A DNA stretch of 64,000 nucleotides from Chrysemys picta bellii. Lineage: Eukaryota. The position numbers and the translations under genes were made by a program. Positions 1 to 64,000 of the stretch are shown piece after piece. The stretch spans positions 287,060,001 through 287,124,000 of the forward strand of contig NC_088792.1 in the NCBI RefSeq assembly GCF_011386835.1, written 5' to 3'. The stretch's first letter is position 1, and every line of letters begins with the position of its first letter. The notes below the pieces were generated by a model, which was not told where the DNA came from, searched no databases, and was given only the letters and a program-made list of their open reading frames with translations.

Positions 1-1077
1 CCCGATACCAGTCGAGAAACTCTGCTTTTTCCCTGGGCATCATGCTTTCTACACCATAGTGCTCTACGCCGGGCATAGACCCCATGTCATTTTGATTTTT
101 CTCAAGTGTTAAAAAAATGTGGAAAATACCCTTTGCACCCTTCAAACCCCATCGCCTGCAGGAGCTTGCTAAGCTTCATGGGCAAGAAGTTTAAAGAGTC
201 TATAAAACGAATGCCCAGGACCTTAACTTCCACATACATTAGTTTACTTCCCTGAGTGATCAATTCTAGGCACTTCTTTTCCTTCAGTAACTGTCTAACG
301 ATGAAATACACATTGTAACCTTTGGAATTGTGCGCTAGGAATATGTAGTCCTGGAACTCTTTGCCAATAAAGGTCTTAATAGCCATAGAAAGACACTCAT
401 CGCCCTTAAATTCCCAGGACTTTTCCAGCTTTAGGGACATAGCAAAAATGTGTGCAACCCAATCTCCTGCGTGTATTCAAAATCATAAAAAAACATACTT
501 TTCTGAGGATTCAGGCTTTCTAAGGCTGTCCCCTCACCATTCTCTAACTTAATCCTATTAGATTTCTTACAAAAAGTCTTTTTCTTAAGCAGGGTTCTGT
601 CACTTTTTGTGCGGACCAGACGGTCAACATAACTCTGTAAGCAGGCATCTTCCGGTTTGGGCATTTTCTTTAAAACATGATCAGGGTCTCCACTGAATTG
701 CACAGCATTTATCAAGGTCACCCCTTGCATTAAATGTTCTTGGGTTAGGCACAGAAATTGCATAGCATAACCTATGGCAATAATAGTGTTCAATAAGCTT
801 TCCAAACACAGCTCAGCACACAAGCCCCGGAGCTTGCAGTTTATATCCATTGAAGTCCAAGTCACACGGTCATGGTGCCAGGGGGCTGGTGCATCTATGA
901 CACAGCCCTCAGAATCTTCAAAAAGCTTTTCCCTAAGACAGTGATTAAGAACAGCGCAAACAGCAACACGTACAATAGTCCGCAACATTTTTTACGCTCA
1001 CGACGTGGCACTGGCTCAGCGAGTTCCATGCCAAACCTCCTCCTAAACTCCTCATAGCCATCATCCTTGGAGTTCAT
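1..1077 (-). pseudogene. Protein-primed family B DNA polymerase, 5' portion, disrupted (left-arm copy, no Harbinger insertion)
   Basis: Frame-broken ORFs 895..1095, 431..988 and 102..440. A 10-bp deletion relative to the right arm lies near 450, and there is a stop after FFNT. Confidence 0.85.
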
Positions 1078-2134
1078 CTTCGCTGCTTGATGCAATGCTG
1101 ACCAGGGCCTCCGGATCCTCTAGAAAGGCATCGTCGAGCTGTCAAGAGATTTTTAGACAAGAAACAAGTGTAAGTTCCCATTGCTTCTTTTTAGATTTAC
1201 ACAACCCCAGGTTCCTAACCCCATTACACCCCATCATCGACTGTCGCTTCTTAATCATTCATTTACCTGAGCGATGTCTTTTCCATTCACCTTGTCCGCC
1301 GGTGACTCCCCCAAGCCATGATCCCCTTCCTCCTCCAGGGTGGTGGACAACGAGAGGCCACCATGCTCATCGGGGTGTGTCATGAGCGGTTGGGCTTCGG
1401 GTTTGGCTTCTGGCATATCCATCAATGGCTGGGCCAAAGGAATCCCCTTGGCTGCTCCCTCATCCTCTTCAGAACTGTCGCTGCTGTAACATTTTCTCCA
1501 CACAAGTCCAAAGGTCTTCGGGGTTAAAACAAAGTCCAAAGTTCTCACGGGGGTGGCAAAGGAGTCCATGTTTCCTCTCAGCCTTTCCATGATTTCTAAA
1601 ACACGTCTTCCTGGTAAGAGATGGCCTCCTCTGCCCAGCGCTGGGACTTATGGGGTGATGGTGCTGCATTCTGATTGGCAGAGGGCATTGGGAGGAGTTC
1701 TTAGAGGGGTCACACGACCCTCTTCTGGGTGGTTCACCCCATCCCAGAACCTGCCCTATTTTGGTCAAATCTCCTTTCGGAGCAATCCTCTGCAGCCGAA
1801 ACTCATCGCGATTGGTAGAAGGTGGTGGGAGGAGTTCTTAGAAGGGTCACACGAACCACTTCCGGACTGGTCACCCCACCCCAGAATTCCTCCCAATTGG
1901 TCAAATCTCCTCTCGGGGTGGTCCCCAGTGGCTGAAACCCCTCCTGATTGGTAGAGAGCAGTGGTAGGAGTTCTTAGAGGGGTCCCATGACACACCTTGC
2001 TTCTGGTCATGTGTCCGCCTTGACCCCGGAAGTAATACCCCCATGGGGTGGGACTTCCAATGACCGGTGGGCAGGGCTTATTGGGTTAAGGTGTGGGGTT
2101 AATGTTTGATTGACAGTAGGGCCCTTATACTACT
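1..2134 (-). mobile_element. Polinton/Maverick remnant, mirror copy (terminal inverted repeat plus 5' part of pPolB), truncated by the window edge
   Basis: Minus-strand terminus AGTAGT ends at 2134 next to the GGAGTG target copy (2135-2140). pPolB exonuclease motifs FFYDFEYTQ, AHNSKGY and RFIDSLNFLPMKL lie in ORFs 431..988 and 102..440. Confidence 0.9.
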
Positions 2135-3863
2135 CACTCCTGCTACCCAAAATTGGAAGAAGAGAGCGGCAACTATAATACTGGGCAGTATTAGCTGTTG
2201 TCCTACTGCTCAGATGCTGTAAGTGAGAGAAGGATGAGGCCGTGTAAAGTAGCCTGGGTTGATTTTTATTACTCAAAGTGTTTTTATTACACATCAGGAC
2301 ATCTAGTCATTCTGATGGACGTGCAGCCTCTGGACAAGCTCAGTGATAAGCATGTACATTATACTGCTTGCTCAGGGGTCATTACTATAGGAACAGTCAA
2401 GTACCAGCCCAGATCCTCAAATACACCTGAGCTCTAGACTCTGGGTTGTTCTAAATTATGCTGTCTTGAAACAGCCATTGCTGCACTGGAGATTGCTGGA
2501 GCACAACGCACACTGTGTGTGCCATCTTCTGTTTCCAGCTCACACCCCATATACTTGGGTGGGAAGCTAGGAGTTAGTGACATACAGCCAGCTACACTGG
2601 CAGTACACTATATATGCTAGTTCTCTGTGTGTTAGGGATTTGCACATGCTGGGGAAATCCTAGCTGCCTCTTAGGGCAGCTTTATGGCTACTTTGTCCTG
2701 CTCCACTGCAACATAGGGCAGCAAAAAGGTGACTTTACCACTAATCCCACCCCTATTTATGCACCTACATGTGATTGTTAGGAGTCAAAGTTTAGGTATC
2801 CAGGTTTGGAAAATTCACTCACCTGGCATAAAGTTGTCTGATGTCAACCAAAGGACAAATATGCCTATAAACATTAGTCCCCTTGTTTTTCAAATATCTA
2901 TTTTGAACACCACAGTGCTGATAGAGATTTAATCAGCACGGCTGCAGGTGGCTATAATGTCTAACTGCAGATTTTAGTGCTTAACTTTAGCCACCCAAGG
3001 CCTTTGTATTTGTATTGCCCAATCCTATGAGTTGCTGAGTGTTCTCAAACTCCCACTGATGTTATTGGGAGATAAGGATGCTCTGCCCTTAAGAAAAGGT
3101 GCTCAGCAGATATAACTCATCCTCCAAAGTTAGCTACTATGATCCTCCACCTCATAGAAAAAGGTCACTGAATGGTCAGGTTTCTAGTCTCCATCACCAG
3201 CTCATTCTCCAGTTTACTGTCCCCCGGGTTCAGGGCCTGTGGGGATCACCAGGCAGCAGTTAGCAGAAGAGGGCGAAAGGCAGAGGGAGTCTGGGATGTT
3301 ATTGCTTATAGCTCTCAATGGGGAGACAATGTTCCTGTAACAGTTGAATATTGGAAGGAAATCAATAGAGACCCCTGCTGAATTGACACATTCCGCTCAT
3401 TCAAGAGCGACTATATTAAGTAATATGGGTTCTCCTAATCTGTGTTGGTGTTTGCTTTCTATACCGTATCCAGCAGCTTTTCCCGGTCCATGTTATCATA
3501 TTGGTATTCCCTAGTATTCTCCACTCTGTTTATGTGTATTAAGGGGCACTGGACAAATACTCATGACTCTTCACATTTCTTTTTCAGGTGCTGGCCAAGT
3601 ATCTCACAAACAACGTCATCTGTAAATAACCCAGCTCCAGATTTTGGATTTACTGTGCACACATTTCCTATTAAACTGTTTGAAGTATCTGTTTCAATTG
3701 CTCAGAGGCCTGATTTCTTCTTTCAGAGAAATTGGGGCTTCCTGCATGTCCACTGTAACCATGATGTGGGAGCTTCCTCCTTTACCCTTTCTCTGCAGAG
3801 ATGGAAGAAGACCTCAGTTCAGTGCCTCTCTGGGGTTTCTAACCACTCTTCCAGGATCCCCAC

Positions 3864-4675
3864 TGTGACGAAATGGGGGAATTTTCTTATATTTTTGTGG
3901 TTTTCCAATGATTTGCATGCAGAGAGAGTGGGACTCAGTGTCCCTGGGTGTTACTGGTTTAACGAGGTGAGAGGAGAGGGAGTTTGTTGTTCCAGAGGAC
4001 CGGAGAGGGAACTTGGGACCCCAGCCGATGGCCTGGAGGATGGACACCCCAGCGACCGCTGACCTGATGACTCAGAGACCCAGCTCAGGAGTCACAGCCG
4101 GTTCTAGCCAGTGGGAGGACAATGGGCTGTGAAGAAAGGACCCCATGACCCAACCAGCCGGTTCCAGCCAGAGGAGGGCAGAGAGGAAAGGAGGCCCAGA
4201 CGACCCTGTTTACCTGGAGAGAAGACAATGGACAGAGGGGGACTTGGGGCTGGTGATCTGGTGATCTCAGATGCAGCTGGGAAGCAGGGGGGCTCTGGGC
4301 TGGAGAGGACGGGCAGGCAGAGCCCACCTGGATGCAAGGAGATTGGGATGTACTGGGCTGAGGGAGGTCAGGCCTGAGGCCCTGAGTGTTTCCTGTGTTG
4401 TGTTCAATGCTCAATAAACCCTCCTGTTTTACGCTGGCTGAGAGTCACTCCGGTCTAGAGAACAGGGTTGCGTCATCCCCTTCAGGGGGAGGGAGGCCCC
4501 GGGGGGTCCAGAGCGAGTGGACTCCCTGAGAGGGCCCACGGCGAGAGACAGACGTGCTAAGGCTCAGAGAGGTGCGGCTCCAGGAGGTGGAGGGGCCTAA
4601 CCCCGAGAGAGAGTGAACCCCCGAGAAGGGCTGTCTCACTGAAAGGGGTGCCACCTCCCACTCCTACGGACCGCA
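3864..4675 (+). mobile_element. LTR-like fragment (mirror copy at 30898..31446 is shorter)
   Basis: Starts TGTGACGAAATGGGG and has AATAAA at about 4413. No matching second LTR or target duplication was found. Confidence 0.45.
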
Positions 4676-7320
4676 CAGGAAATGGTGCTGGTGAGGAGGG
4701 TCTCTTCAGGTCCTTGTCCAGTCAGTGGACAACACCAGCCGGGGGAGCTCTCTGAACATGGGTGGCAGGGGTGGAACGATGGGGTTGAGAGGCTGGGAAC
4801 TCGCTCACTCCAGTGACTGCCAGGCTGCAGAGGACAAACTGCCAGGGGCCCCAGCAAGGAACAGGACAGCACCTACCTCCTGCTCGTCCTGAGGCTCAGA
4901 CTCACTCTGCCCCATGTCTGCTGCTGGCCCCGCTCCCAGGCCCGTCCCAGAAAGGTGCCTGAGAACAAGCAGAGACGTTTGTGCTGTGCCCTTTGGGGGA
5001 AGCCAGGGTTGACCGTGCACAGCTCCCATGACCCCCTAGCACCATAGATCTCCTTACTCACCCTCCCAATAGTTTCCCTCCCTCACAGAGGGCCCCATTC
5101 CCCCCACCCGACCTCCCCAAGACAGCACCCTCCCAGCCAGCCTGTTACTTCCTGCTGGTTCCTGGCTGGGAGAGCAGGTCACGAGGCAACATGGGGCTGG
5201 CCCTTCCCTCCCTGATCCTCACCCTACTGCCCTTGACCTGAACTGCAGACACACCTGGGAAGCAGCTGGTCCTGTGGGGCTCCCCACCAGTGCTAGCCCC
5301 ACTGCTGGGGGAAGGAGTGTTGCTGCTTGACCATCTGTCAAAGGAGAAAGGTCCCAGGCAGAGTCCAGACCCTGCCCACTCACCTCCTGAGCCAGTGGTG
5401 TCCCTGCCCCATTCCAGGGCAGACGGGGCCTCTGCACCTGCCCTCCAAGTCACCTCCTTGTCTATCACCAGACACAGGCACCATGACTCAGACCCCAAGC
5501 CCCTGCCAGCCAGTGCAGAGTGCGGGGTGTGGAGGAGAGAGTCCCAGTTCACACTGTGGAAGTGGGCAATTTCCAGTTCAGGACAGGGCTGGGCACTGGG
5601 GGTCAGGCCTGTCCTGAGACCAAGGGCTGCTTCCCAGCATGGGCAGACTGGTACACATGAGTTAGCCTGGTTCCAATAGCAGCGGGGCCATGGCAGATTG
5701 TTGACTCCCACCTGAGGATGTTCCCTGGGGTGGGCAGGATTGTACTCTGGCGGCCACCCGCACACTGGGGCCACACTGCTACTGTTAGCGCACTAGCTTG
5801 AATAAAACTGTGCCTCTGTCCACCTGGCTAGGGAGCAACCTCCTAGCTGCTGTGTAGATAGACCGGGGTGACCAACCTGAGCCTGAGAAGGAGCCAGAAT
5901 TTACCAATGTGCATCGCCAAAGAGCCACAGTAACACATCAGCAGCCCCCCGTCAGCTCCTCGCACCCGCCAGCAGCACCGCAGATCAGCGCCTAACTCTC
6001 CATCCCTGTGCCTCCCACCAGCTGCGATCAGCTGTTTTGTGGTGTGCAGAAGGCTTGGGGGGAGGGGAGGAGGAGGAGCAAGGGCACGGCAGATTCTGGG
6101 GAAGGGGCGGGGGCCTTGGGGGAAGGAGTGGAGTGGGGCTGAGGCTTGGGACAGAGCCAGGGCTTGAGCAGTGAGCACCCTGTAGCACGCTGGAAAGTTG
6201 GCGCCTGTAGCTCCAGCCCTCGAGTGTTTCTAGTGTAGACATACCTTGATGAGACTCAGGCCTTTTAGAAGTACAATAGAAGGGTTAGAACAGTTCTGGA
6301 GAAGGGAAACTTCTCGAGTATTGATGTAACAACAGTCATCTTGGTTATCACCAAGGATCAAACCCAGGACCTTGTAACTGTATGACCCACTACTGTTTGA
6401 GCTAAGGGACGAACTCCCATAGGTACGAGCTGTAGCAGAACGAGACCCGTGGTGGACCAGCCCCTAGAGGACACATAACACACACTGATCAATGAGATAG
6501 ACAGAGAAAGCTTAAGTGAGTATTAACCAGGTGATGTGTGGACACACACCAGGCTTTTAGGGCCGAATGTATTGCTGACTGATTACAGGCTCAGTTGAAA
6601 GTTGTCAGATAGACGGGGCTTAAGGGATCAATGGAGTTAAAGGAAGAAAACACCTGCTGGGTTTCAGTAGATCATCAACTTTGTATTCTGGTAGGAAGAA
6701 AGGACGGCCCTTGTGGCTAAAATGCTAGGCTAGGACTCCAGTGATCAAGCTTCCATTCCCAGCTCTGTCCTAGAGTCCCTGTGTGTGTGACCTTAGGTGT
6801 GTCACTTAGGCCAAGGTTTTCAAAATTGCCTTGTGATTTTGGTTGCCTAACCTGAGACCTTAAAGGGGCCTGATTTTCAGAGGGTGAGTGCTCAGCACTT
6901 TTGAAAGTCAGGGCCCTTTTAAGAGGTCTCAAATCACGAGACACTTTAGAAAACCTTAGCCCTGCAGATGTTGACCTGCTGTAATTGTCCTGCCTCTCTT
7001 TCTGTTGCTAGATGTTACATTTAAATACCAGACTGAGACCCCACAGATAAAAGAGCAGTTGGAGATGCGTAAAGATGTCTTTCTGCAGGTACATGGAAGG
7101 GGTTTATTTGGGCTTTGAGGGTTTTCACACAGAACACACAGAAAACTCTAAGCCTGAGGATTCTCAGCTTATCCAGGGTTTACCACTGACTTCAGTGGGA
7201 GCAGAATCAGTCCAACACAAAGTGCTTTTGAAAATTCGACCGTATCATGCTTAGGTGTGTGACGCCCCCACTATACATCAGAGTTCTGCAGTTAAGGCAC
7301 CAGCCGGAGATCCCGGAAGT

Positions 7321-7421
7321 CAGATTTCAGAGTAGCAGCCGTATTAGTCTGTATCCGCAAAAAGAACAGGAGTACTTGTGGCACCTTAGAGACTAACAAA
7401 GGTATTTGTGCATCAGCTTTC
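7321..7421. repeat. Penelope-like repeat fragment (mirror at about 24235..24336)
   Basis: The stretch agtagcagccgtattagtctgtatccgcaaaaagaacaggagtacttgtggcaccttagagactaacaaa resembles an abundant turtle repeat terminus; recognised from memory only. Confidence 0.5.
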
Positions 7422-10027
7422 AGAGTTCGGCTCCCATCTCTACCCCAAACTCAGTGTGACTTTGGGCAAATTGCTCAGTCTCTCTGTGCACCGGCCCAGG
7501 GCCCCCCAAAGCTCTAATCCGCTTCTGCTTGAGACAAGAGCAAGGCCGGCTGGCTTTCCTCTCGGAAAGAAAACCCTTCGCTCTGGTCTATGCCGTCTGT
7601 CCTGGGCTGGGCGAAAAATGAGCATGAGAATTTTTCAAAGTCTCCTTTAAAGGACCCCAAAAAAGGGAGGCAGGGGGAGGCATCCGTCATCTCCTCATTT
7701 TTTTTTTCCATTGACCAATTCAAACCATTACCGAGAGCAGGGATCTCTGTCCCCTCTCCCTGGCCTTCCATCCAGGGCAGGTGGAAGGTCCACGGCTCCC
7801 CATAGCTGCCTGCACGACTGTTACCCCAACCCAGCTCCAGCTTCTGCTCTGGCCTGGGGCCTCAGGGACCAAAGAGCTGCAGCCGGGCCGTGGTAAGAGC
7901 AGACAGCTGTGGGGAGCCGCGGACCCTCCATCTACCCTGGGTGGGGGGCCCGGAGGGCAGGGACACAGGCTGGGGGCTGCTCTTGAGTACCCCCACCCTG
8001 CACAGGTGGCAGGTCTGCAGCTTCCCACAGTTTCCCAGGATCCCCGGGCCTCTCTTACCCTGGCCGGGCTCCAGCTTCCAGCCTGGTCAGGAGATGGGGA
8101 CTCAGCGGAAGAGGAGGGGCAAGGAGCCAGGCCCGTGGCAGAAAACTGGGAAGTCCATGGCCTGTAAGGCCCCCCTGCCCAGTTCTGGCACCTCTAGCTG
8201 TATATATTGTACAATGAAATGTAAATATAATATTTACATCCCAGCTCATTTATTTTATAATGATCTGGTAAAAAGGAGAAAGAAAAGCCATTTTGCAGTA
8301 CTAGTGGGCTGTGACACTCTCGTATTTCTATGTCGCATTGTGTAAGCAAGTTGTTTTTAACGGAGGTGACACCTGGGGGAACGCAAGACAAATCAGTCTC
8401 CTGAAAAGGGGCCAGTGGTCTGGAAAGGTTCAGAGCCACCGTCCTGGCACACACACGGCATTCTGCTGCCACAGCCTCCTAGCGAAGTCCCTGTGTGCCT
8501 GGGAGCGAAGGAAAGCGCTGGGTTTCCCCATGGGGCAGCGAGCTGTGCAGCTGGCCCTGCCAAACAGGCCTCTTCCCATAGGATTCACTGATGAGCGATA
8601 AGGCCACGCTTTGGCTCCCCCTCGACTGTCCTGTGCACTGAGCTTTGCAGAAGTTGATTTTATAGTTTACTCCCATCACAATTATTCCTCTGTGCCCCCC
8701 AGGACCCTCCCCGCTGTGCACCTGGCAAATTACAGGATGGGGTGCTAGAAACAGACTGCTGCTAGTTGGTTCCTAGTCCACTCCCTGACCAAGTGCCCAC
8801 CCCTTTAGTCAGTGGCTCTCAAAGTGTGGGGTGCACCCCCCCATGGGAGCACAGAGGAATGTTTTGGGGGAGCACATGGCATGGCTGGAGCCAACCTGCA
8901 GGGCAGGGCAGGGAGGGAGTGCCACACTTCCATCCCTGCTCTGTCCCCAGAGCAGCTTTGCCCCTAACTGCAACTCCACACCCCACTGCCTGCCCCAGCC
9001 CAGCTCTGTTCTCATTCCCGCTCTGCCCCCAGACCAGCTCCGACCCCACCTCCCCCTTCAGCCCAAGCTTCACTGCTGAGGAAGCCTGGGCTGTGCAGTA
9101 ATGGGCGGGGGGAGGGGGGGCGGGCATGGACAGATTCAATTTCTGGTAAGTGGGGGGAGCGACTGGAAAACTTTGAGCATCATTGACCTGACTGACACTC
9201 TCAGAACAGTGACCTGACTTTAGTCACAACCTTTTGATTATCTCAAAACCAGGACCCTACACTCAGCATATCTGAACCTCCACCAGGGTCATGTTCCCCA
9301 CTGATTTAAAGAGAAAAAGGGGTTCTATGAAGGAGGCTGGGCACTGACTTGGTCTATTTCCACAGTTAGACAAAATAGTGACTCAAAGACACTGACAGGC
9401 AGTCAACACACTGTTTATTTCCGCTCTATTTCAGTTGACATCCCAGAGGGGTCTATGATCTAAGGTAACAATGGAGAGGTAGGTTTGAAAACTCTAAAGA
9501 CACGTAAAGAGGGGCCTTAGAGTCTAAAGAGGCAGAGAAGCCTCTCCAAGTACCTTTCAGGATCATGGACCAGGTGTTGGGATCCCAGCCCCCTCCCTAC
9601 CATTGGATACCACCCAGTTCCTGACACCCTCCTTCAGAACAGTGACTGGCTTTTGTCACAATTGTTCTTCTAATACCTCAGACTGGACCCTACAACCCAC
9701 AGCTCTGAACGCTCAGCAGGGTCCTGGTCCACCCCTTCACATGAAAGCGATCGCTATAAACAGGGAGGGGAACTGCCCTGGCAGAAACGAGGGGTGGGGT
9801 CTCTCTCTACAGGTTAAACATCAAATAGAGAATTAAAGGAACTAGAGCTCACCACGACACAAAAGTTTATACTTAAAATAAAATCCTTTAATTTGTAGTT
9901 CAGGAGAGGGATAAAATTGTACAAACCCCCAAACCCTAATACAAAGCATCGCACAGTCCCTGCTCCTCCAGGGAGACACTTAGAGCACAGAACAGAGTCC
10001 CAGGGTTACTGGAGTCGGTGGCTGGTT

Positions 10028-10681
10028 TCAGGAATCTCTGGGGCTGGTCCCCTCGCTCTCTCCTCCTGTCTCCATCTTCTCGCTGCTCCCCGGCTCCTTT
10101 CCCTCCGTGGCCAGGTTTCCTTCTCCTGCCTTCACCCCCTGGCAGACGGTGATGGGAACGGCTCTCCCTTCTGCAGCTGGCAGGGCCAGATGTGGCGCCT
10201 CGATGCAGAGCTGCCCATCCTGGGACAGGGAGCAGAGCACGGCCTCCCCGTTCACGTCTTCCGGCAGGAGAGTTTCTCTGCGGATCTCTCTGTATTCGTG
10301 GGAGCAGACTCCAGCCTCCGACGCCGTTTTCTTCTCCTGCTTCCCCGTCACCTTCCTCCCGTCCACTCTCACCATCAGCTCAGCTGGGGAGAAGCCGCTC
10401 ACGTCCATGGAGAGCTGGAACTTGTCCTTCCCCTGCGCCTGGGAGCCGGGCTCCTTCCCAGCCCCCTCCGCCAGGGACCGGCTGCTCGGCCTCGGCCTCC
10501 TCCCCTCGCCCTCCCCGCAGAGAAGGGGAGAAGCCAGAAGGAGGGAGTGTCTCAGTCGCTCCATCTCCTCCAGGTGCGTCTGCATGTCCCCCACCAGCTG
10601 GGCCAAGAGGCTGTGGGGCCCCGGCCCCAGGAGCCTGGGCAGTGGGGCGCTGCTGCCAAGCCACACTCGGAGCGGGAGCAT
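10028..10681 (-). CDS. hsp30: HSP30-type small heat-shock protein, copy A (217 aa, intronless)
   Basis: Alpha-crystallin domain FQLSMDVSGFSPAELMVRVDGRK..EYREIRRETLLPEDVN..VLCSLSQDGQLCIEAPHLALP resembles amphibian/fish Hsp30. ATTAAA poly(A) variant on minus at 9887-9892. Confidence 0.9.
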   Translation of the reverse strand: MLPLRVWLGSSAPLPRLLGPGPHSLLAQLVGDMQTHLEEMERLRHSLLLASPLLCGEGEGRRPRPSSRSLAEGAGKEPGSQAQGKDKFQLSMDVSGFSPAELMVRVDGRKVTGKQEKKTASEAGVCSHEYREIRRETLLPEDVNGEAVLCSLSQDGQLCIEAPHLALPAAEGRAVPITVCQGVKAGEGNLATEGKEPGSSEKMETGGESEGTSPRDS

Positions 10682-10806
10682 CCTGCCCCCCCGGGGCCTG
10701 GAGCCGCTGGGCCGAGTTCAGCTGCTGAGACGCTGCTGCTGGAGCTGCCTCTGCCTGACTCCCTGCGCGGCTGCTGCTCACTGGCTCCGGCAGCCCCCGC
10801 GCCGCC

Positions 10807-10851
10807 TTTTATAGCCTGCTCGGGCCGCGCCGGGCCCGTCGGGAACCTTCT
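10807..10851 (-). promoter_or_regulatory. TATA box (10807-10813) and heat-shock element with one mismatch (10837-10851), copy A
   Basis: Minus strand reads aGAAg gTTCc cGACg followed by TATAAAA. Copies B and D have GAA in the third unit. Confidence 0.85.
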
Positions 10852-11679
10852 CGCTGCTGGGGGGCGGGGCCTGGCGCTGCTCGGGAGGGGCGGGGCTGGG
10901 GGCGGGGCCTGGCTCTGCTCGGGAGGGGCGGAGCTAGGGCGGGGCCTGGCTCTGCTCGGCTGCGGGGGCCCAGCAGCTTCCAGCAGCCGCTGGCGGGCGG
11001 AGCTCCCGGATGGACTTTGCTGGATCCTTCCCGATCCCGCTGTGTTGGGGGGCGGGGGGGGGGCGGGTCTCATGCCGGGGGCACGGGCTGGAGCTGGGGG
11101 GAGGCGGGTTCAGCGGCGGGGCACAGGCTGGGGGGAGGCGGGTTCAGCGGCGGGGCACAGGCTGGAGGCCGGCTCTGACCGGGGGGTTCCGAGCCCGGTA
11201 GCACAGACCCCCGCTCCCGGACCAGCGCCGAGCAGAAGCCTCCCCCCCCCCCGCGAACGGGCTATTTCTCCCCCGCCCCCCGTTAGAGCCCCGCCCTTGA
11301 GGAATCAGATTCACATTTGGCATAAAGTGCCCCCCCGATCTGCCGTTTGTGGGGCTGCCAAACTTGGAGGGTTTCTCGGGTGCCTTGAAGCTCCTGCCTC
11401 GTGTTTGTGAATGGATGGGGGGGGGAGCTCGGACAGGATGGTCTCCCTGCTGCTCAGCCCCCCCCCCCAGCTCCTCCCTCAGACAGAGCCTCGGAGGAGC
11501 CGCTGGGAGCTGGGGGGGCAGAGACAGCTGCAGGGTGTGACCCCCCCGGACCGGACACGAGTGTCTGTTACTGTTTATTACACGTGCGCTGAGGGGGTGT
11601 TCGCCCGTCTCCCGTGTCTGCTCCGCACATGGACTGTCCAACCCGCCCCCGCCCAGACCCCGCCCGGGGACTGTCTCCC

Positions 11680-11870
11680 CGGCTCCAGCCCGTACCCCCG
11701 GCGTGAACCCCCCCCCCCCGGCTCCAGCCCGTACCCCCGGCCCTCAGCCCCCCCCCCCCCGGCTCCAGCCCGTACCCCCGGCCCTCAGCCCCCCCCCCCC
11801 GGCTCCAGCCCGTACCCCCGGCGTGAACCCCCCCCCCCGGCTCCAGCCCGTGCCCCCGGCATGACACCCG
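11680..11870. repeat. GC-rich minisatellite, about 5 units of about 40 bp
   Basis: Repeated ggctccagcccgtacccccgg(cgtgaa/ccctcag)ccccccccc units. Confidence 0.85.
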
Positions 11871-12079
11871 AGCCCCCCCCCCAACACAGCGGGATCGGGA
11901 AGGATCCAGCAAAGCCCGGCCCGGGAGCTCCGCCTACTAGCGGCTGCTGGAAGCTGCTGGGCCCCCGCAGCCGAGCAGAGCCAGGCCCCGCCCCCAGCCC
12001 CGCCCCTCCCGAGCAGCGCCAGGCCCCGCCCCCAGCCCCGCCCCTCCCGAGCAGCGCCAGGCCCCGCCCCCCAGCAACG

Positions 12080-12124
12080 GGAAGGTTCCCGAAGGGCCCG
12101 GCGCGGCCCCAGCAGGCTATAAAA
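12080..12124 (+). promoter_or_regulatory. Perfect three-unit heat-shock element (12080-12094) and TATA box (12118-12124), copy B
   Basis: gGAAg gTTCc cGAAg, then TATAAAA 23 bp later. An imperfect distal HSE (gATCg gGAAg gATCc) lies at 11893-11907, with several GC boxes between. Confidence 0.9.
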
Positions 12125-12248
12125 GGCGGCGCGGGGGCTGCCGGAGCCAGTGAGCAGCAGCCGCAGGGAGTCAGGCAGAGGCGGCTCCAGCAGCAGCGTC
12201 TCAGCAGCTGAACTCGGCCCAGCGGCTCCAGGCCCCGGGGGGGGCAGG

Positions 12249-12908
12249 ATGCTCCCGCTCCGAGTGTGGCTTGGCAGCAGCGCCCCAGTGTCCAGGCTCC
12301 TGGGGCCGGGGCCCCACAGCCTCTTGGCCCAGCTGGTGGGGGACGTGCAGACGCACCTGGAGGAGATGGAGCGACTGAGACACTCCCTCCTTCTGGCTTC
12401 TCCCCTTCTCTGCGTGGAGGGCGAGGGGAGGAGGCCGAGGCCGAGCAGCCGGTCCCTGGCGGAGGGGGCTGGGAAGGAGCCCGGCTCCCAGGCACAGGGG
12501 AAGGACAAGTTCCAGCTCTCCATGGACGTGAGCGGCTTCTCCCCAGCTGAGCTGATGGTGAGAGTGGACGGGAGGAAGCTGACGGTGATGGGGAAGCAGG
12601 AGAAGAAAACGGCGTCGGAGGCTGGAGCCTGCTCCCACGAATACAGGGAGATCCGCAGAGAAACTCTCCTGCCGGAAGACGTGAACGTGGAGGCCGTGCT
12701 CTGCTCCTTGTCCCAGGATGGGCAGCTCTGCATTGAGGTGCCACATCTGGCCCTGCCAGCTGCAGAAGGGAGAGCCGTTCCCATCACCGTCTGCCAGGGC
12801 GTGAAGGCAGGAGAAGGAAACCTGGCCATGGAGGGAAAGGAGCCGGGGAGCAGCGAGAAGATGGAGACAGGAGGAGAGAGCGAGGGGACCAGCCCCAGAG
12901 ATTCCTGA
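12249..12908 (+). CDS. hsp30: HSP30-type small heat-shock protein, copy B (219 aa, intronless)
   Basis: ATG 12249 to TGA 12908 is open, with a complete alpha-crystallin domain. AATAAA at 13131-13136. Confidence 0.92.
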   Translation: MLPLRVWLGSSAPVSRLLGPGPHSLLAQLVGDVQTHLEEMERLRHSLLLASPLLCVEGEGRRPRPSSRSLAEGAGKEPGSQAQGKDKFQLSMDVSGFSPAELMVRVDGRKLTVMGKQEKKTASEAGACSHEYREIRRETLLPEDVNVEAVLCSLSQDGQLCIEVPHLALPAAEGRAVPITVCQGVKAGEGNLAMEGKEPGSSEKMETGGESEGTSPRDS

Positions 12909-13641
12909 AACCAGCCACCAACTCCAGTAACACTAGGACTCTGTTCCATCGATTCCACTCAGCCCACCTAGCGAAGCCACTGGTCTGGGTGCGAATGTTC
13001 AGGAGCCCATTCCTGGGCTGCCAGGAGCTGTTCTGTGCTCTAAGTGTCTCCCTGGAGGAGCATGGACTGTGCGATGCTTTGTATTAGGGTTTGGGGTTTT
13101 GTACAATTTTATCCCTCTCCTGAATTACAAAATAAAAATCTTTATTTTAAGTACAAACTTGTGTCGTGGTGAGCTCTAGTTCCTTTAATTCTATATTTGA
13201 TGTTTAACCTGTAGAGAGAGACCCCACCCCTCGTTTCTGCCAGGGCTGTTCCCCTCCCTGTTTATAGCGATCGCTTTCATGTGAAGGGGTGGACCAGGAC
13301 CCTGCTGAGAGTTCAGAGCTGTGGGTTGTAGGGTCCAGTCTGAAGTATTAGAAAATCAGTTGTGACAAAAGCCAGTCACTGTTCTGAAGGAGGGTGTCAG
13401 GAACTGAAGGGGGCTGGGAACCCAACACCTGGGCCACGATCCTGAAAGGTACTTGAAGGAATTTCTCTGCCCCTTTAGACTCTAAGATCCCTCTTACACA
13501 TCTTTAGCATTTTCAAACCTCTTAGTTGTCACCTTAGATCATAGACCCCTCTGGGATGTCAAATTAAATAGAGCTTCTTAGTGGAAATAAACAGTGTGTT
13601 GACTGCCTGTCGCTGTCTTTAAGTCACTATTTTATGTCTAA

Positions 13642-13926
13642 AGGTACATCTACACTACAGGGGGGAGTCGATTTAAGATACGCAAATTCAGCTACGTGAA
13701 TAGCGTAGCTGAATTCGACGTATCCCGGCCGACTTACCCCGCTGTGAGGACGGCGGCAAAATCTACTTTTGCGGCTTCCTGTCGATGGCGCTTTCTCCCA
13801 CCTCCGCTGGTGGAGTAAGAGCGTCGATTCGGGGATCGATTGTCGCGTCCCAACGGGACGCGATTAATCGATCCCCGAGAGGTCGATTTCTACCCGCCGA
13901 TTCAGGCGGGTAGTGTAGACCTAGCC
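13642..13926. mobile_element. Non-autonomous Harbinger MITE (285 bp)
   Basis: TAA duplicated at 13639-13641 and 13927-13929; termini share the TCTACACTA core. The paralogous flanks of copies A and D have a single TAA at this site. Confidence 0.9.
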
Positions 13927-14659
13927 TAACTCTGGAAATAGACCAAGTCAGTTCTCAGTCTCCTTCATAGAAACACTGTTTTGAAGAGAAAAGGGTATCT
14001 GAGCTGATTTCAAGGCAGTAACAGACTTTTTAGGGTCACCACTTTGTTGCAGGTTTAGTATATTAAAATAAGTAAAAGAATACAATGATTGTTTTCTCTT
14101 GCATTGCAATTTGATGTTCCTGTTCAAATGCTCTGTGTAAATCAGTTCTGTGTTGTGTGTGAATGAGGAATGTGTGTGTTAAGATCTAAGTGTGAAGGCC
14201 ATCACCGTACCAGATGTTTTAGGGATGAACCGAAGACAGACGCAAGACATGGCGGTTGCAACACGCCCCTATTGAAGTGTCAGAGGAGGGCAGACCTATC
14301 GATGAGGCCAAGATAGCTGTGATCAAAACCAGAATGGGATAACTCCCTGAGAGACTTGATGAAAGAAGAAGATAAAGGATGAGAAAAACAATTTAAGAAA
14401 ACAAGCACTCTTCAAACGACAATTGATTACAGCATGAGAGTGCAAAACTCATTGGTCCCAAGGAAGGAAAATTACTATATATGTAGATAAATCTCTGTAT
14501 TAAGCATCTTCACATAACTTTCATATGACTTTATATTATGCCTCTCCATATAACCTTGTATTAAGCTATTTTTATACAATTCTATCTCAAGTCCTTTGAT
14601 ATAGGAATTTTGTATCGGATCCCTAGGTAGAAAAACTTATAGAAAACTTTGTGTTAGGC

Positions 14660-15716
14660 CCAGGGTCGGCAACCTTTCAGAAGAGGTGCACCTAGTCTTC
14701 ATTTATTCACTCTAATTTAAGGTTTTGCATGCCGGTAATACATGTTAACGTTTTTAGAAGGTCTCTTTCTATAATATGTAACTAAACTATTGTATGTAAA
14801 GTAAACAAGGTTTTCAAAATGTTTAAGAAGCGTCATTTAAAATGAAATTAAAATGCTGATCTTATGCCAGCAGCCTGCTCAGCTCGCTGCCAGCCTGAGG
14901 TTCTGTTCATCTAGGCCGGCAGCAGGCTGAGCAGGGCCTATGCCCGGGACCCCAGACCTGGGGGGAGGGGTTCAGGGCAGAGGGCTGGGGTGTGTGGGGG
15001 GGATCAGGGTACAGGGCTGGGGTGTGTAGGGCAGAGGGCTGGGTGTGTGTTGGGGTGTGGGGGTTCAGGGCATAGGGCTGGGAGTGTGGGAGGGGTGCAG
15101 GGCAGAAGGCTGGGGTGTGTGGGGGTATTCAGGGATCAGGGTAGAGGGCTGGGGTGTGTAGGGCAGAGGGCTGGGTGCGGGGGGGGGTGTTCAAGGGTCA
15201 GGTCAGAGGGCTGTGGCGGATGCAGGGCAGAAGGCTGGGTGTGGGGGGGGGTCAGGGCAGAGGGATGGGGCTGTGGGGGTGCAGGGCAGAAGGCTGGAGT
15301 GTGCGGGGGGTTCAAACGTCAGAGGGCTGGGGTGCTCGGCAGGGGGCTGGAAGGGATATGTCCTGTTCCACCCCCTTCCCCCAGGCTCTGTCCCTACCTC
15401 TCTCTGCGTCCTCTACGGAGCTGTGTGCACGCTGCCGCTCTTCCCCCTCCCCCTTCTAGGGCCATCAACTGATTGGTGCAGGGACGGAGAGGGGGAGGAG
15501 AAGGAAAGCACCACGCTGGGGGAAGAAGCAGGGGAGGGGGGAAGCTTGGCTGCTGCAGAACCAAGCTTCTGCCTCCTGCCCCTGCAGCGGAGAGTGGTGA
15601 GCAGGGTGGGGGGCTGAGTGGGGCTGGGGGCCGGGACCGCGGCAGGGAGCTGCGTGCCACTCAGAATCGGCTCCCGTGCTGTGTTTGGCACGCGTGCCGT
15701 AGGTTGCCGACCCCTG
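14660..15716. mobile_element. Non-autonomous hAT element with an internal G-rich simple repeat
   Basis: Termini (c)cagggtcggcaacc / ggttgccgacccctg and an 8-bp duplication TGTTAGGC (14652-14659, 15717-15724). Same family as 62200..62510. Confidence 0.85.
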
Positions 15717-17926
15717 TGTTAGGCCTTGGTATAATGTTATAGCCCCTAAGGATAGTTAAAGTAGAAGAAAAATGTCTTTTTGCTCAGAGTAGAATAAGAT
15801 CTCTCTCCCCTGCCCCCCCGCCACTCCCTTAATCAATTGCCCTGTTGAATAAGTGAGGTGTGAATGAGCAAGGCGTGGAAGGCAAGCACCACCAGACAGC
15901 TGCAACAGTTGGAGAGGGGATGGAAGCCAGACCCAAAAACAATAAAACTTGTCAAGTGGGCTCACTGAAGAAGAGCAGATATACTGAGGGCCTTGTGGGT
16001 TAGAAGCAAGCACCTTCTTTTGCAAACACCCTCTTTGAACAGCACTGGGACAACACCCAGAAAAAAAGCAGTACAAAGGACCAACAGACACAGATACAGA
16101 TCTTGAATCTGGTATAGATTTGCATGAGAGGGAAGCTGCTATAAATGTGAGGTGTCTTGCAGAGGCCCCCGGGTCTCGTCTTGTCAACATGAGAGCATCG
16201 ATCCGGATCGGCAGAAGCCCAGCTCTATCCTTCCCCATCTAACTCACCTGGCCAGTGAAGTTAAGGTAACAACAAGACGGAGCATGCTTGTGTGTGAGTG
16301 TAATACAACATATGCATATGATACAGTGTGGATTTGGTACATGTATTACCAATAAATGTGGTGCTTTGCCTTATTCCCCTGAAAAGATCCTGTGCAGTAC
16401 TTTGAGTACAGTTGAAACTGTCAACCAGATAGGCAGGGACAGAACAGGGGTTTAGGTATCTGAGCAGCTGACTTGGTACCCCTGGCTGGCTGATGGGCCA
16501 GAGATCAGTGTCTCACTCCACTCCGGAGCCACAGCCTCAAACCCTCTCCCGGAGTCAGACACCTATGCCAAGTTAGCCGCCTAGGTCCTACTAGCCAAAC
16601 CCACCTCTCTCTCTGTGTTGCACGATTCCTGGCTCACCCTATTTTCCCCATGGCCCCAGCTGTCCTTTGTGGGATGCTCTGCTGTTCCTCTGCCTAGTGG
16701 GGACCAGTCTCTGGCTCGTCTCCCGTGAGGGCTGGCAGGTACGAGGTGTTCGGCATGGTGGAGCGGCCCTACAGGATTGAACTGACTAGTTTGAGAATTC
16801 TGCTTCCGCGGCCTCTGGAGTTTCAGCCTTCGAGCAGCTCTGTAGCTGGGGAGGGCTTCAGCACCGAGCCAGCTTTGCAAATGCTGCTTGGAGGAAAGAT
16901 TGGCCCCTATAGGCACCATCACCCTGCGGGACGACGGCACCTGTATCCCCCTGCGTGGTCCAGCAAGGGCTTTTGGCACCCAGCCATCACGTCTCCTTGG
17001 CAGAGACCCCCCCATCTCTCTCCCTCCTGACGGGGGAACTTTCCAGGCTGCACAGTTCCCTCCCGCAGCCCACCCTGACCCAAACGACCTGCATCTGCGC
17101 TTTGCTTCCTCTTCAGAGACGGAACGCTCAGTGATTATTAGTTACTATCCAGCTCTTTCCGCGCAAGCACAGTCATTGTTACGGGGAAAGCATTACAGAG
17201 AAAGCACATTACCAGCAATACAAGAACCCACACATGAGGCAGGGTGACTATGCTACAAAGCTTGAAGTCAGCCCAGCTCCAGCCAAGGGCTCTGCCAAGT
17301 GTCAATCCTTCTAGCCCTTCCTTAAGGCTTGCCCTCCCCACTCTGAGAACTATAGTACAGACAGTCCCTGGGCCACAGAGATATGTAAACTTCGTACAAT
17401 CAAAGCTCCTAAGGGTACTGCAGGGTATTACCATATATGTCAGAACCGTCTACAGGGTTACGTGCCTCTGGGCCTGGTATTTGATTCCTAGTCCCCTCTC
17501 TAATCAGGCACTCCCCCCACTTCCCCTCAATACGTCAACCCGGCCCTTTATCACAGCTGCTCTGCTCTTATCTTAGATCTGCACCCAACAATCAACAGCT
17601 CTGAACCCTCAAAACCATCATGTTCCCTCACTTGCAGAGAGATGAGAACTGACCTGGGACAAAGGCAGTTTATTTCCAAAGGTGAAACATGAAATAGCAA
17701 ATCAAGCAGACAGAGCTCACCAGACAGCACAGTTTGTCTTTACTAGAAAGGTTGATATTGAATTTTAAAATTCAAGACAAGTATAAACATTCTATCAAAA
17801 TGCATAAAAAGAGCCAAGAAAGGGAGCATCCCCCAGTCACTTCTCTTCCAGAGAGATTCTGACAGCCCAGGAATATGCTCAGGACCGTTCACACCAAGAT
17901 TTGGTTACTGGAGTCGGTGGCTGGTT

Positions 17927-18576
17927 TCAGGAATCTCTGGGGCTGGTCCCCTCGCTCTCTCCTCCTGTCTCCATCTCGCTGCTCCCCGGCTCCTTTCCCT
18001 CCGTGGCCAGGTTTCCTTCTCCTGCCTTCACCCCCTGGCAGACGGTGATGGGAACGGCTCTCCCTTCTGCAGCTGGCAGGGCCAGATGTGGCGCCTCGAT
18101 GCAGAGCTGCCCATCCTGGGACAGGGAGCAGAGCACGGCCTCCACGTTCACGTCTTCCGGCAGGAGAGTTTCTCTGCGGATCTCCCTGTATTCGTGGGAG
18201 CAGACTCCAGCCTCCGAGGCCGTTTTCTTCTCCTGCTTCCCCGTCACCGTCAGCTTCCTCCCGTCCACTCTCACCATCAGCTCAGCTGGGGAGAAGCCGC
18301 TCACGTCCATGGAGAGCTGGAACTTGTCCTTCCCCTGCGCCTGGGAGCCGGGCTCCTTCCCAGCCCCCTCCGCCAGGGACCGGCTGCTCGCCTCGGCCTC
18401 CTCCCCTCACCCTCCCCGCAGAGAAGGGGAGAAGCCAGAAGGAGGAAGTGCCTCAGTCGCTCCATCTCCTCCAGGTGCGTCTGCACGTCCCCCACCAGCT
18501 GGGCCAAGAGGCTGTGGGGCCCCAGGAGCCTGGGCACTGGGGCGCTGCTGCCAAGCCACACTCGGAGCGGGAGCAT
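17927..18576 (-). pseudogene. hsp30: HSP30-type gene, copy C, frameshifted and lacking the proximal HSE
   Basis: ATG 18576 to TGA 17927 is 650 bp, not a multiple of 3. A 1-bp deletion near 18390 (gaggcgagc vs gaggccgagc in A and B) splits it into ORFs 18301..18675 and 17927..18310. Confidence 0.8.
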
Positions 18577-18869
18577 CCTGCCCCCCGGGGCCTGGAGCCG
18601 CTGGGCCGAGTTCAGCTGCTGAGACGCTGCTGCTGGAGCCGCCTCTGCCTGACTCCCTGCCCGGCTGCTGCTCACTGGCTCCGGCAGCCCCCGCGCCGCC
18701 TTTTAAAGGGCTCTGCTCGGGAGGGGCGGGGCTGGGGGCGGGGCCTGGCTCTGCTCGGGAGGGGCGGGGTCTTGCTTGCTCGGCTGCGGGGGCCCAGCAA
18801 GTTCCAGCAGCTGCTAGCGGGCGGAGCTCCCGGGCGGGCTTTGCTGGATCCTTCCCGATCCCGCTGTGT

Positions 18870-20000
18870 CGGGTCTCACGCCGGGGGCACGGGCTGGAGC
18901 CGGGGGGTGTCAGAGCCGGGGGCACGGGCTGGAGCGGGGCGGGGTCAGAGCCGGGGGCACGGGCTGGAGCCGGGGGGGGGGTTCACGCCGGGGGCACGGG
19001 CTGCAGCCGGGGGGGGGGTCAGAGCCGGGGTCACGGGCTGGAGCGGGGCGGGGTCAGAGCCGGGGGCACGGGCTGGAGACGGGGGTGGGTTCAGGGCCGT
19101 GGGCACGGGCTGGAGCCGGGGGGGGGTCAGGCCTGGGGCACGGGCTGGAGCCGGGGGGTGTCAGAGCCGGGGGTACGGGCTGGAGCGCGGGGGCGGGGGG
19201 GGTTCAGGGCCGGGGGTACGGGCTGGAGCGCGGGGGGGGTTCAGGGCCGGGGGCACGGGCTGGAGCCGGGGGGGGGGTCAGAGCCGGGGGCACGGGCTGG
19301 AGCCTTCACGCCGGGGGCACGGGCTGCAGCCGGGGGGGGGGTCAGAGCCGGGGTCACCGGGCCTGGAGCGCGGGGGGGGGGGTCAGAGCCGGGGGGCACG
19401 GGCTGGAGACGGGGGGGTCAGAGCCGGGGGGCACGGGCTGGAGCGGGGGGGGGGGTTCACGCCGGGGGCACGGGCTGCAGCCGGGGGGGGGGTCAGAGCC
19501 GGGGTCACGGGCTGGAGCGCGGGGGGGGGTTCAGGGCCGGGGGCACGGGCTGGAGCCGTGGGGGGGGTCAGGCCTGGGGAACGGGCTGGAGCCGGGGGGG
19601 GGGTTCACGCCGGGGGTACGGGCCAGAGCCGGGGGGGGGTTCAGGGCCGGGGTACGGGCTGGAGACGGGGGGGGGGTTCAGGCCTGGGAACGGGCTGGAG
19701 CCGGGGGGGGGGTTCACGCCGGGGGTACGGGCCAGAGCCGGGGGGGGCGGGTTTCAGGGCCGGGGGTACGGGCTGGAGACGGGGTGGGTTCAGGGCCGTG
19801 GGCACGGGCTGGAGCCGGGGGGGGGTCAGGCCTGGGGAACGGGCTGGAGCCGGGCGGGGGTCAGGCCTGGGGAACGGCTGGAGCCGGGGGGGGGGGGTTC
19901 AGGCCGGGGGTACGGGCTGAAGCCGGGGGGGGGGGTCAGGCCGGGGGTACGGGCTGGAGCCGGGGGGGGGTTCAGGCCGGGGGTACGGGCTGGAGCCGGG
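18870..20000. repeat. G-rich minisatellite, roughly 30 units of 33-38 bp
   Basis: Repeated gccgggggcacgggctggagccggggggggtcaga variants; reverse complement of the short array at 11680-11870. Confidence 0.9.
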
Positions 20001-20772
20001 GAGACAGTCCCCGGGCGGGGTCTGGGCGGGGGGGGCGGGTTGGACAGTCCATTGTGCGGAGCAGACACGGGAGACGGGCGAAACACCCCCCACAGCGCAC
20101 GTGTAATAAACAGTAACAGACACTCGTGTCCGGTCCGGGGGGGTCACACCCTGCAGCTGTCTCTCTGCCCTCCCCCCCCCCCCCCCACTTCCCAGCGGCT
20201 CCTCCTAGGCTCTGTCCATTCACTAACACGAGGCAGGAGCTTCAGGGCACTTGAGAAACCCTCCAAGTTGGGCAGCCCCCACAAACGGCAGATCCCGACC
20301 CCTGCTGGGGCAGGGGCTGGAAGGGGGGGGCACTTTATCCAAATGTGACTGGTTCCTCAAGGGCGGGGCTCTAACGGGGGGGGGGGGGAGATATCCCGTT
20401 CGCGGGGGGGGGGGAGGTTTCTGCCCGGCGCTGGTCCGGGAGCGGGTGTCTGTGCTACCGGGCTCGGAACCCCCCGGGCCGAGCCGGGCTCCAGCCTGTG
20501 CCCGCCGCTGAAACCCGCCCCTCCCCCAACACAGCGGGATCGCGAAGGATCCAGCAAAGCCCGGCCCGGGAGCTCCGCCCCCTAGCGGCTGCTGGAAGCT
20601 GCTGGCCCCCCCCCAGCCCCGCCCCTCCCGAGCAGCGCCAGGCTCCGCCCTCAGCCCCGCCCCGGCCGAGCAGAGCCAGCCCCCCCTCGGCCCCGCCCCT
20701 CCCGAGCAGCGCCAGCCCCCGCCCCCAGCCCCGCCCCTCCCGAGCAGAGCCAGGCCCCGCCCCCCAGCAGCG

Positions 20773-20817
20773 GGAAGGTTCCCGAAGCGCCCGGCGCGGC
20801 CCGAGCAGGCTATAAAA
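20773..20817 (+). promoter_or_regulatory. Perfect heat-shock element (20773-20787) and TATA box (20811-20817), copy D
   Basis: gGAAg gTTCc cGAAg followed by TATAAAA at the same spacing as in copy B. Confidence 0.9.
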
Positions 20818-20942
20818 GGCGGCGCGGGGGCTGCCGGAGCCAGTGAGCAGCAGCCGGGCAGGGAGTCAGGCAGAGGCAGCTCCAGCAGCAGCGTCTCAGC
20901 AGCTGAACTCGGCCCAGCGGCTCCAGGCCCCGGGGGGGCAGG

Positions 20943-21587
20943 ATGCTCCCGCTCCGAGTGTGGCTTGGCAGCAGCGCCCCAGTGCCCAGGCTCCTGGGGC
21001 CCCACAGCCTCTTGGCCCAGCTGGTGGGGGACGTGCAGACGCACCTGGAGGAGATGGAGCGACTGAGACACTCCCTCCTTCTGGCTTCTCCCCTTCTCTG
21101 CGGGGAGGGCGAGGGGAGGAGGCCGAGCAGCCGGTCCCTGGCGGAGGGGGCTGGGAAGGAGCCCGGCTCCCAGGCGCAGGGGAAGGACAAGTTCCAGCTC
21201 TCCATGGACGTGAGCGGCTTCTCCCCAGCTGAGCTGAGGGTGAGAGTGGACGGGAGGAAGCTGACGGTGACGGGGAAGCAGGAGAAGAAAACGGCGTCGG
21301 AGGCTGGAGTCTGCTCCCACGAATACAGAGAGATCCGCAGAGAAACTCTCCTGCCGGAAGACGTGAACGGGGAGGCCGTGCTCTGCTCCCTGTCCCAGGA
21401 TGGGCAGCTCTGCATCGAGGCGCCACATCTGGCCCTGCCAGCTGCAGAAGGGAGAGCCGTTCCCATCAGCGTCTGCCAGGGCGTGAAGGCAGGAGAAGGA
21501 AACCTGGCCAGGGAGGGAAAGGAGCCGGGGAGCAGCGAGATGGAGACAGGAGGAGAGAGCGAGGGGACCAGCCCCAGAGATTCCTGA
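20943..21587 (+). CDS. hsp30: HSP30-type small heat-shock protein, copy D (214 aa, intronless)
   Basis: Open ORF with a complete alpha-crystallin domain. AATAAA at 21775-21780. Confidence 0.92.
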   Translation: MLPLRVWLGSSAPVPRLLGPHSLLAQLVGDVQTHLEEMERLRHSLLLASPLLCGEGEGRRPSSRSLAEGAGKEPGSQAQGKDKFQLSMDVSGFSPAELRVRVDGRKLTVTGKQEKKTASEAGVCSHEYREIRRETLLPEDVNGEAVLCSLSQDGQLCIEAPHLALPAAEGRAVPISVCQGVKAGEGNLAREGKEPGSSEMETGGESEGTSPRDS

Positions 21588-24500
21588 AACCAGCCACCGA
21601 CTCCAGTAACTCAGCCCATCTAGCGCAGCCATTGGTCTGGGTGTGAATGTTCGGGAGCCCATTCCTGGGCTGCCAGGAGCTGGTCTTTGCTCTAAGTGGA
21701 GGAGCAGGGACTGTTCGATGCTTTGTATTAGGGTTTGGGGGTTTGTACAATTTTATCCCTCTCCTGAATTACAAAATAAAAATCTTTATTTTAAGTACAA
21801 ACTTGTGTCGTGGTGAGCTCTAGTTCCTTTAATTCTATATTTGATGTTTAACCTGTAGAGAGAGACCCCACCCCTCGTTTCTGCCAGGGCCGTTCCCCTC
21901 CCTGTTTATAGCGATCGCTTTCACGTGAGGGGGCGGACCAGGACCCTGCTGAGCGTTCAGAGCTGTGCGTTGCAGGGTCCAGTCTGAGGTATTAGAAGAA
22001 CAATTGTGACAAAAACCCAGTCACTGTTCTGAAGGAGGGTGTCAGGAACTGAAGGGGGCAGGGAACCCAACACCTGGGCCATGATCCTGAAAGGTACTTG
22101 AAGGGCTTCTCTGCCTCTTTAGACTCTAAGGCCCCTCTTTAGGCGTCTTTAGAGTTTTCAAACCTACCTCTCCATTGTCACCTTAGATCATAGACCCCTC
22201 TGGGATGTCAACTTAAATAGAGCGGAAATAAACAGTGTGTTGACTGCCTGTCAGTGTCTTTGAGTCATTATTTTGTCTAACTCTGGAAATAGACCAAGTC
22301 AGTTCTCAGCCTCCTTCATAGAAACCCTTTTTCTCTTTAAATCAGGGGGGAACATGACCCTGGTGGAGGTTCAGATATGCTGAGTGTAGGGTCCTGGTTT
22401 TGAGATAATCAAAAAGTTGTGACTAAAGTCAGGTCACTGTTCTGAGAGTGTTAGTCAGGTCAGTGGTGCTCAAAGTTTTCCAGTCGCTCCCCCCACTTAC
22501 CAGAAATTTAATCTGTCCACGCCCCCCCCTCCCCACCCCCATTACTGCACAGCCCAGGCTTCCTCAGCAGTGAAGCTTGGGCTGAAGGGGGAGGTGGGGT
22601 CGGAGCTGGTCTGGGGGAAAAGCGGGAATGAGAACAGAGCTGGGCTGGGTCAGGCAGTGGGGTGTGGAGCTGCTGTTAGGGGGAGAGCAGGACTGGGTGC
22701 TGAAGGCAGAGCTGGTCTGGGGACAGAGCAGAGATGGAAGTGTGGCACTCCCTCCCTTCCCCGCAGGCTGGCTCCAGCCATGCCATGTGCCCCCCCAAAA
22801 CATTCCTCAGTGCTCCCATGGGGGGGTGCACCCCACACTTTGAGAGCCACTGGCTAAAGGGGTGGGCACTTGGTCAGGGAGGGGACTAGGAACCAACTAG
22901 CAGCACTCTGTTTCTAGCACCCCATCCTGTAATTTGCCAGGTGCACACCGGGGAGGGTCCTGGGGGGCACAGAGGAATAATTGTGATGGGAGTAAACTAT
23001 AAAATCAACTTCTGCAAAGCTCAGTGCACAGGACAGTCGAGGGGGAGCCAAAGCATGGCCTTATCGCTCATCAGTGAATCCTAGGGGAAGAGGCCTGTTT
23101 GGCAGGGCCAGCTGCACAGCTCGCTGCCCCATGGGGAAACCCAGCGCTTTCCTTCGCTCCCAGGCACACAGGGACTTCACTAGGAGGCTGTGGCAGCAGA
23201 ATGCCGTGTGTGTGCCAGGATGGTGGCTCTGAACCTTTCCAGACCACTGGCCCCTTTTCAGGAGACTGATTTGTCTTGCTACCCCCAGGTGTCACCTCCC
23301 TTAAAAACAACTTGCTTACACAATGCGACATAGAAATACGAAAGTGTCACAGCCCACTAGTACTGAAAAATGGCTTTTCTTTCTCCTTTTTACCATATCA
23401 TTATAAAATAAATCAGCTGGAATGTAAATATTATATTTACATTTCATTGTACAATATATACAGCTAGAGGTGCCAGAACTGGGCAGGGGGGCCTTACAGG
23501 CCATGGACTTCCCAGTTTTCTGCCACGGGCCTGGCTCCTTGCCCCTCCTCTTCCGCTAAGTCCCCACCTCCTGACCAGGCTGGAAGCTGGAGCCCGGCCA
23601 GGGTAAGAGAGGCCCGGGGATCCTGGGAAACTGTGGGAAGCTGCAGACCTGCCACCTGTGCAGGGTGGGGGCACTGAAGAGCAGCCCCCAGCCTGTGTCC
23701 CTGCCTTCCGGGCCCCCTACCCAGGGTAGATGGAGGGTCTGCGGCTCCCCACAGCTGTCTGCTCTTACCACGGCCCGGCTGCAGCTCTTTGGTCCCTGAG
23801 GCCCCAGGCCAGAGCAGAAGCTGGAGCTGGGTTGGGGTAACAGTCGTGCAGGCAGCTATGGGGAGCCGTGGACCTTCCACCTGCCCTGGATGGAAGGCCA
23901 GGGCGAGGGGACAGAGATCCCTGCTCTCGGTAATGGTTTGAATTGGTCAATGGAAAAAAAAATGAGATGACGGATGCCTCCCCCTGCCTCCCTTTTTTGG
24001 GGTCCTTTAAAGGAGACTTTGAAAAATTCTGATGCTCATTTTTCGCCCAGCACAAGACAGACGGCATAGACCAGAGCGAAGGGTTTTCTTTCCGAGAGGA
24101 AAGCCAGCCGGCCTTGCTCTTGTCTCAAGCAGAGGCGGATTAGAGCTTTGGGGGGCCCTGGGCCGGTGCACAGGGAGACTGAGCAATTTGCCCAAAGTCA
24201 CACTGAGTTTGGGGCAGAGATGGGAACCGAACTCTGAAAGCTTATGCACAAATACCTTTGTTAGTCTCTAAGGTGCCACAAGTACTCCTGTTCTTTTTGG
24301 GGATACAGACTAATACGGCTGCTACTCTGAAATCTGACTTCCTGGATCTCTGGCTTGTGCCTTAACTGCAGAACTCTGATGTACAGTGGGGGCGTCACAC
24401 ACCTAAGCATGATACGGTCGAATTTTCAAAAGTATTTTGTATTGGACTGATTCGGCTCCCACTGAAGTCAGTGGTAAACCCTGGATAAGCTGAGAATCCT

Positions 24501-27500
24501 CAGGCTTAGAGTTTTCTGTGTGCTCTGTGTGAAAACCCTCAAAGCCCAAATAAACCCCTTCCATGTACCTGCAGAAAGACATCTTTACGCATCTCCAACT
24601 GCTCTTTTATCTGTGGGGTCTCAGTCTGGTATTTAAATGTAACATCTAGCAACAGAAAGAGAGGCAGGACAATTACAGCAGGTCAACATCTGCAGGGCTA
24701 AGGTGTTCTAAAGTGTCTCGTGATTTGAGACCTCTTAAAAGGGCCCTGACTTTCAAAAGTGCTGAGCACTCACCCTCTGAAAATCAGGCCCCTTTAAGGT
24801 CTCAGGTTAGGCAACCAAAATCACAAGGCAATTTTGAAAACCTTGGCCTAAGTGACACACCTAAGGTCACACACACAGGGACTCTAGGACAGAGCTGGGA
24901 ATGGAAGCTTGATCACTTGAGTCCTAGCCTAGCATTTTAGCCACAAGGGCCGTCCTTTCTTCCTACCAGAATACAAAGTTGATGATCTACTGAAACCCAG
25001 CAGGTGTTTTCTTCCTTTAACTCCATTGATCCCTTAAGCCCCGTCTATCTGACAACTTTCAACTGAGCCTGTAATCAGTCAGCAATACATTCGGCCCTAA
25101 AAGCCTGGTGTGTGTCCACACATCACCTGGTTAATACTCACTTAAGCTTTCTCTGTCTATCTCATTGATCAGTGTGTGTTTTGTGTCCTCTAGGGGCTGG
25201 TCCACCACGGGTCTCGTTCTGCTACAGCTCCTACCTATGGGAGTTCGTCCCTTAGCTCAAACAGTAGTGGGTCATACAGTTACAAGGTCCTGGGTTTGAT
25301 CCTTGGTGATAACCAAGATGACTGTTGTTACATCAATACTCGAGAAGTTTCCCTTTTCCAGAACTGTTCTAACCCTTCTATTGTACTTCTAAAAGGCCTG
25401 AGTCTCATCAAGGTATGTCTACACTAGAAACACTCCAGGGCTGGAGCTACAGGCGCCAACTTTCCAGCGTGCTACAGGGTGCTCACTGCTCAAGCCCTGG
25501 CTCTGTCCCAAGCCTCAGCCCCACTCCACTCCTTCCCCCAAGGCCCCCGCCCCTTCCCCAGAATCTGCCGTGCCCTTGCTCCTCCTCCTCCCCTCCCCCC
25601 AAGCCTTCTGCACACCACAAAACAGCTGATCGCAGCTGGTGGGAGGGACAGGGATGGAGAGTTAGGCGCTGATCCGCGGTGCTGCTGGCGGGTGCGGGGA
25701 GCTGACGGGGGGCTGCTGATGTGTTACTGTGGCTCTTTGGCGATGCACATTGGTAAATTCTGGCTCCTTCTCAGGCTCAGATTGGTCACCCCGGTCTATC
25801 TACACAGCAGCTAGGAGGTTGCTCCCTAGCCAGGTGGACAGAGGCACAGTTTTATTCAAGCTAGTGCGCTAACAGTAGCAGTGTGGCCCCAGTGTGCGGG
25901 TGGCCGCCAGAGTACAATCCTGCCCACCCCAGGGAACATCCTCAGGTGGGAGTCAACAATCTGCCATGGCCCCGCTGCTATTGGAACCAGGCTAACTCAT
26001 GGGTACCAGTCTGCCCATGCTGGGAAGCAGCCCTTGGTCTCAGGACAGGCCTGACCCCCAGTGCCCAGCCCTGTCCTGAACTGGAAATTGCCCACTTCCA
26101 CAGTGTGAACTGGGACTCTCTCCTCCACACCCCGCACTCTGCACTGGCTGGCAGGGGCTTGGGGTCTGAGTCATGGTGCCTGTGTCTGGTGATGGACAAG
26201 GAGGTGACTTGGAGGGCAGGTGCAGAGGGCCCGTCTGCCCTGGAATGGGGCAGGGACACCACTGGCTCAGGAGGTGAGTGGGCAGGGTCTGGACTCTGCC
26301 TGGGACCTTTCTCCTTTGACAGATGGTCAAGCAGCAACACTCCTTCTCCCAGCAGTGGGGCTAGCACTGGTGGGGAGCCCCACAGGACCAGCTGCTTCCC
26401 AGGTGTGTCTGCAGTTCAGGTCAAGGGCAGTAGGGTGAGGATCAGGGAGGGAAGGGCCAGCCCCATGTTGCCCCGTGACCTGCTCTCCCAGCCAGGAACC
26501 AGCAGGAAGTAACAGGCTGGCTGGGAGGGTGCTGTCTTGGGGAGGTCGGGTGGGGGGAATGGGGCCCTCTGTGAGGGAGGGAAACTATTGGGAGGGTGAG
26601 TAAGGAGATCTATGGTGCTACGGGGTCATGGGAGCTGTGCACGGTCAACCCTGGCTTCCCCCAAAGGGCACAGCACAAATGTCTCTGCTTGTTCTCAGGC
26701 ACCTTTCTGGGAGGGGCCTGGGACCGGGGCCAGCAGCAGACATGGGGCAGAGTGAGTCTGAGCCTCAGGACGAGCAGGAGGTAGGTGCTGTCCAGTTCCT
26801 TGCTGGGGCCCCTGGCAGTTTGTCCTCTGCAGCCTGGCAGTAACTGGAGTGAGCAAGTTCCCAGCCTCTCAACCCCATCGTTCCACCCCTGCCACCCATG
26901 TTCAGAGAGCTCCCCCTGCTGGTGTTGTCCACTGACTGGACAAGGACCTGAAGAGACCCTCTCCACCAGCACCATTTCCTGGGCGCTGGGGACACTTCCC
27001 TAGTGCAGGGCACCTTGGCTGGCATCCCAGTCAGAGTCCTCCCCAGGACCCCCACTTGCCCCAGCAGGATGCCCCTCCCCTCTGACTTGGGAATGTTAAA
27101 TCCAGCATCCAGGTCACGTTCCAGCTCCACGAATCCCCCATCTCCCATGGGAACCTTCTTCCCAGATGAGGTACTGGGTTTGGCAGTTTGTCCTCACTGT
27201 TTGAGCGGAGTGAAGTGGTCATTAGAAAGGACTGGCTGAGGCTGACCCATATCAATGGAAAACCCCGGTCACCAACACATTGACAACTGGCAACCAATGC
27301 CCCACCGCCTGTCAGCCGGGATCTGAGCAGAGACCCTGGTTTGAGACCAAAGGACTGGGGGGTGGGAGCTGGGGGGAAAGAGCTCTTCTGGGAGAGGCTG
27401 GGAGCTCTCACTGCTTGGCCTAAGGAAGGGCGTCAGAGACAGCTGGCAGGGCATTGCTCTGGGCTGACGGGACCTGCCTGTGCTTTAACGCTTATGGTGA

Positions 27501-27893
27501 CCTGAGCTCTTCCCATGCTGGCTTCCAGCTGCCTCATAAACCCGCCTGTGTGAGCGTCTCCGGTGCATTGGTCCCTGCGGAGTGGACTCTACCAGGAATC
27601 CCCCGTTCCCTCCCCCCCGGGTGCTGGGCCTCAGGCCGAGGAAACATTCAACCCCTGCACAGCTGGAATGGGGAGGGGTTGGTTTCCATGGAGCTGGGGG
27701 AATTTATGCTGGGCTGTGGCTCTGCCGAGGTTAGTGGGGTGCTCCAGGGAGTTCAGGCTCAGCCAGAGCTGTAGGCTGTCCCCCAGGTCTCCTGGCCGCC
27801 TATCTGTGGGTGCGCACCTTGGGGGCAGGCCTGCCCCTCACCCTGGTGCTGGGGCTGACGTTCCTCTCTCTCCTCCGCCCCACCCCTCAAGAG

Positions 27894-28644
27894 GACGTCA
27901 GCCTTCACTTCGTGCTGTGGGGCTGCCTACACGTCTACCAGCGCCTGATCGACAAGGCGGAGGATGTGGGCCTCTTCCTGACACAGCTCGGCGAGATGGT
28001 GGGCCAGCTGGCTGTGCTGACCGGGGAGCCCCTCATCTTCACCATCAAAGCCAACCGTGACTGCACCTTCCTCAGGATCTCCACGTTGGACTTCTACGAG
28101 CTGGTGTCCCCCTTCCCCTCCACATCCTGTGGGCAGGGTCTGCCCACTTCCCACCCCACTTCCATCTAGACTGGTGACCGGGGTCAGATTGGGGCCAGTG
28201 CTCCCTAGAGAGGAAAGGCACCGTGTCCCATTCCCCACCCCCATAAACCAGCCAGTCCCCTGCCCTGGGCTGGATTGGAGCTGCCTCCCCCTAGAGGGGA
28301 AAGGCCCCATGTCCCAGTCCTCCAATGGTGCACCTGTTGCATGGGCCTGGATTCTCCTGCCCTGGGCTGTGATCTGTCCTGGTGCCATGTTTTCTTGGCT
28401 GGCTCTGTTCCAGAGGAGGTGGGTGACTCAGGGAGGGGGCGGCTGCAGTCAGCAGCGCACTGGCAGCAACGGGGCCACCTGTGCACTGACGAGCTGCCCG
28501 CTCTCTCCCCAGGATCGTGCGGGAACAGCCCAGCGTGGTGCTGAGTGTTGCCCATACTGTGGCCGCCCGCATGTCCCCATTCATGCCCCAGATGGACTTT
28601 GCCATCGACTGGATGGCAGTGGAGGCCAAACGGGCCTTGTACAG
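27894..28644 (+). pseudogene. PNPLA6: Two-exon unprocessed fragment of PNPLA6 (neuropathy target esterase), cyclic-nucleotide-binding region
   Basis: Exon 27894-28099 reads [69 protein letters not shown]. Exon 28513-28644 reads [44 protein letters not shown]. The second is closer to PNPLA6 than PNPLA7 as I recall them. Both donors are non-GT (GC, GA); no other exons were seen. Confidence 0.8.
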
Positions 28645-30169
28645 GAGAGTGAGGCCTGTGCTGGGGGGAGGAGGGGGGTGCTGGGAAATCCTGGCTGGGG
28701 AACCCCAGTTTCTCTGCCTAGCCCAGGGAACAGCTGGGACCAACAGTCCCTGCTGTGTTTAACCCCTTCTGCGCCAGGGTAACGGGCACCCCTGTTACTC
28801 TCAGCCTCGTCTATGCCCTTCCTGCAGCAAAAATGACTCAGGCATCCCAGCGCTCTAGGCGGGCGCTGTCCAGGCCAGCAGCCGTGCTGTTTCCAGAGGG
28901 GCCAGGCGAGACCTGACCAGCTGCCTCTGACCCCTCCATGGGACTCAGGTTTTCACCTGGGCTGACCTCACTTCAATCCCTTCCTGGCTGCAGATGTTGG
29001 ATTGAGAGCAGCCCGGGTGCTCTGGGGATGGGGGCGTCCCAGCCCAGGGCGGGTGCCAGCTGGGGCTGTCAGACTCGCCACTCATTGCATGTGCTCTCCC
29101 AGCCCAGGCGGTAGGGGGCGTTCTCCCTGGGGCAGACACCAGCTCAGCATTCAGACTCACCGCTCACTGCATGCACTCTCCCAGCCAATGTGGTAGGGGA
29201 CGCTCTAGTTCTAGGGCTGGAGGAACCCAGCCCTGGGGGACCTAGGTCCTGCAGGATAGCTCCATTGGGAGGGGACTTGTAGAAAGAAGGAGTAGAGCTC
29301 CGTATGAACACACAAGTGACACAAGCAGCACATTGATAGAATTACAGACCCCCTCCCCCAGAAGAGTCACCCTAATCAATGAGCCTACCCAAAGTGATGG
29401 GCACATCTGGTAACAGCATGCAAAAAGCCTTTTTCCTTCCTCAGGAAAGTTAGATCCCAGGCATGTTGGTTAATGATGATGCTGGGAGATTGCTTTAGGT
29501 GAAAAACTGCTGTAATAATTGATTTTAGCCTGTTAATGTAAAATTTAGACTCTAAGAAGCATGTTATGATTTTCATTTTATATGTAACCAGTTCTGTTTC
29601 CATTATCCTGACTCAGTACCTCTTAAATCTAAATCTTTGATAATAAATTTAGGGTTATTCCACTATACATATATCTCATTGCTGCGAGGTTATAAACAAT
29701 CTGATCTTGAGCTGTACCAATCAAGCTGTTTGGATTCTGTTCCCTGGTAATTTCTGAGAGTGTCCTGTCACAGTAACCCGATGCTACTGGGGGACACTTT
29801 CAGAGGGGCTTGGGGGCTGCGGTGCAACTACTGTTACCATGCAAGGCAGAGCAAGGGGCGGCAGAGCCCTGTGGAGATTGGTAGGATGTCTAACAGACCG
29901 GTGATGTTATGCTTGACTAGATATCAGCTCCCTGAGAAAATCTTCCTCTCGCCAGATGGGTAACAAGGTGACTCAGAGCCTGGGCACCCCAAGAAAGCTG
30001 CACACATACCCCTGTAACCTGCTTTCCCTCCTCCAGTGCCTCTGTATCTTAGCCAGACCTCAAATATGTTCAAACCCTGTTCAGATATGTTAAGGACTGT
30101 TACAAAGAGGACCCTGATCAACTGTTCTCCATATGCACTGGAAGTAGGAGAAGTAGGAATCAGCTTCAT

Positions 30170-30390
30170 CTGCAGCACGGGAGATTTAGGTTAGATCTTA
30201 GGAAAAACTTTCCAACTATAAAGATAGATAAGCTCTGGAATAGGCCTCAAAGGGAGGTTGTGGAATCCACCATTGGAGGTTGTTAAGAACCCATTAGACA
30301 AAGAGCTGTCAGGGACGGTCTAAGTATAGTGCCGGACGGGATGATCTTTCTAGGACCCTTCCAGCCCTACATTTCTAGGATTCTCTGAAC
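30170..30390 (+). mobile_element. CR1 LINE 3' fragment
   Basis: The stretches ggagatttaggttagatcttaggaaaaact...gggaggttgtggaatcc...ggacccttccagccctac are typical of the CR1 ORF2 end and 3' UTR. Confidence 0.7.
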
Positions 30391-33300
30391 TGTGGAGTTT
30401 AACTGGTGAGCCCCACAGTGAACTGACCCTGCAGCGTTCACCCAGCTCTAGTCCAATGTGAATTATTAACAAAATGAGCTGGTCCCTGATACGGAGACGT
30501 CACAAGACCAGTGAGCACAGCGGGACATACCCTATCAGAGATACCCAATGACAGTCGTTCCCTTGTAGTGCAGTGGGGGAAGCTAGGGAATCCAATGGTT
30601 CCTCTCGGATAAAGTCTTGCAGTACACAAACAGGGACTTGGCTTAGAAAAGCAGAGATGCCTTCCCTCACATACTATTCCAGGCACCTATCCTAAGTCTG
30701 TAAGTAAACAGACACGGTTCACAGGAATAGACTAGACAGGAGGGAGGATAACTCACCAGAACACAGTCCATTCCACTTACAACCCAGAATTCATCAGCAA
30801 CACTGAATTCCCAGAAAAACAAAGATGAGAATATGATTAAGAACCAGACCCCAGATCACTAACTACAGGGATTAAATCTAGTTTTGTGGGTGTCAGGGGT
30901 TTATTGAGCATTGAACACAACACAGGAAACACTCAGGGCCTCAGGCCTGTCCTCCCTCAGCCCAGTACATCCCAGTCTCCTTGCATCCAGGTGGGCTCTG
31001 CCTGCCCCTCCTCTCCAGCCCAGAGCCCCCCTGCTTCCCAGCTGCATCTCAGATCACCGGCCCCAAGTCCCCCTCTGTCCATTGTCTTCTCTCCAGGTAA
31101 ACAGGGTCGTCTGTGCCTCCTTTCCTCTCTGCCCTCCTCTGGCTGGAACCCGCTGGTTGGGTCATGGTGTCCTTTCTTCACAGCCCATTGTCCTCCCACT
31201 GGCTAGAACCGGCTGTGACTCCTGAGCTGGGTCTCTGGGTCATCAGGCCAGCGGTCGCTGGGGTGTCCATCCTCCAGGCCATCGGCTGGGGTCCCAAGTT
31301 CCCTCTCCGGTCCTCTGGAACAACAAACTCCCTCTCCTCTCACCTCGTTAAACCAGTAACACCCAGGGACACTGAGTCCCACTCCCTCTGCATGCAAATC
31401 ATTGGAAAACCACAAAAATATAAGAAAATTCCCCCATTTCGTCACAGTGGGGATCCTGGAAGAGTAGTTAGAAACCCCAGAGAGGCACTGAACTGAGGTC
31501 TTCTTCCATCTCTGCAGAGAAAGGGTAAGGGAGGAAGCCCCCACATCATGGTTACAGTGGACATGCAGGAAGCCCCAATTTCTCTGAAAGAAGAAATCAG
31601 GCCTCTGAGCAATTGAAACAGATACTTCAAACAGTTTAATAGGAAATGTGTGCACAATAAATCCAAAATCTGGAGCTGGGTTATTTACAGATGACGTTGT
31701 TTGTGAGATACTTGGCCAGCACCTGAAAAAGAAATGTGAAGAGTCATGAGTATTTGTCCAGTGCCCCTTAATACACATAAACAGAGTGGAGAATACTAGG
31801 GAATACCAATATGATAACATGGACCGGGAATAAGCTGCTGGATACGGTATAGAAAGCAAACACCAACACAGGAAACACTACAAGATTAGGGGAACCCATA
31901 TTACTTAATATAGTCGCTCTTGAATGAGCGGAATGTGTCAATTCAGCAGGGGTCTCTACTGATTTCCTTCCAATATTCAACTCTTACAGGAACATTGTCT
32001 CCCCATTGAGAGCTATAAGCAATAACATCCAGACTCCCTCTGCCTTTCGCCCTCCTCTGCTAACTGCTGCCTGGTAATCCCCACAGGCCCTGAACCCGGG
32101 GGACAGTAAACTGGAGAATGAGGTGGTGATGGAGACTAGGGACCTGACCATTCAGTGACCTTTTTCTATGAGGTGGAGGATCCTAGTAGCTAACTTTGGA
32201 GGATGAGTTATATCTGCTGAGCGCCTTTTCTTAAGGGCAGAGCATCCTTATCTCCCAATAACATCAGTGGGAGTTTGAGAACACTCAGCAACTCATAGGA
32301 TTGGGCAATACAAATACAAAGGCCTTAGGTGGCTAAAGTTAAGCACTAAAATCTGCAGTTAGATGCCTAAATACTCATTATAGCCACCTGCAGCCGTGCT
32401 GATTAAATCTCTATCAGCATTGTGGTGTTCAAAATAGATATTTGAAAAACAAGGGGACTGATGTTTATAGGCATATTTGTCCTTTGGTTGACATCAGACA
32501 ACTTTATGCCTGGTGAGTGAATTTTCCAAACCTGGATACCTAAACTTTGACTCCTAACAATCACATGTAGGTGCATAAATAGGGGTGGGATTAGTGGTAA
32601 AGTCCCCTTTTTGCTGCCCTATGTTGCAGTGGAGCAGGACAAAGTAGCCATAAAGCTGCCCTAAGAGGCAGCTAGGATTTCCCCAGCATGTGCAAATCCC
32701 TAACACACAGAGAACTAGCATATATAGTGTACTGCCAGTGAAGCTGGCTGTATGTCACCAACTCCTAGCTTCCCACCCAAGTATATGGGGTGTGAGCTGG
32801 AAACAGAAGATGGCACACACAGTGTGCGTTGTGCTCCAGCAATCTCCAGTGCAGCAATGGCTGTTACAAGACAGCATAATTTAGAACAACCCAGAGTCTA
32901 GAGCTCAGGTGTATTTGAGGATCTGGGCTGGTACTTGGCTGTTCCTATAGTAATGACCCCTGAGCAAGCAGTATAATGTACATGCTTATCACTGAGCTTG
33001 TCCAGAGGCTGCACGTCCATCAGAATGACTAGATGTCCTGATGTGTCATAAAAACGCTTTGAGTAATAAAAATCAACCCAGGCTACTTTACAGGGCCTCA
33101 TCCTTCTCTCACTTACAGCATCTGAGCAGTAGGACAACGGCTAATACTGCCCAGTATTATAGTTGCCTCTCTCTTCTTCCAATTTTGGGTAGCAGGAGTG
33201 AGTAGCATAAGGGCCCTACTGTCAATCAAACATTAACCCCACACCTTAACCCAATAAGCCCTGCCCACCGGTCATTGGAAGTCCCACCCCATGGGGGTAT

Positions 33301-35164
33301 TACTTCCGGGGTCAAGGCGGACACATGACCAGAAGCAAGGTGTGTCATGGGACCCCTCTAAGAACTCCTACCACTGCTCTCTACCAATCAGGAGGGGTTT
33401 CAGCCACTGGGGACCACCCCGAGAGGAGATTTGACCAATTGGGGGGAATTCTGGGGTGGGGTGACTAGTCCGGAAGTGGTTCGTGTGACCCTTCTAAGAA
33501 CTCCTCCCACCACACTCTACCAATCGCAATGAGTTTCGGCTGCAGAGGATTGCTCCGAAAGGAGATTTGACCAAAATTGGGCAGGTTCTGGGATGGGGTG
33601 AACCACCCAGAAGAGGGTCGTGTGACCCCTCTAAGAACTCCTCCCAATGCCCTCTGCCAATCAGAATGCAGCACCATCACCCCATAAGTCCCAGCGCTGG
33701 GCAGAGGAGGCCATCTCTTACCAAGAAGACGTGTTTTAGAAATCATGGAAAGGCTGAGAGGAAACATGGACTCCTTTGCCACCCCCGTGAGAACTTTGGA
33801 CTTTGTTTTAACCCCGAAGACCTTTGGACTTGTGTGGAGAAAACGTTACAGCAGCGACAGTTCTGAAGAGGATGAGGGAGCAGCCGAGGGGATTCCTTTG
33901 GCCCAGCCATTGATGGATATGCCAGAAGCCAAACCCGAAGCCCAACCGCTCATGACACACCCCGATGAGCATGGTGGCCTCTCGTCGTCCACCACCCTGG
34001 AGGAGGAAGGGGATCATGGCTTGGGGGAGTCACCGGCGGACAAGGTGAATGGAAAAGACATCGCTCAGGTAAATGAATGATTAAGAAGCGACAGTCGATG
34101 ATGGGGTGTAATGGGGTTAGGAATCTGGGGTTGTGTAAATCTAAAAAGAAGCAATGGGAACTTACACTTGTTTCTTGTCTAAAAATCTCTTGACAGCTCG
34201 ACGATGCCTTTCTAGAGGACCCGGAGGCCCTGGTCAGCATTGCATCAAGCAGCGAAGATGAACTCCGAGGATGATGGCTATGAGGAGTTTAGGAGGAGGT
34301 TTGGCGTGGAACTCGCTGAGCCAGTGCCACGTCGTGAGCGTAAAAAATTATGCGGACTATTGTACGCGTTGCTGTTTGCGCTGTTCTTAATCACTGTCTT
34401 AGGGAAAAGCTTTTTGAAGATTCTGAGGGCTGTGTCATAGATGCACCAGCCCCCCGGCACCATGACCGTGTGACTTGGACTTCAATGGATATAAACTGCA
34501 AGCTCCGGGGCTTGTGTGCTGAGCTGTGTTTGGAAAGCTTATTGAACACTATTATTGCCATAGGTTATGCTATGCAATTTCTGTGCCTAACCCAAGAACA
34601 TTTAATGCAAGGGGTGACCTTGATAAATGCTGTGCAATTCAGTGGAGACCCTGATCATATTTTAAAGAAAATGCCCAAACCGGAAGATGCCTGCTTACGG
34701 TGTTATGTTGACTGTATGGTCCACACAAAAAGTGACAGAACCCTGCTTAAGAAAAAGACTTTTTGTAAGGCCTGGTCTACACTAGGCGTTTATGTCGAAG
34801 TTAGCGCCGTTAAATCGAATTAACCCTGCACCCGTCCACACTGCGATGCTATTTAGTTCGACATAGAGGTCTCTTTAATTCGACTTCTGTACTCCTCCCC
34901 GACGAGGGGAGTAGCGCTAAATTCGACATGGCCATGTCGAATTAGGCTAGGTGTGGATGGAAATCGACGCTAATAGCTCCGGGAGCTATCCCACAGTGCA
35001 CCACTCTGTTGACGCTCTGGACAGCAGTGCGAGCTCGGATGCTCTGACCAGCCACACAGGAAAAGCCCCGGGAAAATTTGAATTTGAATTCCTTTTCCTG
35101 TCTGGCCAGTTTGAATCTCATTTCCTGTCTGGACATCGTGGCGAGCACAGCAGCACTGGCAACG

Positions 35165-37211
35165 ATGCAGAGCTCTCCAGCAGTGATGGCCATGCAGTCT
35201 GTGAATAGAAAGAGAGCCCCAGCATGGACTGATCGTGAAGTCTTGGATCTCATCGCTGTGTGGGGCGATGAGTCCGTGCTTTCCGAGCTGCGATCCAAAA
35301 GAAGGAATGCAAAGATCTACGAGAAGATCTCTAAAGACATGGCAGAGAGAGGATACAGCCGGGATGCAACGCAGTGCCGCGTGAAAATCAAGGAGCTGAG
35401 ACAAGGGTACCAGAAGACCAAAGAGGCAAACGGACGCTCCGGATCCCATCCCCAGACATCCCGTTTCTACGAGGCACTGCATTCCATCCTCGGTGCTGCC
35501 GCCACCACTACCCCACCAGTGACCGTGGACTCTGAGGATGGGATACTGTCCACGGCCGGTTCCTCAGACATGTTAGGGGACGGGGAAGATGAGGAAGGAG
35601 ATGAGGAGGGCGAGGCAGTTGGCAGCTCTCACAACGCTGATTTCCCCGACAGCCAGGATCTCTTCATCACCCTTACAGAGATCCCCTACGAAGCATCCCC
35701 AGCCATTACCCCGGACACAGAATCTGGTGAAGGATCAGCCAGTAAGTGTTGTAAACATCTAAACATTTATTTTTAACAAAACAGGAATATTAACAATTAA
35801 AAGAATGGGTTGTTCATGATTAGTGTGCCCTAGGCGCTTAACGGTTTAGTAAGGGGCAGTGCAAGTTTTGAAAAGAAATCTAGCAATGTCCGGTTTTCAG
35901 TGATTGTCCTGCACAAGCCGCTCTACTGTGTATTCCCTGCTACTGCAGCTACAGTAAAATGCGGTCTATATGTGCGGGGATAGAGCAGTAATCCTCCTGG
36001 GACATCTCGATGAAGCTCTCCTGGAGGTAACTTGAAAGCCGTTGCATGAGGTTCTTGGGGAGAGCGGCCTTATTGGGTCCTCCGAAGTACGACACGTTGC
36101 CGCGCCACGAGATTATCAGGTACTCGGGGATCATTGCTCTGCACAGCAGGGCGGCATACGGCCCTGGTCTTTGGAGGCTTTCCCGGAGCATTCTCTCTTT
36201 GTCGCTCTCGGAGATCCTCATCAGGGTGATGTCGGCCATGGTGACCTGCTTTTAATTAGGTAGGGGAATGTTAGTGTTGGGACTGCTTTCCCGTTCCTTT
36301 ACAGAACTGTCACCGCTGGTTTGCAGCCACGCGGTGGAGGCGGGAGAGGGGCAGCCGAAAGGGATCGTTCCCGGGGACAGCCGCGAGGGGGTGGGACAGG
36401 GGCAGAGTTCCCGCTTGCCGGATTGCTGGCAGCAGGGACTGACATTGATTTAAATGTGAAATGAGGCCAGTGGTAATATAAAAGTTTTAAACTGCCACAA
36501 GTGTACGGCTTACCATGTCTGCCTGCAACAGAAATTCCGTTGTGCTGCCTCGCTTCTCAAATGTGCTGTTCAAGACCCCAGGCACAGAATGCGAAGGCCG
36601 AGAATTCGACCTTGTGCTGAGTGCGCATGTGAAAGGTGCTGTGCATGGTCTTGTTCACAGAGAAAGACTATGTTCTTTGTTCACAACTACATTTATCTTT
36701 CAGAGGAATTCACTCCCTTTTTCCCATTTCCACAGCCCCGTCTGCGACTGTCTCACAACCTAGCCTGGAATCACACTCCCAGAGGCTAGCGCGGATTAGG
36801 CGTAGGAAGAAGAGGACACGGGAGGACATGTTCTCTGAGCTTATGGCCTCTTCCCAAGCCCAGGCAGCACAGCAGACCCAGTGGCGGGAGAACTTGACCC
36901 GAATGCACCAAGCCAACATGGATCGGGAGGAGAGGTGGCGGCAGGAAGACCAGCAGGCGACTCTAACGCTGCTTGGACTACTGAGGGAGCAAACGGACAC
37001 ACTCCGGCGCCTTGTGGATGTTCTGCAGGAACGGAGGCAGGAGGACAGAGCCCCGCTGCAGTCCATCTCTAACCGCCCTCCCCCGCCACCAAGTCCCATA
37101 CCCACCTCACCCAAAGTGCAAAGAAGGAGAGGCGGCAGAGTCCCTGCTAACTCTCACTCCACCCCTGCAGAGAGCTCTAGTAGCAGAAGGCTCTCATTTC
37201 CCAAAATTTGA
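35165..37211 (+). CDS. Harbinger Myb/SANT (trihelix-like) DNA-binding protein, two exons 35165-35741 and 36736-37211, 350 aa
   Basis: RKRAPAWTDREVLDLIAVWG..RGYSRDATQCRVKIKELRQGY. A GT donor at 35742 and AG acceptor at 36734-36735 join in frame (1053 bp). Predicted coiled-coil C-terminus; AATAAA at 37283-37288. The start ATG is uncertain (35165, 35186 or 35192). Confidence 0.88.
35949..36239 (-). CDS. Candidate BEN-domain protein (96 aa) nested antisense in the Myb gene intron
   Basis: YAALLCRAMIP..GNVSYFGGPNKAALPKNLMQRLSSYLQESFIEMSQEDYCSIPAHID aligns by eye with the BANP-type BEN pattern. Strong Kozak context gtcaccATGG, upstream AG acceptor with CTAAC branch point, downstream AATAAA (minus 35766-35771). 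Confidence 0.6.
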   Translation of the reverse strand: MADITLMRISESDKERMLRESLQRPGPYAALLCRAMIPEYLIISWRGNVSYFGGPNKAALPKNLMQRLSSYLQESFIEMSQEDYCSIPAHIDRILL

Positions 37212-37960
37212 AAAGTTCTTTCCTTCCCGCCTGACACAAGCCCACGTCCAAGTTTCACCTCCCAATGCCATGTGTAGTTGATAATAAAAAATTCGTTTCT
37301 GTTAACTACTGTTTCAATCATGTTCTTTTGGAGGAGGAGGGGAAAGGGGGTTGGAAATTGGACAGGACAGTCTCCTTTGGCAGGGTACATAGTCGGGGGC
37401 AGGCACAGCAGCAGGGCACATACACAGTGCAGTGATGCAGTGACTAGTTGCCCCGGTTAGTCTGGGAGGTTGTTTTGATGTAATGTTGGGGGGGGTGGGT
37501 TGCTCTGTGACTTTGTGGCGGGGGAGGGCAGTTACAGATCTTAAGCGCCGGTCCTTAGACAGGATCACAGAGCCACACAGCATGGGATCTGTAACCGTCC
37601 TCCCCCTGCCACAAAGTCAAATAGACCTCCCATACACACAGTCCCGATCAGGAGGGGTGACAGGCTCCGTTGAAACAAGCATCCCACCGCAGCGGAGCCT
37701 GTCAATCCTTGAGTTTAGAAGCTGCATTCGCATCACAACACTAGACCCGCCCCGCACCACAGTCTGCGTCCCAGTTTTAAAAAATTCCCGCTAAAACAGT
37801 ATTAAAGAAAACGGTGTGCTTTAACAAAGTAGAACTATTTTTATTTCGACACGTGTGTTGGAGGGGGGGTGAAGGGGGTATGTAACTGGATAGGATAGTC
37901 AACATTACCTGGGTAAAGAAACGGGGGCAGGTTTAGCTTCTCAGTACACAAACTATAAAA

Positions 37961-39244
37961 TCACAGGTTACCCTGCTCACTCAGGAACTTTGCTTTCAAA
38001 GCCTCCCGGATGCACAGCGCTTCCCGCTGGTCTCTTCTAATCGCCCGGCTGTCTGGCTGTGAGTAATCACCAGCCAGGCTATTTTCCTCAACCTCCCACC
38101 CCGCCATAAAGGTCTCCCCCTTGCTCTCACAGAGATTGTGGAGCACACAGCAAGCTGCTATAACAATGGGGATATTGGTTTCGCTGAGATCACAGCGAGT
38201 CAGTAAGCTTCTCCATCTCCCCTTGAGACGGCCAAAAGCACACTCCACCACCATTCTGCACTTGCTCAGCCGGTAGTTGAAGAGTTCTTTTTCAGTGTCC
38301 AGGGCGCCAGTATAGGGCTTCATGAGCCAGGGCATTAGCGGGTAGGCTGGGTCCCCGAGGATGACTATAGGCATCTCCACATCCCCAACAGTTATTTTGT
38401 GGTCCGGGAAGTAAATACCTTGTTGCAGCCGTCTAAACAGACCAGAGTTCCTGAAAACACGAGCGTCATGAACCTTGCCCGGCCATCCCACGTAGATGTT
38501 GGTAAAACGTCCCCTGTGGTCCACCAGTGCTTGCAGCACCATGGAAAAGTATCCCTTTCGGTTAATGTACTGGGTGGCCTGGTGGTCCGGTGCCAGGATA
38601 GGGATGTGAGTTCCATCTATGGCCCCACCGCAGTTTGGGAATCCCATCGCTGCGAAGCCATCTATGATCGCCTCCACGTTTCCCAGGGTCACTACCTTTG
38701 GCAGCAGTACATCAACGATTGCCTTCGCTACTTGCATCACAACAACCCCCACGGTAGATTTGCCCACCCCAAACTGGTTCGCGACTGACCGGTAGCTGTC
38801 TGGCGTTGCAAGCTTCCACAGGGCTATGGCCACTCGCTTCTGTACACTCAGTGCAGCTCGCAACCGGGTGTCACTGCGCTTCAGGGCAGGGGACAGCAAC
38901 TCACAAAGTTCCAGGAAAGTTCCCTTCCGCATGCGAAAGTTTCGCAGCCACTGGGATTCATCCCAGACCTGCAGCACTATGCGGTCCCACCACTCAGTGC
39001 TTGTTTCCCGTGCCCAGAATCGCCGTTCCACGGCATCAACATGACCCATTGCCACTGTGATGTCCTCGGCGCTGGGTCGCCTGCTTTCTGACAGGTCTGT
39101 GCTACTCTCAGACTTCAGGACATCACCGCGGTGCCGTAGCCTCCTTGCCTGACTTTTCTGCATCTGCCTCAGGGAAACCTTTATGATAAGCTGCGAGACG
39201 TTGAGAGCGGCCACAACTGCAGCGATGGTCGCAGCGGGCTCCAT
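37961..39244 (-). CDS. Harbinger (HARBI1-like) DDE transposase, 427 aa, uninterrupted
   Basis: GAIDGTHIPI, KGYFSMVLQALVDHRGRF, WPGKVHDARVF, ILGDPAYPL and RMVVECAFGRLKGRWR are all present. AATAAA on minus at 37840-37845. Confidence 0.95.
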   Translation of the reverse strand: MEPAATIAAVVAALNVSQLIIKVSLRQMQKSQARRLRHRGDVLKSESSTDLSESRRPSAEDITVAMGHVDAVERRFWARETSTEWWDRIVLQVWDESQWLRNFRMRKGTFLELCELLSPALKRSDTRLRAALSVQKRVAIALWKLATPDSYRSVANQFGVGKSTVGVVVMQVAKAIVDVLLPKVVTLGNVEAIIDGFAAMGFPNCGGAIDGTHIPILAPDHQATQYINRKGYFSMVLQALVDHRGRFTNIYVGWPGKVHDARVFRNSGLFRRLQQGIYFPDHKITVGDVEMPIVILGDPAYPLMPWLMKPYTGALDTEKELFNYRLSKCRMVVECAFGRLKGRWRSLLTRCDLSETNIPIVIAACCVLHNLCESKGETFMAGWEVEENSLAGDYSQPDSRAIRRDQREALCIREALKAKFLSEQGNL

Positions 39245-41692
39245 GCTCGGAGTACAGTGGCGTCCGCGCTGTCAATGACTGGAAAAGCGCGCGAACTGTT
39301 TTCCCGCCGGCGCTTTCAGGGAGGGAGGGCGGGAGTGATGGACGGATGACGACAGTTTCCCAAAAGCACCCTCGACTCATTTTGTTACCCAGAAGGCATT
39401 GCCGGCTACACCCAGAATTCCAATGGGCAGAGGGGACTGCGGGAACTGTGGGATAGCTGACCACAGTGCACCGCTTCGAATGTCGACGCTATCACCGTTA
39501 GTGTGGACGCACAAAGTCGAATTACTGTCCTTAGTGTGGACACACACGTTCGACTTTGCAATATCGATTACAAAAATTCGATGCAAGTAAAATCGAACTA
39601 CTCTCGTAGTGTAGACAAGGCCTAAGAAATCTAATAGGATTAAGTTAGAGAATGGTGAGGGGACAGCCTTAGAAAGCCTGAATCCTCAGAAAAGTGTATT
39701 TTTTTATGATTTTGAATACACGCAGGAGACTGGGTTGCACACTCCCAATTACATTTTTGCTATGTCCCTAAAGCCGGAAAAGTCCTGGAATTTAAGGGCG
39801 ATGAGTGTCTTTCTATGGCTGTTAAGACCTTTATTGGCAAAGAGTTCCAGGACTACACATTCCTAGTGCACAATTCCAAAGGTTACCATGTGTACGTCAT
39901 CGTTAGCCAGTTAGTGAAGGAAAAGATGTGCCTAGAATTGATCACTCAGGGAAGTAAACTAATGTATGTGGAAGTTAAGGTCCTGGGCATTCGTTTTATA
40001 GACTCTTTAAACTTCTTGCCCATGAAGCTTAGCAAGCTCCTGCAGGTGATGGGGTTTGAAAGGTGCAAAGGGTATTTTCCACATTTTTTTAACACTTGAG
40101 AAAAATCAAAATTACATGGGGCCTATGCCCGGCGTGGAGCACTATGGTGTAGAAAGCATGATGCCCAGGGAAAAAGCAGAGTTTCTCGACTGGTATCGGG
40201 ACCACAGGTATGAGATGTTTGACTTGCAGAAAGAGCTCGCGTATTACTGTGAGCAGATGTCAAAATTTTGAGACAGGCTTGTATCCTATACAGAGAAGAG
40301 ATTATGAAAATGACGGAGAAGGGAGATATAGTAGAGAGAGGACCTGGTAAATTCACTGAGATAAAACTGTGTATAGACAAACGATATCCGCCTATATTAC
40401 AAACCTAACCCCAGGGAAGAAATTCACTATTATGATTTTACCAGCCTGTACCCTTTCGTAAGCAAAACCCAAGAATACCCTATCGGACACCCCAAAATAC
40501 TTTATGACAAATTTGGACCCCTTGCAAATTATTTTGGAATTGCAAAAGTTAAAATGTATCCCCCACGAGGCTTCTTTTCCCCATTGTTACCTGTCAGAGT
40601 GGGTAACAAGCTTATGTTCCCGCTATGACAAACCTGTGCTGAAACCGAGCAGCGGGAGATGTGGCACCCACACTGACGAGGAGAGGGCCATCCTGGGGAC
40701 TTGGTGCACGGTGGAATTGAATGCGGCCATAGCGAAGGGATACACAGTGGCTAAAATATATGAAATCTGGCATTTTAATGAAAAATCTGATGAACTGTTT
40801 TCGGAGTACATAAAATTACACCTCCACCAGAAACAAGAGGCTTCAGGGTATCCCAGCTGGTGCACAGACAAAGAAAAACAAAATAAGTACATTAACGATT
40901 TCTACCAGAAAGAAGGCGTGCATTTACGCCAACACGAGATCAGGTTTAACCCCGCTAAACACCAAATCGCTAAACTGTTTTTAAATTCTCTGTGGGGTAA
41001 ATTCGGCCAAAGAACAAACCTACCCAATAGCAGCATCGTGAGAAACCCTGACGAACTCTTTCAGTACCTGTTTTCCCCTCCACTACGAGGTTTCATCCTG
41101 TGAGTTTATCGACAATGAAACAGCGTGCGTGTCTTGGAAGCATGCAAAAGACTAGTACTCAGTCTCTGGAAATACCAATGTTTTCATAGCCTGTTTCACC
41201 ACTGGTTACGCCCGCTTAGAACTATACAACCTGCTAGACAGGTTGCAAGAGCGGTGCCTGTACCATGACACTGACTCGGTGAGATCTGTGAAAAGGGAGG
41301 GTGACTGGAATCACCTCTGGGGGATTATTTAGGGGACCTCACGAGCAAGATCCCGCCAGCTCAACACATCACCCAGTTTGTGTTGGCAGGCCCGAAAACA
41401 TACAGGTATAAGCTGTAGAGAGGAAAGGCCTGTATGAAAGTCAAAGGTTTTACCCTGAACGTAGCAAACTGTGAAAAGATCAACTTGGACAGTCTGAAAG
41501 ATCTAGTCCTGGACTATTGCATGGGCCTGTGAGACAACACCTCAAAAAAGATAGAGGTGCAGCAGCCCTCTATCGTAAGGAACAAAAATCAATGGCAAAT
41601 AGAGACAAAAACCCTTAATAAAACACAGAAAGTTGTTTACAACAAGAGGGTCCTAGGAGAAGGGTTTAAAACCCTGCCCCATGGCTTTTAAA

Positions 41693-41820
41693 ATGGATAC
41701 AAGGTGGAAACACCCCTTTTCTGCAATTCGTGCGGGGCCTAGCAACTGTGGGAAAAGTTACTTTATAAAGAATGTGTTGGATAATGCCAAACAAACATTG
41801 TCTGTTATGCCTGAGAATAT
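41693..41820 (+). pseudogene. Polinton packaging ATPase, N-terminal stub
   Basis: MDTRWKHPFSAIRAGPSNCGKSYFIKNVLD carries a Walker A motif directly after the pPolB stop; the rest of the gene is missing. Confidence 0.8.
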
Positions 41821-41829
41821 TGGAGAACA

Positions 41830-42374
41830 TGGCTATCAAAATCATTGCAAGATACGCATTTCTGGGCTTGTTGAAACATGTTTTGAGCAAGGCTAGGCAT
41901 GCCCAAGAATTTAAATTTAGTTTTTACAAAATTCATCACCATCCGGTCGTTTTGCACTAAGTCGTTAGAATACAATTTTTAAATCCGGTAAAAAGATAAA
42001 CCCTTGCTACAATGATGTAAGAAAAACACACAGTGATAACCGCAGGCGACAGAGCAGGGGTCTTGTAATTGTGTATTGTGAAACACAATGTCTGTGGCAT
42101 TTTTGTTTAAAAATTTCATAATGCTTTTAGGAAACAACACGCTGTTTGGGGGGTGCCAGGATGAGTCAAAAAACTCTCCACGGTTACGCTCCGCCAGATA
42201 CAAGGCGAGCCAGTGTTCACCAAGTTGGTTGCATGGATGCGTGTTGACCACCAAAGCTAGGGGTCTCTGAGATTGGCTCCCTGGCCGCAAGCTATCACAA
42301 AGGAACACATCTAAGAAATTCTTTTTCGTGTAATGGGCCATTGATAAGACATGTGAGAACTGCACGGTGTCCAT
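41830..42374 (-). pseudogene. Polinton adenain-like cysteine protease
   Basis: VNT..GEHW, FFDS and QLQ..S.ACG give the His/Asp/Gln/Cys residues. After a frameshift near 41980 the frame continues as YSNDLVQNDRMVMNFVK. Confidence 0.85.
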
Positions 42375-42376
42375 GT

Positions 42377-43656
42377 TCACATATAGTCAAAGAGAACGTT
42401 TCTCCTCTGATTTATCTCTATGACGTTGTCAAAAACCCCATACACGATCATATTGACGGTGACAGTTAAAGCCTTCCCAAAACGTATTTCTGTTCTCAGG
42501 TTCCCGGTTTTAATCAGGGAATAGTGATCGGCGCATTCCTGGTCGGGAGACGGGTCAAAGGCAAACAAGGTGTAACCCAGTGTAAACTCCTCAAGGTCGA
42601 TTAACAGAGAATGATCTTTTGTGTGTTTACCAGCTGTCTGTACCACATTCATGTATTCTCTCACGCAGCGTCCTGTCTCGAAGTCTGGTTGCAGAGGCTT
42701 GGTTGGTATCTGTTCACCATCTGCATACAAGGCCAAAAAATTAATATCATAATGTTGAAAATGAAAGGGATTTTTTGTGTAACTTCTGCTAAAGGCATCA
42801 TTATCCACAAACCCCAGGACAAGCATTTTGGGTAAGTGTCCCAAAAACAGGTTCTCTTGGTTACTGACCCTGCTTCTCGCGGGGATGCTAAACACTTTCA
42901 TTCTCACACGGTCCATGGGATATTTAGCATTAGCGGTAAGCAGGGCCTCCACGTGCCCCAGATGAACACTCGGGGCCACCTGTACTTTCTTCACAAAAAG
43001 GGATGCTGACACAATGCCATTAAACAGAAGGCGCCTTTACTGCGTGTCAGTTTAATTTTCACATCCACTCCGTTCAATAAAAGTTTTTCTTGAAAAAACA
43101 GGTCGCTGCGTAGATGACCCAGCAGCTCTACCGTCCTGCTCTGGGCAGTCAGCTTTGCACGCCTCACAAACCCTAGATTCCCGCCATCCAACTCTGTTTC
43201 TTCGTCTTGTCTGGCAGTGTCTTTGTAAAACAGGCCAGTGGAAAATTGCGTGGTAAAGGTGTCGGCGCTGTAATTGAGCGCCGATTCTATAAAGGCCCTG
43301 TAAGGGTAACAGTTGTTGCTTTGGCTTACAAGGCCGTCTCCCAGTGTGACATCCAACTGACTGAAAACAGAGGCCACGGGATAATTCACCAGGCCCACTT
43401 CGGCGTCCATGACGAGTTCAGTTCCGTCTCCTTTTACAATCTTGCAACATAGATACAGCAGTGTGTTGTTTCAATCCATATAATCGATGCCATTCTGTGC
43501 TATAAAAACATCAATGGGGACAGACTTCGTAACAGCCGATAGAGGCGGCACCTCGATGTAGATGCTTTTCTCAATGCTGGTCTGGGTAGGGGCTATTTGA
43601 AACAAGTCTAGTTCGGATTTGGTGCACTCTTCAGACCCGCAGTGAACAAAAGCCAT
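42377..43656 (-). pseudogene. Polinton major capsid protein (PY, double jelly-roll), disrupted
   Basis: MAFVHCGSEECTKSELDLFQIAPTQTSIE start, then SDLFFQEKLLLNGVDVKIKL and NPFHF..YADGEQIP..PLQPDF. A stop at 43471 and a frame break near 43015. Confidence 0.88.
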
Positions 43657-43661
43657 GTTGA

Positions 43662-43865
43662 TTAAAATATCTCTCTTTTACTAGGCGGAGAGCGTCTTCT
43701 CTTTTGCCCAGGCTTCCTCTTGGACTTTCGCTTATGGCTGGCCCTGCGCATCAAAGCCCTTCTTTTAAAGGGTATTGGGGGACCTGTGCATTGCAGGTAT
43801 AATACATTTCTCTTTCTCTTCCTCCTTTTAATGTACATCAGCCCCAATCCCTCCTGTGAAGCTGT
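43662..43865 (-). pseudogene. Polinton PZ-like basic protein, C-terminal part
   Basis: QEGLGL followed by a K/R-rich tail ending KREIF immediately upstream of the capsid ATG; called from position and composition. Confidence 0.55.
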
Positions 43866-44047
43866 ATTCGAGCCGGTTTGTGTAAAGTGTAAGCATCCTG
43901 GTCTGAAAGCCAAGCTGTTGCCTGTCTTCTAGTTCAAGTTTTACTATGCTTTTTGGCCACTTGAAAAAGAGGATTCACCGCGCCAAAGCTCCCAACTTCC
44001 CTAGGGGTATAATATATTTTCTTAAACAGAGTCATCTGTGGAGACAT
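43866..44047 (-). pseudogene. Polinton retroviral-like integrase, N-terminal stub
   Basis: Manual translation MSPQMTLFKKIYYTPREVGSFGAVNPLFQVAKKHSKT*TRRQATAWLSDQDAYTLHKPAR matches the IYY.P..GSFG...WL..QD.YTLHKP N-terminus of Polinton integrases. The catalytic core is absent. Confidence 0.75.
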
Positions 44048-44859
44048 GACTGTTCCCAGTACCGTCTTTTACTAACACAAGTATGGAGGGGGACACATTC
44101 ATATGGACACATTTCAATAAGTTTTATTAATTGCCTGGTTTAACACAACCTTTTACAGCCGCCTGTAAAAATGGATGCCATAACCCCTACAATGAGGGAG
44201 TCTGATCTGGTTCATTCTTCTATTTTGTCCTTTTCTGGATTTTCCTTTTGAGATCTGTATCTCAGACAGGAGCAAAAACAGCTGATGCATGATATATTTA
44301 CTTCCACAGGGCTACCGATGTGTAAGTTCTCAAAGGCCTCTAGAAAGGCATCGTCGACCTGTTGAGAGATTTTCAGACAAAAAACAGAGTAAGCACCCCA
44401 CTGCTTGTTTTTAGATTTATGCAATGTCAGGTCGATTCCTAACCCCATTACACCCCCATGATCAACCGTCGCTTTTTAATCATTCATTTACCTGCGCGAC
44501 GTCTTTCCCGTTCACCTTGTCCGCTGGTGACTCCCCCAAGCCATGATCCTCTTCCAACTTTAGGGGGGTGGACAATGAGAGGCCGTCACACTCATTGGGG
44601 TGCCTCACGAAGGTTTAGGTTTTGGGGTCGGGTTCCAAGGTATCTACCAACGGTGGAGGCAAAGGGCCCTCCTTTGAACTGTCACTGCTGTAGCACTTTC
44701 TCCATACAAGTCCAAAGGTCCTCGGGGCTAAAACAAAGTCTGAAGTTCTCATGGGGGTGGTAGAGGAGTCCATGTTTCCTCTCAGCCTTTCCACAATTTC
44801 TAAAACACGTCTTCTTGGTAAGAGATTGCCTCCTCTGCCCGGTACTGGGACTTATGGGG

Positions 44860-45720
44860 TGATGGTTCTGCACTCTGATTGGCAGAGGGCGTTGGGAGGA
44901 GTCCTTAGAGGGGTCACATGACCCTCTTCTGGGTGGTTCACCCCATCCAAGAACCTGGCCTATTTTGGCCAAATCTCCTCTTGGGGCGGTCCTCTGCAGC
45001 CAAAACCCATCGCAATCGGTAAAGGGTGGTGGGAGGAGTTCTTAGAGGGGTCACACGAAACACTTCTGGATGGGTCACCCCGCCCTGGAACTCCCCCCAG
45101 TTGGTCAAATCTCTTGGGGTGATCCCCAATGGCTGAAACCCCTCCTGATTGGTAGAGGGTGGTGGCAGGAGTTCTTAGAAGGGTCACACAAACCATTTCC
45201 AGACAGGTCACCCTGCCCCGGAACGCCCCTTGATTGGTCAAATCTTCTCTCGGGACATTCCTATCAGGGTGAAACCCATCCTGATTGGTAGAGGACAGTG
45301 GGAGTTCTTAGAGGGGTCACATGAACCATTTCCAGACAGGTCACCCCGCCCTGGAACTCCCCCCAGTTGGTCAAATCTCTTGGGGTGGTCCCCAGTGGCT
45401 GAAACCCCTCCTGATTGGTAGAGGGCGGTGGCAGGAGTTCTTAGAAGGGTCACACAAACCATTTCCAGACAGGTCACTCTGCCCCGGAACTCCCCTTGAT
45501 TGGTCAAATCTTCTCTCGGGGCGTTCCTATCAGGGTGAAACCCATCCTGATTGGTAGAGGACAGTGGGAGGAGTTCTTAGAGGGGTCACATGAACCATTT
45601 CCAGACAGGGCACCCTGCCCTGGAACTCCCCCCAGTTGGTCAAATCTCCTCTTGGGGTGGTCCCCAGTGGCTGAAACCCCTCCTGATTGGTAGAGGGTAG
45701 TGGGAGGAGTTCTTAGAGGG
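44860..45720. repeat. Tandem array of about 133-137 bp units inside the Polinton right TIR
   Basis: The anchor ggagt(t/c)cttaga(g/a)ggg(t/c)c occurs 7 times, with alternating unit variants; each unit has ctgattggt-type CCAAT motifs. Confidence 0.85.
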
Positions 45721-45874
45721 GCCACATGACACATCTTGCTTCTGGTTATGTGTCCGCCTTGACCCCAGAAGTAATACCCCATGGATGTGGGACTTCTGGT
45801 GACGGGTGGGCAAGGGGTGGGTGAACATTTGATTGACTACTGGAGTGCCTTCTTCTATTTGTCTTCATTCCGCT

Positions 45875-48800
45875 TCATTCCACAATCACTCGGCCAGAAG
45901 AGATGTCACTTATAATCTCAGTTGCCACCAGCTGGACAGTGGGACTTGGGTCTTTTTGTAGGACCTGGAGAGCTGAAATTACAGAGGACAACACGTTAGT
46001 GAACAGACTGTCAAATCACAGCTAAGTGTGATCACAGAACCTTGAACTACCTGAGCAGAATGATCACATGGAAAAATGTGAGACTGGGCTCAGTCCTTCT
46101 AATGGGATGGAAAATACATGAGAGATGAATATGCCCCACTTTTCGTATAGTCACCTCTGCCTGAAATAGCTGGTGACTTATTACCACTGAATACCACACT
46201 ACAGCAGCTCTCCAATACAAACAAAGCTTTAGGTTCCTCCGCTGGGTCCCTTCTATGCTCTCAACTAGGGGGAGACCCTGACTCTACCAGAAAGTCATCC
46301 ACTCTGCTGTAAATGGAAGAAGGCCCATTGTTTCAATAGCTTCCACTTTTAAGTTTATTTTCCATCTCTATTCAGGAGACACTGCCTGAGCTCAACTAAA
46401 CCTGGAGTTTAACAGAGGCCAGCTCCAAGCTGGTTTATGCAGGATACAGGGCACCTACTGGAAGAAAAAATGCGGGTGGGAAATTCGAGGTAGCAGAAAG
46501 TGACGACAACTTCTTCTCACCTGGGGAGTCCACAGAGAGCCAATAAAGCCCCAAGAGTGGATAGCACTGGCTGTGGAGGGGGCATTGCCGGGACAACCAG
46601 GAGATGTACTGACTCATATCACACCTTCTGCAGCTTCCTCCTTTAGGGAAAATTAAAGCAGACTTTCTACTGGGCAAGAGTGAATTTGTCCTTTGCTGTG
46701 GGGCTGATGCACTTTGCACCAGTGGTATCGGTTACTGCTGCTTGCCAGCTAAATTCCTTTAGAACTCACTAATGAACAGGACTTCAGCTGTATTTATTAC
46801 TTACACATCAGCAGATATTCCAGGTCCAGCCATTTCATACGCTGCCTGTCTGTGTGTTCCAGGATGATGCCTAAATACACAATGTAAAATAAATAACAAC
46901 AATAATAATAAAACCTTCCCTTGTTGAGTGCAAAGTGATATTAGCAGCCCCTAGACAGGTCTTTGGCATCTCCTACTGTGGGCCTAACGGTGAGCTGTGG
47001 GCAAGAGGATGCTAGAGCAGTTTAGAGTCCACACTGAAGAGAATGAGAGAGACATTTTTTAAAAAGAATGTTTCCATAAAACCCATTTGCTTGAAACAGT
47101 CTGTGTTCCTCTTGCCACTGCTGTCAGTTATTGGAGACATACTAAGATAGTGTCTTGGTCTAGTGGTCTGAGCAAAGGACTGGGGCCAGGAATAAGTGAG
47201 TTCGAAGCAGGGATCTCACAAGGTGACTGATAGGTGAGACGTAGGCCACAATGCCTGCCTGTCTCACATGGGTGTGCTAGGGTGAAGAGGGCACAGGGCC
47301 AAAGAGGAGGAACCTAATGCTTCCTTGACAAGGTGGTGTGGCCAGGAACCTGAAACAGCAGGTGCTATGGGGAGGTGGGCTGCATGCCTGCCAATGATGA
47401 AGTGGCAGTGAGGAGCACTGAACAACACTGCGGGTAGGTCTGCACTTTGATCTAGGGGTATCACTCCCAGTTCAATGGGACAGGCCCACACTGGCTCTGA
47501 CAGTGATAGCATGCTAACATTCGAATGTAGCTAAGGCAGCACGAGCAGTGGGAGGAGCTAGCCACCTTAAGAATAGACTTTGGGGTTTGGATGGGATAAT
47601 TCTTGGGGTGGTTAAACCTTCTGCTGCTCCTGCCATTGCAACTACTCTGTATTTCTAGCACGCAGGACTAGTGCGGGTACGTCTCATCAAGCTGGGAATT
47701 ATACACCCAGCTCAAAGTGTAACCATGCCCTACATGACAATGTCCCTGCCTCTACTACTAAATGACTGCACCGTGCTTTCCCTGCAATGATCCCGAAGCA
47801 CTTGATAGCAACTAATCCACCACACTGGAGAGGTAGGGATATTAACATCTCCATCTATGGATGGGAAGCTGAGGCACAGAGAGATTAATGGCAGCTCAGC
47901 GCTGCATAGTGGGATTGTTTCTGTCTCCCTCAATGGAAATACCGAAAGGGACACTGGGCATCATCTCTCACCAGCTAAGTTGGCTGCAACTGCCCGGATC
48001 TCTTCCCAGCTGCTATAGAAGTACGTGATGGTGGTTTGGTACAATTTCTCCAGCAGCTCTGCATTCTCTTTGGCCTAGAGGAAATCAGGGACACATGAGC
48101 TCTCTCTGGCTAGAAGTGCCCTTTGACTGCCAGCACATGCTTTTACGAACCACAGGTAAATCAGAGAGAGAACAGGTGGCTGGGTAGAAGTGGGAACAAT
48201 GGGAATGTGTGGCAGATTTACATTTCCCATCACCCTCAGTCATATATCCCACTCTTACAGTTATTTACATCATCCATCACACATCCCCCCCCCCACCTCT
48301 ACACCACCACTCCAGTCAATAATCTCAGACAGTTCAACAGCTCACTCACAAGGTGTCTGCAAATGTCCACCTGGAGCTCTTCGGGCTTCAGCTCGGCTGT
48401 GCCACCAAGGTGCTCATTAATTGCACTTTGGAGTCTCTTCAGTCCCAAAAATGGGAAACAGAGGTGAAACGTAGCTCTGCATTCCTGAAAAAGAGTGTCA
48501 CACCATTGAATTGTTCCCTACCAAGTGCTATGTTCATTCAAAGGGAACTCATCTGCGTGCCTGCTCATCTATTCCAGGATCAAAAAAAAGGGATTCATCT
48601 GGATGTAATTGGCAGAAAACATGCAGGAATGACTAATAGACGGGAGAGCTTCAACTGAAACCTGGAGGTAGCATCAATGTCTTTTGGGAACAGATATACC
48701 GATGAAAGCTGCTACACCAGGCATAGCTGTGGTCTCTCTGTTCTGGGGAGGCAGGGACCTGGGGTGCAGAGACAGACAGGAACAGAGACCTGTCGGGGTC

Positions 48801-51800
48801 AGACCCATGACCTCTCCTGGATTCTGGTGAGGCAGCCATGGACCAACCTGGCTGGAACTGACTCAGCAGGAGGGCAATGAACTGAGGGGAGAATTTGGGC
48901 CTCCACAGCAGGCAGGAATAGCAGAGCTCCCCTGGCATTGGGAGGAAGATTCCTTTTGCTTAGTAAATAAGTCACTGTCGGTCTTACCATTGAAATCTCA
49001 GGGTTTGGGTCTTGCAGGTGCAGCAGAAGTGTGACCCAGCTCTTTTTAACCTGGTCGGCGAAATAGGTCTTCCATTTTCTCTTTGTCAGCCGGGCCAGGA
49101 TGCCAAATAGGATAAAGGCCATTGAGCGAAGAGCATCATCCTCCTACAGCCAAGAAAGCCCCGCAAGTTAGTAATTAAGAGACAATCACATCATGCACTT
49201 TGCACAGCCATCTCTTCTACGCTAAAGTAGAGTGATTCCAACTACAGCTAGTTGGAAAAAGGGTAATTAACCAATTTTTTGTTCGAATTTGCTGATTCAT
49301 CAAAATATTTTAGAGACCGTTCAGTTTTGATGAAATTCCTCCGGAAGCCAGGTAGGGGTCCTTAGAAACTTGCCTGGTGTCTTTCCAGTGCACCCATCCA
49401 GCTCTGTGGCAGCCAATCTAGGAGGCTGATTGGGATCATGGGCTTCCAGGCCCCCAGCTTCTGGGACCCTGGGAGTCCTGGCTCTCAAATTTGTAACTCC
49501 CTGGCACTTCTAGCTCCCAGAGTTTCCTGGGTTCCCAGCACCAGGATAGTCTGAGAGCAGACTGCCCTGGGCCAAGGCTTCCAATAGAGCTAGGTTGAGA
49601 ATAGTAATTCTGTTTCACAAAGAGTTTTGAACTTTGGGGAGAGGGGTTCCCACAAATAGGAACAAAACCCAAATTTGAAATCTCTAAATTCTGTGCAAAA
49701 CGGAATTATCATTCCAACCCTCTCACATAAAAATGGTATAGAACAAGCCCAACACTCTCTCTTGTACTCTGTAACCCCCATTTCATGGTTATCTAGCTAT
49801 CTAATCTAGTATTCAGATTTTCTTTGAGGTTCTCAGTGGCAATAAAGAAGAATAGACGGGTGAGACTGTGGGAGCAGGGATGTCATCCCCATCCTCCTAA
49901 TGTTCTCCTCCTCCGTAAAACACCTCTCTTCCCTGGGGCCTAAAATCTCTTCACTCCGACATGAGCAATGCCCAGGGAGTCCACAGCACGCATTGTAAAT
50001 GGAGTCTAATCAAGATCGGTTGAACTGGGGTTGGAGAGATCTGTTCACATACATCGTCAAAGTAGGTCCGGATCTGTTGGGTGAGGTCTTTGAAGGAAGA
50101 ACCTATGTCCTTCTCTTTCAGCTCCTTCAGGACTTTGGCCAGTGCTTTCATGCTCTCGCCAATGACTTCCGAACTGAAAATGTCATGTAAGGCCCCGATC
50201 AGTATGTCCAGAAGAAACTTCTTGTGCTTTTTCACCTGTACAAACATATGACATTAAAGAACACTTATCACTGATCACACTTCTAATAAGTTTTCTTTAG
50301 CAATTATGAAGCTGTGGGAATTTCATCAACCTCGTCTCCCCCCAGAGACCTATAGCTATATTTCAGACCAGGTGCTAGCTACAATGAGCCCAACTTAGTA
50401 CCATAATATCCCTGTGTAATTCTATTATTAGATTCCTAGTTACTTAGATTCCAAGGCCAAAAGGGACCATTGTGATTATCCGGTCTGACCTCCTGCATAA
50501 CATAGAACTTCCCTGAAATAGTCTCTGTTTGAACTAGAGTGTATCTTTTAGAAAAACATCCAATCTTGATTTTAAAATTGCTAGGGACAGAGAATCCACC
50601 ACAACCTTTGGTAAATTGTTCCAATGGTTAATTAAAATTACCATTAAAAATGTATGCCTTATTTCCAGTCTGAATTAGCCTAGCTTCATTTTTCCCCATT
50701 GAATCTTGTTATACCTTTGTTTGCTAATGTGAAGAACCCATTATCAAAATTTATTCCCCATATGAGTAGTTATAGGCTGTCCTCAAGTCACTCCTTAACC
50801 TTCTTTTTGTAAAGCTGAATAGATTGAGCTCCTTGAGTCTATCACTAAAGGGATATTTTCCAATCCTTGCGACTCTTCTCTGAATCCTCTCTAATTTATC
50901 AGCATCCTTCTTGAACTGTGGACACCTGATCTGGACACAGTATTCCAGCAGTGCTCACATGAGTGCCATAATCAGAGGGAAAATAACTTCTTTACTCTTC
51001 TTCAAGATTCCTCTGTTTATACCTCCAAGGATCATTTCAGCCCTTTTGGCCACAACTTCGTATTGGGAGCTTATGTTCAACTGATTATCTGCCATGACTC
51101 AAGTTCTTTTCAGCATCATTGCTTCCTGCAGTAGAGTCTCTCATCCTGTAAGTATGGCCTGCATTTTTTGTTCCCAGATGTATACATTTACATATGGTCA
51201 TATTAAAGTGCACATTGTTGACTTATGCCCAGCTTACCAAAGGATCCAGCTTGCTCTATGTTTACTGCAAAGAGGTTACTAGGGTATGTGAGAGAGCAGA
51301 ATTTGGCCTAGTGCATTTTGTGCAGCCTCTGGAAACTCTGAACAACTCTCGCTCTTGGTTTCTCTAGTTATGCTGCATTCTATTCAGTAATCTCTCTTAC
51401 CTTCTCAGGCGCCCCATAGACTAAATTTCCCAGGCCTCTCACAGCCATCTGGCGGACAATGCTGTTCCTATCCTGTGACCTTTCTTCCAAGATGCTCAAG
51501 ACAGACTTAAGGAACTTCTTCTCCCTGAGCATGGGGTCACTCATTAGCTGAAATAAAATCAACATGTCCATTAGCCCCAATATGATCATTAAGATTGGGA
51601 ATATAATTTTAGCAGACATGGAATACACTAAAAACAACAAGGAGTCCTCCTACAGTCACAGTCTTGTGGATACAGACTAATATGGCTCCCCCTCTGACAC
51701 TTGGCGCATAAGACACTGTAACTTTATTATTCCACACAAATGAGAAATGTCTTAAAACATGGAGCTTTCCTTTTGGGCACTATCATAGGGATCCACTCAC

Positions 51801-54800
51801 CTCTTGAGAACCTCTTAGTGGCTGGGTCTGGTACCACAGTCCTTTTCTCACCCCGGCGCACCCTGCCAGCCGACCTCAGTGAGTCTTCTGTGGCTCAGGC
51901 CTCTGGCTGTGTCCCAAAGTCCAAATGAACCCCTTCTGGGGTAGTCAAGAACAATCCCATTGCCCTCACTAGGGTCTCCAGGCCCAACTCTGGGTCCTTG
52001 AAATTCTGCCCTTTGTTCAAGCTCTCCATAAGCATTGTCCCCTCCGTGGGGCTTATGCCACTGTAGATGGTGGGGGAACCAGGGCCTGCCCATAACTCTG
52101 GGTTCCAAACCATGGACCCTGGAAACAGTAGTTAGGCACTGCTTGATTTCAGTTCATTTTTGCTTCTTCCTACCGGCCACTTTTAGCTTCACCCTCACCT
52201 CCGGGTTAAAGTTCTTAGGGACCCTCTTCCTGCAAATCCAGTTTAAGCAAATGCTGCCAGAATCAAACTCTGGCTATCCCCCGAATTTCTGTGGCCAGAG
52301 AGCAGCCCCCTTTCTTGCCCCTCCAGGTCCTGCCAGGAACTGACCTGCTAAGGCCCTGCAGCTCCTTTGAGCTGAGCCTGATGGGCTCTGATTGGCTGCT
52401 TTCGTGAGGCCTCTCTAGTCAGACCCAGATTTGTGGCTGTTTGCCTGGGGCAGGGTGTAGTAGGACCACGGGGCCTCTTGTAAGGGGCCTCAAAGCCCAG
52501 GTACAGCCCATCACAGGCACAGATCGATCGTTTTTCTTAGAACCAGATGAGCCCCTAAGATAGCTGCTTAGCATAAGTGGGAAATATGATGCCGATGTTA
52601 GAGGAAGGCTGTGGAAAGGGCGGATGGTCCAGCTGCTATCACACTAGCCCAGGACTTAGGAGACCCAGGTTCAATTTCCTGCTCTCTCAAAGACCTTGGG
52701 CAAGTCACTTAGCCCTTCTGTGCATCAGCTCCCTGCCTGTAAAATAGGAATCATTGTGCTTCCCTACCTCCCAGGAGTGTCGTGGGGATACAGACATTAA
52801 AGAGTTTTGAGGCACTCAGATACTACAGTAATGAGAACCTAGGATAGATGTGAATGTATTTGTATGGTGCTTGTTTTTATAGTATTAGGACACTAGGTTC
52901 ATTCAGAAGTTCTGCTGAGCTAAACCAAGATCAGGAGCTGTTGGTTAGTATCAGCACTAGGACTTGGCAGAAGAGGTCCAGGAATTCAAACTCTCTCTGT
53001 ATCTCTCTCAGCCAGCACCAGTGGTTGTGTAGCTAGCATAGGCAATGACAGCAATAAAAATATCAGAGAGAGAATGACTCAGAAAGGTGTAATGAAATTC
53101 CTTGTGAGGTTTCCATATAAAGGAGGACCCATTCTACTATCTAAAATGACAATTACTCCTATGAACTGAACTGTAGAACTCCCAAAAGAAAGGCAAACAT
53201 GAGACAACAGTCTAATGGTGAAACTGCTCTTCAGAACCCTGTGTCTTACCTGGGCAAGGAAAGCTGTGCTGGTGACTCGGAGGTTTTCTGTTGGGGAATT
53301 CACCCAGGGGAGGAGGCTCTGTAAGATCTCAGGTGTTACTAGTTCAGATCTTAGCAGAACACTGGAAGACAAAATAAACCGCTTATGGGGTAGATTGCAC
53401 ACTTCAAAAACTCAGCTGCTCTGAGCATACAGCTCTGATATCTATGAATGGGAGCTGTGTGTTTCCACCCAGGGCACCCCCCACAAAGCTATAAACTGGA
53501 GGTTCCCTCTCAGCCACTCTATTTGCTACTGATTCCCAAGGATAAAATCATGCCTCCTAGATCTCTTACCTCACCAGCAGACACACTCCCTCATGGTGAG
53601 TCTTGGGGTTTTCAAGCAGACTCTGTGTTCTCTGCTCCCTGAGCGCTCTCGCCAGTCTCTCATTCCCAGCTCTGAAAAGCACAGCCTCTAATGCTTGGAT
53701 AGAAAGCCTGGGGAAAGAGAGGCACAGAACTGCAGCAATCAGTAGGAAGGTGCAGCCTGAACAGAGTCAGGAAGCCCCGGTTACTTGTCAGGTCTGCTGT
53801 TCATCGACAGTTCATCCATTGGCAATATCCTGGACACCAGTGTCCCTGGAAGGACTTGATGCCGGGAGGTAAGTTTCAGTCTCATACATCTCATATGACT
53901 AGTTTTGCTAGAGACAAAATTTTGCAGTCATTTTTTCCTTCCTGCAAGGAGTCTGGGCACTAGCAGAGTACAATGATATGGAAAAGATACATGATCAGGA
54001 CCCAAACACTGGGGACATATAGTGTGGTGATCTCTAATGGACATTTTGGGGTCATATCTCCAGATAGGATGTGACAGAATGCTGAGGGTTTGCACTTGAG
54101 TCAGCACTCTGGTCACTATTAGTACTAATTTGGTTCCTCACAGAAGGCCTAATTGGACAGAGGTGTACCTGATTACAAGGTCCGATTGGGGCTAGTGAGT
54201 CAAGGAACCGATCATTCCATTAACTGGGAAACTGTATAAAAGGACATGGGCAAGAACTAGGATGATCAGAGGAATGGAAAACCTGTCGTATGAAAGGAGA
54301 CTAGAGGAGCTTGGGTTGTTTAGTCTGACAAAGCGAAGGCTGAGGGGGGATATGATTGCTATCTTTAAATATATTAGAGGGATTAATACAAGGGAGGGAG
54401 AGGAATTATTCCAGCTTAGTACTAATGTGGACACGAAAACGAATGGATATAAACTGGCCGTGGGGAAGTTCAGGCTTGAAATTAGACGAAGGTTTCTGAC
54501 TGTCAGAGGGGTGAAATATTGGAACGGCCTTCCGAGGGAAACGGTGGGGGCGACGGACCTGTCTGGTTTTAAGATTAAGTTAGATAAGTTTATGGAGGGA
54601 ATGGTTTAATGGTAAAACATAGTAGCCAAGGAAAACCAAGCAATGGTAGGTAAATAGTATAATGGCTAACAGGGGTCAGGCTAGAGACTCTTGCCTACAT
54701 GCTCGGGGTCTTACTGATCGCCATATTTGGGGTCGGGAAGGAATTTTCCTCCAGGGTAGATTGGCTGAGCCTCTGGAGGTTTTTCGCCTTCCTCCGCAGC

Positions 54801-57800
54801 ATGGGGCAGGGATCACTAGCAGGAGGGTCTCTGCCGATTGAAGTCACTAAAACACAGGATTGGGGACTTCAACAGCAGAGTCCAAGGAAGGGGAAGGGAC
54901 GGTTTTATGGCCTGCAGCATGCAGGGGGTCAGACCAGATGATCATAATGGTCGCTTCTGACCTTAAAGTCTATGAGCTCTTTGAGGGGAACAGACAGAGA
55001 AAGAAACTTGGGTGACCAGATGTCCCGATATTTGGGGCTTTATCTTATACGGGTAACCCTGGGAACTCCTGGGGGGTGTCACACAACTCTATTGGAATTC
55101 TCTTTGTTTCTCTCCCTGCCTTCTAATTACCGGCAAGGGTCGCCCTCAGTATGCTGTAGGTCTTTCCGGAATTCCCTCTGGCTGCTTATCCTTGGCAAAG
55201 GCATCTCTTGTCCAAGAGTTTGGCTGATCTGCTGCAGGAGAACAGGAAACAACTCTGGGAGCAGCTCCTGCACAGCTTTGCTCGACTGCAGTGCTGACAC
55301 CACCTCAAAGATGGCACATGTTGCCTGAAAGGAGAGAATGGTAAAAACTGAGCTCTCTTCCCAACACCATCACACCCTCTCTCCCCTGCTGAGATCTGCT
55401 GTACTGTACTAAATTCTCACTTCTGCCAGTAACTTGAATGGCTGCGAGCAACTCGCTTAACTCGTGGCTCAGTTTCCCACATCTGTACAAATGTGGATGA
55501 CCTACCAAGGCATGTTGTGAGTCCTAAGGAATATTTGCAAAGCACTGTGAGAAACCTGGTTCAAAGACTTTCTAATTGCCAGATGTTATTAGGTAAATCA
55601 GCCACGTACTCTAAAACTGCCGTATTTGTTCCACAGACAGCAGAGCTGGACTCAGGGAAACAGTACATCAGAGGAGAAGTGCCCACACAGCAATATTATA
55701 CCACACTTCTAGCTTTGCATCAGCGGGATTGTCACAGGGCAGAGGAAAGCCTGAAAGACGTGTCTGTCTTTACTTACTGAGAGAGGTTCAGCAGCTGCCA
55801 AATCCCTGTCGATTTCAGTCTCTGAGGTGATGCGGCCTTCTTGTCTTGTTGGAGTCTTTATCTTGTCTATCAGGATCTTTAGGACTTGAGTGGCAAGCAA
55901 GGGGTCTCCCCCCAGAGATCTCCACAGCTCAGTGATGTCACTGCAATTTAACAGAAGTTACATGTGACCCCTGGACACTTTTGTGGCTCAGACTGAATAC
56001 GTCATATTTAAGTAAAGACCAAATTTTCTCCTTGCCAATGATGAGAAAGTTAGGAGTACTGTCCTCCTTTAACGCTCCTCGTGTTTAAATACTGAGTTTC
56101 CAGTTACAGAACTAGGTTAAGTGACCTAGTCTTACTGCAGCCTCACCATTAATACTAGACTTCAGAAGGACAGGACAGAGAGCGCCAACCTCAGTTCCTG
56201 CTTTCCCATTTTCCAGTAAATATGGAATCATGACCATGTGGCTACAAAGATCTAGGGTTTGGAAGGCAAGTTGATGAAGGAAAAGCCATATTCCTACTAA
56301 CTGGTGTGATATAGCATGGCCAGAGGACAGCAGGAGAGTGATAGGTGGGAGATATGTAAGCCCCAGGATGATGAGAGCCTTAGTCCCTGTAGAGGGAAGA
56401 GAGGCTGCTACAGCTTAAGAAGAGCACCTGAAACCAATTAAGCCAATTAGAGCACCTAAAGCCAGTCACCTGATAAAACCCCCTGCTTCAATCAGACAGT
56501 TGGAGGAGTTGAAGCAGAGTGGTTTGGTGTTGGAGCAGAGAGCAGTTTGGAGGAGTTGAAGCAGAGTGGTTTGGTGTTGGAGCAGAGAGCAGTTTGGAGG
56601 AAGCAGTTTGGAGAAGTGCTGTGGCGGGGCCAGAAGACCAAGACCCTAGGTAAAAGGAAACCCGGCTTGTGCAGAGCAGAGGGACTCTACAGACACAAGG
56701 GGTTGGGAGAAACTTGGCCCAAGCGGAGAGAGGGCAGGAAGCCCCACAAGCTGAAGGGCCGGAGAGGGAAGTAGCCCAGGGGAAGGAATCGCTAGTTCAA
56801 GTGGTTCACTGCTATCCCTATAGCCCCTGGGCTGGGACCTGGAGTAGAGGGTGGGCCCAGGTCCCTCCCTCTCCACTCCCCTTTTCTGGGACACTAATGC
56901 GACAGTTGATACCCCAGTTCAGAGGTGAGAAACGGTGCCCTGCACCCCCACAAGAGGAGAAAGTGCGGGACGCAACATAATAGTGCTGGCAATTTACCAC
57001 ACTGGACATACAACTATGAGACCAAATATTCGTGGCCATCCTATGTCCCCTTCACAAAGGGTGTCCCTACCCTCTGTTTGCCAGAAACTGGGACTGGGCA
57101 ACAGGGGATGGATCACTTGACAATTACCTGTTCTGTTCATTCCCTCTGGGGCATGTGGCACTGGCCACTGTCTGAAGACAGGATACTGGGCTAGATGGAC
57201 CTTTGGTCTGACCCAGTGTGGCCGTTCTTATGGTCTTAGATTCCAGCACTGATAACTGATAACTCAGTTAGGGATCTTTAAATGAAATGATGGATCTGCT
57301 TCCAGTCCAGTTTTAAGTACCCAGGACAGCAACTCTACTCTAGCAGCCACACCCTCACTGATACCAAGCGGAGGTCTGATGATAATATTGGCTTTATTCT
57401 TTGCAATCAGCCAGGGATTTGGACTTGAAGCTGTCATGCTACCAGGAAACCAACAGCCACTGCTAATTTCCGGAGTGAGGTCAATTCAGGTGTCCAGAGA
57501 TGTAGATGTTTCCAACAATACACTCCAGTTATACCAGTAAAGATAGGTCTTTAGGATATCAAAGCAGCTATTAATTAATGGAAACAGAATGACACTTAGT
57601 TTCTCTCCGCACCCCACCTTAACGTGCTCTTGGACCTTCCTGCAGAAAGACCCAGGCTATTAACCTTTAGGAATTATCCCAAACTGTTTGCTGCTTAAAT
57701 AAAGCCCTACATCTCCCAGTAAAGCTGTGGGATCCATGTTTCACCAAGATGAATGCAATAGGTAGCGGTATATACCTGTCCATCGGCAGAGGTTCGCCGA

Positions 57801-60800
57801 GGAGGCTGGAGATCACTGTCTCTAGGTCACGGTGAGCTAAAATGGACACTGCCTCCACCAGGAACTGCCTCAAGCCGCCCTCCTGGATAGCAGGCATGTG
57901 GCTATATATTATAACCAGGATATCTGGCACCTGGAAGGAACAAAACCAGAAAGAAATGTCCCTTTTTCTTTCTCTCCATTCATTCTACAGAATCAAAACC
58001 TTTATTTAACCATTTAGCCAGTTGCTGCTTTTTTAGAAATTCTTCACTTCAAGAAACAAATGTTCAAATATGTCTGCATAAATTTAACCCACAAAAATTG
58101 CCCACGCTTGGCTGTAAAAACTAACACTGACACACACATATACATACCAGGTAATGTAATGTGGTGGTGCCCAGCTATGCATGAAATAAACCAGTTCGCA
58201 TGCACAAAAGAAGGCTTTACTTGCCCACATTTTGCAGGTGTGATTTAAGCAGCCAAATCTGACCATTTGCCTGGAAGAATGTGGAGTTCATAAACAACCA
58301 CAAGCACAAAATATGCAAGTGCTTTAAACACAGTGTGCAAATGCCTGGGACTATGAACAGGTGATGATCTCTTATATTCCCTCCTAGCCCTTCACATCTT
58401 CAAAACACTGTGCAAACATGGCAGTTCTGCTGTCCTGAGACCTTTCACCAGCCTTGTTAGAAGATTTGTGGAGTGCTCCTTTCATCTAGCCCTAACGCAC
58501 TGGGCTCCAGAATAAGGCATATAAATAGTGGATCCCAAAGACACTATAGTTTTCTCACTCCCTCCCCCCTTCTATTCTTAAAGGGTACGTCTACACAGCA
58601 AAAAAAATCCCACAGCAGTGTAAAAGTGTAGCTGTTCCTGGTTGGGCTGGAGCCCAGGCTCTGAAACCTGGCAAGAGGGTGGGTCTCAGAGCCCAGGCTC
58701 CAGACTGACTGGGAATGACTACAGTGCTATTTTTATCCAGGTAGCCCTTAGCCATAGGCCTCCTAATAACTGGATGATTCCAAGTGCCAGTCATTCTGTC
58801 TTGTTGTATCTTCCCCAGAGTCTGTTTTTTCAAGCCTTTCTTGGCTGAATACTGTGGCAACAAGCTAGACAAATAAATAACCAACCATCTTCCTTTTCCC
58901 TTGGATTATCTCTGTCTACTGCGATTGATTCTGCCATTGCCTCTCTTAGGGTAGGAACAGAGATGGAATCGACTCTATGTCCGAGGGGGAGAAACAGCAA
59001 GATTTTTGTTCATTACACATAAGGGCAAAGATCTAAAAGCCTAGAATTTAGGCAGAAAACCTCTCCAGTTTCCCGTTTTACCTTGTCCAGCATGGCATCT
59101 CCACACTCCTTCAGGATGATCTTCATCCACAGTCCAGCTGCCGTGGCACAGGTGGGGCTGGCAGACAGCATACCACCCAATGTGGCCTTAATAAAGTCTG
59201 TGGCCTGTTCTGAGGGAAAGTACTCACTCACAACCTGGGAACAAATCAAAAACAGGAGAGACTGCAATGATGTCTGGCTTTTTAAAAACGGAGGCCTAAT
59301 CTCTCTATGAAAAGATATATGCATCAACAAATTGTTAATTAGCCTCGTGTCTAGCGAGCCATTTGGGATTACAATTCTCTCTACAGTCTATAGACGACAT
59401 TTTGGTATTCTTCACTAATGACATCAGGTTAGAGGCAAAGCCTCTGTTGCACAGTTAGCACAACATTGTACTGGATATGCAGGAGGTAAGTTTCCAGTTT
59501 GTATTCTCTGATATACACTGCATCTTTTTACAACGTATAAAATGAAGTAAAGAGAGGCATGCCCACAAATATAGGCGAAGGCAAACCCACAAAGTGACAG
59601 AATGAAGACTGGGTGGTTTCTCAGCTTGATGTTCCACTAACACAGTGTTTTCTCGTGGATGGCTGGATAGGTACATGTGTGCGTAGCTGCGTGCGTATTT
59701 TCGTGTGCGTGCAACATTCTGTGGAATCTGGTTTTTACATGGCATTCATAGCACACGTCTATGAAAAGCATCTTGCTGGTTACTAGCAATGAATGCCCCG
59801 CTCCCACAGCTCACCCCAAGTACGGAAAGGCATCAGAAAACCGTAAATGTAAAATGAATAGTGCTCCGTCACTAGAACATCCGCACAAGCTTTTTGAGTC
59901 AGTTACCCTGGCCATTTTGGAAGATGCCTGAAACAGAGCCTCAGGGTCTGGAGCTGTTAGTGCTTCACGGAGACATCTCAGCTCCTCCGCCGCTGACCCC
60001 AGGTTCATGGACTGGCCTGGAGTGGAGAAAAGCAGAAAAAGTACTGTAACGATTAATGAAACGGAACCTCGATTGCATGGATATTCATACAGAAGGATCC
60101 ATGTTCTATGCTGTTATCAGAATAGTGCAAAATCTTGGCCACATCAAAGTCAATGGCAAAACTCCTGTTGACTGTAATGGAGTCGGGATTACACCCTAAA
60201 TGTCTGAAAGTTAATAGCAGTGGTATGTTATTGTGAATGATACAGGATTGAACAAGCACTGTATTCAGCTTGGAGCAGCTTTCTGGGTGTGTCTGGTTTC
60301 AGTAGCCTCTCTGCTCTCAGTATTTAAATCTAATCTCATAGTCAAGTACAAGTCATGCAGATAGATCTCAGGTTCCAATGTAGAGGTGAATCCCTCCACC
60401 AAACTCTCATTGTAAAAGAGATGGGGCTGGACAAAAACTTCGGCAGGAAACCCAGGTTCATCAGTCACTTCTAAACAATGCTGGGATTTCTATCTTGTAC
60501 ATGCAAAGATTGGAGTCCCTTCTTCTGTTTCTGAATCACCAACACTGTTTTTTAGGACTGATTAATAATAATTGGAAATAAGGTGACCAGATGTCCCGAT
60601 TTTATAGGGATAGTCCCGATTTGGGGGGTCTTTTTCTTATATAGACTCCTATTACCCCCTACCCCCTGTCCCGAGTTTTCACATTTGCTGTTTGGTCACC
60701 CTAATTGGAAATGGCCTTAAACGATAACCAAGCCCTATCCCTTTACATCTAACCATTAGGTGAAAAGAATATCCTACTCTTTCACAGAGGGGAAAATGGC

Positions 60801-61604
60801 CTACACTTACTCCAGTAGCTTTGAATGCTCATGACAGAGGGCTGCTGGAAGAACTTTTTGTTTAAAGAATTATTCCAGGAAACCCCTCCAATACAGCCAG
60901 TGGCAGGGTAAAGAGAATGAAAATGTTTAGTACCAAGGGCTTGTCTACATGGAGATAGTCAAGAAAACTAACCCAAATTCATTTTCAAAATGCATTAGTT
61001 AAACTTCATTAAACACCTATGGGGACACACTTATTTAGAATTAAAGGGGCCTTATTTCAGGTTAGTTTAATTCATGTAATTCACTAAAATTAATAAGGGC
61101 CATTTTAATTCAGAATCAGATTATCCACACATGTGTTTAATGCCACTTTAAATTTACACCTTTAGTTCATTTGGATTAACTTCCCTTAGTGTCCCTGTGT
61201 AGACAAGCCCTAAGGAATTTAGCAGTCATCTACCTGTATGCAGACCATTTATTATTTGTACAGTTCCCAAAAGTGTGCTAGGCTCTTTACACATCATAAT
61301 CTTCTCTTCTAATGAGGTATTTACAAGATGCCCCCCATTCTGTTATCTAAGTGCCAACAGACAGGACAGAAAGAACTAGACAGGCAGAAAAATGAACATT
61401 ACAACAGTGAAAGAAGGTGAAGAGTTACTTATACCTGCTAATGGTGAAGAATTCCTTATACCTGCTAATGGTCTCCTCACCTTGTATACAGAGAAGGCAG
61501 CTGATACAGTCAACCACCCACTGACGGGACGTGGCCAGTGAATCACAGCTGTATGGTGCTATTAGTCCAATCAGAGATCCAAACCGATTAAAAGTTTCCC
61601 GAGT
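45875..61604 (-). CDS. Maestro heat-like repeat (MROH) family gene, 15 exons traced, 5' end not found
   Basis: GT-AG exons 61604-61481, 60016-59907, 59234-59082, 57930-57776, 55940-55778, 55324-55131, 53707-53570, 53361-53250, 51547-51401, 50235-50053, 49143-48988, 48484-48350, 48074-47972, 46870-46805 and 45972-45875 join in one frame (2037 bp, 678 aa plus stop). Peptides such as VRQMAVRGLGNL, LLLHLQDPNP and LQKDPSPTVQ fit MROH HEAT repeats. The paralogue was not resolved. Confidence 0.85.
50440..51280 (-). mobile_element. CR1 LINE 3' fragment in an MROH intron
   Basis: Reverse-strand CR1 ORF2 end and 3' UTR (gggaccattgtgattatccggtctgacctcctgcataac...); decayed. Confidence 0.65.
54253..54975 (+). 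mobile_element. CR1 LINE 3' fragment
   Basis: ORF 54262..54609 [38 protein letters not shown] is the CR1 ORF2 C-terminus, followed by its 3' UTR. Confidence 0.9.
56305..56977. mobile_element. Solo LTR-like element with an internal 47-bp tandem duplication
   Basis: TG...CA ends and a duplicated ttggaggagttgaagcagagtggtttggtgttggagcagagagcagt at about 56500-56597. No target duplication recognised. Confidence 0.35.
57095..57240 (+). mobile_element. CR1 3' UTR fragment
   Basis: The stretch ggatactgggctagatggacctttggtctgacccagtgtggccgttcttatg is a typical CR1 tail. Confidence 0.65.
58582..58747. mobile_element. Degenerate Harbinger-type MITE
   Basis: Starts agggtacgtctacac after TAA and ends gtagccc before TTA; the right TIR is degraded. 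Confidence 0.45.
60579..60703. mobile_element. hAT (Tip100-like) MITE
   Basis: Termini taaggtgacca / tggtcacccta and a perfect 8-bp duplication ATTGGAAA (60571-60578, 60704-60711). Confidence 0.88.
60938..61210. mobile_element. Harbinger-type MITE
   Basis: Perfect 13-bp TIR GGGCTTGTCTACA; flanks CAA / TAA. Confidence 0.8.
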
Positions 61605-62199
61605 CTAATTACAAAAGAATGAAGAATGAACGTTCTCCAGCTGTACTAGACTTCACTTGCCATCCTTATTGTTGATACCAGTCAGCTCTGTGTTTTTGGG
61701 GAACCGGGGCGCAGTATCTTGCTTGTGTGACTCATGAAGGACACCCCTCACCCCCGTCTCTGTTTGAACCAAAACCGATCGGAGAAAAGGCTTGCAGAGA
61801 ACAATGAAGGGCATGGGGAGACACACCTAGACCCCTCCTGACAAGGGTGACAAGATTAAGACGTCTCCATTTTTGCATACAGAATGAAGAACAGAGACAA
61901 CTCCCCTAGCCTCATCTGCATTAAAGATGGGATAGGGATTAGCATAAAGAATGAGGAACAGGGAACCGCACTGAACTCTGGGACCAGAAAAGTGGGGATG
62001 CACTGCATCATGGGAATCCCTGCTCCAGATGCTAATGAACTTACACCTGCACACACCCAGCTCAGCAATTATCAGAGCAATTCTAGTAATAAATCTTTGA
62101 TTGATATCCCAAAATACTAAAGCAGCCTAGTTGCCTTGTGAGCTCCCTGGAAGAAAACAACACCCATAGCCAAGAGTGATCAGCTCCTATTGTCTAGCC

Positions 62200-62510
62200 C
62201 AGGGGTCGGCAACCTTTCAGAAGTGGTGTGCCGAGTCTTCATTTATTCACTCTCATTTAAGGTTTCACGTGCCAGTCATACATTTTAACGTTTTTAGAAG
62301 GTCTCTTTCTATAAGTCTATAATATATAACTAAACTATTGTTGTATGTAAAGTAAATAAGGTTTTTAAAACGTTTAAGAAGTTTCATTTATAATTAAATT
62401 AAAATGTAGAGCCTCCCGGACCGGTGGCCAGGACCCGGGCAGCGTGAGTGCCATTGAAAATCAGCTCGCGTGCCGCCTTTGGCACGCGTGCCATAGGTTC
62501 CCTACCCCTG
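62200..62510. mobile_element. Non-autonomous hAT element
   Basis: Termini caggggtcggcaacc / ggttccctacccctg and a duplication gtctagcc / gcctagcc (7/8). Homologous to 14660..15716. Confidence 0.82.
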
Positions 62511-63267
62511 GCCTAGCCTAAAGAAGATCCTTGAGCCATCAGTTTACCCATAAACAAATCTAGTGTTCTCCCTTGAGCCATTGTATTTTCCCTACAAAAC
62601 CCCCGACCTATGCCCAAGTAAGGGTTCTGATGTATAGACCCAAACTCTGCATCAGTTCCACTGGGATTCCATCTCCTGACTGATCGTGCTGGGAGCTCTG
62701 CCTGTCTCCAGCACTCAGGACCCTGAGCTACCACCATCACCTGGGAACCCCAACCAGTTCAAGCCTCATGGAGTGGGGGAGATCCCTCTCTCTCTCTCTC
62801 TGTTTTCTTTTCTACCTCAGGTATTAACCTTTAAAATGTAACTGTTCTGTTTGTTTAGCTCCTTGTGTAGTTATCACTATTATTCAATAAATAACTTTTA
62901 TGGTTCAGCTAGTTGCTTCTCTCTCTCTCTCTCTGAATTTTACTCTTTTGTGTTTTTAGCTTTCCCCATTTACTCTGCAGCAACACTTCTTGCACCTAAG
63001 CTAAAGATCCCTGCAGCGCCCAAAATACTGTGGGGTTTGCTCATCAAGTATGTTACTCCCAGTACAATTGTAATGTGAAAGTGTGATAGGGACGTGTTAA
63101 ACTTGGGGCACATAAGGGAGGAGCAGCTGAAAGTGCTGTTCAACCCAGCCTACGGAGACCAGGGGCACATAAGGGTACCAGCTTGAAAGTGCTGCTTAAC
63201 CCAGCCCACTGAATACAGGGACATATGAGGGGATCAGCTGGGGAGTGCTGATTGACTTGCTCTGCTA

Positions 63268-63294
63268 GTGTGTGTGTGTGTGTGTGTGTGTGTG
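63268..63294. repeat. (GT)n microsatellite
   Basis: About 13 uninterrupted GT units. Confidence 0.95.
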
Positions 63295-63529
63295 CGCATC
63301 TTCATCTAGTTCTAGTTATTAACCCTGGGGGACCTAGGTCCTGCAGGATCGCTCCATTGGGAGCTCCATTGGGAGGGGACTTGTAGAAAGAAGGAGTAGA
63401 GCTCCATATGAACTCACAAGTGACATAAGCAGCATATTAATAGAATTACAGAAAACTCCCCCTCCCCCAGAAGAGTAACCCTAATCAATGAGCCGACCCA
63501 AAGTGACGGGCAAATCTGATAACATTGTG

Positions 63530-64000
63530 CCTCTGATTCCTGTACTGAACTGGGGAATGCACATTGGAAAACATAATTCCAATTGTACATACAAATGGAT
63601 GGGGTCTAAATTAGCTGTTATCACTCAAGAAAGAGACCTCAGAGTCATTGTGTACAGTTCTCTGAAAGCATCTGCTCAAAAACCATAACAACATGTTAGG
63701 AACCATTAGGAAAGGGATTGATAATAAGACAGTAAATATCATTATGCCACTGTATAAATCTACATTACCCCCACACCTTGAATACTGTGTGCAGTTTTGG
63801 TCATCTCATCTCAAAAAAGATATGTTAGAATTGGAAGAAATCCAGAGAAGAGCAACAAAAATGATTAGGCGTATGGGACAACTTCTCGTACAAGGAGAGA
63901 TTAAAAAGACAGGGACTTTTCAGCTTGGAAAAGAGACGACTAAGAGGGAATATGATAGAGAACTATAAAATCATGACTGGTGTAGAGAAAGTCAATAAGG
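63530..64000 (+). mobile_element. CR1 LINE ORF2 fragment, decayed
   Basis: ORF 63693..63968 MLGTIRKGI..PLYKS...PHLEYCVQFWS.HLKKD..ELEEIQRRATKMIR. Confidence 0.85.

What the first reader, a model, noticed from the sequence alone, without database searches (positions are those of the whole stretch)
1..40200. A palindrome of at least 40 kb centred on a heat-shock gene cluster
Arms 1..12931 and 17904..40200 are reverse complements at about 96-98% in spot alignments, with a 5 kb spacer, and the left arm continues off the window (seen). Near-identical inverted arms carrying multicopy genes resemble ampliconic palindromes kept similar by arm-to-arm gene conversion, best known from mammalian sex chromosomes (established analogy). 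That conversion acts here is inference. Arm-specific insertions and many substitutions argue against a simple assembly mirror artefact.
Basis: partly seen in the sequence, partly recalled or inferred. Interest (0 to 1): 0.75.

Follow-up and report, generated by a model that had tools for sequence, protein, structure and literature searches.

The report
Nested HSP30 inverted duplication, painted turtle
A real mirror-image duplication of at least 40 kb on a painted-turtle autosome surrounds four small heat-shock (HSP30) genes, but only the genes are kept alike by copying between copies, so this is an ageing inverted duplication rather than a self-repairing sex-chromosome-type palindrome.

Summary
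Window 1-12931 and 17904-40200 are reverse complements (BLAST blocks 95-97.5%; 2.08% substitutions over 9,679 aligned outer-arm bases), and the left arm is still matching at base 1.

The window is Chrysemys picta bellii, a species with temperature-dependent sex determination and no sex chromosomes, on a 291-Mb scaffold.

The centre holds four HSP30C-like genes in two head-to-head pairs:
- A, B and D are intact.
- C has a frameshift and has lost its heat-shock element.

Coding regions are 97.6-98.9% alike in every pairing. The DNA starting about 25 bp past each stop codon tells the copies apart: A/D 95.6%, A/B about 92%, C against the others about 61%. So copy C is ancient, and the B/C "inner arm" reflects gene-family conversion.

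My preferred model is that the old tail-to-tail B/C pair seeded one large inverted duplication of everything left of B.

The outer arms look passive. They carry a Harbinger and a 3.9-kb right-only segment, identity is below 99%, and no identical tract is longer than chance predicts. Divergence along the arms is uneven (0.7-3.8%) and I cannot explain why.

Contigs from four public runs show both arm forms.

The scan had already reported HSP30 pair conversion 138 kb away. This is a new member of a known kind.

The parts
1..9970 (.). Left outer arm, cut by the window edge. Bases 1 to about 2134 are the end of a decayed Polinton; the rest is interspersed repeats and low-copy DNA.
   Evidence: reverse complement of 21697-40200 once the right-only insertions are removed, 2.08% substitutions. 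PolB fragment at 102-440(-). High-copy segments shown by contig word depth.
21697..40200 (.). Right outer arm
4422..4671 (.). Left-only 250 bp, lying inside a very high-copy interspersed repeat
   Evidence: No match to the right arm or to the right-only segment. Contig word depth about 1e5 in bins 4349-4746.
26986..30896 (.). Right-only 3.9-kb segment. No TIR, LTR or Pfam hit was found.
   Evidence: In 4 of 4 runs a contig fits from L4672 and then continues into sequence unlike L.
34770..39622 (.). Harbinger/PIF transposon inserted in the right arm only, inside the Polinton polymerase region
   Evidence: TSD TAA, TIR GGCCTGGTCTACACTA / GGCCTTGTCTACACTA, empty site at about L566-569. DDE_Tnp_4 ORF 37961-39244(-) and Myb/SANT ORF 35078-35776(+).
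10028..10681 (-). HSP30C-like gene A, 217 aa, intact, with a 6-bp in-frame deletion in the alpha-crystallin domain. HSE with one mismatch at 10838-10850, TATA at 10800-10815.
12249..12908 (+). HSP30C-like gene B, 219 aa, intact. Perfect HSE at 12081-12093, TATA at 12116-12131.
17927..18576 (-). HSP30C-like copy C, a probable pseudogene. It has a 1-bp deletion near 18390 that shifts the frame, and a 58-bp promoter deletion near 18707 that removes the HSE.
20943..21587 (+). HSP30C-like gene D, 214 aa, intact. Perfect HSE at 20774-20786, TATA at 20809-20824.
10682..12248 (.). A-B divergent intergenic region: 38-bp repeats, a unique core, and a 41-bp repeat with 4.7 copies
   Evidence: Collinear in mirror image with 18577-20942.
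18577..20942 (.). C-D divergent intergenic region, with the 37-bp array 18871-20001 (30.7 copies)
12932..17903 (.). Spacer. Its two ends, F_B (12932 to about 13641) and F_C (about 17470-17903), are old inverted copies of the HSP30 3' flank. About 3.9 kb between them is unique and has no detected gene.
   Evidence: (F_C against F_A/F_B/F_D about 61% over about 430 bp, E 1e-23 to 1e-24).
9366..10027 (-). F_A, the 3' flank and 3'UTR of gene A. Its copies are F_D (21588-22280) and F_B.
   Evidence: A-alone 15, D-alone 13, B-alone 37 sites, giving the tree ((A,D),B).

Best explanation
This is a genuine inverted segmental duplication on a painted-turtle autosome. It is the youngest layer of a nested series of inverted duplications in the HSP30 small-heat-shock gene cluster.

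Shown:
- Four HSP30C-like genes sit as two head-to-head pairs, A><B and C><D.
- Their coding regions, leaders and core promoters are kept 97.6-99% alike in every pairing.
- Identity collapses about 25 bp past the stop codon to values that differ by pair: A/D 95.6%, A/B and B/D about 92%, C against the rest about 61%.
- Hence the gene units are homogenised by interlocus gene conversion, and the flanks record three duplication ages.

Inferred:
- An old tail-to-tail pair B...C, about 5 kb apart, acted as an inverted repeat.
- A replication or repair template switch inside that homology copied everything to the left of B in reverse onto the far side of C. What was copied is the intergenic region, A, its flank, at least 10 kb of host DNA and part of an already resident Polinton.
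- This created D and the right arm. It also explains why the join is invisible: it lies within the converted gene unit.

Since then the arms have mostly drifted apart:
- 2.1% substitutions
- a Harbinger insertion and a 3.9-kb difference
- repeat-array expansion
- decay of copy C

Meanwhile A, B and D remain heat-inducible genes with HSE and TATA elements.
For: Inverted arms.

Genes, frameshift and promoter deletion.

HSE and TATA.

Identity by region: CDS 97.6-98.9% in all pairings, against a C flank of 56-59% in the 4-way alignment.

F_C homology is about 61% with E 1e-23, and it is co-linear from the same offset after the stop codon. F is low-copy by contig depth, so this is not a shared high-copy TE.

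The 3-way flank tree is ((A,D),B).

The whole A-B unit is collinear in mirror image with D-C, including the unique intergenic core at 93.5%.

The Harbinger has a TSD and an empty site.

No identical tract is longer than chance predicts.

HSP30 proteins cluster by lineage across turtles.

The assembly is HiFi plus Hi-C plus Bionano, with heterozygosity 0.48-0.55%.

Contigs of four runs from four studies (compared with the difference list):
- R-form junction at L4672 in 4 of 4 runs, with R letters at 4863 (4 of 4) and 4740 (3 of 4).
- R-type contigs: X5 record 30 has 10 other letters plus 1 gap, exactly the expected L/R differences. X15 record 23 also fits.
- L-type contigs: X1 records 3 and 6, X15 records 20 and 24.
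Against: - Divergence along the arms is significantly uneven: 0.67% to 3.8% at non-CpG sites, p about 1e-9. A single passive event does not predict this.
- The template-switch origin is inferred from the anatomy only. The switch point cannot be located.
- Contigs cannot give copy number or long-range order. No read was seen spanning the 11.7-kb centre.
- Several letters present in all four runs fit neither arm (5424, 6500, 8844). This hints at further copies or at haplotype differences.
- The left end and the outer boundary were not seen.
Confidence: 0.65

Rival explanations
1. A true ampliconic palindrome. The arms are held together by recurrent arm-to-arm gene conversion. The real age is that of the most diverged parts (4-6%), and the 0.7-1.6% stretches are older conversion tracts.
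For: Divergence is significantly heterogeneous and not explained by CpG content. It is lowest in the middle of the long uninterrupted homology block. It is higher within 250 bp of heterologies (3.1% against 1.6-1.9%) and in the inner 1.3 kb (4.4%). The intergenic core is 6.5% diverged.
Against: Identity is below the 99% criterion. No mismatch-free tract exceeds chance. The edge effect is one-sided, driven by the gene-proximal kilobase. The Harbinger and the 3.9-kb heterology persist. W-to-S and S-to-W differences are symmetric and cannot be polarised without an outgroup. No outgroup was available.
Confidence: 0.15
2. Assembly artefact. The two arms are haplotypes, or distant paralogues, of one locus joined wrongly. 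The most plausible place for a false join is the 1.1-kb 37-bp tandem array between C and D.
For: The only long low-complexity stretch (18871-20001) lies exactly where a false join would have to be. Contig data cannot show depth or long-range order. Single-arm contigs in X1 have about half the word depth of collapsed ones, which both hypotheses predict.
Against: Arm divergence is 2.1% plus TE-sized indels, about four times the heterozygosity. The window has no N gap. HiFi reads of about 14 kb easily span a 1.1-kb array, and the assembly was checked against optical maps. Both arm forms are seen in contigs of three or four independent samples under different organism labels. A and D differ by four in-frame indels.
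Confidence: 0.07
3. Not a dedicated two-arm palindrome. L and R are two members of a larger family of segmental duplications (three or more copies of the arm) within an HSP30 mega-cluster, and happen to lie inverted next to each other. The uneven divergence comes from exchanges with the unseen copies.
For: At least three further HSP30C-like proteins are encoded on the same 291-Mb scaffold outside the window. One of them shares A's 6-bp deletion. Letters in all four runs fit neither arm. Other notes of the scan report at least 16 genes and another four-gene cluster 138 kb away (not checked here).
Against: No third copy of any non-genic arm segment is in the 64-kb window. The extra proteins differ from A, B and D by 3% or more. 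The unexplained letters could be ordinary polymorphism.
Confidence: 0.13

Closest known systems
Large ampliconic palindromes of mammalian X and Y chromosomes (human Y P1-P8, primate and mouse X palindromes)
   Same: Inverted arms longer than 10 kb, a unique spacer of a few kb, and multicopy protein-coding genes in the arms.
   Different: Arm identity is 97.9%, not above 99% (abstracts). Arm-specific TE insertions are present and there are no long identical tracts. The locus is on an autosome of a species with temperature-dependent sex determination. The genes are stress genes rather than testis genes. Arm-to-arm conversion is not demonstrated.
Concerted evolution of inverted heat-shock gene pairs, for example the Drosophila hsp70 inverted pair at 87A (recalled from my own knowledge, not checked here)
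   Same: Divergently or convergently oriented heat-shock genes whose coding and promoter DNA is homogenised by gene conversion while the flanks diverge.
   Different: A different gene family (alpha-crystallin-type HSP30). The pairs here are embedded in a much larger, younger inverted duplication with about 10-20 kb of non-genic arm.
Inverted-repeat-mediated inverted duplications: fold-back or template-switch models, DUP-TRP/INV-DUP rearrangements in humans, and palindromic amplification seeded by inverted repeats in yeast and mammalian cells (my own knowledge)
   Same: A pre-existing inverted repeat (B/C) with its spacer sits exactly at the centre of a much larger inverted duplication, and the junction is hidden in the homology.
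   Different: Those cases are mostly somatic or pathogenic events observed directly. Here it would be a fixed germline event, inferred from anatomy alone.
HSP30 head-to-head pairs 138 kb further along the same chromosome (scan finding s1-335690)
   Same: Same gene family, same head-to-head pairs, and the same sharp end of homogenisation just past the stop codon. I confirmed that boundary independently in this window.
   Different: That locus was described as gene pairs only. Here one side of a pair carries at least 10 kb of additional duplicated flank, forming a palindrome of at least 40 kb.

Membership tests
Conversion-maintained ampliconic palindrome (sex-chromosome type) | Inverted arms longer than 8-10 kb with a unique spacer | tested here: met
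   L at least 12,931 bp, R 22,297 bp, spacer 4,972 bp.
Conversion-maintained ampliconic palindrome (sex-chromosome type) | Arm-to-arm identity above 99% | tested here: not met
   97.9% by substitutions; 95-97.5% per BLAST block including gaps. Criterion taken from the abstracts.
Conversion-maintained ampliconic palindrome (sex-chromosome type) | Evidence of arm-to-arm conversion: arms group by species against orthologous arms, or long identical tracts | tested here: inconclusive
   No tract longer than chance. Heterogeneity is present.
Conversion-maintained ampliconic palindrome (sex-chromosome type) | Location on a sex chromosome or in a non-recombining region | tested here: not met
   The organism is Chrysemys picta bellii, a species with temperature-dependent sex determination (Shaffer 2013 TSD section; also my own knowledge).
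Inverted segmental duplication | At least 1 kb, at least 90% identity, inverted, with several unrelated repeats and low-copy DNA in collinear order (so not one TE) | tested here: met
   The depth profile shows a mix of high-copy and low-copy segments. The Polinton terminus lies inside the arm.
Inverted segmental duplication | Both copies present in independent individuals | tested here: inconclusive
   R-form junction in 4 of 4 runs. L-type and R-type contigs together in X1, X15 and X5. These are contigs only, so there is no copy number.
HSP30/HSPB-type small heat-shock genes | Alpha-crystallin (HSP20) domain, uninterrupted ORF of about 215 aa, vertebrate HSP30C-like orthologues | tested here: met
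   PF00011 with E 1e-13 to 1e-17. Hits of 74-96% identity named 'heat shock protein 30C-like' in other turtles, and 41-47% in frogs.
HSP30/HSPB-type small heat-shock genes | Heat-shock element upstream of the TATA box | tested here: met
   Perfect three-unit HSE for B and D, one mismatch for A, deleted in C. Heat induction itself was not tested.
Gene family under concerted evolution by interlocus gene conversion | Paralogue identity much higher inside a sharply bounded unit than in the homologous flanks | tested here: met
   CDS 97.6-98.9% against flanks of 61-95.6%, with the boundary about 25 bp past the stop codon.
False duplication from uncollapsed haplotypes | Copies differ by about the heterozygosity, usually next to a gap | tested here: not met
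   2.1% against 0.48-0.55%. No N in the window. The inner flanks of the two arms are non-allelic at 61%.

The most novel reading that the evidence does not exclude
The HSP30 family of emydid turtles may expand by a self-propagating 'palindrome within palindrome' process. In this reading, each existing inverted gene pair seeds the next, larger inverted duplication. The resulting autosomal arms are then intermittently homogenised arm to arm, in an animal with no sex chromosomes. That would make this locus a natural model for how large palindromes are born and maintained outside sex chromosomes. It might also link HSP30 copy number to thermal or anoxic physiology.
Probability: 0.2. Interest if true: 0.55.

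Novelty: new member of a known kind. Interest (0 to 1): 0.3.

Why it matters
Large palindromes are usually discussed as a sex-chromosome speciality kept intact by arm-to-arm conversion. This locus shows the same architecture on an autosome of a reptile without sex chromosomes.

In one window it also separates two processes that are often confused:
- Gene-unit conversion, which here is strong, sharply bounded and family-wide.
- Arm maintenance, for which there is no clear evidence here.

The three flank ages (61%, 92%, 96-98%) suggest repeated inverted duplication seeded by existing inverted genes. That is a testable route of gene-family growth.

In practical terms, annotators should expect near-identical HSP30 paralogues, a pseudogene (C) and mis-mapping of short reads in this region of the painted-turtle reference.

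Tried and rejected
No other collection on hand holds turtle DNA, so the outer boundary and the species test remain open.

2. Depth-based copy number. Every run offered was stored as Logan contigs. Contig word depth gives no single-copy baseline, and the left-only 250 bp that I hoped to use as a baseline proved to be a very high-copy repeat.

3. Using the letters of other runs as an outgroup. I rejected this because bubble-popped contigs are L/R mosaics, and a single-copy orthologue would look the same.

4. Edge-of-homology test for conversion. The effect is weak and one-sided, so it is not used as support.

5. GC-biased conversion. W/S differences are symmetric (83 against 75) and cannot be polarised.

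6. Homology between the left-only 250 bp and the right-only 3.9 kb. None was found.

7. TIR or LTR structure for the 3.9-kb segment. None was found.

8. Pfam on 29 ORFs of the arms and spacer. The only hits were HSP20, Harbinger, and the Polinton polymerase and protease.

9. An absolute date. I found no turtle-specific neutral rate in the papers I read. Any figure, such as roughly 10-40 My for 2-4% at 0.5-1e-9 per site per year, rests on my recollection only.

10. Literature. No paper in the held library describes HSP30 conversion or this palindrome. The assembly paper mentions neither heat-shock genes nor inverted or segmental duplications.
Full report
**What the window is.** The 64-kb window has no N and 51.6% G+C. 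A word search with one of its proteins returned an identical protein on a 291,303,948-bp record. That record also carries NCBI proteins named "heat shock protein 30C-like [Chrysemys picta bellii]". The next-best hits are Malaclemys, Emys and other turtles. So the window comes from the western painted turtle, from a chromosome-scale scaffold. By its size this is a macrochromosome, which is my inference. The current reference for this species (SLU_Cpb5.0 = ASM1138683v2) was built with hifiasm from about 20x HiFi reads averaging about 14 kb, plus Hi-C, then scaffolded with 10x linked reads and checked against Bionano maps. Its measured heterozygosity is 0.48-0.55%. The painted turtle has temperature-dependent sex determination and no sex chromosomes (TSD section of Shaffer 2013, and my own knowledge).

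**Checking the observation.** The repeat finder and a self-BLAST confirm the inverted repeat at the stated coordinates:

| Left arm | Right arm (reverse complement) | Identity |
|---|---|---|
| 1-569 | 39623-40200 | 95.0% |
| 566-4421 | 30897-34769 | 97.5% |
| 4672-9970 | 21697-26985 | 96.7% |
| 10005-10967 | 20660-21610 | 95.8% |
| 12120-12931 | 17904-18705 | 96.4% |

Global alignment of the three outer blocks gives 9,478 matches, 201 mismatches (2.08%; 116 transitions, 85 transversions, 32 at CpG) and 16 small indels totalling 106 bp. The match is still running at base 1, so the left arm is truncated by the window. The spacer 12932-17903 is 4,972 bp.

**Arm-specific differences.**
- A 4,853-bp Harbinger sits at 34770-39622. 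It has a TAA target duplication, 16-bp terminal inverted repeats, a DDE_Tnp_4 transposase ORF and a Myb/SANT ORF. The untouched target site is at about 566-569 of the left arm.
- The right arm has 3,911 bp (26986-30896) where the left arm has an unrelated 250 bp (4422-4671).
- A 37-bp repeat has 30.7 copies on the right, against 4.7 copies of its 41-bp counterpart on the left.

**What the arms contain.** The outermost part of both arms is the end of a decayed Polinton/Maverick. Type-B polymerase fragments lie at 102-440(-) and 40504-41103(+), and an adenovirus-type protease at 41979-42380(-). The element's terminus aligns in both arms. The Polinton was therefore resident before the duplication, and the Harbinger later landed inside its polymerase region in the right arm only. 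The rest of the outer arms is a mix of very high-copy interspersed repeats and low-copy DNA (word-depth profile). Pfam finds no family in any of the ORFs of 100 aa or more that I tested. The only cellular genes found are the heat-shock genes near the centre.

**The four HSP30 genes.** All are uninterrupted HSP20/alpha-crystallin ORFs (PF00011).

| Copy | Coordinates | State | Promoter |
|---|---|---|---|
| A | 10028-10681(-), 217 aa | intact, with a 6-bp in-frame deletion | GAAGGTTCCCGAC (one mismatch), TATA |
| B | 12249-12908(+), 219 aa | intact | perfect GAAGGTTCCCGAA, TATA |
| C | 17927-18576(-) | 1-bp deletion near 18390 shifts the frame | 58-bp deletion removes the HSE |
| D | 20943-21587(+), 214 aa | intact | perfect GAAGGTTCCCGAA, TATA |

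In B and D the element lies about 25 bp upstream of GCTATAAAAGG. A and B are head to head, C and D are head to head, and B and C are tail to tail across the spacer. Because C carries two independent lesions, I call it a probable pseudogene.

**Two kinds of similarity.** In a four-way alignment the coding region plus 25 bp is 97.6-98.9% identical in all six pairings. Identity then changes abruptly.
- In the 640 bp past the stop codon (the 3'UTR and flank, "F"), a clean three-way alignment gives 15 A-only, 13 D-only and 37 B-only differences. The tree is ((A,D),B), with A/D 4.4% apart and B about 8% from either.
- The flank of C is still recognisably homologous to the other three. It starts at the same offset after the stop codon, but is only about 61% identical over about 430 bp (E 1e-23 to 1e-24).
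- F is low-copy by contig depth, so this is paralogy and not a shared high-copy transposon.

The gene units (promoter, leader and CDS) are therefore homogenised by interlocus gene conversion, while the flanks keep three different ages. In-frame indels are shared in a mosaic way. C and D share two. A shares its 6-bp deletion with another gene outside the window, P0008. HSP30 proteins of different turtle lineages cluster by lineage. Both patterns are expected under concerted evolution. I reached the boundary result for this window from my own alignments.

**Consequence for the "palindrome".** The innermost 0.8 kb of each arm (B and C) is alike because both are HSP30 units, not because C was made by the large duplication: its flank is ancient. 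Yet the whole A-B unit is collinear, in mirror image, with the D-C unit. The collinear parts include the unique intergenic core (93.5% by substitutions) and the repeat array next to B and C. D's flank then continues into about 10 kb of aligned outer arm.

The simplest history is as follows. An old tail-to-tail pair B...C formed an inverted repeat with a spacer of about 5 kb. A template switch within that homology, during replication or repair, copied everything to the left of B in reverse onto the far side of C. The join is invisible because it lies inside the converted unit. This origin is an inference from the anatomy. It matches known inverted-repeat-mediated duplication models, which I recall from my own knowledge. 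The locus thus holds three nested generations of inverted duplication: B/C with flanks at 61%, A/B with flanks at about 92%, and the large A-side/D-side arms at 96-98%.

**Are the arms kept alike by conversion?**

Against:
- Identity is below the 99% that defines the conversion-maintained palindromes of mammalian sex chromosomes.
- Two TE-sized heterologies persist.
- The longest mismatch-free aligned run is 263 bp. Random placement of 201 mismatches gives a longest run of 208-390 bp. The nominal 307-bp run spans the left-only insert.

For:
- Divergence is significantly uneven and not explained by CpG content: 0.67% at L5172-7171 against 3.8% at L8672-9970, chi-square p about 1e-9 at non-CpG sites.
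- It is somewhat higher within 250 bp of heterologies. However, that effect is driven by the gene-proximal kilobase.

Without an outgroup I cannot say which of these holds:
- the low-divergence stretches were converted
- the inner stretch received sequence from other paralogues
- local mutation rates differ

I leave this as unexplained and give active arm maintenance a probability of 0.15.

**Is it an assembly artefact?** The internal evidence says no.
- The arms differ about four times more than the two haplotypes of this animal.
- There is no gap.
- The sequences adjoining the two inner ends are non-allelic (61%).
- A and D differ by four in-frame indels.

For external evidence, all runs on offer were Logan contigs. 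I laid four runs from four studies and four organism labels on L4150-10100 and compared them with my list of L/R differences.
- In all four runs a contig fits from exactly 4672 rightwards and continues for 188-395 letters that do not fit the left arm (records 1, 9, 17, 25). This is what the right-arm form predicts. These contigs carry the right-arm letter at 4863 (4 of 4 runs) and at 4740 (3 of 4).
- X5 record 30 (7403-7892) has 10 other letters and one gap, exactly the number of L/R differences there. X15 record 23 (9075-9366) has 10 of the 13 expected.
- Pure left-type contigs also occur: X1 records 3 and 6, with 0 other letters over 8 and 4 diagnostic sites, and X15 records 20 and 24.

So both forms coexist in at least three samples.

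Limits of this evidence:
- Contigs give no copy number and no long-range order.
- Many contigs are L/R mosaics.
- A few letters seen in every run fit neither arm (5424, 6500, 8844). These may reflect polymorphism or further copies.

The one place where a false join could hide is the 1.1-kb 37-bp array between C and D, which 14-kb HiFi reads should span. I put the artefact at 0.07.

**What could not be done.** I therefore could not fetch the orthologous loci of other turtles or extend the sequence to the left. The outer boundary of the palindrome, its age relative to speciation and the decisive test for arm-to-arm conversion all remain open.

**Comparison and verdict.** In architecture this resembles the ampliconic palindromes of sex chromosomes. 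It fails two of their defining features (identity above 99%, sex linkage), and a third (demonstrated arm conversion) is untested, so I do not file it there. It is an inverted segmental duplication within a gene family under concerted evolution. Both are well-known kinds. The nesting and the apparent seeding by an older inverted pair are its most instructive aspects. No paper in the held library describes it. The scan had already found HSP30 pair conversion on other DNA of this genome (s1-335690) and a histone palindrome (s1-329916). The novelty is "new member of a known kind" and the interest is modest (0.3).

Noticed in passing
window 34770-39622: Apparently intact Harbinger/PIF element: 427-aa DDE_Tnp_4 ORF, 232-aa Myb/SANT ORF, TAA target duplication, TIRs differing at 1 of 16 bases. 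Its empty site is preserved in the other arm at about 566-569. It interrupts the Polinton polymerase region.
   Followed up: partly
window 1 to about 2134, and 33201-45841: Decayed Polinton/Maverick present in both arms. It has type-B polymerase fragments, an adenovirus-type protease at 41979-42380(-), and long terminal regions made of 133-136-bp tandem units (1667-1984, 33344-33663, 44965-45726) that are only about 83% alike between the two ends.
   Followed up: partly
window 4150-4746, 5742-6338, 7135-7532, 8329-8527: Segments of the left arm with contig word depths of 1e4 to 1e6 in all four runs, so very high-copy interspersed repeats. The 'left-only' 250 bp (4422-4671) is one of them.
   Followed up: no
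window 5424, 6500, 8844 (also 5620, 8107): In contigs of all or most of the four public runs the letter differs from both arms of the window. This could be a private allele of the assembled haplotype, or majority letters from further unseen copies of the arm.
   Followed up: no
window 18871-20001 against 11677-11860: A G+C-rich 37-41-bp repeat between the divergent promoters has expanded from 4.7 to 30.7 copies on the side whose neighbouring gene (C) has lost its HSE and reading frame.
   Followed up: no
window 9800-9830 against 13131-13136 and 21775-21780: B and D have AATAAA about 190-225 bp past the stop codon. At the aligned place A has ATTAAA within a cluster of six A-only changes. The 3'UTRs are not homogenised, although the CDS and promoters are.
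   Followed up: partly
window 5086-5307: In runs X5 and X13, two contigs of equal length lie on the same 186-222 bp. One has 1-7 differences and the other 12-15, far more than the single L/R difference expected there. This may be a hypervariable G+C-rich patch or another paralogue.
   Followed up: no
window 14967-15334: A degenerate 30-32-bp G-rich tandem repeat (about 12 copies, 62% matches) in the middle of the spacer. No ORF with a Pfam family lies nearby.
   Followed up: no
proteins P0004, P0007, P0008 (same 291-Mb record, outside the window): At least three more HSP30C-like genes of the painted turtle. P0008 shares gene A's 6-bp deletion, and P0007 shares the 'GP' deletion of C and D. This mosaic sharing of indels across distant copies fits family-wide conversion.
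   Followed up: partly

What the first reader, a model, noticed from the sequence alone, without database searches (positions are those of the whole stretch)
9900..21800. Nested palindromes of HSP30 genes with two conflicting conversion signatures
The order is A(-) B(+) spacer C(-) D(+). Each pair is a local inverted repeat, and the large palindrome maps A to D and B to C. Two indels group A+B against C+D (GPGPH vs GPH; SEKMET vs SEMET). Three substitutions group A+D against B+C (5' UTR gcAgctcc vs gcGgctcc; Arg codon AGA vs AGG at B 12647; Gly GGG vs Val GTG at B 12688) (seen). No single duplication tree gives both groupings, which points to patchwise gene conversion within pairs and between arms (inference).
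Basis: partly seen in the sequence, partly recalled or inferred. Interest (0 to 1): 0.75.

Follow-up and report, generated by a model that had tools for sequence, protein, structure and literature searches.

The report
Turtle HSP30 genes shuffled by conversion

Summary

The window is Chrysemys picta bellii CM062319.1:287,060,001-287,124,000.

- A third partition, AC|BD at B 12800.
- C looks decayed: a 1-bp frameshift, a 58-bp promoter deletion that removes the heat-shock element, and no gene call.
- The inverted duplication spans 1-40200.
- At least 11 further copies lie within 510 kb, so four-copy logic is incomplete.

On the four copies alone, conversion is not demonstrable (PHI p=0.5). Both indels are copy-number changes of short tandem units, and all four combinations of them occur in the family. 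Two of the three "A+D" substitutions are retained ancestral states.

Conversion is still the best explanation. Gene bodies are far more alike than their flanks (A-D 0.9% vs 4.7%, A-B 2.0% vs 7.4%). C is a mosaic against its positional twin H (5' part 6.3%, 3' part 0.8%, flank 0.9%). D carries A-type flank where its homologues O/M3/Eo1 carry another.

Public read contigs could not verify most sites. The scan already reported the same process in a neighbouring cluster (s1-335690). This is a new member of a known kind.

The parts
10028..10681 (-). HSP30C-like gene A, intact, 217 aa (protein P0005). It has a private 6-bp in-frame deletion (VDGRK-VTGKQ) shared only with copy I in cluster III.
   Evidence: ORF; PF00011 E=1.8e-13; alignments.
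12249..12908 (+). HSP30C-like gene B, intact, 219 aa (P0006). It is the most diverged of the four, with 9 private substitutions among them.
17927..18576 (-). HSP30C-like copy C, a probable pseudogene. A 1-bp deletion between 18391 and 18390 shifts the frame after codon ~63. No gene was called here in the public annotation.
   Evidence: 91-aa ORF; locus L002 lists only B and D. The frameshift is not verified by reads.
20943..21587 (+). HSP30C-like gene D, intact, 214 aa (P0001). It carries the GGGGCC and GGCCGA hexamer deletions and the AGA-less (ancestral) form.
12081..12093 (+). Perfect heat-shock element GAAggTTCccGAA of B, 25 bp upstream of TATAAAA at 12118-12124.
20774..20786 (+). Perfect heat-shock element of D, upstream of the TATA box at 20811-20817.
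10838..10850 (-). Heat-shock element of A with one mismatch (GAC for GAA); TATA box at 10807-10813.
18700..18712 (-). Damaged promoter of C. The junction of a 58-bp deletion at 18709/18708 removes the heat-shock element, and the TATA box is altered (CTTTAAAAG).
1..10967 (.). Left arm of the large inverted duplication, cut by the window's start and ending in gene A with its proximal promoter. It lacks a 3.9-kb segment that the right arm and other copies have.
20660..40200 (.). Right arm of the large inverted duplication, beginning with gene D. It holds the extra segment 26986-30896 and a Harbinger insertion at 34770-39622. Substitution divergence from the left arm is 1.4% distally and 3.3% in the proximal 2.5 kb.
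9366..13641 (.). Small palindrome A/B, with arms 9366-11131 and 11805-13641. The gene bodies differ by 2.0% and the 3' flanks by 7.4% (substitutions).
17904..21610 (.). Small palindrome C/D, with arms 17904-18721 and 20800-21610 at 97.4% identity.
18871..20001 (.). G-rich 37-bp satellite of about 30 units between C and D. Related arrays lie between pair partners in the other clusters and in Malaclemys.
16409..17903 (.). C-type 3' flank, orthologous to the flanks of H, N, Malaclemys M2/M4 and Emys Eo2. It differs from H's flank by 0.87%.

Best explanation
The four genes are members of a young, palindrome-rich segmental-duplication complex of heat-inducible HSP30 (alpha-crystallin-domain) genes in the painted turtle. 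At least 15 copies lie in at least 5 clusters over about 510 kb.

The basic unit is old. It consists of two head-to-head pairs in the order (-)(+) spacer (-)(+), and it is also found in Emys, in part in Malaclemys, and as a colinear direct copy 190 kb away (K L N O).

In this window, an inverted copy of the DNA on A's side (at least 11 kb of alignable sequence) has replaced the original 3' flank of the D-position gene. That created the large palindrome.

On top of this duplication history, non-reciprocal copying between paralogues (interlocus gene conversion, in short patches limited to the transcription unit and proximal promoter) has kept gene bodies 1-2% apart while their flanks are 3-7% apart. 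This has produced mosaics:
- C has the c-type flank and 3' half, but a 5' half of the common type.
- D has an A-like body, including the private 12688 G, but carries d-type marks (12829 G; also 12800 C, which B, E and G share) near its 3' end, and A-type flank beyond.

Shown: the anatomy, the gene-versus-flank contrasts and the mosaic boundaries.
Inferred: that the mechanism is conversion, and which copy was the donor.

The AGA-less form in C and D is a retained ancestral state. The GGGGCC deletion in C, D and G is a slippage-prone change that may or may not have been spread by conversion.
For: Identity:
- PF00011 hits in all four copies.
- Nearest proteins are named heat shock protein 30C-like, from Chrysemys, Malaclemys and Emys.

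Family size and architecture.

The 4-gene unit in other species and clusters.

Gene versus flank:
- A-B: 16/809 vs 44/598, p=1.4e-6.
- A-D: 7/796 vs 28/594, p=6.8e-6; against the 2.5-kb flank, 81/2441, p=7.8e-5.
- B-D: p=6e-6.

A 100-bp sliding profile of A against D shows 0-3% inside the transcription unit and 4-12% on both sides. Selection does not explain this: A and D differ by 5 non-synonymous and 1 synonymous change, and the family-wide pN/pS is 0.5.

C against H:
- Flank 13/1494 (0.87%).
- 3' part 4/482.
- 5' part 20/315, p=2.4e-8.
- H, N, M2 and M4 share a block of c-type 5'UTR marks plus a CGT-repeat insertion that C lacks.

D against O:
- O's 3' flank matches M3, M5, Eo1 and Eo4 and is absent from the window.
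- D+O is rejected (AU 0.022) and A+D is in the ML tree.

Reticulation:
- 52 of 120 site pairs fail the four-gamete test among 9 copies, and 158 of 528 among 15.
- PHI p=0.0018 with 9 copies and 0.003 with 15 copies at w=200.
- A GENECONV-like test finds within-pair tracts elsewhere in the family: H-I over 12679-12928, p=0.0005.
- Emys copies cluster by species with 100% bootstrap.
Against: Formal recombination tests are unstable:
- PHI is p=0.50 for the four window copies, 0.083 for 15 copies at the standard w=100, and 0.30 when H and N are left out.
- No pair of window copies has a significant shared tract.
- The clustering of A-D differences is not significant, p=0.17.
- {C,H,N} monophyly is not rejected, AU 0.148.
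- Tree-only simulations with extreme rate heterogeneity (alpha 0.1) reach the observed number of incompatible pairs in 19% of runs.

Donors cannot be named from substitutions. C's 5' half is no closer to D than to K, L or I.

The public read data were Logan contigs only. They did not show the GGGGCC-deleted form, the C frameshift or the 12688 G state. Copy-specific variants therefore remain unverified against polishing errors.
Confidence: 0.68

Rival explanations
1. There has been no conversion among the window's four copies. The conflicting characters are retained ancestral paralogue differences sorted by a complex series of segmental duplications with breakpoints in or next to the genes, together with recurrent slippage at the tandem hexamer and trinucleotide and a few parallel point mutations.
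For: - Both AB|CD indels are unit-number changes of tandem duplications.
- The AGA states are trans-specific.
- All four indel combinations exist.
- 12183 sits in a CpG context.
- The four-copy PHI is p=0.5.
- The palindrome's inner edges coincide with gene ends at 12931 and 17904, so rearrangement junctions rather than conversion tracts could explain some mosaics.
- High-heterogeneity simulations sometimes reach the observed level of incompatibility.
Against: - It does not explain why the transcription units are islands of 0-3% divergence within 4-12% diverged DNA on both sides, with Fisher p of about 1e-6, at pN/pS of 0.5 or higher.
- It does not explain why C differs from H by 6.3% in the 5' part only, when flank and 3' part differ by 0.9%.
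- Only about 0.05 chance parallelisms are expected among the four copies (my calculation).
Confidence: 0.17
2. This is an assembly or polishing artefact. With about 16 copies that are 98-99% alike, reads mapped to the wrong copy during consensus polishing have scrambled paralogue-specific variants. The 1-bp frameshift in C is a homopolymer-length error.
For: - Informative sites among 13 common-type copies are almost randomly incompatible, with no spatial structure (80 of 190 pairs, PHI p=0.30). Scrambling would give exactly this.
- All four read sets, including the likely source sample, show one extra A at 17766, in an A4 run near C. The assembly therefore may carry a 1-bp homopolymer error there, unless that contig comes from H's near-identical flank.
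- No contig showed the GGGGCC-deleted form, the D hexamer deletion, the C frameshift or the 21370 G.
Against: - Contigs drop minority variants, so absence proves nothing (tool statement).
- The AGA-less form and both 5'UTR states were seen in independent runs.
- The large features cannot be polishing noise: a 20-substitution block with a 15-bp indel separating C from H, the 58-bp promoter deletion, arm-specific TE insertions and 1.4-3.3% arm divergence.
- In-frame hexamer indels are not typical consensus errors.
- Comparable mosaics occur in independently assembled Malaclemys and Emys.
Confidence: 0.12

Closest known systems
Concerted evolution of clustered heat-shock genes by gene conversion: hsp70 clusters of Stratiomyidae (PMC3071340) and ectopic conversion among Drosophila duplicates (review, PMC3924832)
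   Same: Intronless, heat-inducible chaperone genes sit in tight clusters that include divergently oriented pairs. Coding and proximal promoter sequences are homogenised while intergenic DNA and flanks diverge and are structurally polymorphic. Pseudogenes occur alongside intact copies.
   Different: These are small HSPs (alpha-crystallin domain) of a vertebrate rather than hsp70 of insects. Homogenisation is incomplete (1-2% between copies), giving a shuffled mosaic instead of near-identity. The clusters are embedded in 10-40-kb segmental duplications.
Interlocus gene conversion in human segmental duplications (PMC4467073)
   Same: Short unidirectional patches are copied between paralogous segments that are 96-99% identical. 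This produces variants shared between copies that conflict with the duplication tree.
   Different: There the process was shown with population data. Here a single assembly and cross-species comparison give only indirect evidence.
Large palindromes of primate sex chromosomes maintained by arm-to-arm conversion (from my own knowledge: Rozen et al. 2003; not retrieved here)
   Same: Inverted arms longer than 10 kb around a spacer, with a gene copy in each arm and a derived variant (12688 G) shared only by the two arm genes.
   Different: Arm identity here is only 96.7-98.6%, with arm-specific TE insertions and a 3.9-kb deletion, so the arms as a whole are not being homogenised. The locus is not known to be sex-linked, and the high similarity is confined to the ~0.9-kb gene.
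Earlier finding of this scan, s1-335690: four HSP30 genes 138 kb beyond this window
   Same: The same genome, the same gene family, the same (-)(+)(-)(+) unit (here K L N O in locus L010), and the same conclusion of sharply bounded homogenisation by conversion.
   Different: That cluster keeps the ancestral d-type flank. This window has the extra inverted duplication and a decayed copy C.

Membership tests
HSP30 subfamily of small heat-shock proteins (HSP20/alpha-crystallin, PF00011) | Alpha-crystallin domain above Pfam's gathering score | tested here: met
   50.9-61.6 bits against a cutoff of 20.8 for A, B, D and the C fragment.
HSP30 subfamily of small heat-shock proteins (HSP20/alpha-crystallin, PF00011) | Closest relatives are vertebrate HSP30 proteins (turtle, lizard, frog) | tested here: met
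   74-96% identity to turtle 'heat shock protein 30C-like' proteins and 41-47% to frog HSP30C/D-like proteins.
HSP30 subfamily of small heat-shock proteins (HSP20/alpha-crystallin, PF00011) | Heat-shock promoter (HSE nGAAnnTTCnnGAAn upstream of a TATA box) and a single uninterrupted ORF | tested here: met
   perfect HSE in B and D, one mismatch in A, deleted in C. ORFs of 214-219 aa without interruption.
HSP30 subfamily of small heat-shock proteins (HSP20/alpha-crystallin, PF00011) | Induction by heat or other stress | not tested
Hsp30c is listed as temperature-responsive in Mauremys gonads (PMC11025153), which is a lead only.
Interlocus gene conversion / concerted evolution | Paralogues are more alike within a sharply bounded tract than in the DNA on both sides, and purifying selection does not explain it | tested here: met
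   A-D 0.9% vs 4.7%, A-B 2.0% vs 7.4%; pN/pS 0.5, and 5 non-synonymous to 1 synonymous change between A and D.
Interlocus gene conversion / concerted evolution | Mosaic copies: different parts of one copy have different nearest relatives | tested here: met
   C against H and N; D against O, M3 and A.
Interlocus gene conversion / concerted evolution | Significant recombination statistic (PHI, GENECONV) | tested here: inconclusive
   PHI is 0.50 (4 copies), 0.0018 (9 copies), 0.083 or 0.003 (15 copies at w=100 or w=200) and 0.30 (13 copies). GENECONV-like tracts are significant only for H-I, J2-O and K-O.
Interlocus gene conversion / concerted evolution | Paralogues cluster by species rather than by position | tested here: inconclusive
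   Emys copies form a 100% clade. However, H/N group with M2/M4, and O groups with M3/M5, across species, so homogenisation is partial.
Interlocus gene conversion / concerted evolution | Copy-specific variants confirmed by reads phased to each copy | tested here: inconclusive
   only collapsed Logan contigs were available, and minority forms were mostly not seen.
Sex-chromosome-type palindromes kept identical by arm-to-arm conversion | Arm-to-arm identity above about 99.9% along the whole arm | tested here: not met
   1.4-3.3% substitutions, a 3.9-kb indel and a 4.85-kb Harbinger in one arm only.

The most novel reading that the evidence does not exclude
After its split from Malaclemys, the painted turtle expanded HSP30 into an autosomal, ampliconic, palindrome-bearing array of at least 15 copies (against five sampled here in Malaclemys). 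In this array, patchy conversion does not simply homogenise the copies. It reshuffles a small set of amino-acid and indel variants: all four GPGPH/GPH x SEKMET/SEMET combinations exist, and pN/pS is about 0.5. This would create a combinatorial repertoire of small chaperones, possibly tied to this species' extreme cold, anoxia and thermal biology.
Probability: 0.12. Interest if true: 0.55.

Novelty: new member of a known kind. Interest (0 to 1): 0.3.

Why it matters
The locus is a clean vertebrate example of how stress-gene arrays evolve by segmental duplication, inverted duplication, conversion limited to the transcription unit, and decay of single copies.

For annotation, orthology of turtle HSP30 genes cannot be read from gene trees; only the flanks are reliable. 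Copy C should be treated as a probable pseudogene.

For the scan, a 'conflicting signatures' argument on four copies is unsafe when unsampled paralogues exist, and polarising states with outgroups changes the reading.

It does not open a new mechanism.

Tried and rejected
1. Four-copy recombination tests have no power: PHI p=0.5 and Rm=1 on substitutions.

2. Tree-only simulations were meant to show that homoplasy cannot give the observed incompatibility. They were not decisive, because under extreme rate heterogeneity 5-19% of simulations reach it.

3. AU tests of positional clades: only C+D and D+O were rejected. {C,H,N}, {B,G,L}, {A,K}, A+B and B+C were not.

4. Clustering of the A-D differences as a sign of a d-type patch gave p=0.17.

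5. Checking the diagnostic sites with reads. All runs offered were Logan contigs in which the roughly 16 copies collapse. Region 18422-18695 of C received no contigs, because they were placed on D. The GGGGCC-deleted form, the C frameshift and the 21370 G were not seen, which is not evidence of absence.

6. Naming D as donor of C's 5' half: substitutions do not single D out.

7. Literature searches for turtle HSP30 clusters or HSP30 gene conversion found only expression studies.

8. The idea that the large palindrome maps B to C as arms was rejected. B's and C's flanks are unrelated and their homology stops at the gene ends (12931 and 17904). The true arms end with A and D.

I ran no structure prediction and no search of the 1.84-billion-protein representative library, because the family scan and the word search left nothing open.


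Full report
**What is there**

ORF listing and Pfam show four HSP20/alpha-crystallin genes:
- A(-) at 10028-10681, 217 aa.
- B(+) at 12249-12908, 219 aa.
- C(-) at 17927-18576.
- D(+) at 20943-21587, 214 aa.

The nearest proteins are 'heat shock protein 30C-like' from emydid turtles. The window's own proteins lie on Chrysemys picta bellii GCA_011386835.2, CM062319.1. D's position fixes the window at 287,060,001-287,124,000.

Each intact gene has a proximal heat-shock element, GAAggTTCccGAA, about 25 bp upstream of TATAAAA. The element is perfect in B and D and has one mismatch in A. GC-box-bearing 38-bp repeats lie further upstream.

C has three defects:
- It lacks the heat-shock element through a 58-bp deletion, with the junction at 18709/18708.
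- Its TATA box is altered.
- It has a 1-bp deletion between 18391 and 18390 that truncates the ORF to 91 aa.

No gene is called at C in the public annotation. C is therefore a probable pseudogene. The frameshift alone could be a consensus error (see Read check below).

**Check of the observation**

- The GGGGCC indel at B 12302-12307 and the AGA indel at B 12856-12858 group A+B against C+D.
- B 12183, 12647 and 12688 group A+D against B+C.

The alignment adds one AB|CD substitution in the promoter repeat (12055) and two AC|BD sites (12017 in the repeat, and 12800). All three possible partitions are therefore present, interleaved along 850 bp.

Private substitutions number 2 in A, 9 in B, 5 in C and 3 in D. 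From those counts only about 0.05 chance parallel hits are expected (my calculation). The conflict is real but rests on eight characters.

Self-comparison shows that the large inverted repeat runs from position 1, where the window's edge cuts it, to 10967 on the left, and from 40200 back to 20660 on the right.

The right arm carries a 3.9-kb segment (26986-30896) that the left arm has lost. Other copies of the arm have this segment. The right arm also carries a Harbinger at 34770-39622.

The arms differ by 1.4% (distal 3.2 kb) to 3.3% (proximal 2.5 kb) in substitutions.

B and C do not belong to the arms. Their similarity stops exactly at the gene ends (12931 and 17904), and their 3' flanks are unrelated.

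**The family is much larger**

The same chromosome carries further copies:
- J1 and J2 at 286.76 Mb, next to a CYLD-like gene.
- E and F at 286.91 Mb.
- G, H and I at 287.21 Mb.
- K, L, N and O at 287.26-287.27 Mb.

NCBI lists still more proteins.

K L N O with their flanks form a colinear direct copy of window 8630-21594. G H I is the same unit without its first gene. E/F sits at the centre of another palindrome made of the same arm sequence.

Emys orbicularis has two head-to-head pairs in the same (-)(+)...(-)(+) order, with the c-type flank in the matching place. Malaclemys has a tandemly duplicated c/d pair plus one gene next to the CYLD-like gene.

The four-gene order is therefore old. 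The flanks define positional classes:
- a: A, K
- b: B, G, L
- c: C, H, N, M2, M4, Eo2
- d: O, M3, M5, Eo1

**The large palindrome is an overprint**

O's 3' flank matches those of M3, M5, Eo1 and Eo4 but is absent from the window. D instead continues into an inverted copy of A's flank. The D-position gene therefore lost its original flank to an inverted duplication of the A side.

**Polarity changes the reading**

With Malaclemys, Emys and more distant turtles as outgroups:
- SEMET, GPGPH, Val147, 12183 A and 12647 A are ancestral.
- A and D merely retain the old base at 12183 and 12647. B and C share the derived G with many other copies.
- C and D merely retain the AGA-less form.

Both indels are losses or gains of one unit of a tandem duplication. 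All four combinations occur in the family:
- GPGPH+SEKMET in A, B, E, F, H, I and K.
- GPH+SEMET in C and D.
- GPGPH+SEMET in J1, L, N, O and others.
- GPH+SEKMET in G.

Apparent singletons are shared with distant copies: C's 12385 T with J1 and L, C's 12614 C with J1, D's 12556 G with J2, and A's 6-bp deletion with I.

**Formal tests**

PHI (substitutions, w=100) gives:

| Copies tested | p |
|---|---|
| 4 window copies | 0.50 |
| 9 copies | 0.0018 |
| 15 copies | 0.083 (0.003 at w=200; 0.006 with indels) |
| 13 copies, without the divergent H and N | 0.30 |

The four-gamete test fails for 52 of 120 site pairs among 9 copies and 158 of 528 among 15.

Simulations on the ML tree reach 52 incompatible pairs in 1% of runs at alpha 1, 5% at alpha 0.3 and 19% at alpha 0.1.

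A GENECONV-like permutation test finds tracts for H-I (pair partners, 12679-12928), J2-O and K-O at p=0.0005. It finds none for pairs within the window.

AU tests reject C+D (0.013) and D+O (0.022), place A+D in the ML tree, and leave the other constraints open.

These tests point to reticulation in the family. They are not robust, and they say little about the four window copies on their own.

**The stronger evidence: genes against flanks**

| Pair | Gene body | 3' flank | p |
|---|---|---|---|
| A-B | 2.0% | 7.4% | 1.4e-6 |
| A-D | 0.9% | 4.7% (3.3% over 2.5 kb) | 6.8e-6 (7.8e-5) |
| B-D | 1.9% | 6.6% | 6e-6 |

A 100-bp profile of A against D shows 0-3% across the transcription unit and proximal promoter, 4-12% upstream, and 3-7% downstream apart from one indel-disturbed 100-bp window.

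Purifying selection does not account for this. A and D differ by five non-synonymous changes and one synonymous change, and pN/pS is about 0.5 across the family.

For C the contrast runs the other way. Its flank differs from H's by 0.87% and its 3' part by 0.83% (4/482). Its 5' part differs by 6.3% (20/315, p=2.4e-8), plus a 15-bp CGT-repeat indel.

H, N, M2 and M4 share the c-type 5'UTR block that C lacks. C's 5' part, upstream of about B 12422-12446, was therefore replaced by common-type sequence after the window/cluster-III duplication.

D combines three kinds of sequence: an A-like body, d-type marks near its 3' end (12829 G as in O, N, M3 and M5; 12800 C as in M3 and M5, though also in B, E and G; the AGA-less form is also there but is the ancestral state), and A-type sequence from the 3'UTR outward.

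Each of these patterns needs at least one non-reciprocal transfer, or a rearrangement with a breakpoint inside the gene.

**Read check**

One search and one laying were allowed, and every run offered was kept as Logan contigs. On 17600-21700 the contigs mostly represent the majority paralogue forms.

Confirmed: the AGA-less form (run X14) and both 5'UTR states (X1, X9, X2).

Not seen in any contig: the GGGGCC-deleted form, D's hexamer deletion, C's frameshift and the G at 21370. Such contigs drop minority variants, so this is not evidence of absence.

All four runs show one more A at 17766, in an A4 run. The assembly may carry a 1-bp homopolymer error there, unless that contig comes from H's near-identical flank. 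C's frameshift, in a CC run, may likewise be an error.

**Comparison with what is known**

This matches the pattern described for clustered hsp70 genes (PMC3071340), for ectopic conversion among Drosophila duplicates (PMC3924832), and for interlocus conversion in human segmental duplications (PMC4467073).

It does not meet the defining feature of sex-chromosome palindromes, which is near-identical arms.

Literature searches found no description of turtle HSP30 clusters or their conversion, only expression reports.

The scan itself had already reported the neighbouring cluster K L N O as evolving in concert (s1-335690), and had noted at least 16 copies (s1-335653). I confirmed the copy number and the colinearity myself.

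**Verdict**

Conversion is the best explanation (about 0.68). The rivals are duplication history plus slippage (0.17) and assembly scrambling (0.12). This is a new member of a known kind and of modest interest.

Noticed in passing
window 17927-18712: Copy C looks like a decaying gene: a 1-bp frameshift, a 58-bp promoter deletion that removes the heat-shock element, an altered TATA box and no annotated gene. A second frameshifted copy (J2) lies at L009:7209-8170.
   Followed up: partly
window 18871-20001; also 11677-11860 and L005:987-1739, 8303-8805, 16143-16664: A G-rich 37-41-bp satellite sits between the partners of head-to-head pairs. It is conserved in place between Chrysemys and Malaclemys but varies in length from 0.2 to 1.1 kb. 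It may form G-quadruplexes or act as part of the bidirectional promoter region.
   Followed up: no
window 4421-4672 versus 26986-30896: The left arm lacks a 3.9-kb segment that the right arm and the arm copies in L001 and L003 all carry. This points to a deletion in the left arm after the inverted duplication.
   Followed up: partly
window 7493-9968 versus L001:10800-13270: In the 2.5 kb next to gene A, the left arm is closer to the arm copy in cluster I (2.5%) than to its own palindrome partner (3.3%). The flanks are therefore mosaic too, or the arms were not duplicated from each other in one step.
   Followed up: no
window 17766: Contigs from four public runs, including the likely source sample, have AAAAA where the assembly has AAAA. 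This is a probable 1-bp homopolymer error in the assembly, or sequence from H's near-identical flank.
   Followed up: no
window 14967-15334: A degenerate G-rich array with a 30-32-bp period lies in the spacer between B and C. It is also present in the matching spacers of clusters III and IV.
   Followed up: no
L003:17187-18142 (H) and L010:17153-18130 (N): H and N keep an old, diverged 5'UTR and N-terminal block that they share with Malaclemys M2 and M4; at one site (12224 A) they also match Emys Eo2. This shows that some positions have escaped homogenisation. H and its partner I are identical over the last ~250 bp (p=0.0005), which is a within-pair tract.
   Followed up: partly
L010:634-5226: A 1530-aa LTR-retrotransposon pol ORF (RT, RNase H, integrase, SCAN) lies next to cluster IV.
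   Followed up: no
L005 (Malaclemys) 5272-12808 versus 13187-20657: In Malaclemys the c/d gene pair is part of a 7.5-kb direct tandem duplication (97.5-98.7% identity), not a palindrome. The array's architecture differs between closely related genera.
   Followed up: partly

What the first reader, a model, noticed from the sequence alone, without database searches (positions are those of the whole stretch)
35949..36245. A third gene in the Harbinger: BEN-domain-like ORF hidden antisense in the Myb intron
PIF/Harbinger elements normally encode a transposase and a Myb/SANT protein (established). Here a 96-aa minus-strand ORF lies wholly inside the Myb gene intron with gene-like signals: AG acceptor at 36247-36246, CTAAC branch point about 29 nt upstream, Kozak gtcaccATGG and AATAAA about 180 bp after the stop (seen). 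Its sequence YAALLCRAMIP-x7-GNVSYFGGPNKAALPKNLMQRLSSYLQESFIEMSQEDYCSIPAHID lines up with the BANP BEN domain as I recall it (MALTLLDYLF..SNLSGQGKHGKKQLDP..IRCHLFYKFGITESDWYRIKQSID), matching A..L, N[VL]S..G...K..L, L...F, D[YW]..I...ID. BEN domains are sequence-specific DNA-binding modules of repressors and insulator proteins (established). A transposon-borne BEN protein could be a self-regulator, anti-silencing factor or targeting module (inference). I do not know of this arrangement being described, but could not check.
Basis: partly seen in the sequence, partly recalled or inferred. Interest (0 to 1): 0.88.

Follow-up and report, generated by a model that had tools for sequence, protein, structure and literature searches.

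The report
Third, BEN-fold gene in Harbinger transposon
A turtle Harbinger transposon, a kind long described as carrying two genes, carries a third small gene hidden backwards inside an intron; it is kept by selection across turtle transposon lineages and folds like a BEN DNA-binding domain.

Summary
It lies in the intron of the Myb-like gene of an intact Harbinger element (34769-39622, TAA target duplication, 427-aa DDE transposase).

ORF length alone is not evidence: such ORFs are common here. Conservation is. In a turtle Harbinger only 70-76% identical in DNA, the ORF is a gapless conserved island in an otherwise unalignable intron. dN/dS is 0.16, equal to the Myb exon. Six other turtle copies of several lineages keep the order transposase, Myb exon 2 (antisense), ORF, with Myb exon 1 (antisense) detected in all but one.

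The gene has two exons. A conserved ATG followed directly by a splice donor (36516-36512) lies 268 nt upstream of the acceptor, giving a 99-aa product.

Pfam BEN does not match the ORF; relatives match only below threshold. AlphaFold (pLDDT 96) with Foldseek returns only BEN domains at the top (BEND3 BEN4, TM 0.75). A second model built from distant relatives gives the same result.

Function is inferred: a small BEN-only regulator or accessory factor of the element. Its near-zero net charge tempers the DNA-binding reading. I found no published description. This is a new variant of a known kind.

The parts
34766..34768 (.). Left target-site duplication TAA
   Evidence: The flanks match an uninterrupted inverted paralog at window 201-1334 that carries a single TAA.
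34769..34783 (+). Left terminal inverted repeat (GGCCTGGTCTACACT)
   Evidence: 14 of 15 bases match the right end. The extended inverted repeat is I2. The sequence is shown.
34790..34970 (.). Left subterminal array of WWTCGAM motifs (7 copies) plus GTCCACAC-type motifs; candidate protein-binding sites
   Evidence: K-mer count of element ends against interior.
35165..35741 (+). Myb/SANT-like gene, exon 1 (first in-frame ATG 35165; other ATGs at 35186 and 35192; donor GTAAGT at 35742)
   Evidence: PF13837, E 1.1e-21. Donor and frame.
35742..36660 (+). Myb gene intron. The 3' end is uncertain: in-frame acceptors give an exon 2 start at 36661, 36706 or 36736. It contains the whole coding part of the BEN gene on the other strand.
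35766..35771 (-). AATAAA polyadenylation signal of the BEN gene, 177 nt after its stop
35949..36245 (-). BEN gene exon 2, coding part: VT plus the 96-aa ORF plus stop. The acceptor is cag|GTCACC, with AG at 36247-36246; an alternative AG is at 36250-36249.
   Evidence: It forms a conserved gapless island. dN/dS is 0.156. The acceptor is conserved in L002, L003, L004, L005, L008 and L009. The AF2 model has pLDDT 95.9, and its top Foldseek hits are BEN domains.
36246..36513 (-). BEN gene intron (268 nt): donor GTAAGC at 36513-36508, CTAAC branch site at 36274-36270
   Evidence: Sequence is poorly conserved and length varies between copies (131-445 nt), as expected for an intron.
36514..36516 (-). 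Start codon that ends BEN gene exon 1 (context gcagacATG|gtaagc)
   Evidence: This is the most conserved block of the Myb intron in alignment A3. ATG|GTRAG is present upstream of the acceptor in the window and in L002, L003, L004, L008 and L009. The Chelonia annotation UY3_03743 uses exactly this structure.
36517..36640 (-). Conserved non-coding block upstream of the start codon: putative 5'UTR and promoter of the BEN gene (transcription start not known)
   Evidence: 57-64% identity to L002 with almost no gaps, while the adjacent intron is unalignable. It is not coding on the plus strand in L002, where the Myb frame has stops.
36661..37211 (+). Myb/SANT-like gene, exon 2 (start uncertain, see intron entry; stop included)
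37961..39244 (-). Transposase gene: uninterrupted 427-aa ORF on the same strand as the BEN gene and upstream of it. A possible internal donor CAG|GTCTGG follows codon 92.
   Evidence: PF13359 DDE_Tnp_4, E 3.3e-37. Donor comparison.
39420..39600 (.). Right subterminal array of WWTCGAM motifs (8 copies) plus GTCCACAC-type motifs
39608..39622 (-). Right terminal inverted repeat (GGCCTTGTCTACACT on the minus strand)
39623..39625 (.). Right target-site duplication TAA

Best explanation
SHOWN.
- The ORF is the main coding exon of a real third gene of this Harbinger lineage, and that gene has been kept by selection.
- The gene lies on the transposase strand, nested antisense in the intron of the Myb-like gene.
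- It has two exons. Exon 1 ends with its start codon (36516-36514), followed directly by a consensus splice donor. After a 268-nt intron, the acceptor at 36246 opens exon 2, which encodes the rest of a 99-aa protein.
- The internal ATG at 36239 also has a strong Kozak context and would give the same domain.
- The protein is essentially one compact domain with a BEN fold: five helices plus a short hairpin.

INFERRED.
- The protein is an accessory or regulatory factor of the element, not part of the basic cut-and-paste machinery.
- My preferred mechanism (about 40%): like other BEN-only proteins, it binds a specific DNA motif. The motif would be in the element's subterminal repeats or promoters, and binding would tune transcription or transpososome assembly, more likely as a repressor or insulator than as an activator.
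- Its position inside the Myb intron on the opposite strand would also couple its expression inversely to that of Myb.
- A side effect of its strong acceptor and polyA signal: elements sitting in host introns trap host transcripts and create host-BEN fusion isoforms.
For: - Anatomy: an intact Harbinger with TAA duplication, TIRs and an empty paralogous site, plus DDE_Tnp_4 and Myb_DNA-bind_4 matches.
- Conserved island: against the Malaclemys copy L002, the ORF is a gapless 65-72% identical stretch. The flanking intron shows 11-32% identity with many gaps.
- Selection: window against L002 differs at 26/18/46 sites in codon positions 1/2/3. dN/dS is 0.156, against 0.161 for Myb exon 1 and 0.312 for the transposase, z about 6.9. 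A deleted, non-autonomous copy (L003) shows a relaxed ratio of 0.66 against L002.
- Layout: the same order and strands hold in L002, L003, L004, L008 and L009, and transposase followed by the ORF also in alligator L005. Identity ranks agree between transposase and BEN across these loci.
- Family size: 51 clusters at 50% identity with E<1e-3, the domain almost always at the C-terminus.
- Two-exon model.
- Fold: AF2 pLDDT 95.9, pTM 0.87. Foldseek against PDB ranks 1-11 are all BEN domains; the best is BEND3 BEN4 7w27_C at TM 0.75, rmsd 2.4 A, prob 1.00. Top hits in the viral library are poxvirus and bracovirus BEN proteins. A second model from distant relatives also returns BEN domains in ranks 1-15.
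- Sequence bridge: BEN is the only Pfam family recurring among relatives, in 3/32 and 5/11 members, best 20.8 bits.
- Acceptor use: NCBI models splice host exons (TEDC1, RAB3C and others) into the exon.
- Candidate sites: subterminal motif arrays.
- From established knowledge, not tested here: in the zebrafish element Harbinger3_DR, transposase plus Myb-like protein suffice for transposition. A third protein is therefore expected to be accessory.
Against: - No expression data could be examined. Splicing rests on conserved signals and on gene models by others, which are predictions.
- The Pfam BEN profile does not match the ORF, and profiles of the family find no BEN chain in the PDB by sequence. 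Foldseek E-values are modest (4.7e-3 at best).
- The Harbinger-borne domains have net charge near zero (window 0; range about -6 to +3). The gecko and fish-type relatives are strongly basic, +6 to +17. This fits a DNA-binding role less well and leaves room for a protein-protein role.
- The transcription start is unknown.
- Only a few copies per lineage were sampled, and they were found through predicted proteins, which favours intact copies.
Confidence: 0.8

Rival explanations
1. The exon is mainly an alternative 3'-terminal exon of the transposase transcription unit. A donor inside the transposase ORF would splice to the acceptor. The product would be a short protein with the transposase N-terminus, no DDE domain and a C-terminal BEN domain. 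This would be a built-in inhibitor or regulator, analogous to truncated P-element repressors.
For: Gene models join transposase N-terminal sequence in frame to the exon. These are Malaclemys LOC128825970 X1/X2 (donor CAG|GTATGG after ...RIVLQ), Chelonia UY3_14567 and an alligator model. The exon is downstream of the transposase on the same strand in every copy. In the window the equivalent junction would be in frame.
Against: The donor position differs in each model: after about residue 39, about 92 and about 190. The window's donor is weak (GTCTGG, with C at +3), and the GT there is forced by a Val codon. A dedicated ATG|GTRAG first exon is conserved just upstream in all six turtle copies, including those whose exon 2 lacks an ATG. 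The models are predictions, one of them from a deleted copy.
Confidence: 0.15
2. The gene is real, but the BEN-fold protein works through protein-protein contacts, not DNA binding. It could act as an adaptor or competitor for the Myb-like protein, the transposase or a host chromatin factor.
For: Net charge of the Harbinger-borne domains is near zero, unlike the basic gecko and fish-type relatives. Among the structural hits is the first BEN domain of BEND3 bound to a peptide-repeat domain of PICH (5jno), so BEN folds can serve as protein-binding modules.
Against: The best structural matches are DNA-bound BEN domains: BEND3 BEN4, BANP, NACC1 and BEND6. Conserved basic residues sit in the GG-x-NK-x-x-LP-R/K-NL segment.
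Confidence: 0.3
3. The ORF is a passenger: a host BEN-like exon captured once by a Harbinger, carried along without benefit to the element.
For: Related BEN-like exons exist in host-gene contexts without any Harbinger nearby: a gecko KDM4B-like gene and a fish ZMYM4-like gene. Capture from, or donation to, host genes is therefore plausible.
Against: The ORF is retained with purifying selection as strong as on Myb exon 1, across lineages whose transposases differ by 26-40% in protein and more in alligator. Splice signals and position are conserved too. A useless passenger would have decayed.
Confidence: 0.05
4. The ORF is a chance ORF, or the conservation reflects a non-coding function of the Myb intron.
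For: ORFs of this length are common by chance in this window.
Against: Substitutions are in excess at third codon positions, and dN/dS is 0.16. GC3 is 0.745. There are 51 homologous protein clusters. AF2 gives pLDDT 96 from the family alignment.
Confidence: 0.02

Closest known systems
Canonical two-gene PIF/Harbinger elements of vertebrates (e.g. zebrafish Harbinger3_DR)
   Same: DDE_Tnp_4 transposase, Myb/SANT-like second protein, 3-bp TAA duplication, short TIRs and subterminal repeats.
   Different: A third conserved gene is nested antisense in the Myb intron. The papers on vertebrate Harbingers that I could search describe only transposase and Myb-like genes. Repbase and Dfam entries could not be checked.
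BEN-solo transcription factors (Drosophila Insensitive, Elba1/2; mammalian BEND5/BEND6)
   Same: A single BEN domain at the C-terminus is the only recognisable domain. The fold matches BEND6 and Insv BEN structures.
   Different: Those are host genes with long N-terminal regions and a basic DNA-binding surface. Here the protein is almost nothing but the domain (99 aa), is transposon-encoded, has neutral charge, and falls below the Pfam BEN threshold.
BEN domains of BEND3 (BEN4, BEN3) and BANP
   Same: These are the best structural matches: TM 0.75, 0.61 and 0.65, prob 0.90-1.00.
   Different: Only 14-22% identity, and no sequence-profile match. DNA specificity is unknown here.
BEN proteins of poxviruses and bracoviruses
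   Same: A BEN fold carried by a mobile or viral genome. They are the top hits in the viral structure library.
   Different: Those are large multi-domain or multi-BEN viral proteins. No sequence-level relationship was shown.
Tn3-family transposase DBD1
   Same: A BEN-like fold used by a transposon to recognise its own inverted repeat (PMC9579193). This is a precedent for a BEN fold reading transposon ends.
   Different: It is bacterial, part of the transposase polypeptide, and was noted through fold similarity only.
Truncated or alternatively spliced transposase-derived repressors (P-element 66-kDa and KP proteins; from my own knowledge)
   Same: If the transposase-N::BEN isoforms predicted in Malaclemys, Chelonia and alligator are real, they would be catalytically dead products sharing the transposase N-terminus.
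   Different: Here the added C-terminal part is a separate conserved domain with its own start codon and first exon.

Membership tests
BEN domain (Pfam PF10523) | Match to the PF10523 profile at or above the gathering score (23.2 bits) | tested here: not met
   The window ORF has no Pfam hit even at E<=10. Relatives hit only below threshold: 3 of 32 (best E 0.0058), 5 of 11 (best E 0.0069), and P0029 at 20.8 bits, E 4.7e-4.
BEN domain (Pfam PF10523) | BEN three-dimensional fold | tested here: met
   AF2 gives pLDDT 95.9. Foldseek against PDB ranks 1-11 are all BEN domains, best TM 0.75 and rmsd 2.4 A over 91 columns. The viral library's top hits are BEN proteins. An independent model from distant relatives has BEN domains in ranks 1-15.
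BEN domain (Pfam PF10523) | Sequence-detectable homology to solved BEN domains | tested here: not met
   Profiles A1 and A2 searched against all PDB sequences return no BEN chain at E<=10.
BEN domain (Pfam PF10523) | Sequence-specific DNA binding | not testable with these tools
   Basic residues are conserved in the GG-x-NK-x-x-LP-R/K-NL segment, but net charge is about 0. Testing needs EMSA, SELEX or DAP-seq.
PIF/Harbinger DNA transposon | DDE_Tnp_4-type transposase | tested here: met
   PF13359, E 3.3e-37; intact 427-aa ORF.
PIF/Harbinger DNA transposon | Second gene encoding a Myb/SANT-like DNA-binding protein | tested here: met
   PF13837, E 1.1e-21, in exon 1.
PIF/Harbinger DNA transposon | 3-bp target-site duplication (TWA) and terminal inverted repeats | tested here: met
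   TAA on both sides, a single TAA at the empty paralogous site, and 14/15 matching termini.
BEN-solo factors | A single C-terminal BEN domain, no other domain, acting as a sequence-specific repressor or insulator | tested here: inconclusive
   Single-domain architecture is met. Regulatory activity was not tested.

The most novel reading that the evidence does not exclude
The BEN-fold protein is a third, functionally required or strongly beneficial component of this reptile Harbinger lineage. It would be a sequence-specific factor that reads one of the two subterminal motif classes and gates transposition, or shields the element from host silencing. Through its acceptor and polyA cassette, it would also be a recurrent source of new host BEN-containing proteins; the gecko KDM4B-like::BEN isoform would be an early domestication. 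This would link part of the vertebrate BEN repertoire to transposons.
Probability: 0.25. Interest if true: 0.85.

Novelty: new variant of a known kind. Interest (0 to 1): 0.72.

Why it matters
PIF/Harbinger is the textbook case of a DNA transposon that needs two proteins. A third gene has been conserved for at least the age of turtle Harbinger lineages, and probably since before turtles and crocodilians split. Part of these elements' biology has therefore gone unannotated; NCBI calls the products 'uncharacterized' and Pfam has no model that catches them.

- It gives a concrete candidate for self-regulation or chromatin interaction by a vertebrate DNA transposon.
- It places a BEN fold, known from repressors, insulators and large DNA viruses, in a eukaryotic transposon.
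- It shows a ready-made exon-trap cassette that already produces predicted host-BEN fusion isoforms, a route to new transcription factors.
- The gene structure is itself an unusual, compact arrangement: nested antisense in another gene's intron, with a first exon whose only coding content is the start codon.
- The element in the window looks young and intact, so the proteins can be expressed and tested directly.

Tried and rejected
- Pfam on the ORF alone gave nothing.
- phmmer of the ORF against PDB sequences gave one chance hit, E 0.98.
- Family profiles against PDB sequences gave weak TFIIA-gamma hits (E 0.2) and a dehydrogenase hit. Neither has a fold or context rationale, so I treat them as chance.
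- I considered ORF length as evidence and rejected it. Such ORFs occur at about 0.45 per kb in shuffled sequence.
- I considered that the conserved block at 36517-36640 is a Myb exon or the Myb branch site. Rejected: the Myb frame has stops there in L002, 1-2-nt indels occur between copies, and it lies 145 nt or more from the nearest candidate Myb acceptor.
- I considered the transposase-fusion reading as the main product and kept it only as a minor rival.
- The alligator locus L005 is too decayed to show Myb or the first exon.
- The Logan contig L001 shows the acceptor but no ATG|GTR within its 489 upstream bases.
- The look-up of P0007 found no record, and the P0053 gene range was too long to fetch.
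- Gecko and fish loci hold BEN-like exons but no Harbinger genes, so they neither extend nor limit the Harbinger association.
- The Myb exon 2 dN/dS is not usable, because that alignment runs into non-coding sequence.
- Literature searches for Harbinger with BEN domain, BEN domain with transposon or transposase, Harbinger with third ORF, and Harbinger with Chrysemys found no description of this gene.
Full report
**1. What is at the coordinates**

The minus-strand ORF at 35949-36239 (96 aa) is real.
- acceptor AG at 36247-36246, so the exon starts at 36245, with a second AG three bases upstream;
- CTAAC at 36274-36270;
- the context gtcaccATGg;
- AATAAA at 35771-35766, 177 nt after the stop.

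ORF length is not evidence. The window holds 60 ATG-ORFs of this size or larger, and block-shuffled sequence still gives about 29. Composition is suggestive: GC3 is 0.745 against GC2 of 0.41.

**2. The element around it**

The flanks of the region match, in inverted orientation, an uninterrupted copy of the same host repeat at window 201-1334 (98% and 94% identity). The two matches abut at a single TAA. This fixes the element at 34769-39622 (4854 bp). It has a TAA target duplication and termini GGCCTGGTCTACACT / GGCCTTGTCTACACT.

- It carries an uninterrupted 427-aa DDE_Tnp_4 transposase on the minus strand (37961-39244, E 3.3e-37).
- It carries a plus-strand Myb_DNA-bind_4 gene (E 1.1e-21).
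- Myb exon 1 ends at 35741 with donor GTAAGT. In-frame acceptors place Myb exon 2 at 36661, 36706 or 36736.
- The two genes converge. The ORF lies in the Myb intron, on the transposase strand.
- A Chrysemys picta locus holds a transposase fragment 99.6% identical to the window's. The closest BEN homologue (94%) is also from Chrysemys. The window therefore comes from that species or a close relative, and the family is young.

**3. Is the ORF conserved as protein?**

A search of 1.84 billion representative proteins with the ORF found 51 clusters at E<1e-3, with 18 below 1e-10. The domain is almost always at the C-terminus. Named sources are turtles (Chrysemys, Malaclemys, Mauremys, Chelonia), geckos and a loach. 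One hit (P0038) traces to an American alligator assembly.

I fetched the DNA for several hits.

- Malaclemys locus L002 holds a complete Harbinger that is only 70-76% identical in DNA, and it has the same layout. blastn aligns the transposase, the Myb exons and, within the intron, only the ORF.
- A global alignment shows the ORF as a gapless stretch of 65-72% identity. It is flanked by intron with 11-32% identity and heavy gapping.
- Codon-wise, window against L002 differs at 26/18/46 sites in positions 1/2/3. dN/dS is 0.156, against 0.161 for Myb exon 1 and 0.312 for the transposase. pS exceeds pN with z about 6.9.
- A deleted non-autonomous copy (L003) shows a relaxed ratio of 0.66 against L002, as expected after death of a copy.
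- The order transposase(+), Myb exon 2(-), ORF(+) recurs in L002, L003, L004, L008 and L009. Myb exon 1(-) follows the ORF in L002, L003, L008 and L009, but was not detected in L004. Transposase followed by the ORF on the same strand also recurs in alligator L005.
- Identity to the window ranks the loci in nearly the same order for transposase and ORF: L008, then L002, then the Chelonia copies L004/L009 and the deleted L003, then L005 last. This fits co-descent, not repeated capture.

**4. Gene structure**

Aligning the intron upstream of the ORF in three copies shows one sharply conserved block, gcag(a/c)cATGgtaagcc. It is an ATG in good Kozak context followed immediately by a consensus splice donor.

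- In the window the ATG is at 36516-36514 and the donor at 36513-36508. That is 268 nt upstream of the acceptor, and in frame with it.
- The same ATG|GTRAG lies 131-445 nt upstream of the acceptor in L002, L003, L008, L004 and L009.
- In the Chelonia family (L004, L009), exon 2 has no ATG of its own. Translation there must start at the upstream codon.
- The existing Chelonia mydas annotation UY3_03743 uses exactly this structure: a first coding exon of three bases, a 131-nt intron, then the domain exon.
- The acceptor, a pyrimidine tract followed by cag|G, is present in every locus.
- The 120 nt upstream of the ATG (36517-36640) are also conserved with few gaps, but are not coding. I read them as 5'UTR and promoter. 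The transcription start is unknown.

The predicted product in the window is M-V-T followed by the 96 residues, 99 aa in all.

**5. Other uses of the acceptor**

Several NCBI and other gene models splice upstream exons into this exon.

- Host exons: TEDC1 isoform X5, RAB3C isoform X3, a CDK-like kinase, a glycine-transporter-like protein and PFKFB.
- The N-terminal part of the transposase itself: Malaclemys LOC128825970 X1/X2, Chelonia UY3_14567 and an alligator model.

These models suggest that the acceptor is used, and that elements in host introns act as exon traps.

The transposase-fusion reading is kept only as a minor rival, for two reasons. The donor differs in every model. In the window it is weak (CAG|GTCTGG), and its GT is forced by a valine codon.

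**6. What the protein is**

*By sequence.*
- The ORF has no Pfam match even at E<=10.
- Among relatives, BEN (PF10523) is the only family that recurs, and always below the gathering score. It hits 3 of 32 members and 5 of 11, with a best score of 20.8 bits against 23.2.
- Family profiles find no BEN chain among PDB sequences.

*By structure.*
- AlphaFold2 with the 32-sequence alignment gives pLDDT 95.9 and pTM 0.87: five helices and a short hairpin.
- Foldseek against the PDB returns only BEN domains in ranks 1-11. These are BEND3 BEN4 (TM 0.75, rmsd 2.4 A, 91 columns), BEND3 BEN3, BANP, NACC1 and BEND6; Insensitive follows at rank 16.
- Against viral models, the top hits are poxvirus and bracovirus BEN proteins.
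- A second model was built from the more distant, basic relatives (pLDDT 87). It also returns BEN domains in ranks 1-15.

I conclude that this is a divergent BEN-fold clade that current sequence models do not capture.

**7. Function (inferred)**

Two-protein Harbingers transpose without such a factor. This is established for the zebrafish element and was not tested here. The third protein is therefore most likely accessory.

- For DNA binding: BEN-only proteins are typically sequence-specific repressors or insulators. A BEN-like fold reads the inverted repeat in Tn3 transposase (PMC9579193).
- Candidate sites: the element offers two classes of subterminal motif. WWTCGAM occurs 7 and 8 times near the two ends, and GTCCACAC occurs twice per end.
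- Against DNA binding: the Harbinger-borne domains are electrically neutral, whereas the gecko and fish-type relatives are strongly basic. A protein-protein role is therefore a serious alternative.
- The nested antisense position predicts transcriptional interference with Myb.

**8. Novelty**

Full-text searches found no paper describing a BEN-like or any third gene in Harbinger elements. Repbase and Dfam could not be consulted. Database names for the products are 'uncharacterized' or 'hypothetical', or those of the trapped host gene. I rate it a new variant of a known kind.

**9. Verdict**

- The interpretation (a third gene, BEN-like, antisense in the Myb intron) is supported.
- The gene model is refined: two exons, with an upstream start codon.
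- The BEN call rests on fold, not on sequence profile.
- The mechanism remains to be tested.

Noticed in passing
window 201-1334 versus 34001-34768 and 39623-40000: The Harbinger interrupted a repeated host sequence. An uninterrupted, inverted paralog lies at 201-1334 (98% and 94% identity) and serves as an empty site showing the single TAA.
   Followed up: yes
window 39815-40099 and 40504-41103 (+): ORF fragments next to the insertion match PF03175 (protein-primed DNA polymerase B; E 9.4e-8 and 3.5e-12). This suggests the remnant of a Polinton/Maverick-like element, in pieces.
   Followed up: partly
window 37220-37920: The window element has about 500 bp between the convergent Myb and transposase stops that the Malaclemys copy lacks. 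The stretch is rich in short inverted repeats (e.g. 37065-37106 with 37498-37539, and 37503-37709). It may be a small nested insertion or a family-specific spacer.
   Followed up: no
L007 14547-14855 (Gekko kuhli); P0053 (Gekko japonicus): A strongly basic (+15) BEN-like exon is used as a terminal exon within a KDM4B-like gene in two geckos. No Harbinger transposase or Myb lies within 8 kb. It may be a domesticated or independently host-borne relative.
   Followed up: partly
L006 16914-17270, 18333-18743, 19470-20030 (Triplophysa tibetana): Three tandem BEN-like exons lie inside a ZMYM4-like gene model, upstream of its QRICH1/DUF3504 part. No Harbinger genes are in the locus.
   Followed up: partly
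P0003, P0004, P0005, P0009, P0042 (turtle gene models); L008 40341-40637: Host genes (TEDC1, a CDK-like kinase, RAB3C, a glycine-transporter-like gene, PFKFB) have predicted isoforms that end in the Harbinger BEN exon. The cassette therefore acts as an exon trap.
   Followed up: partly
window 37961-39244 versus L002 11626-12912: Synonymous divergence of the transposase (dS 0.55) is about a third of that of Myb exon 1 (1.51) and the BEN exon (1.55) between the same two elements. This hints at a mosaic or recombinant history, or at extra constraint on transposase DNA.
   Followed up: no
window 34790-34970 and 39420-39600: Two distinct subterminal motif classes are present: WWTCGAM (7 and 8 copies) and GTCCACAC(T) (2 per end). 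That is enough for more than one element-encoded DNA-binding protein.
   Followed up: partly
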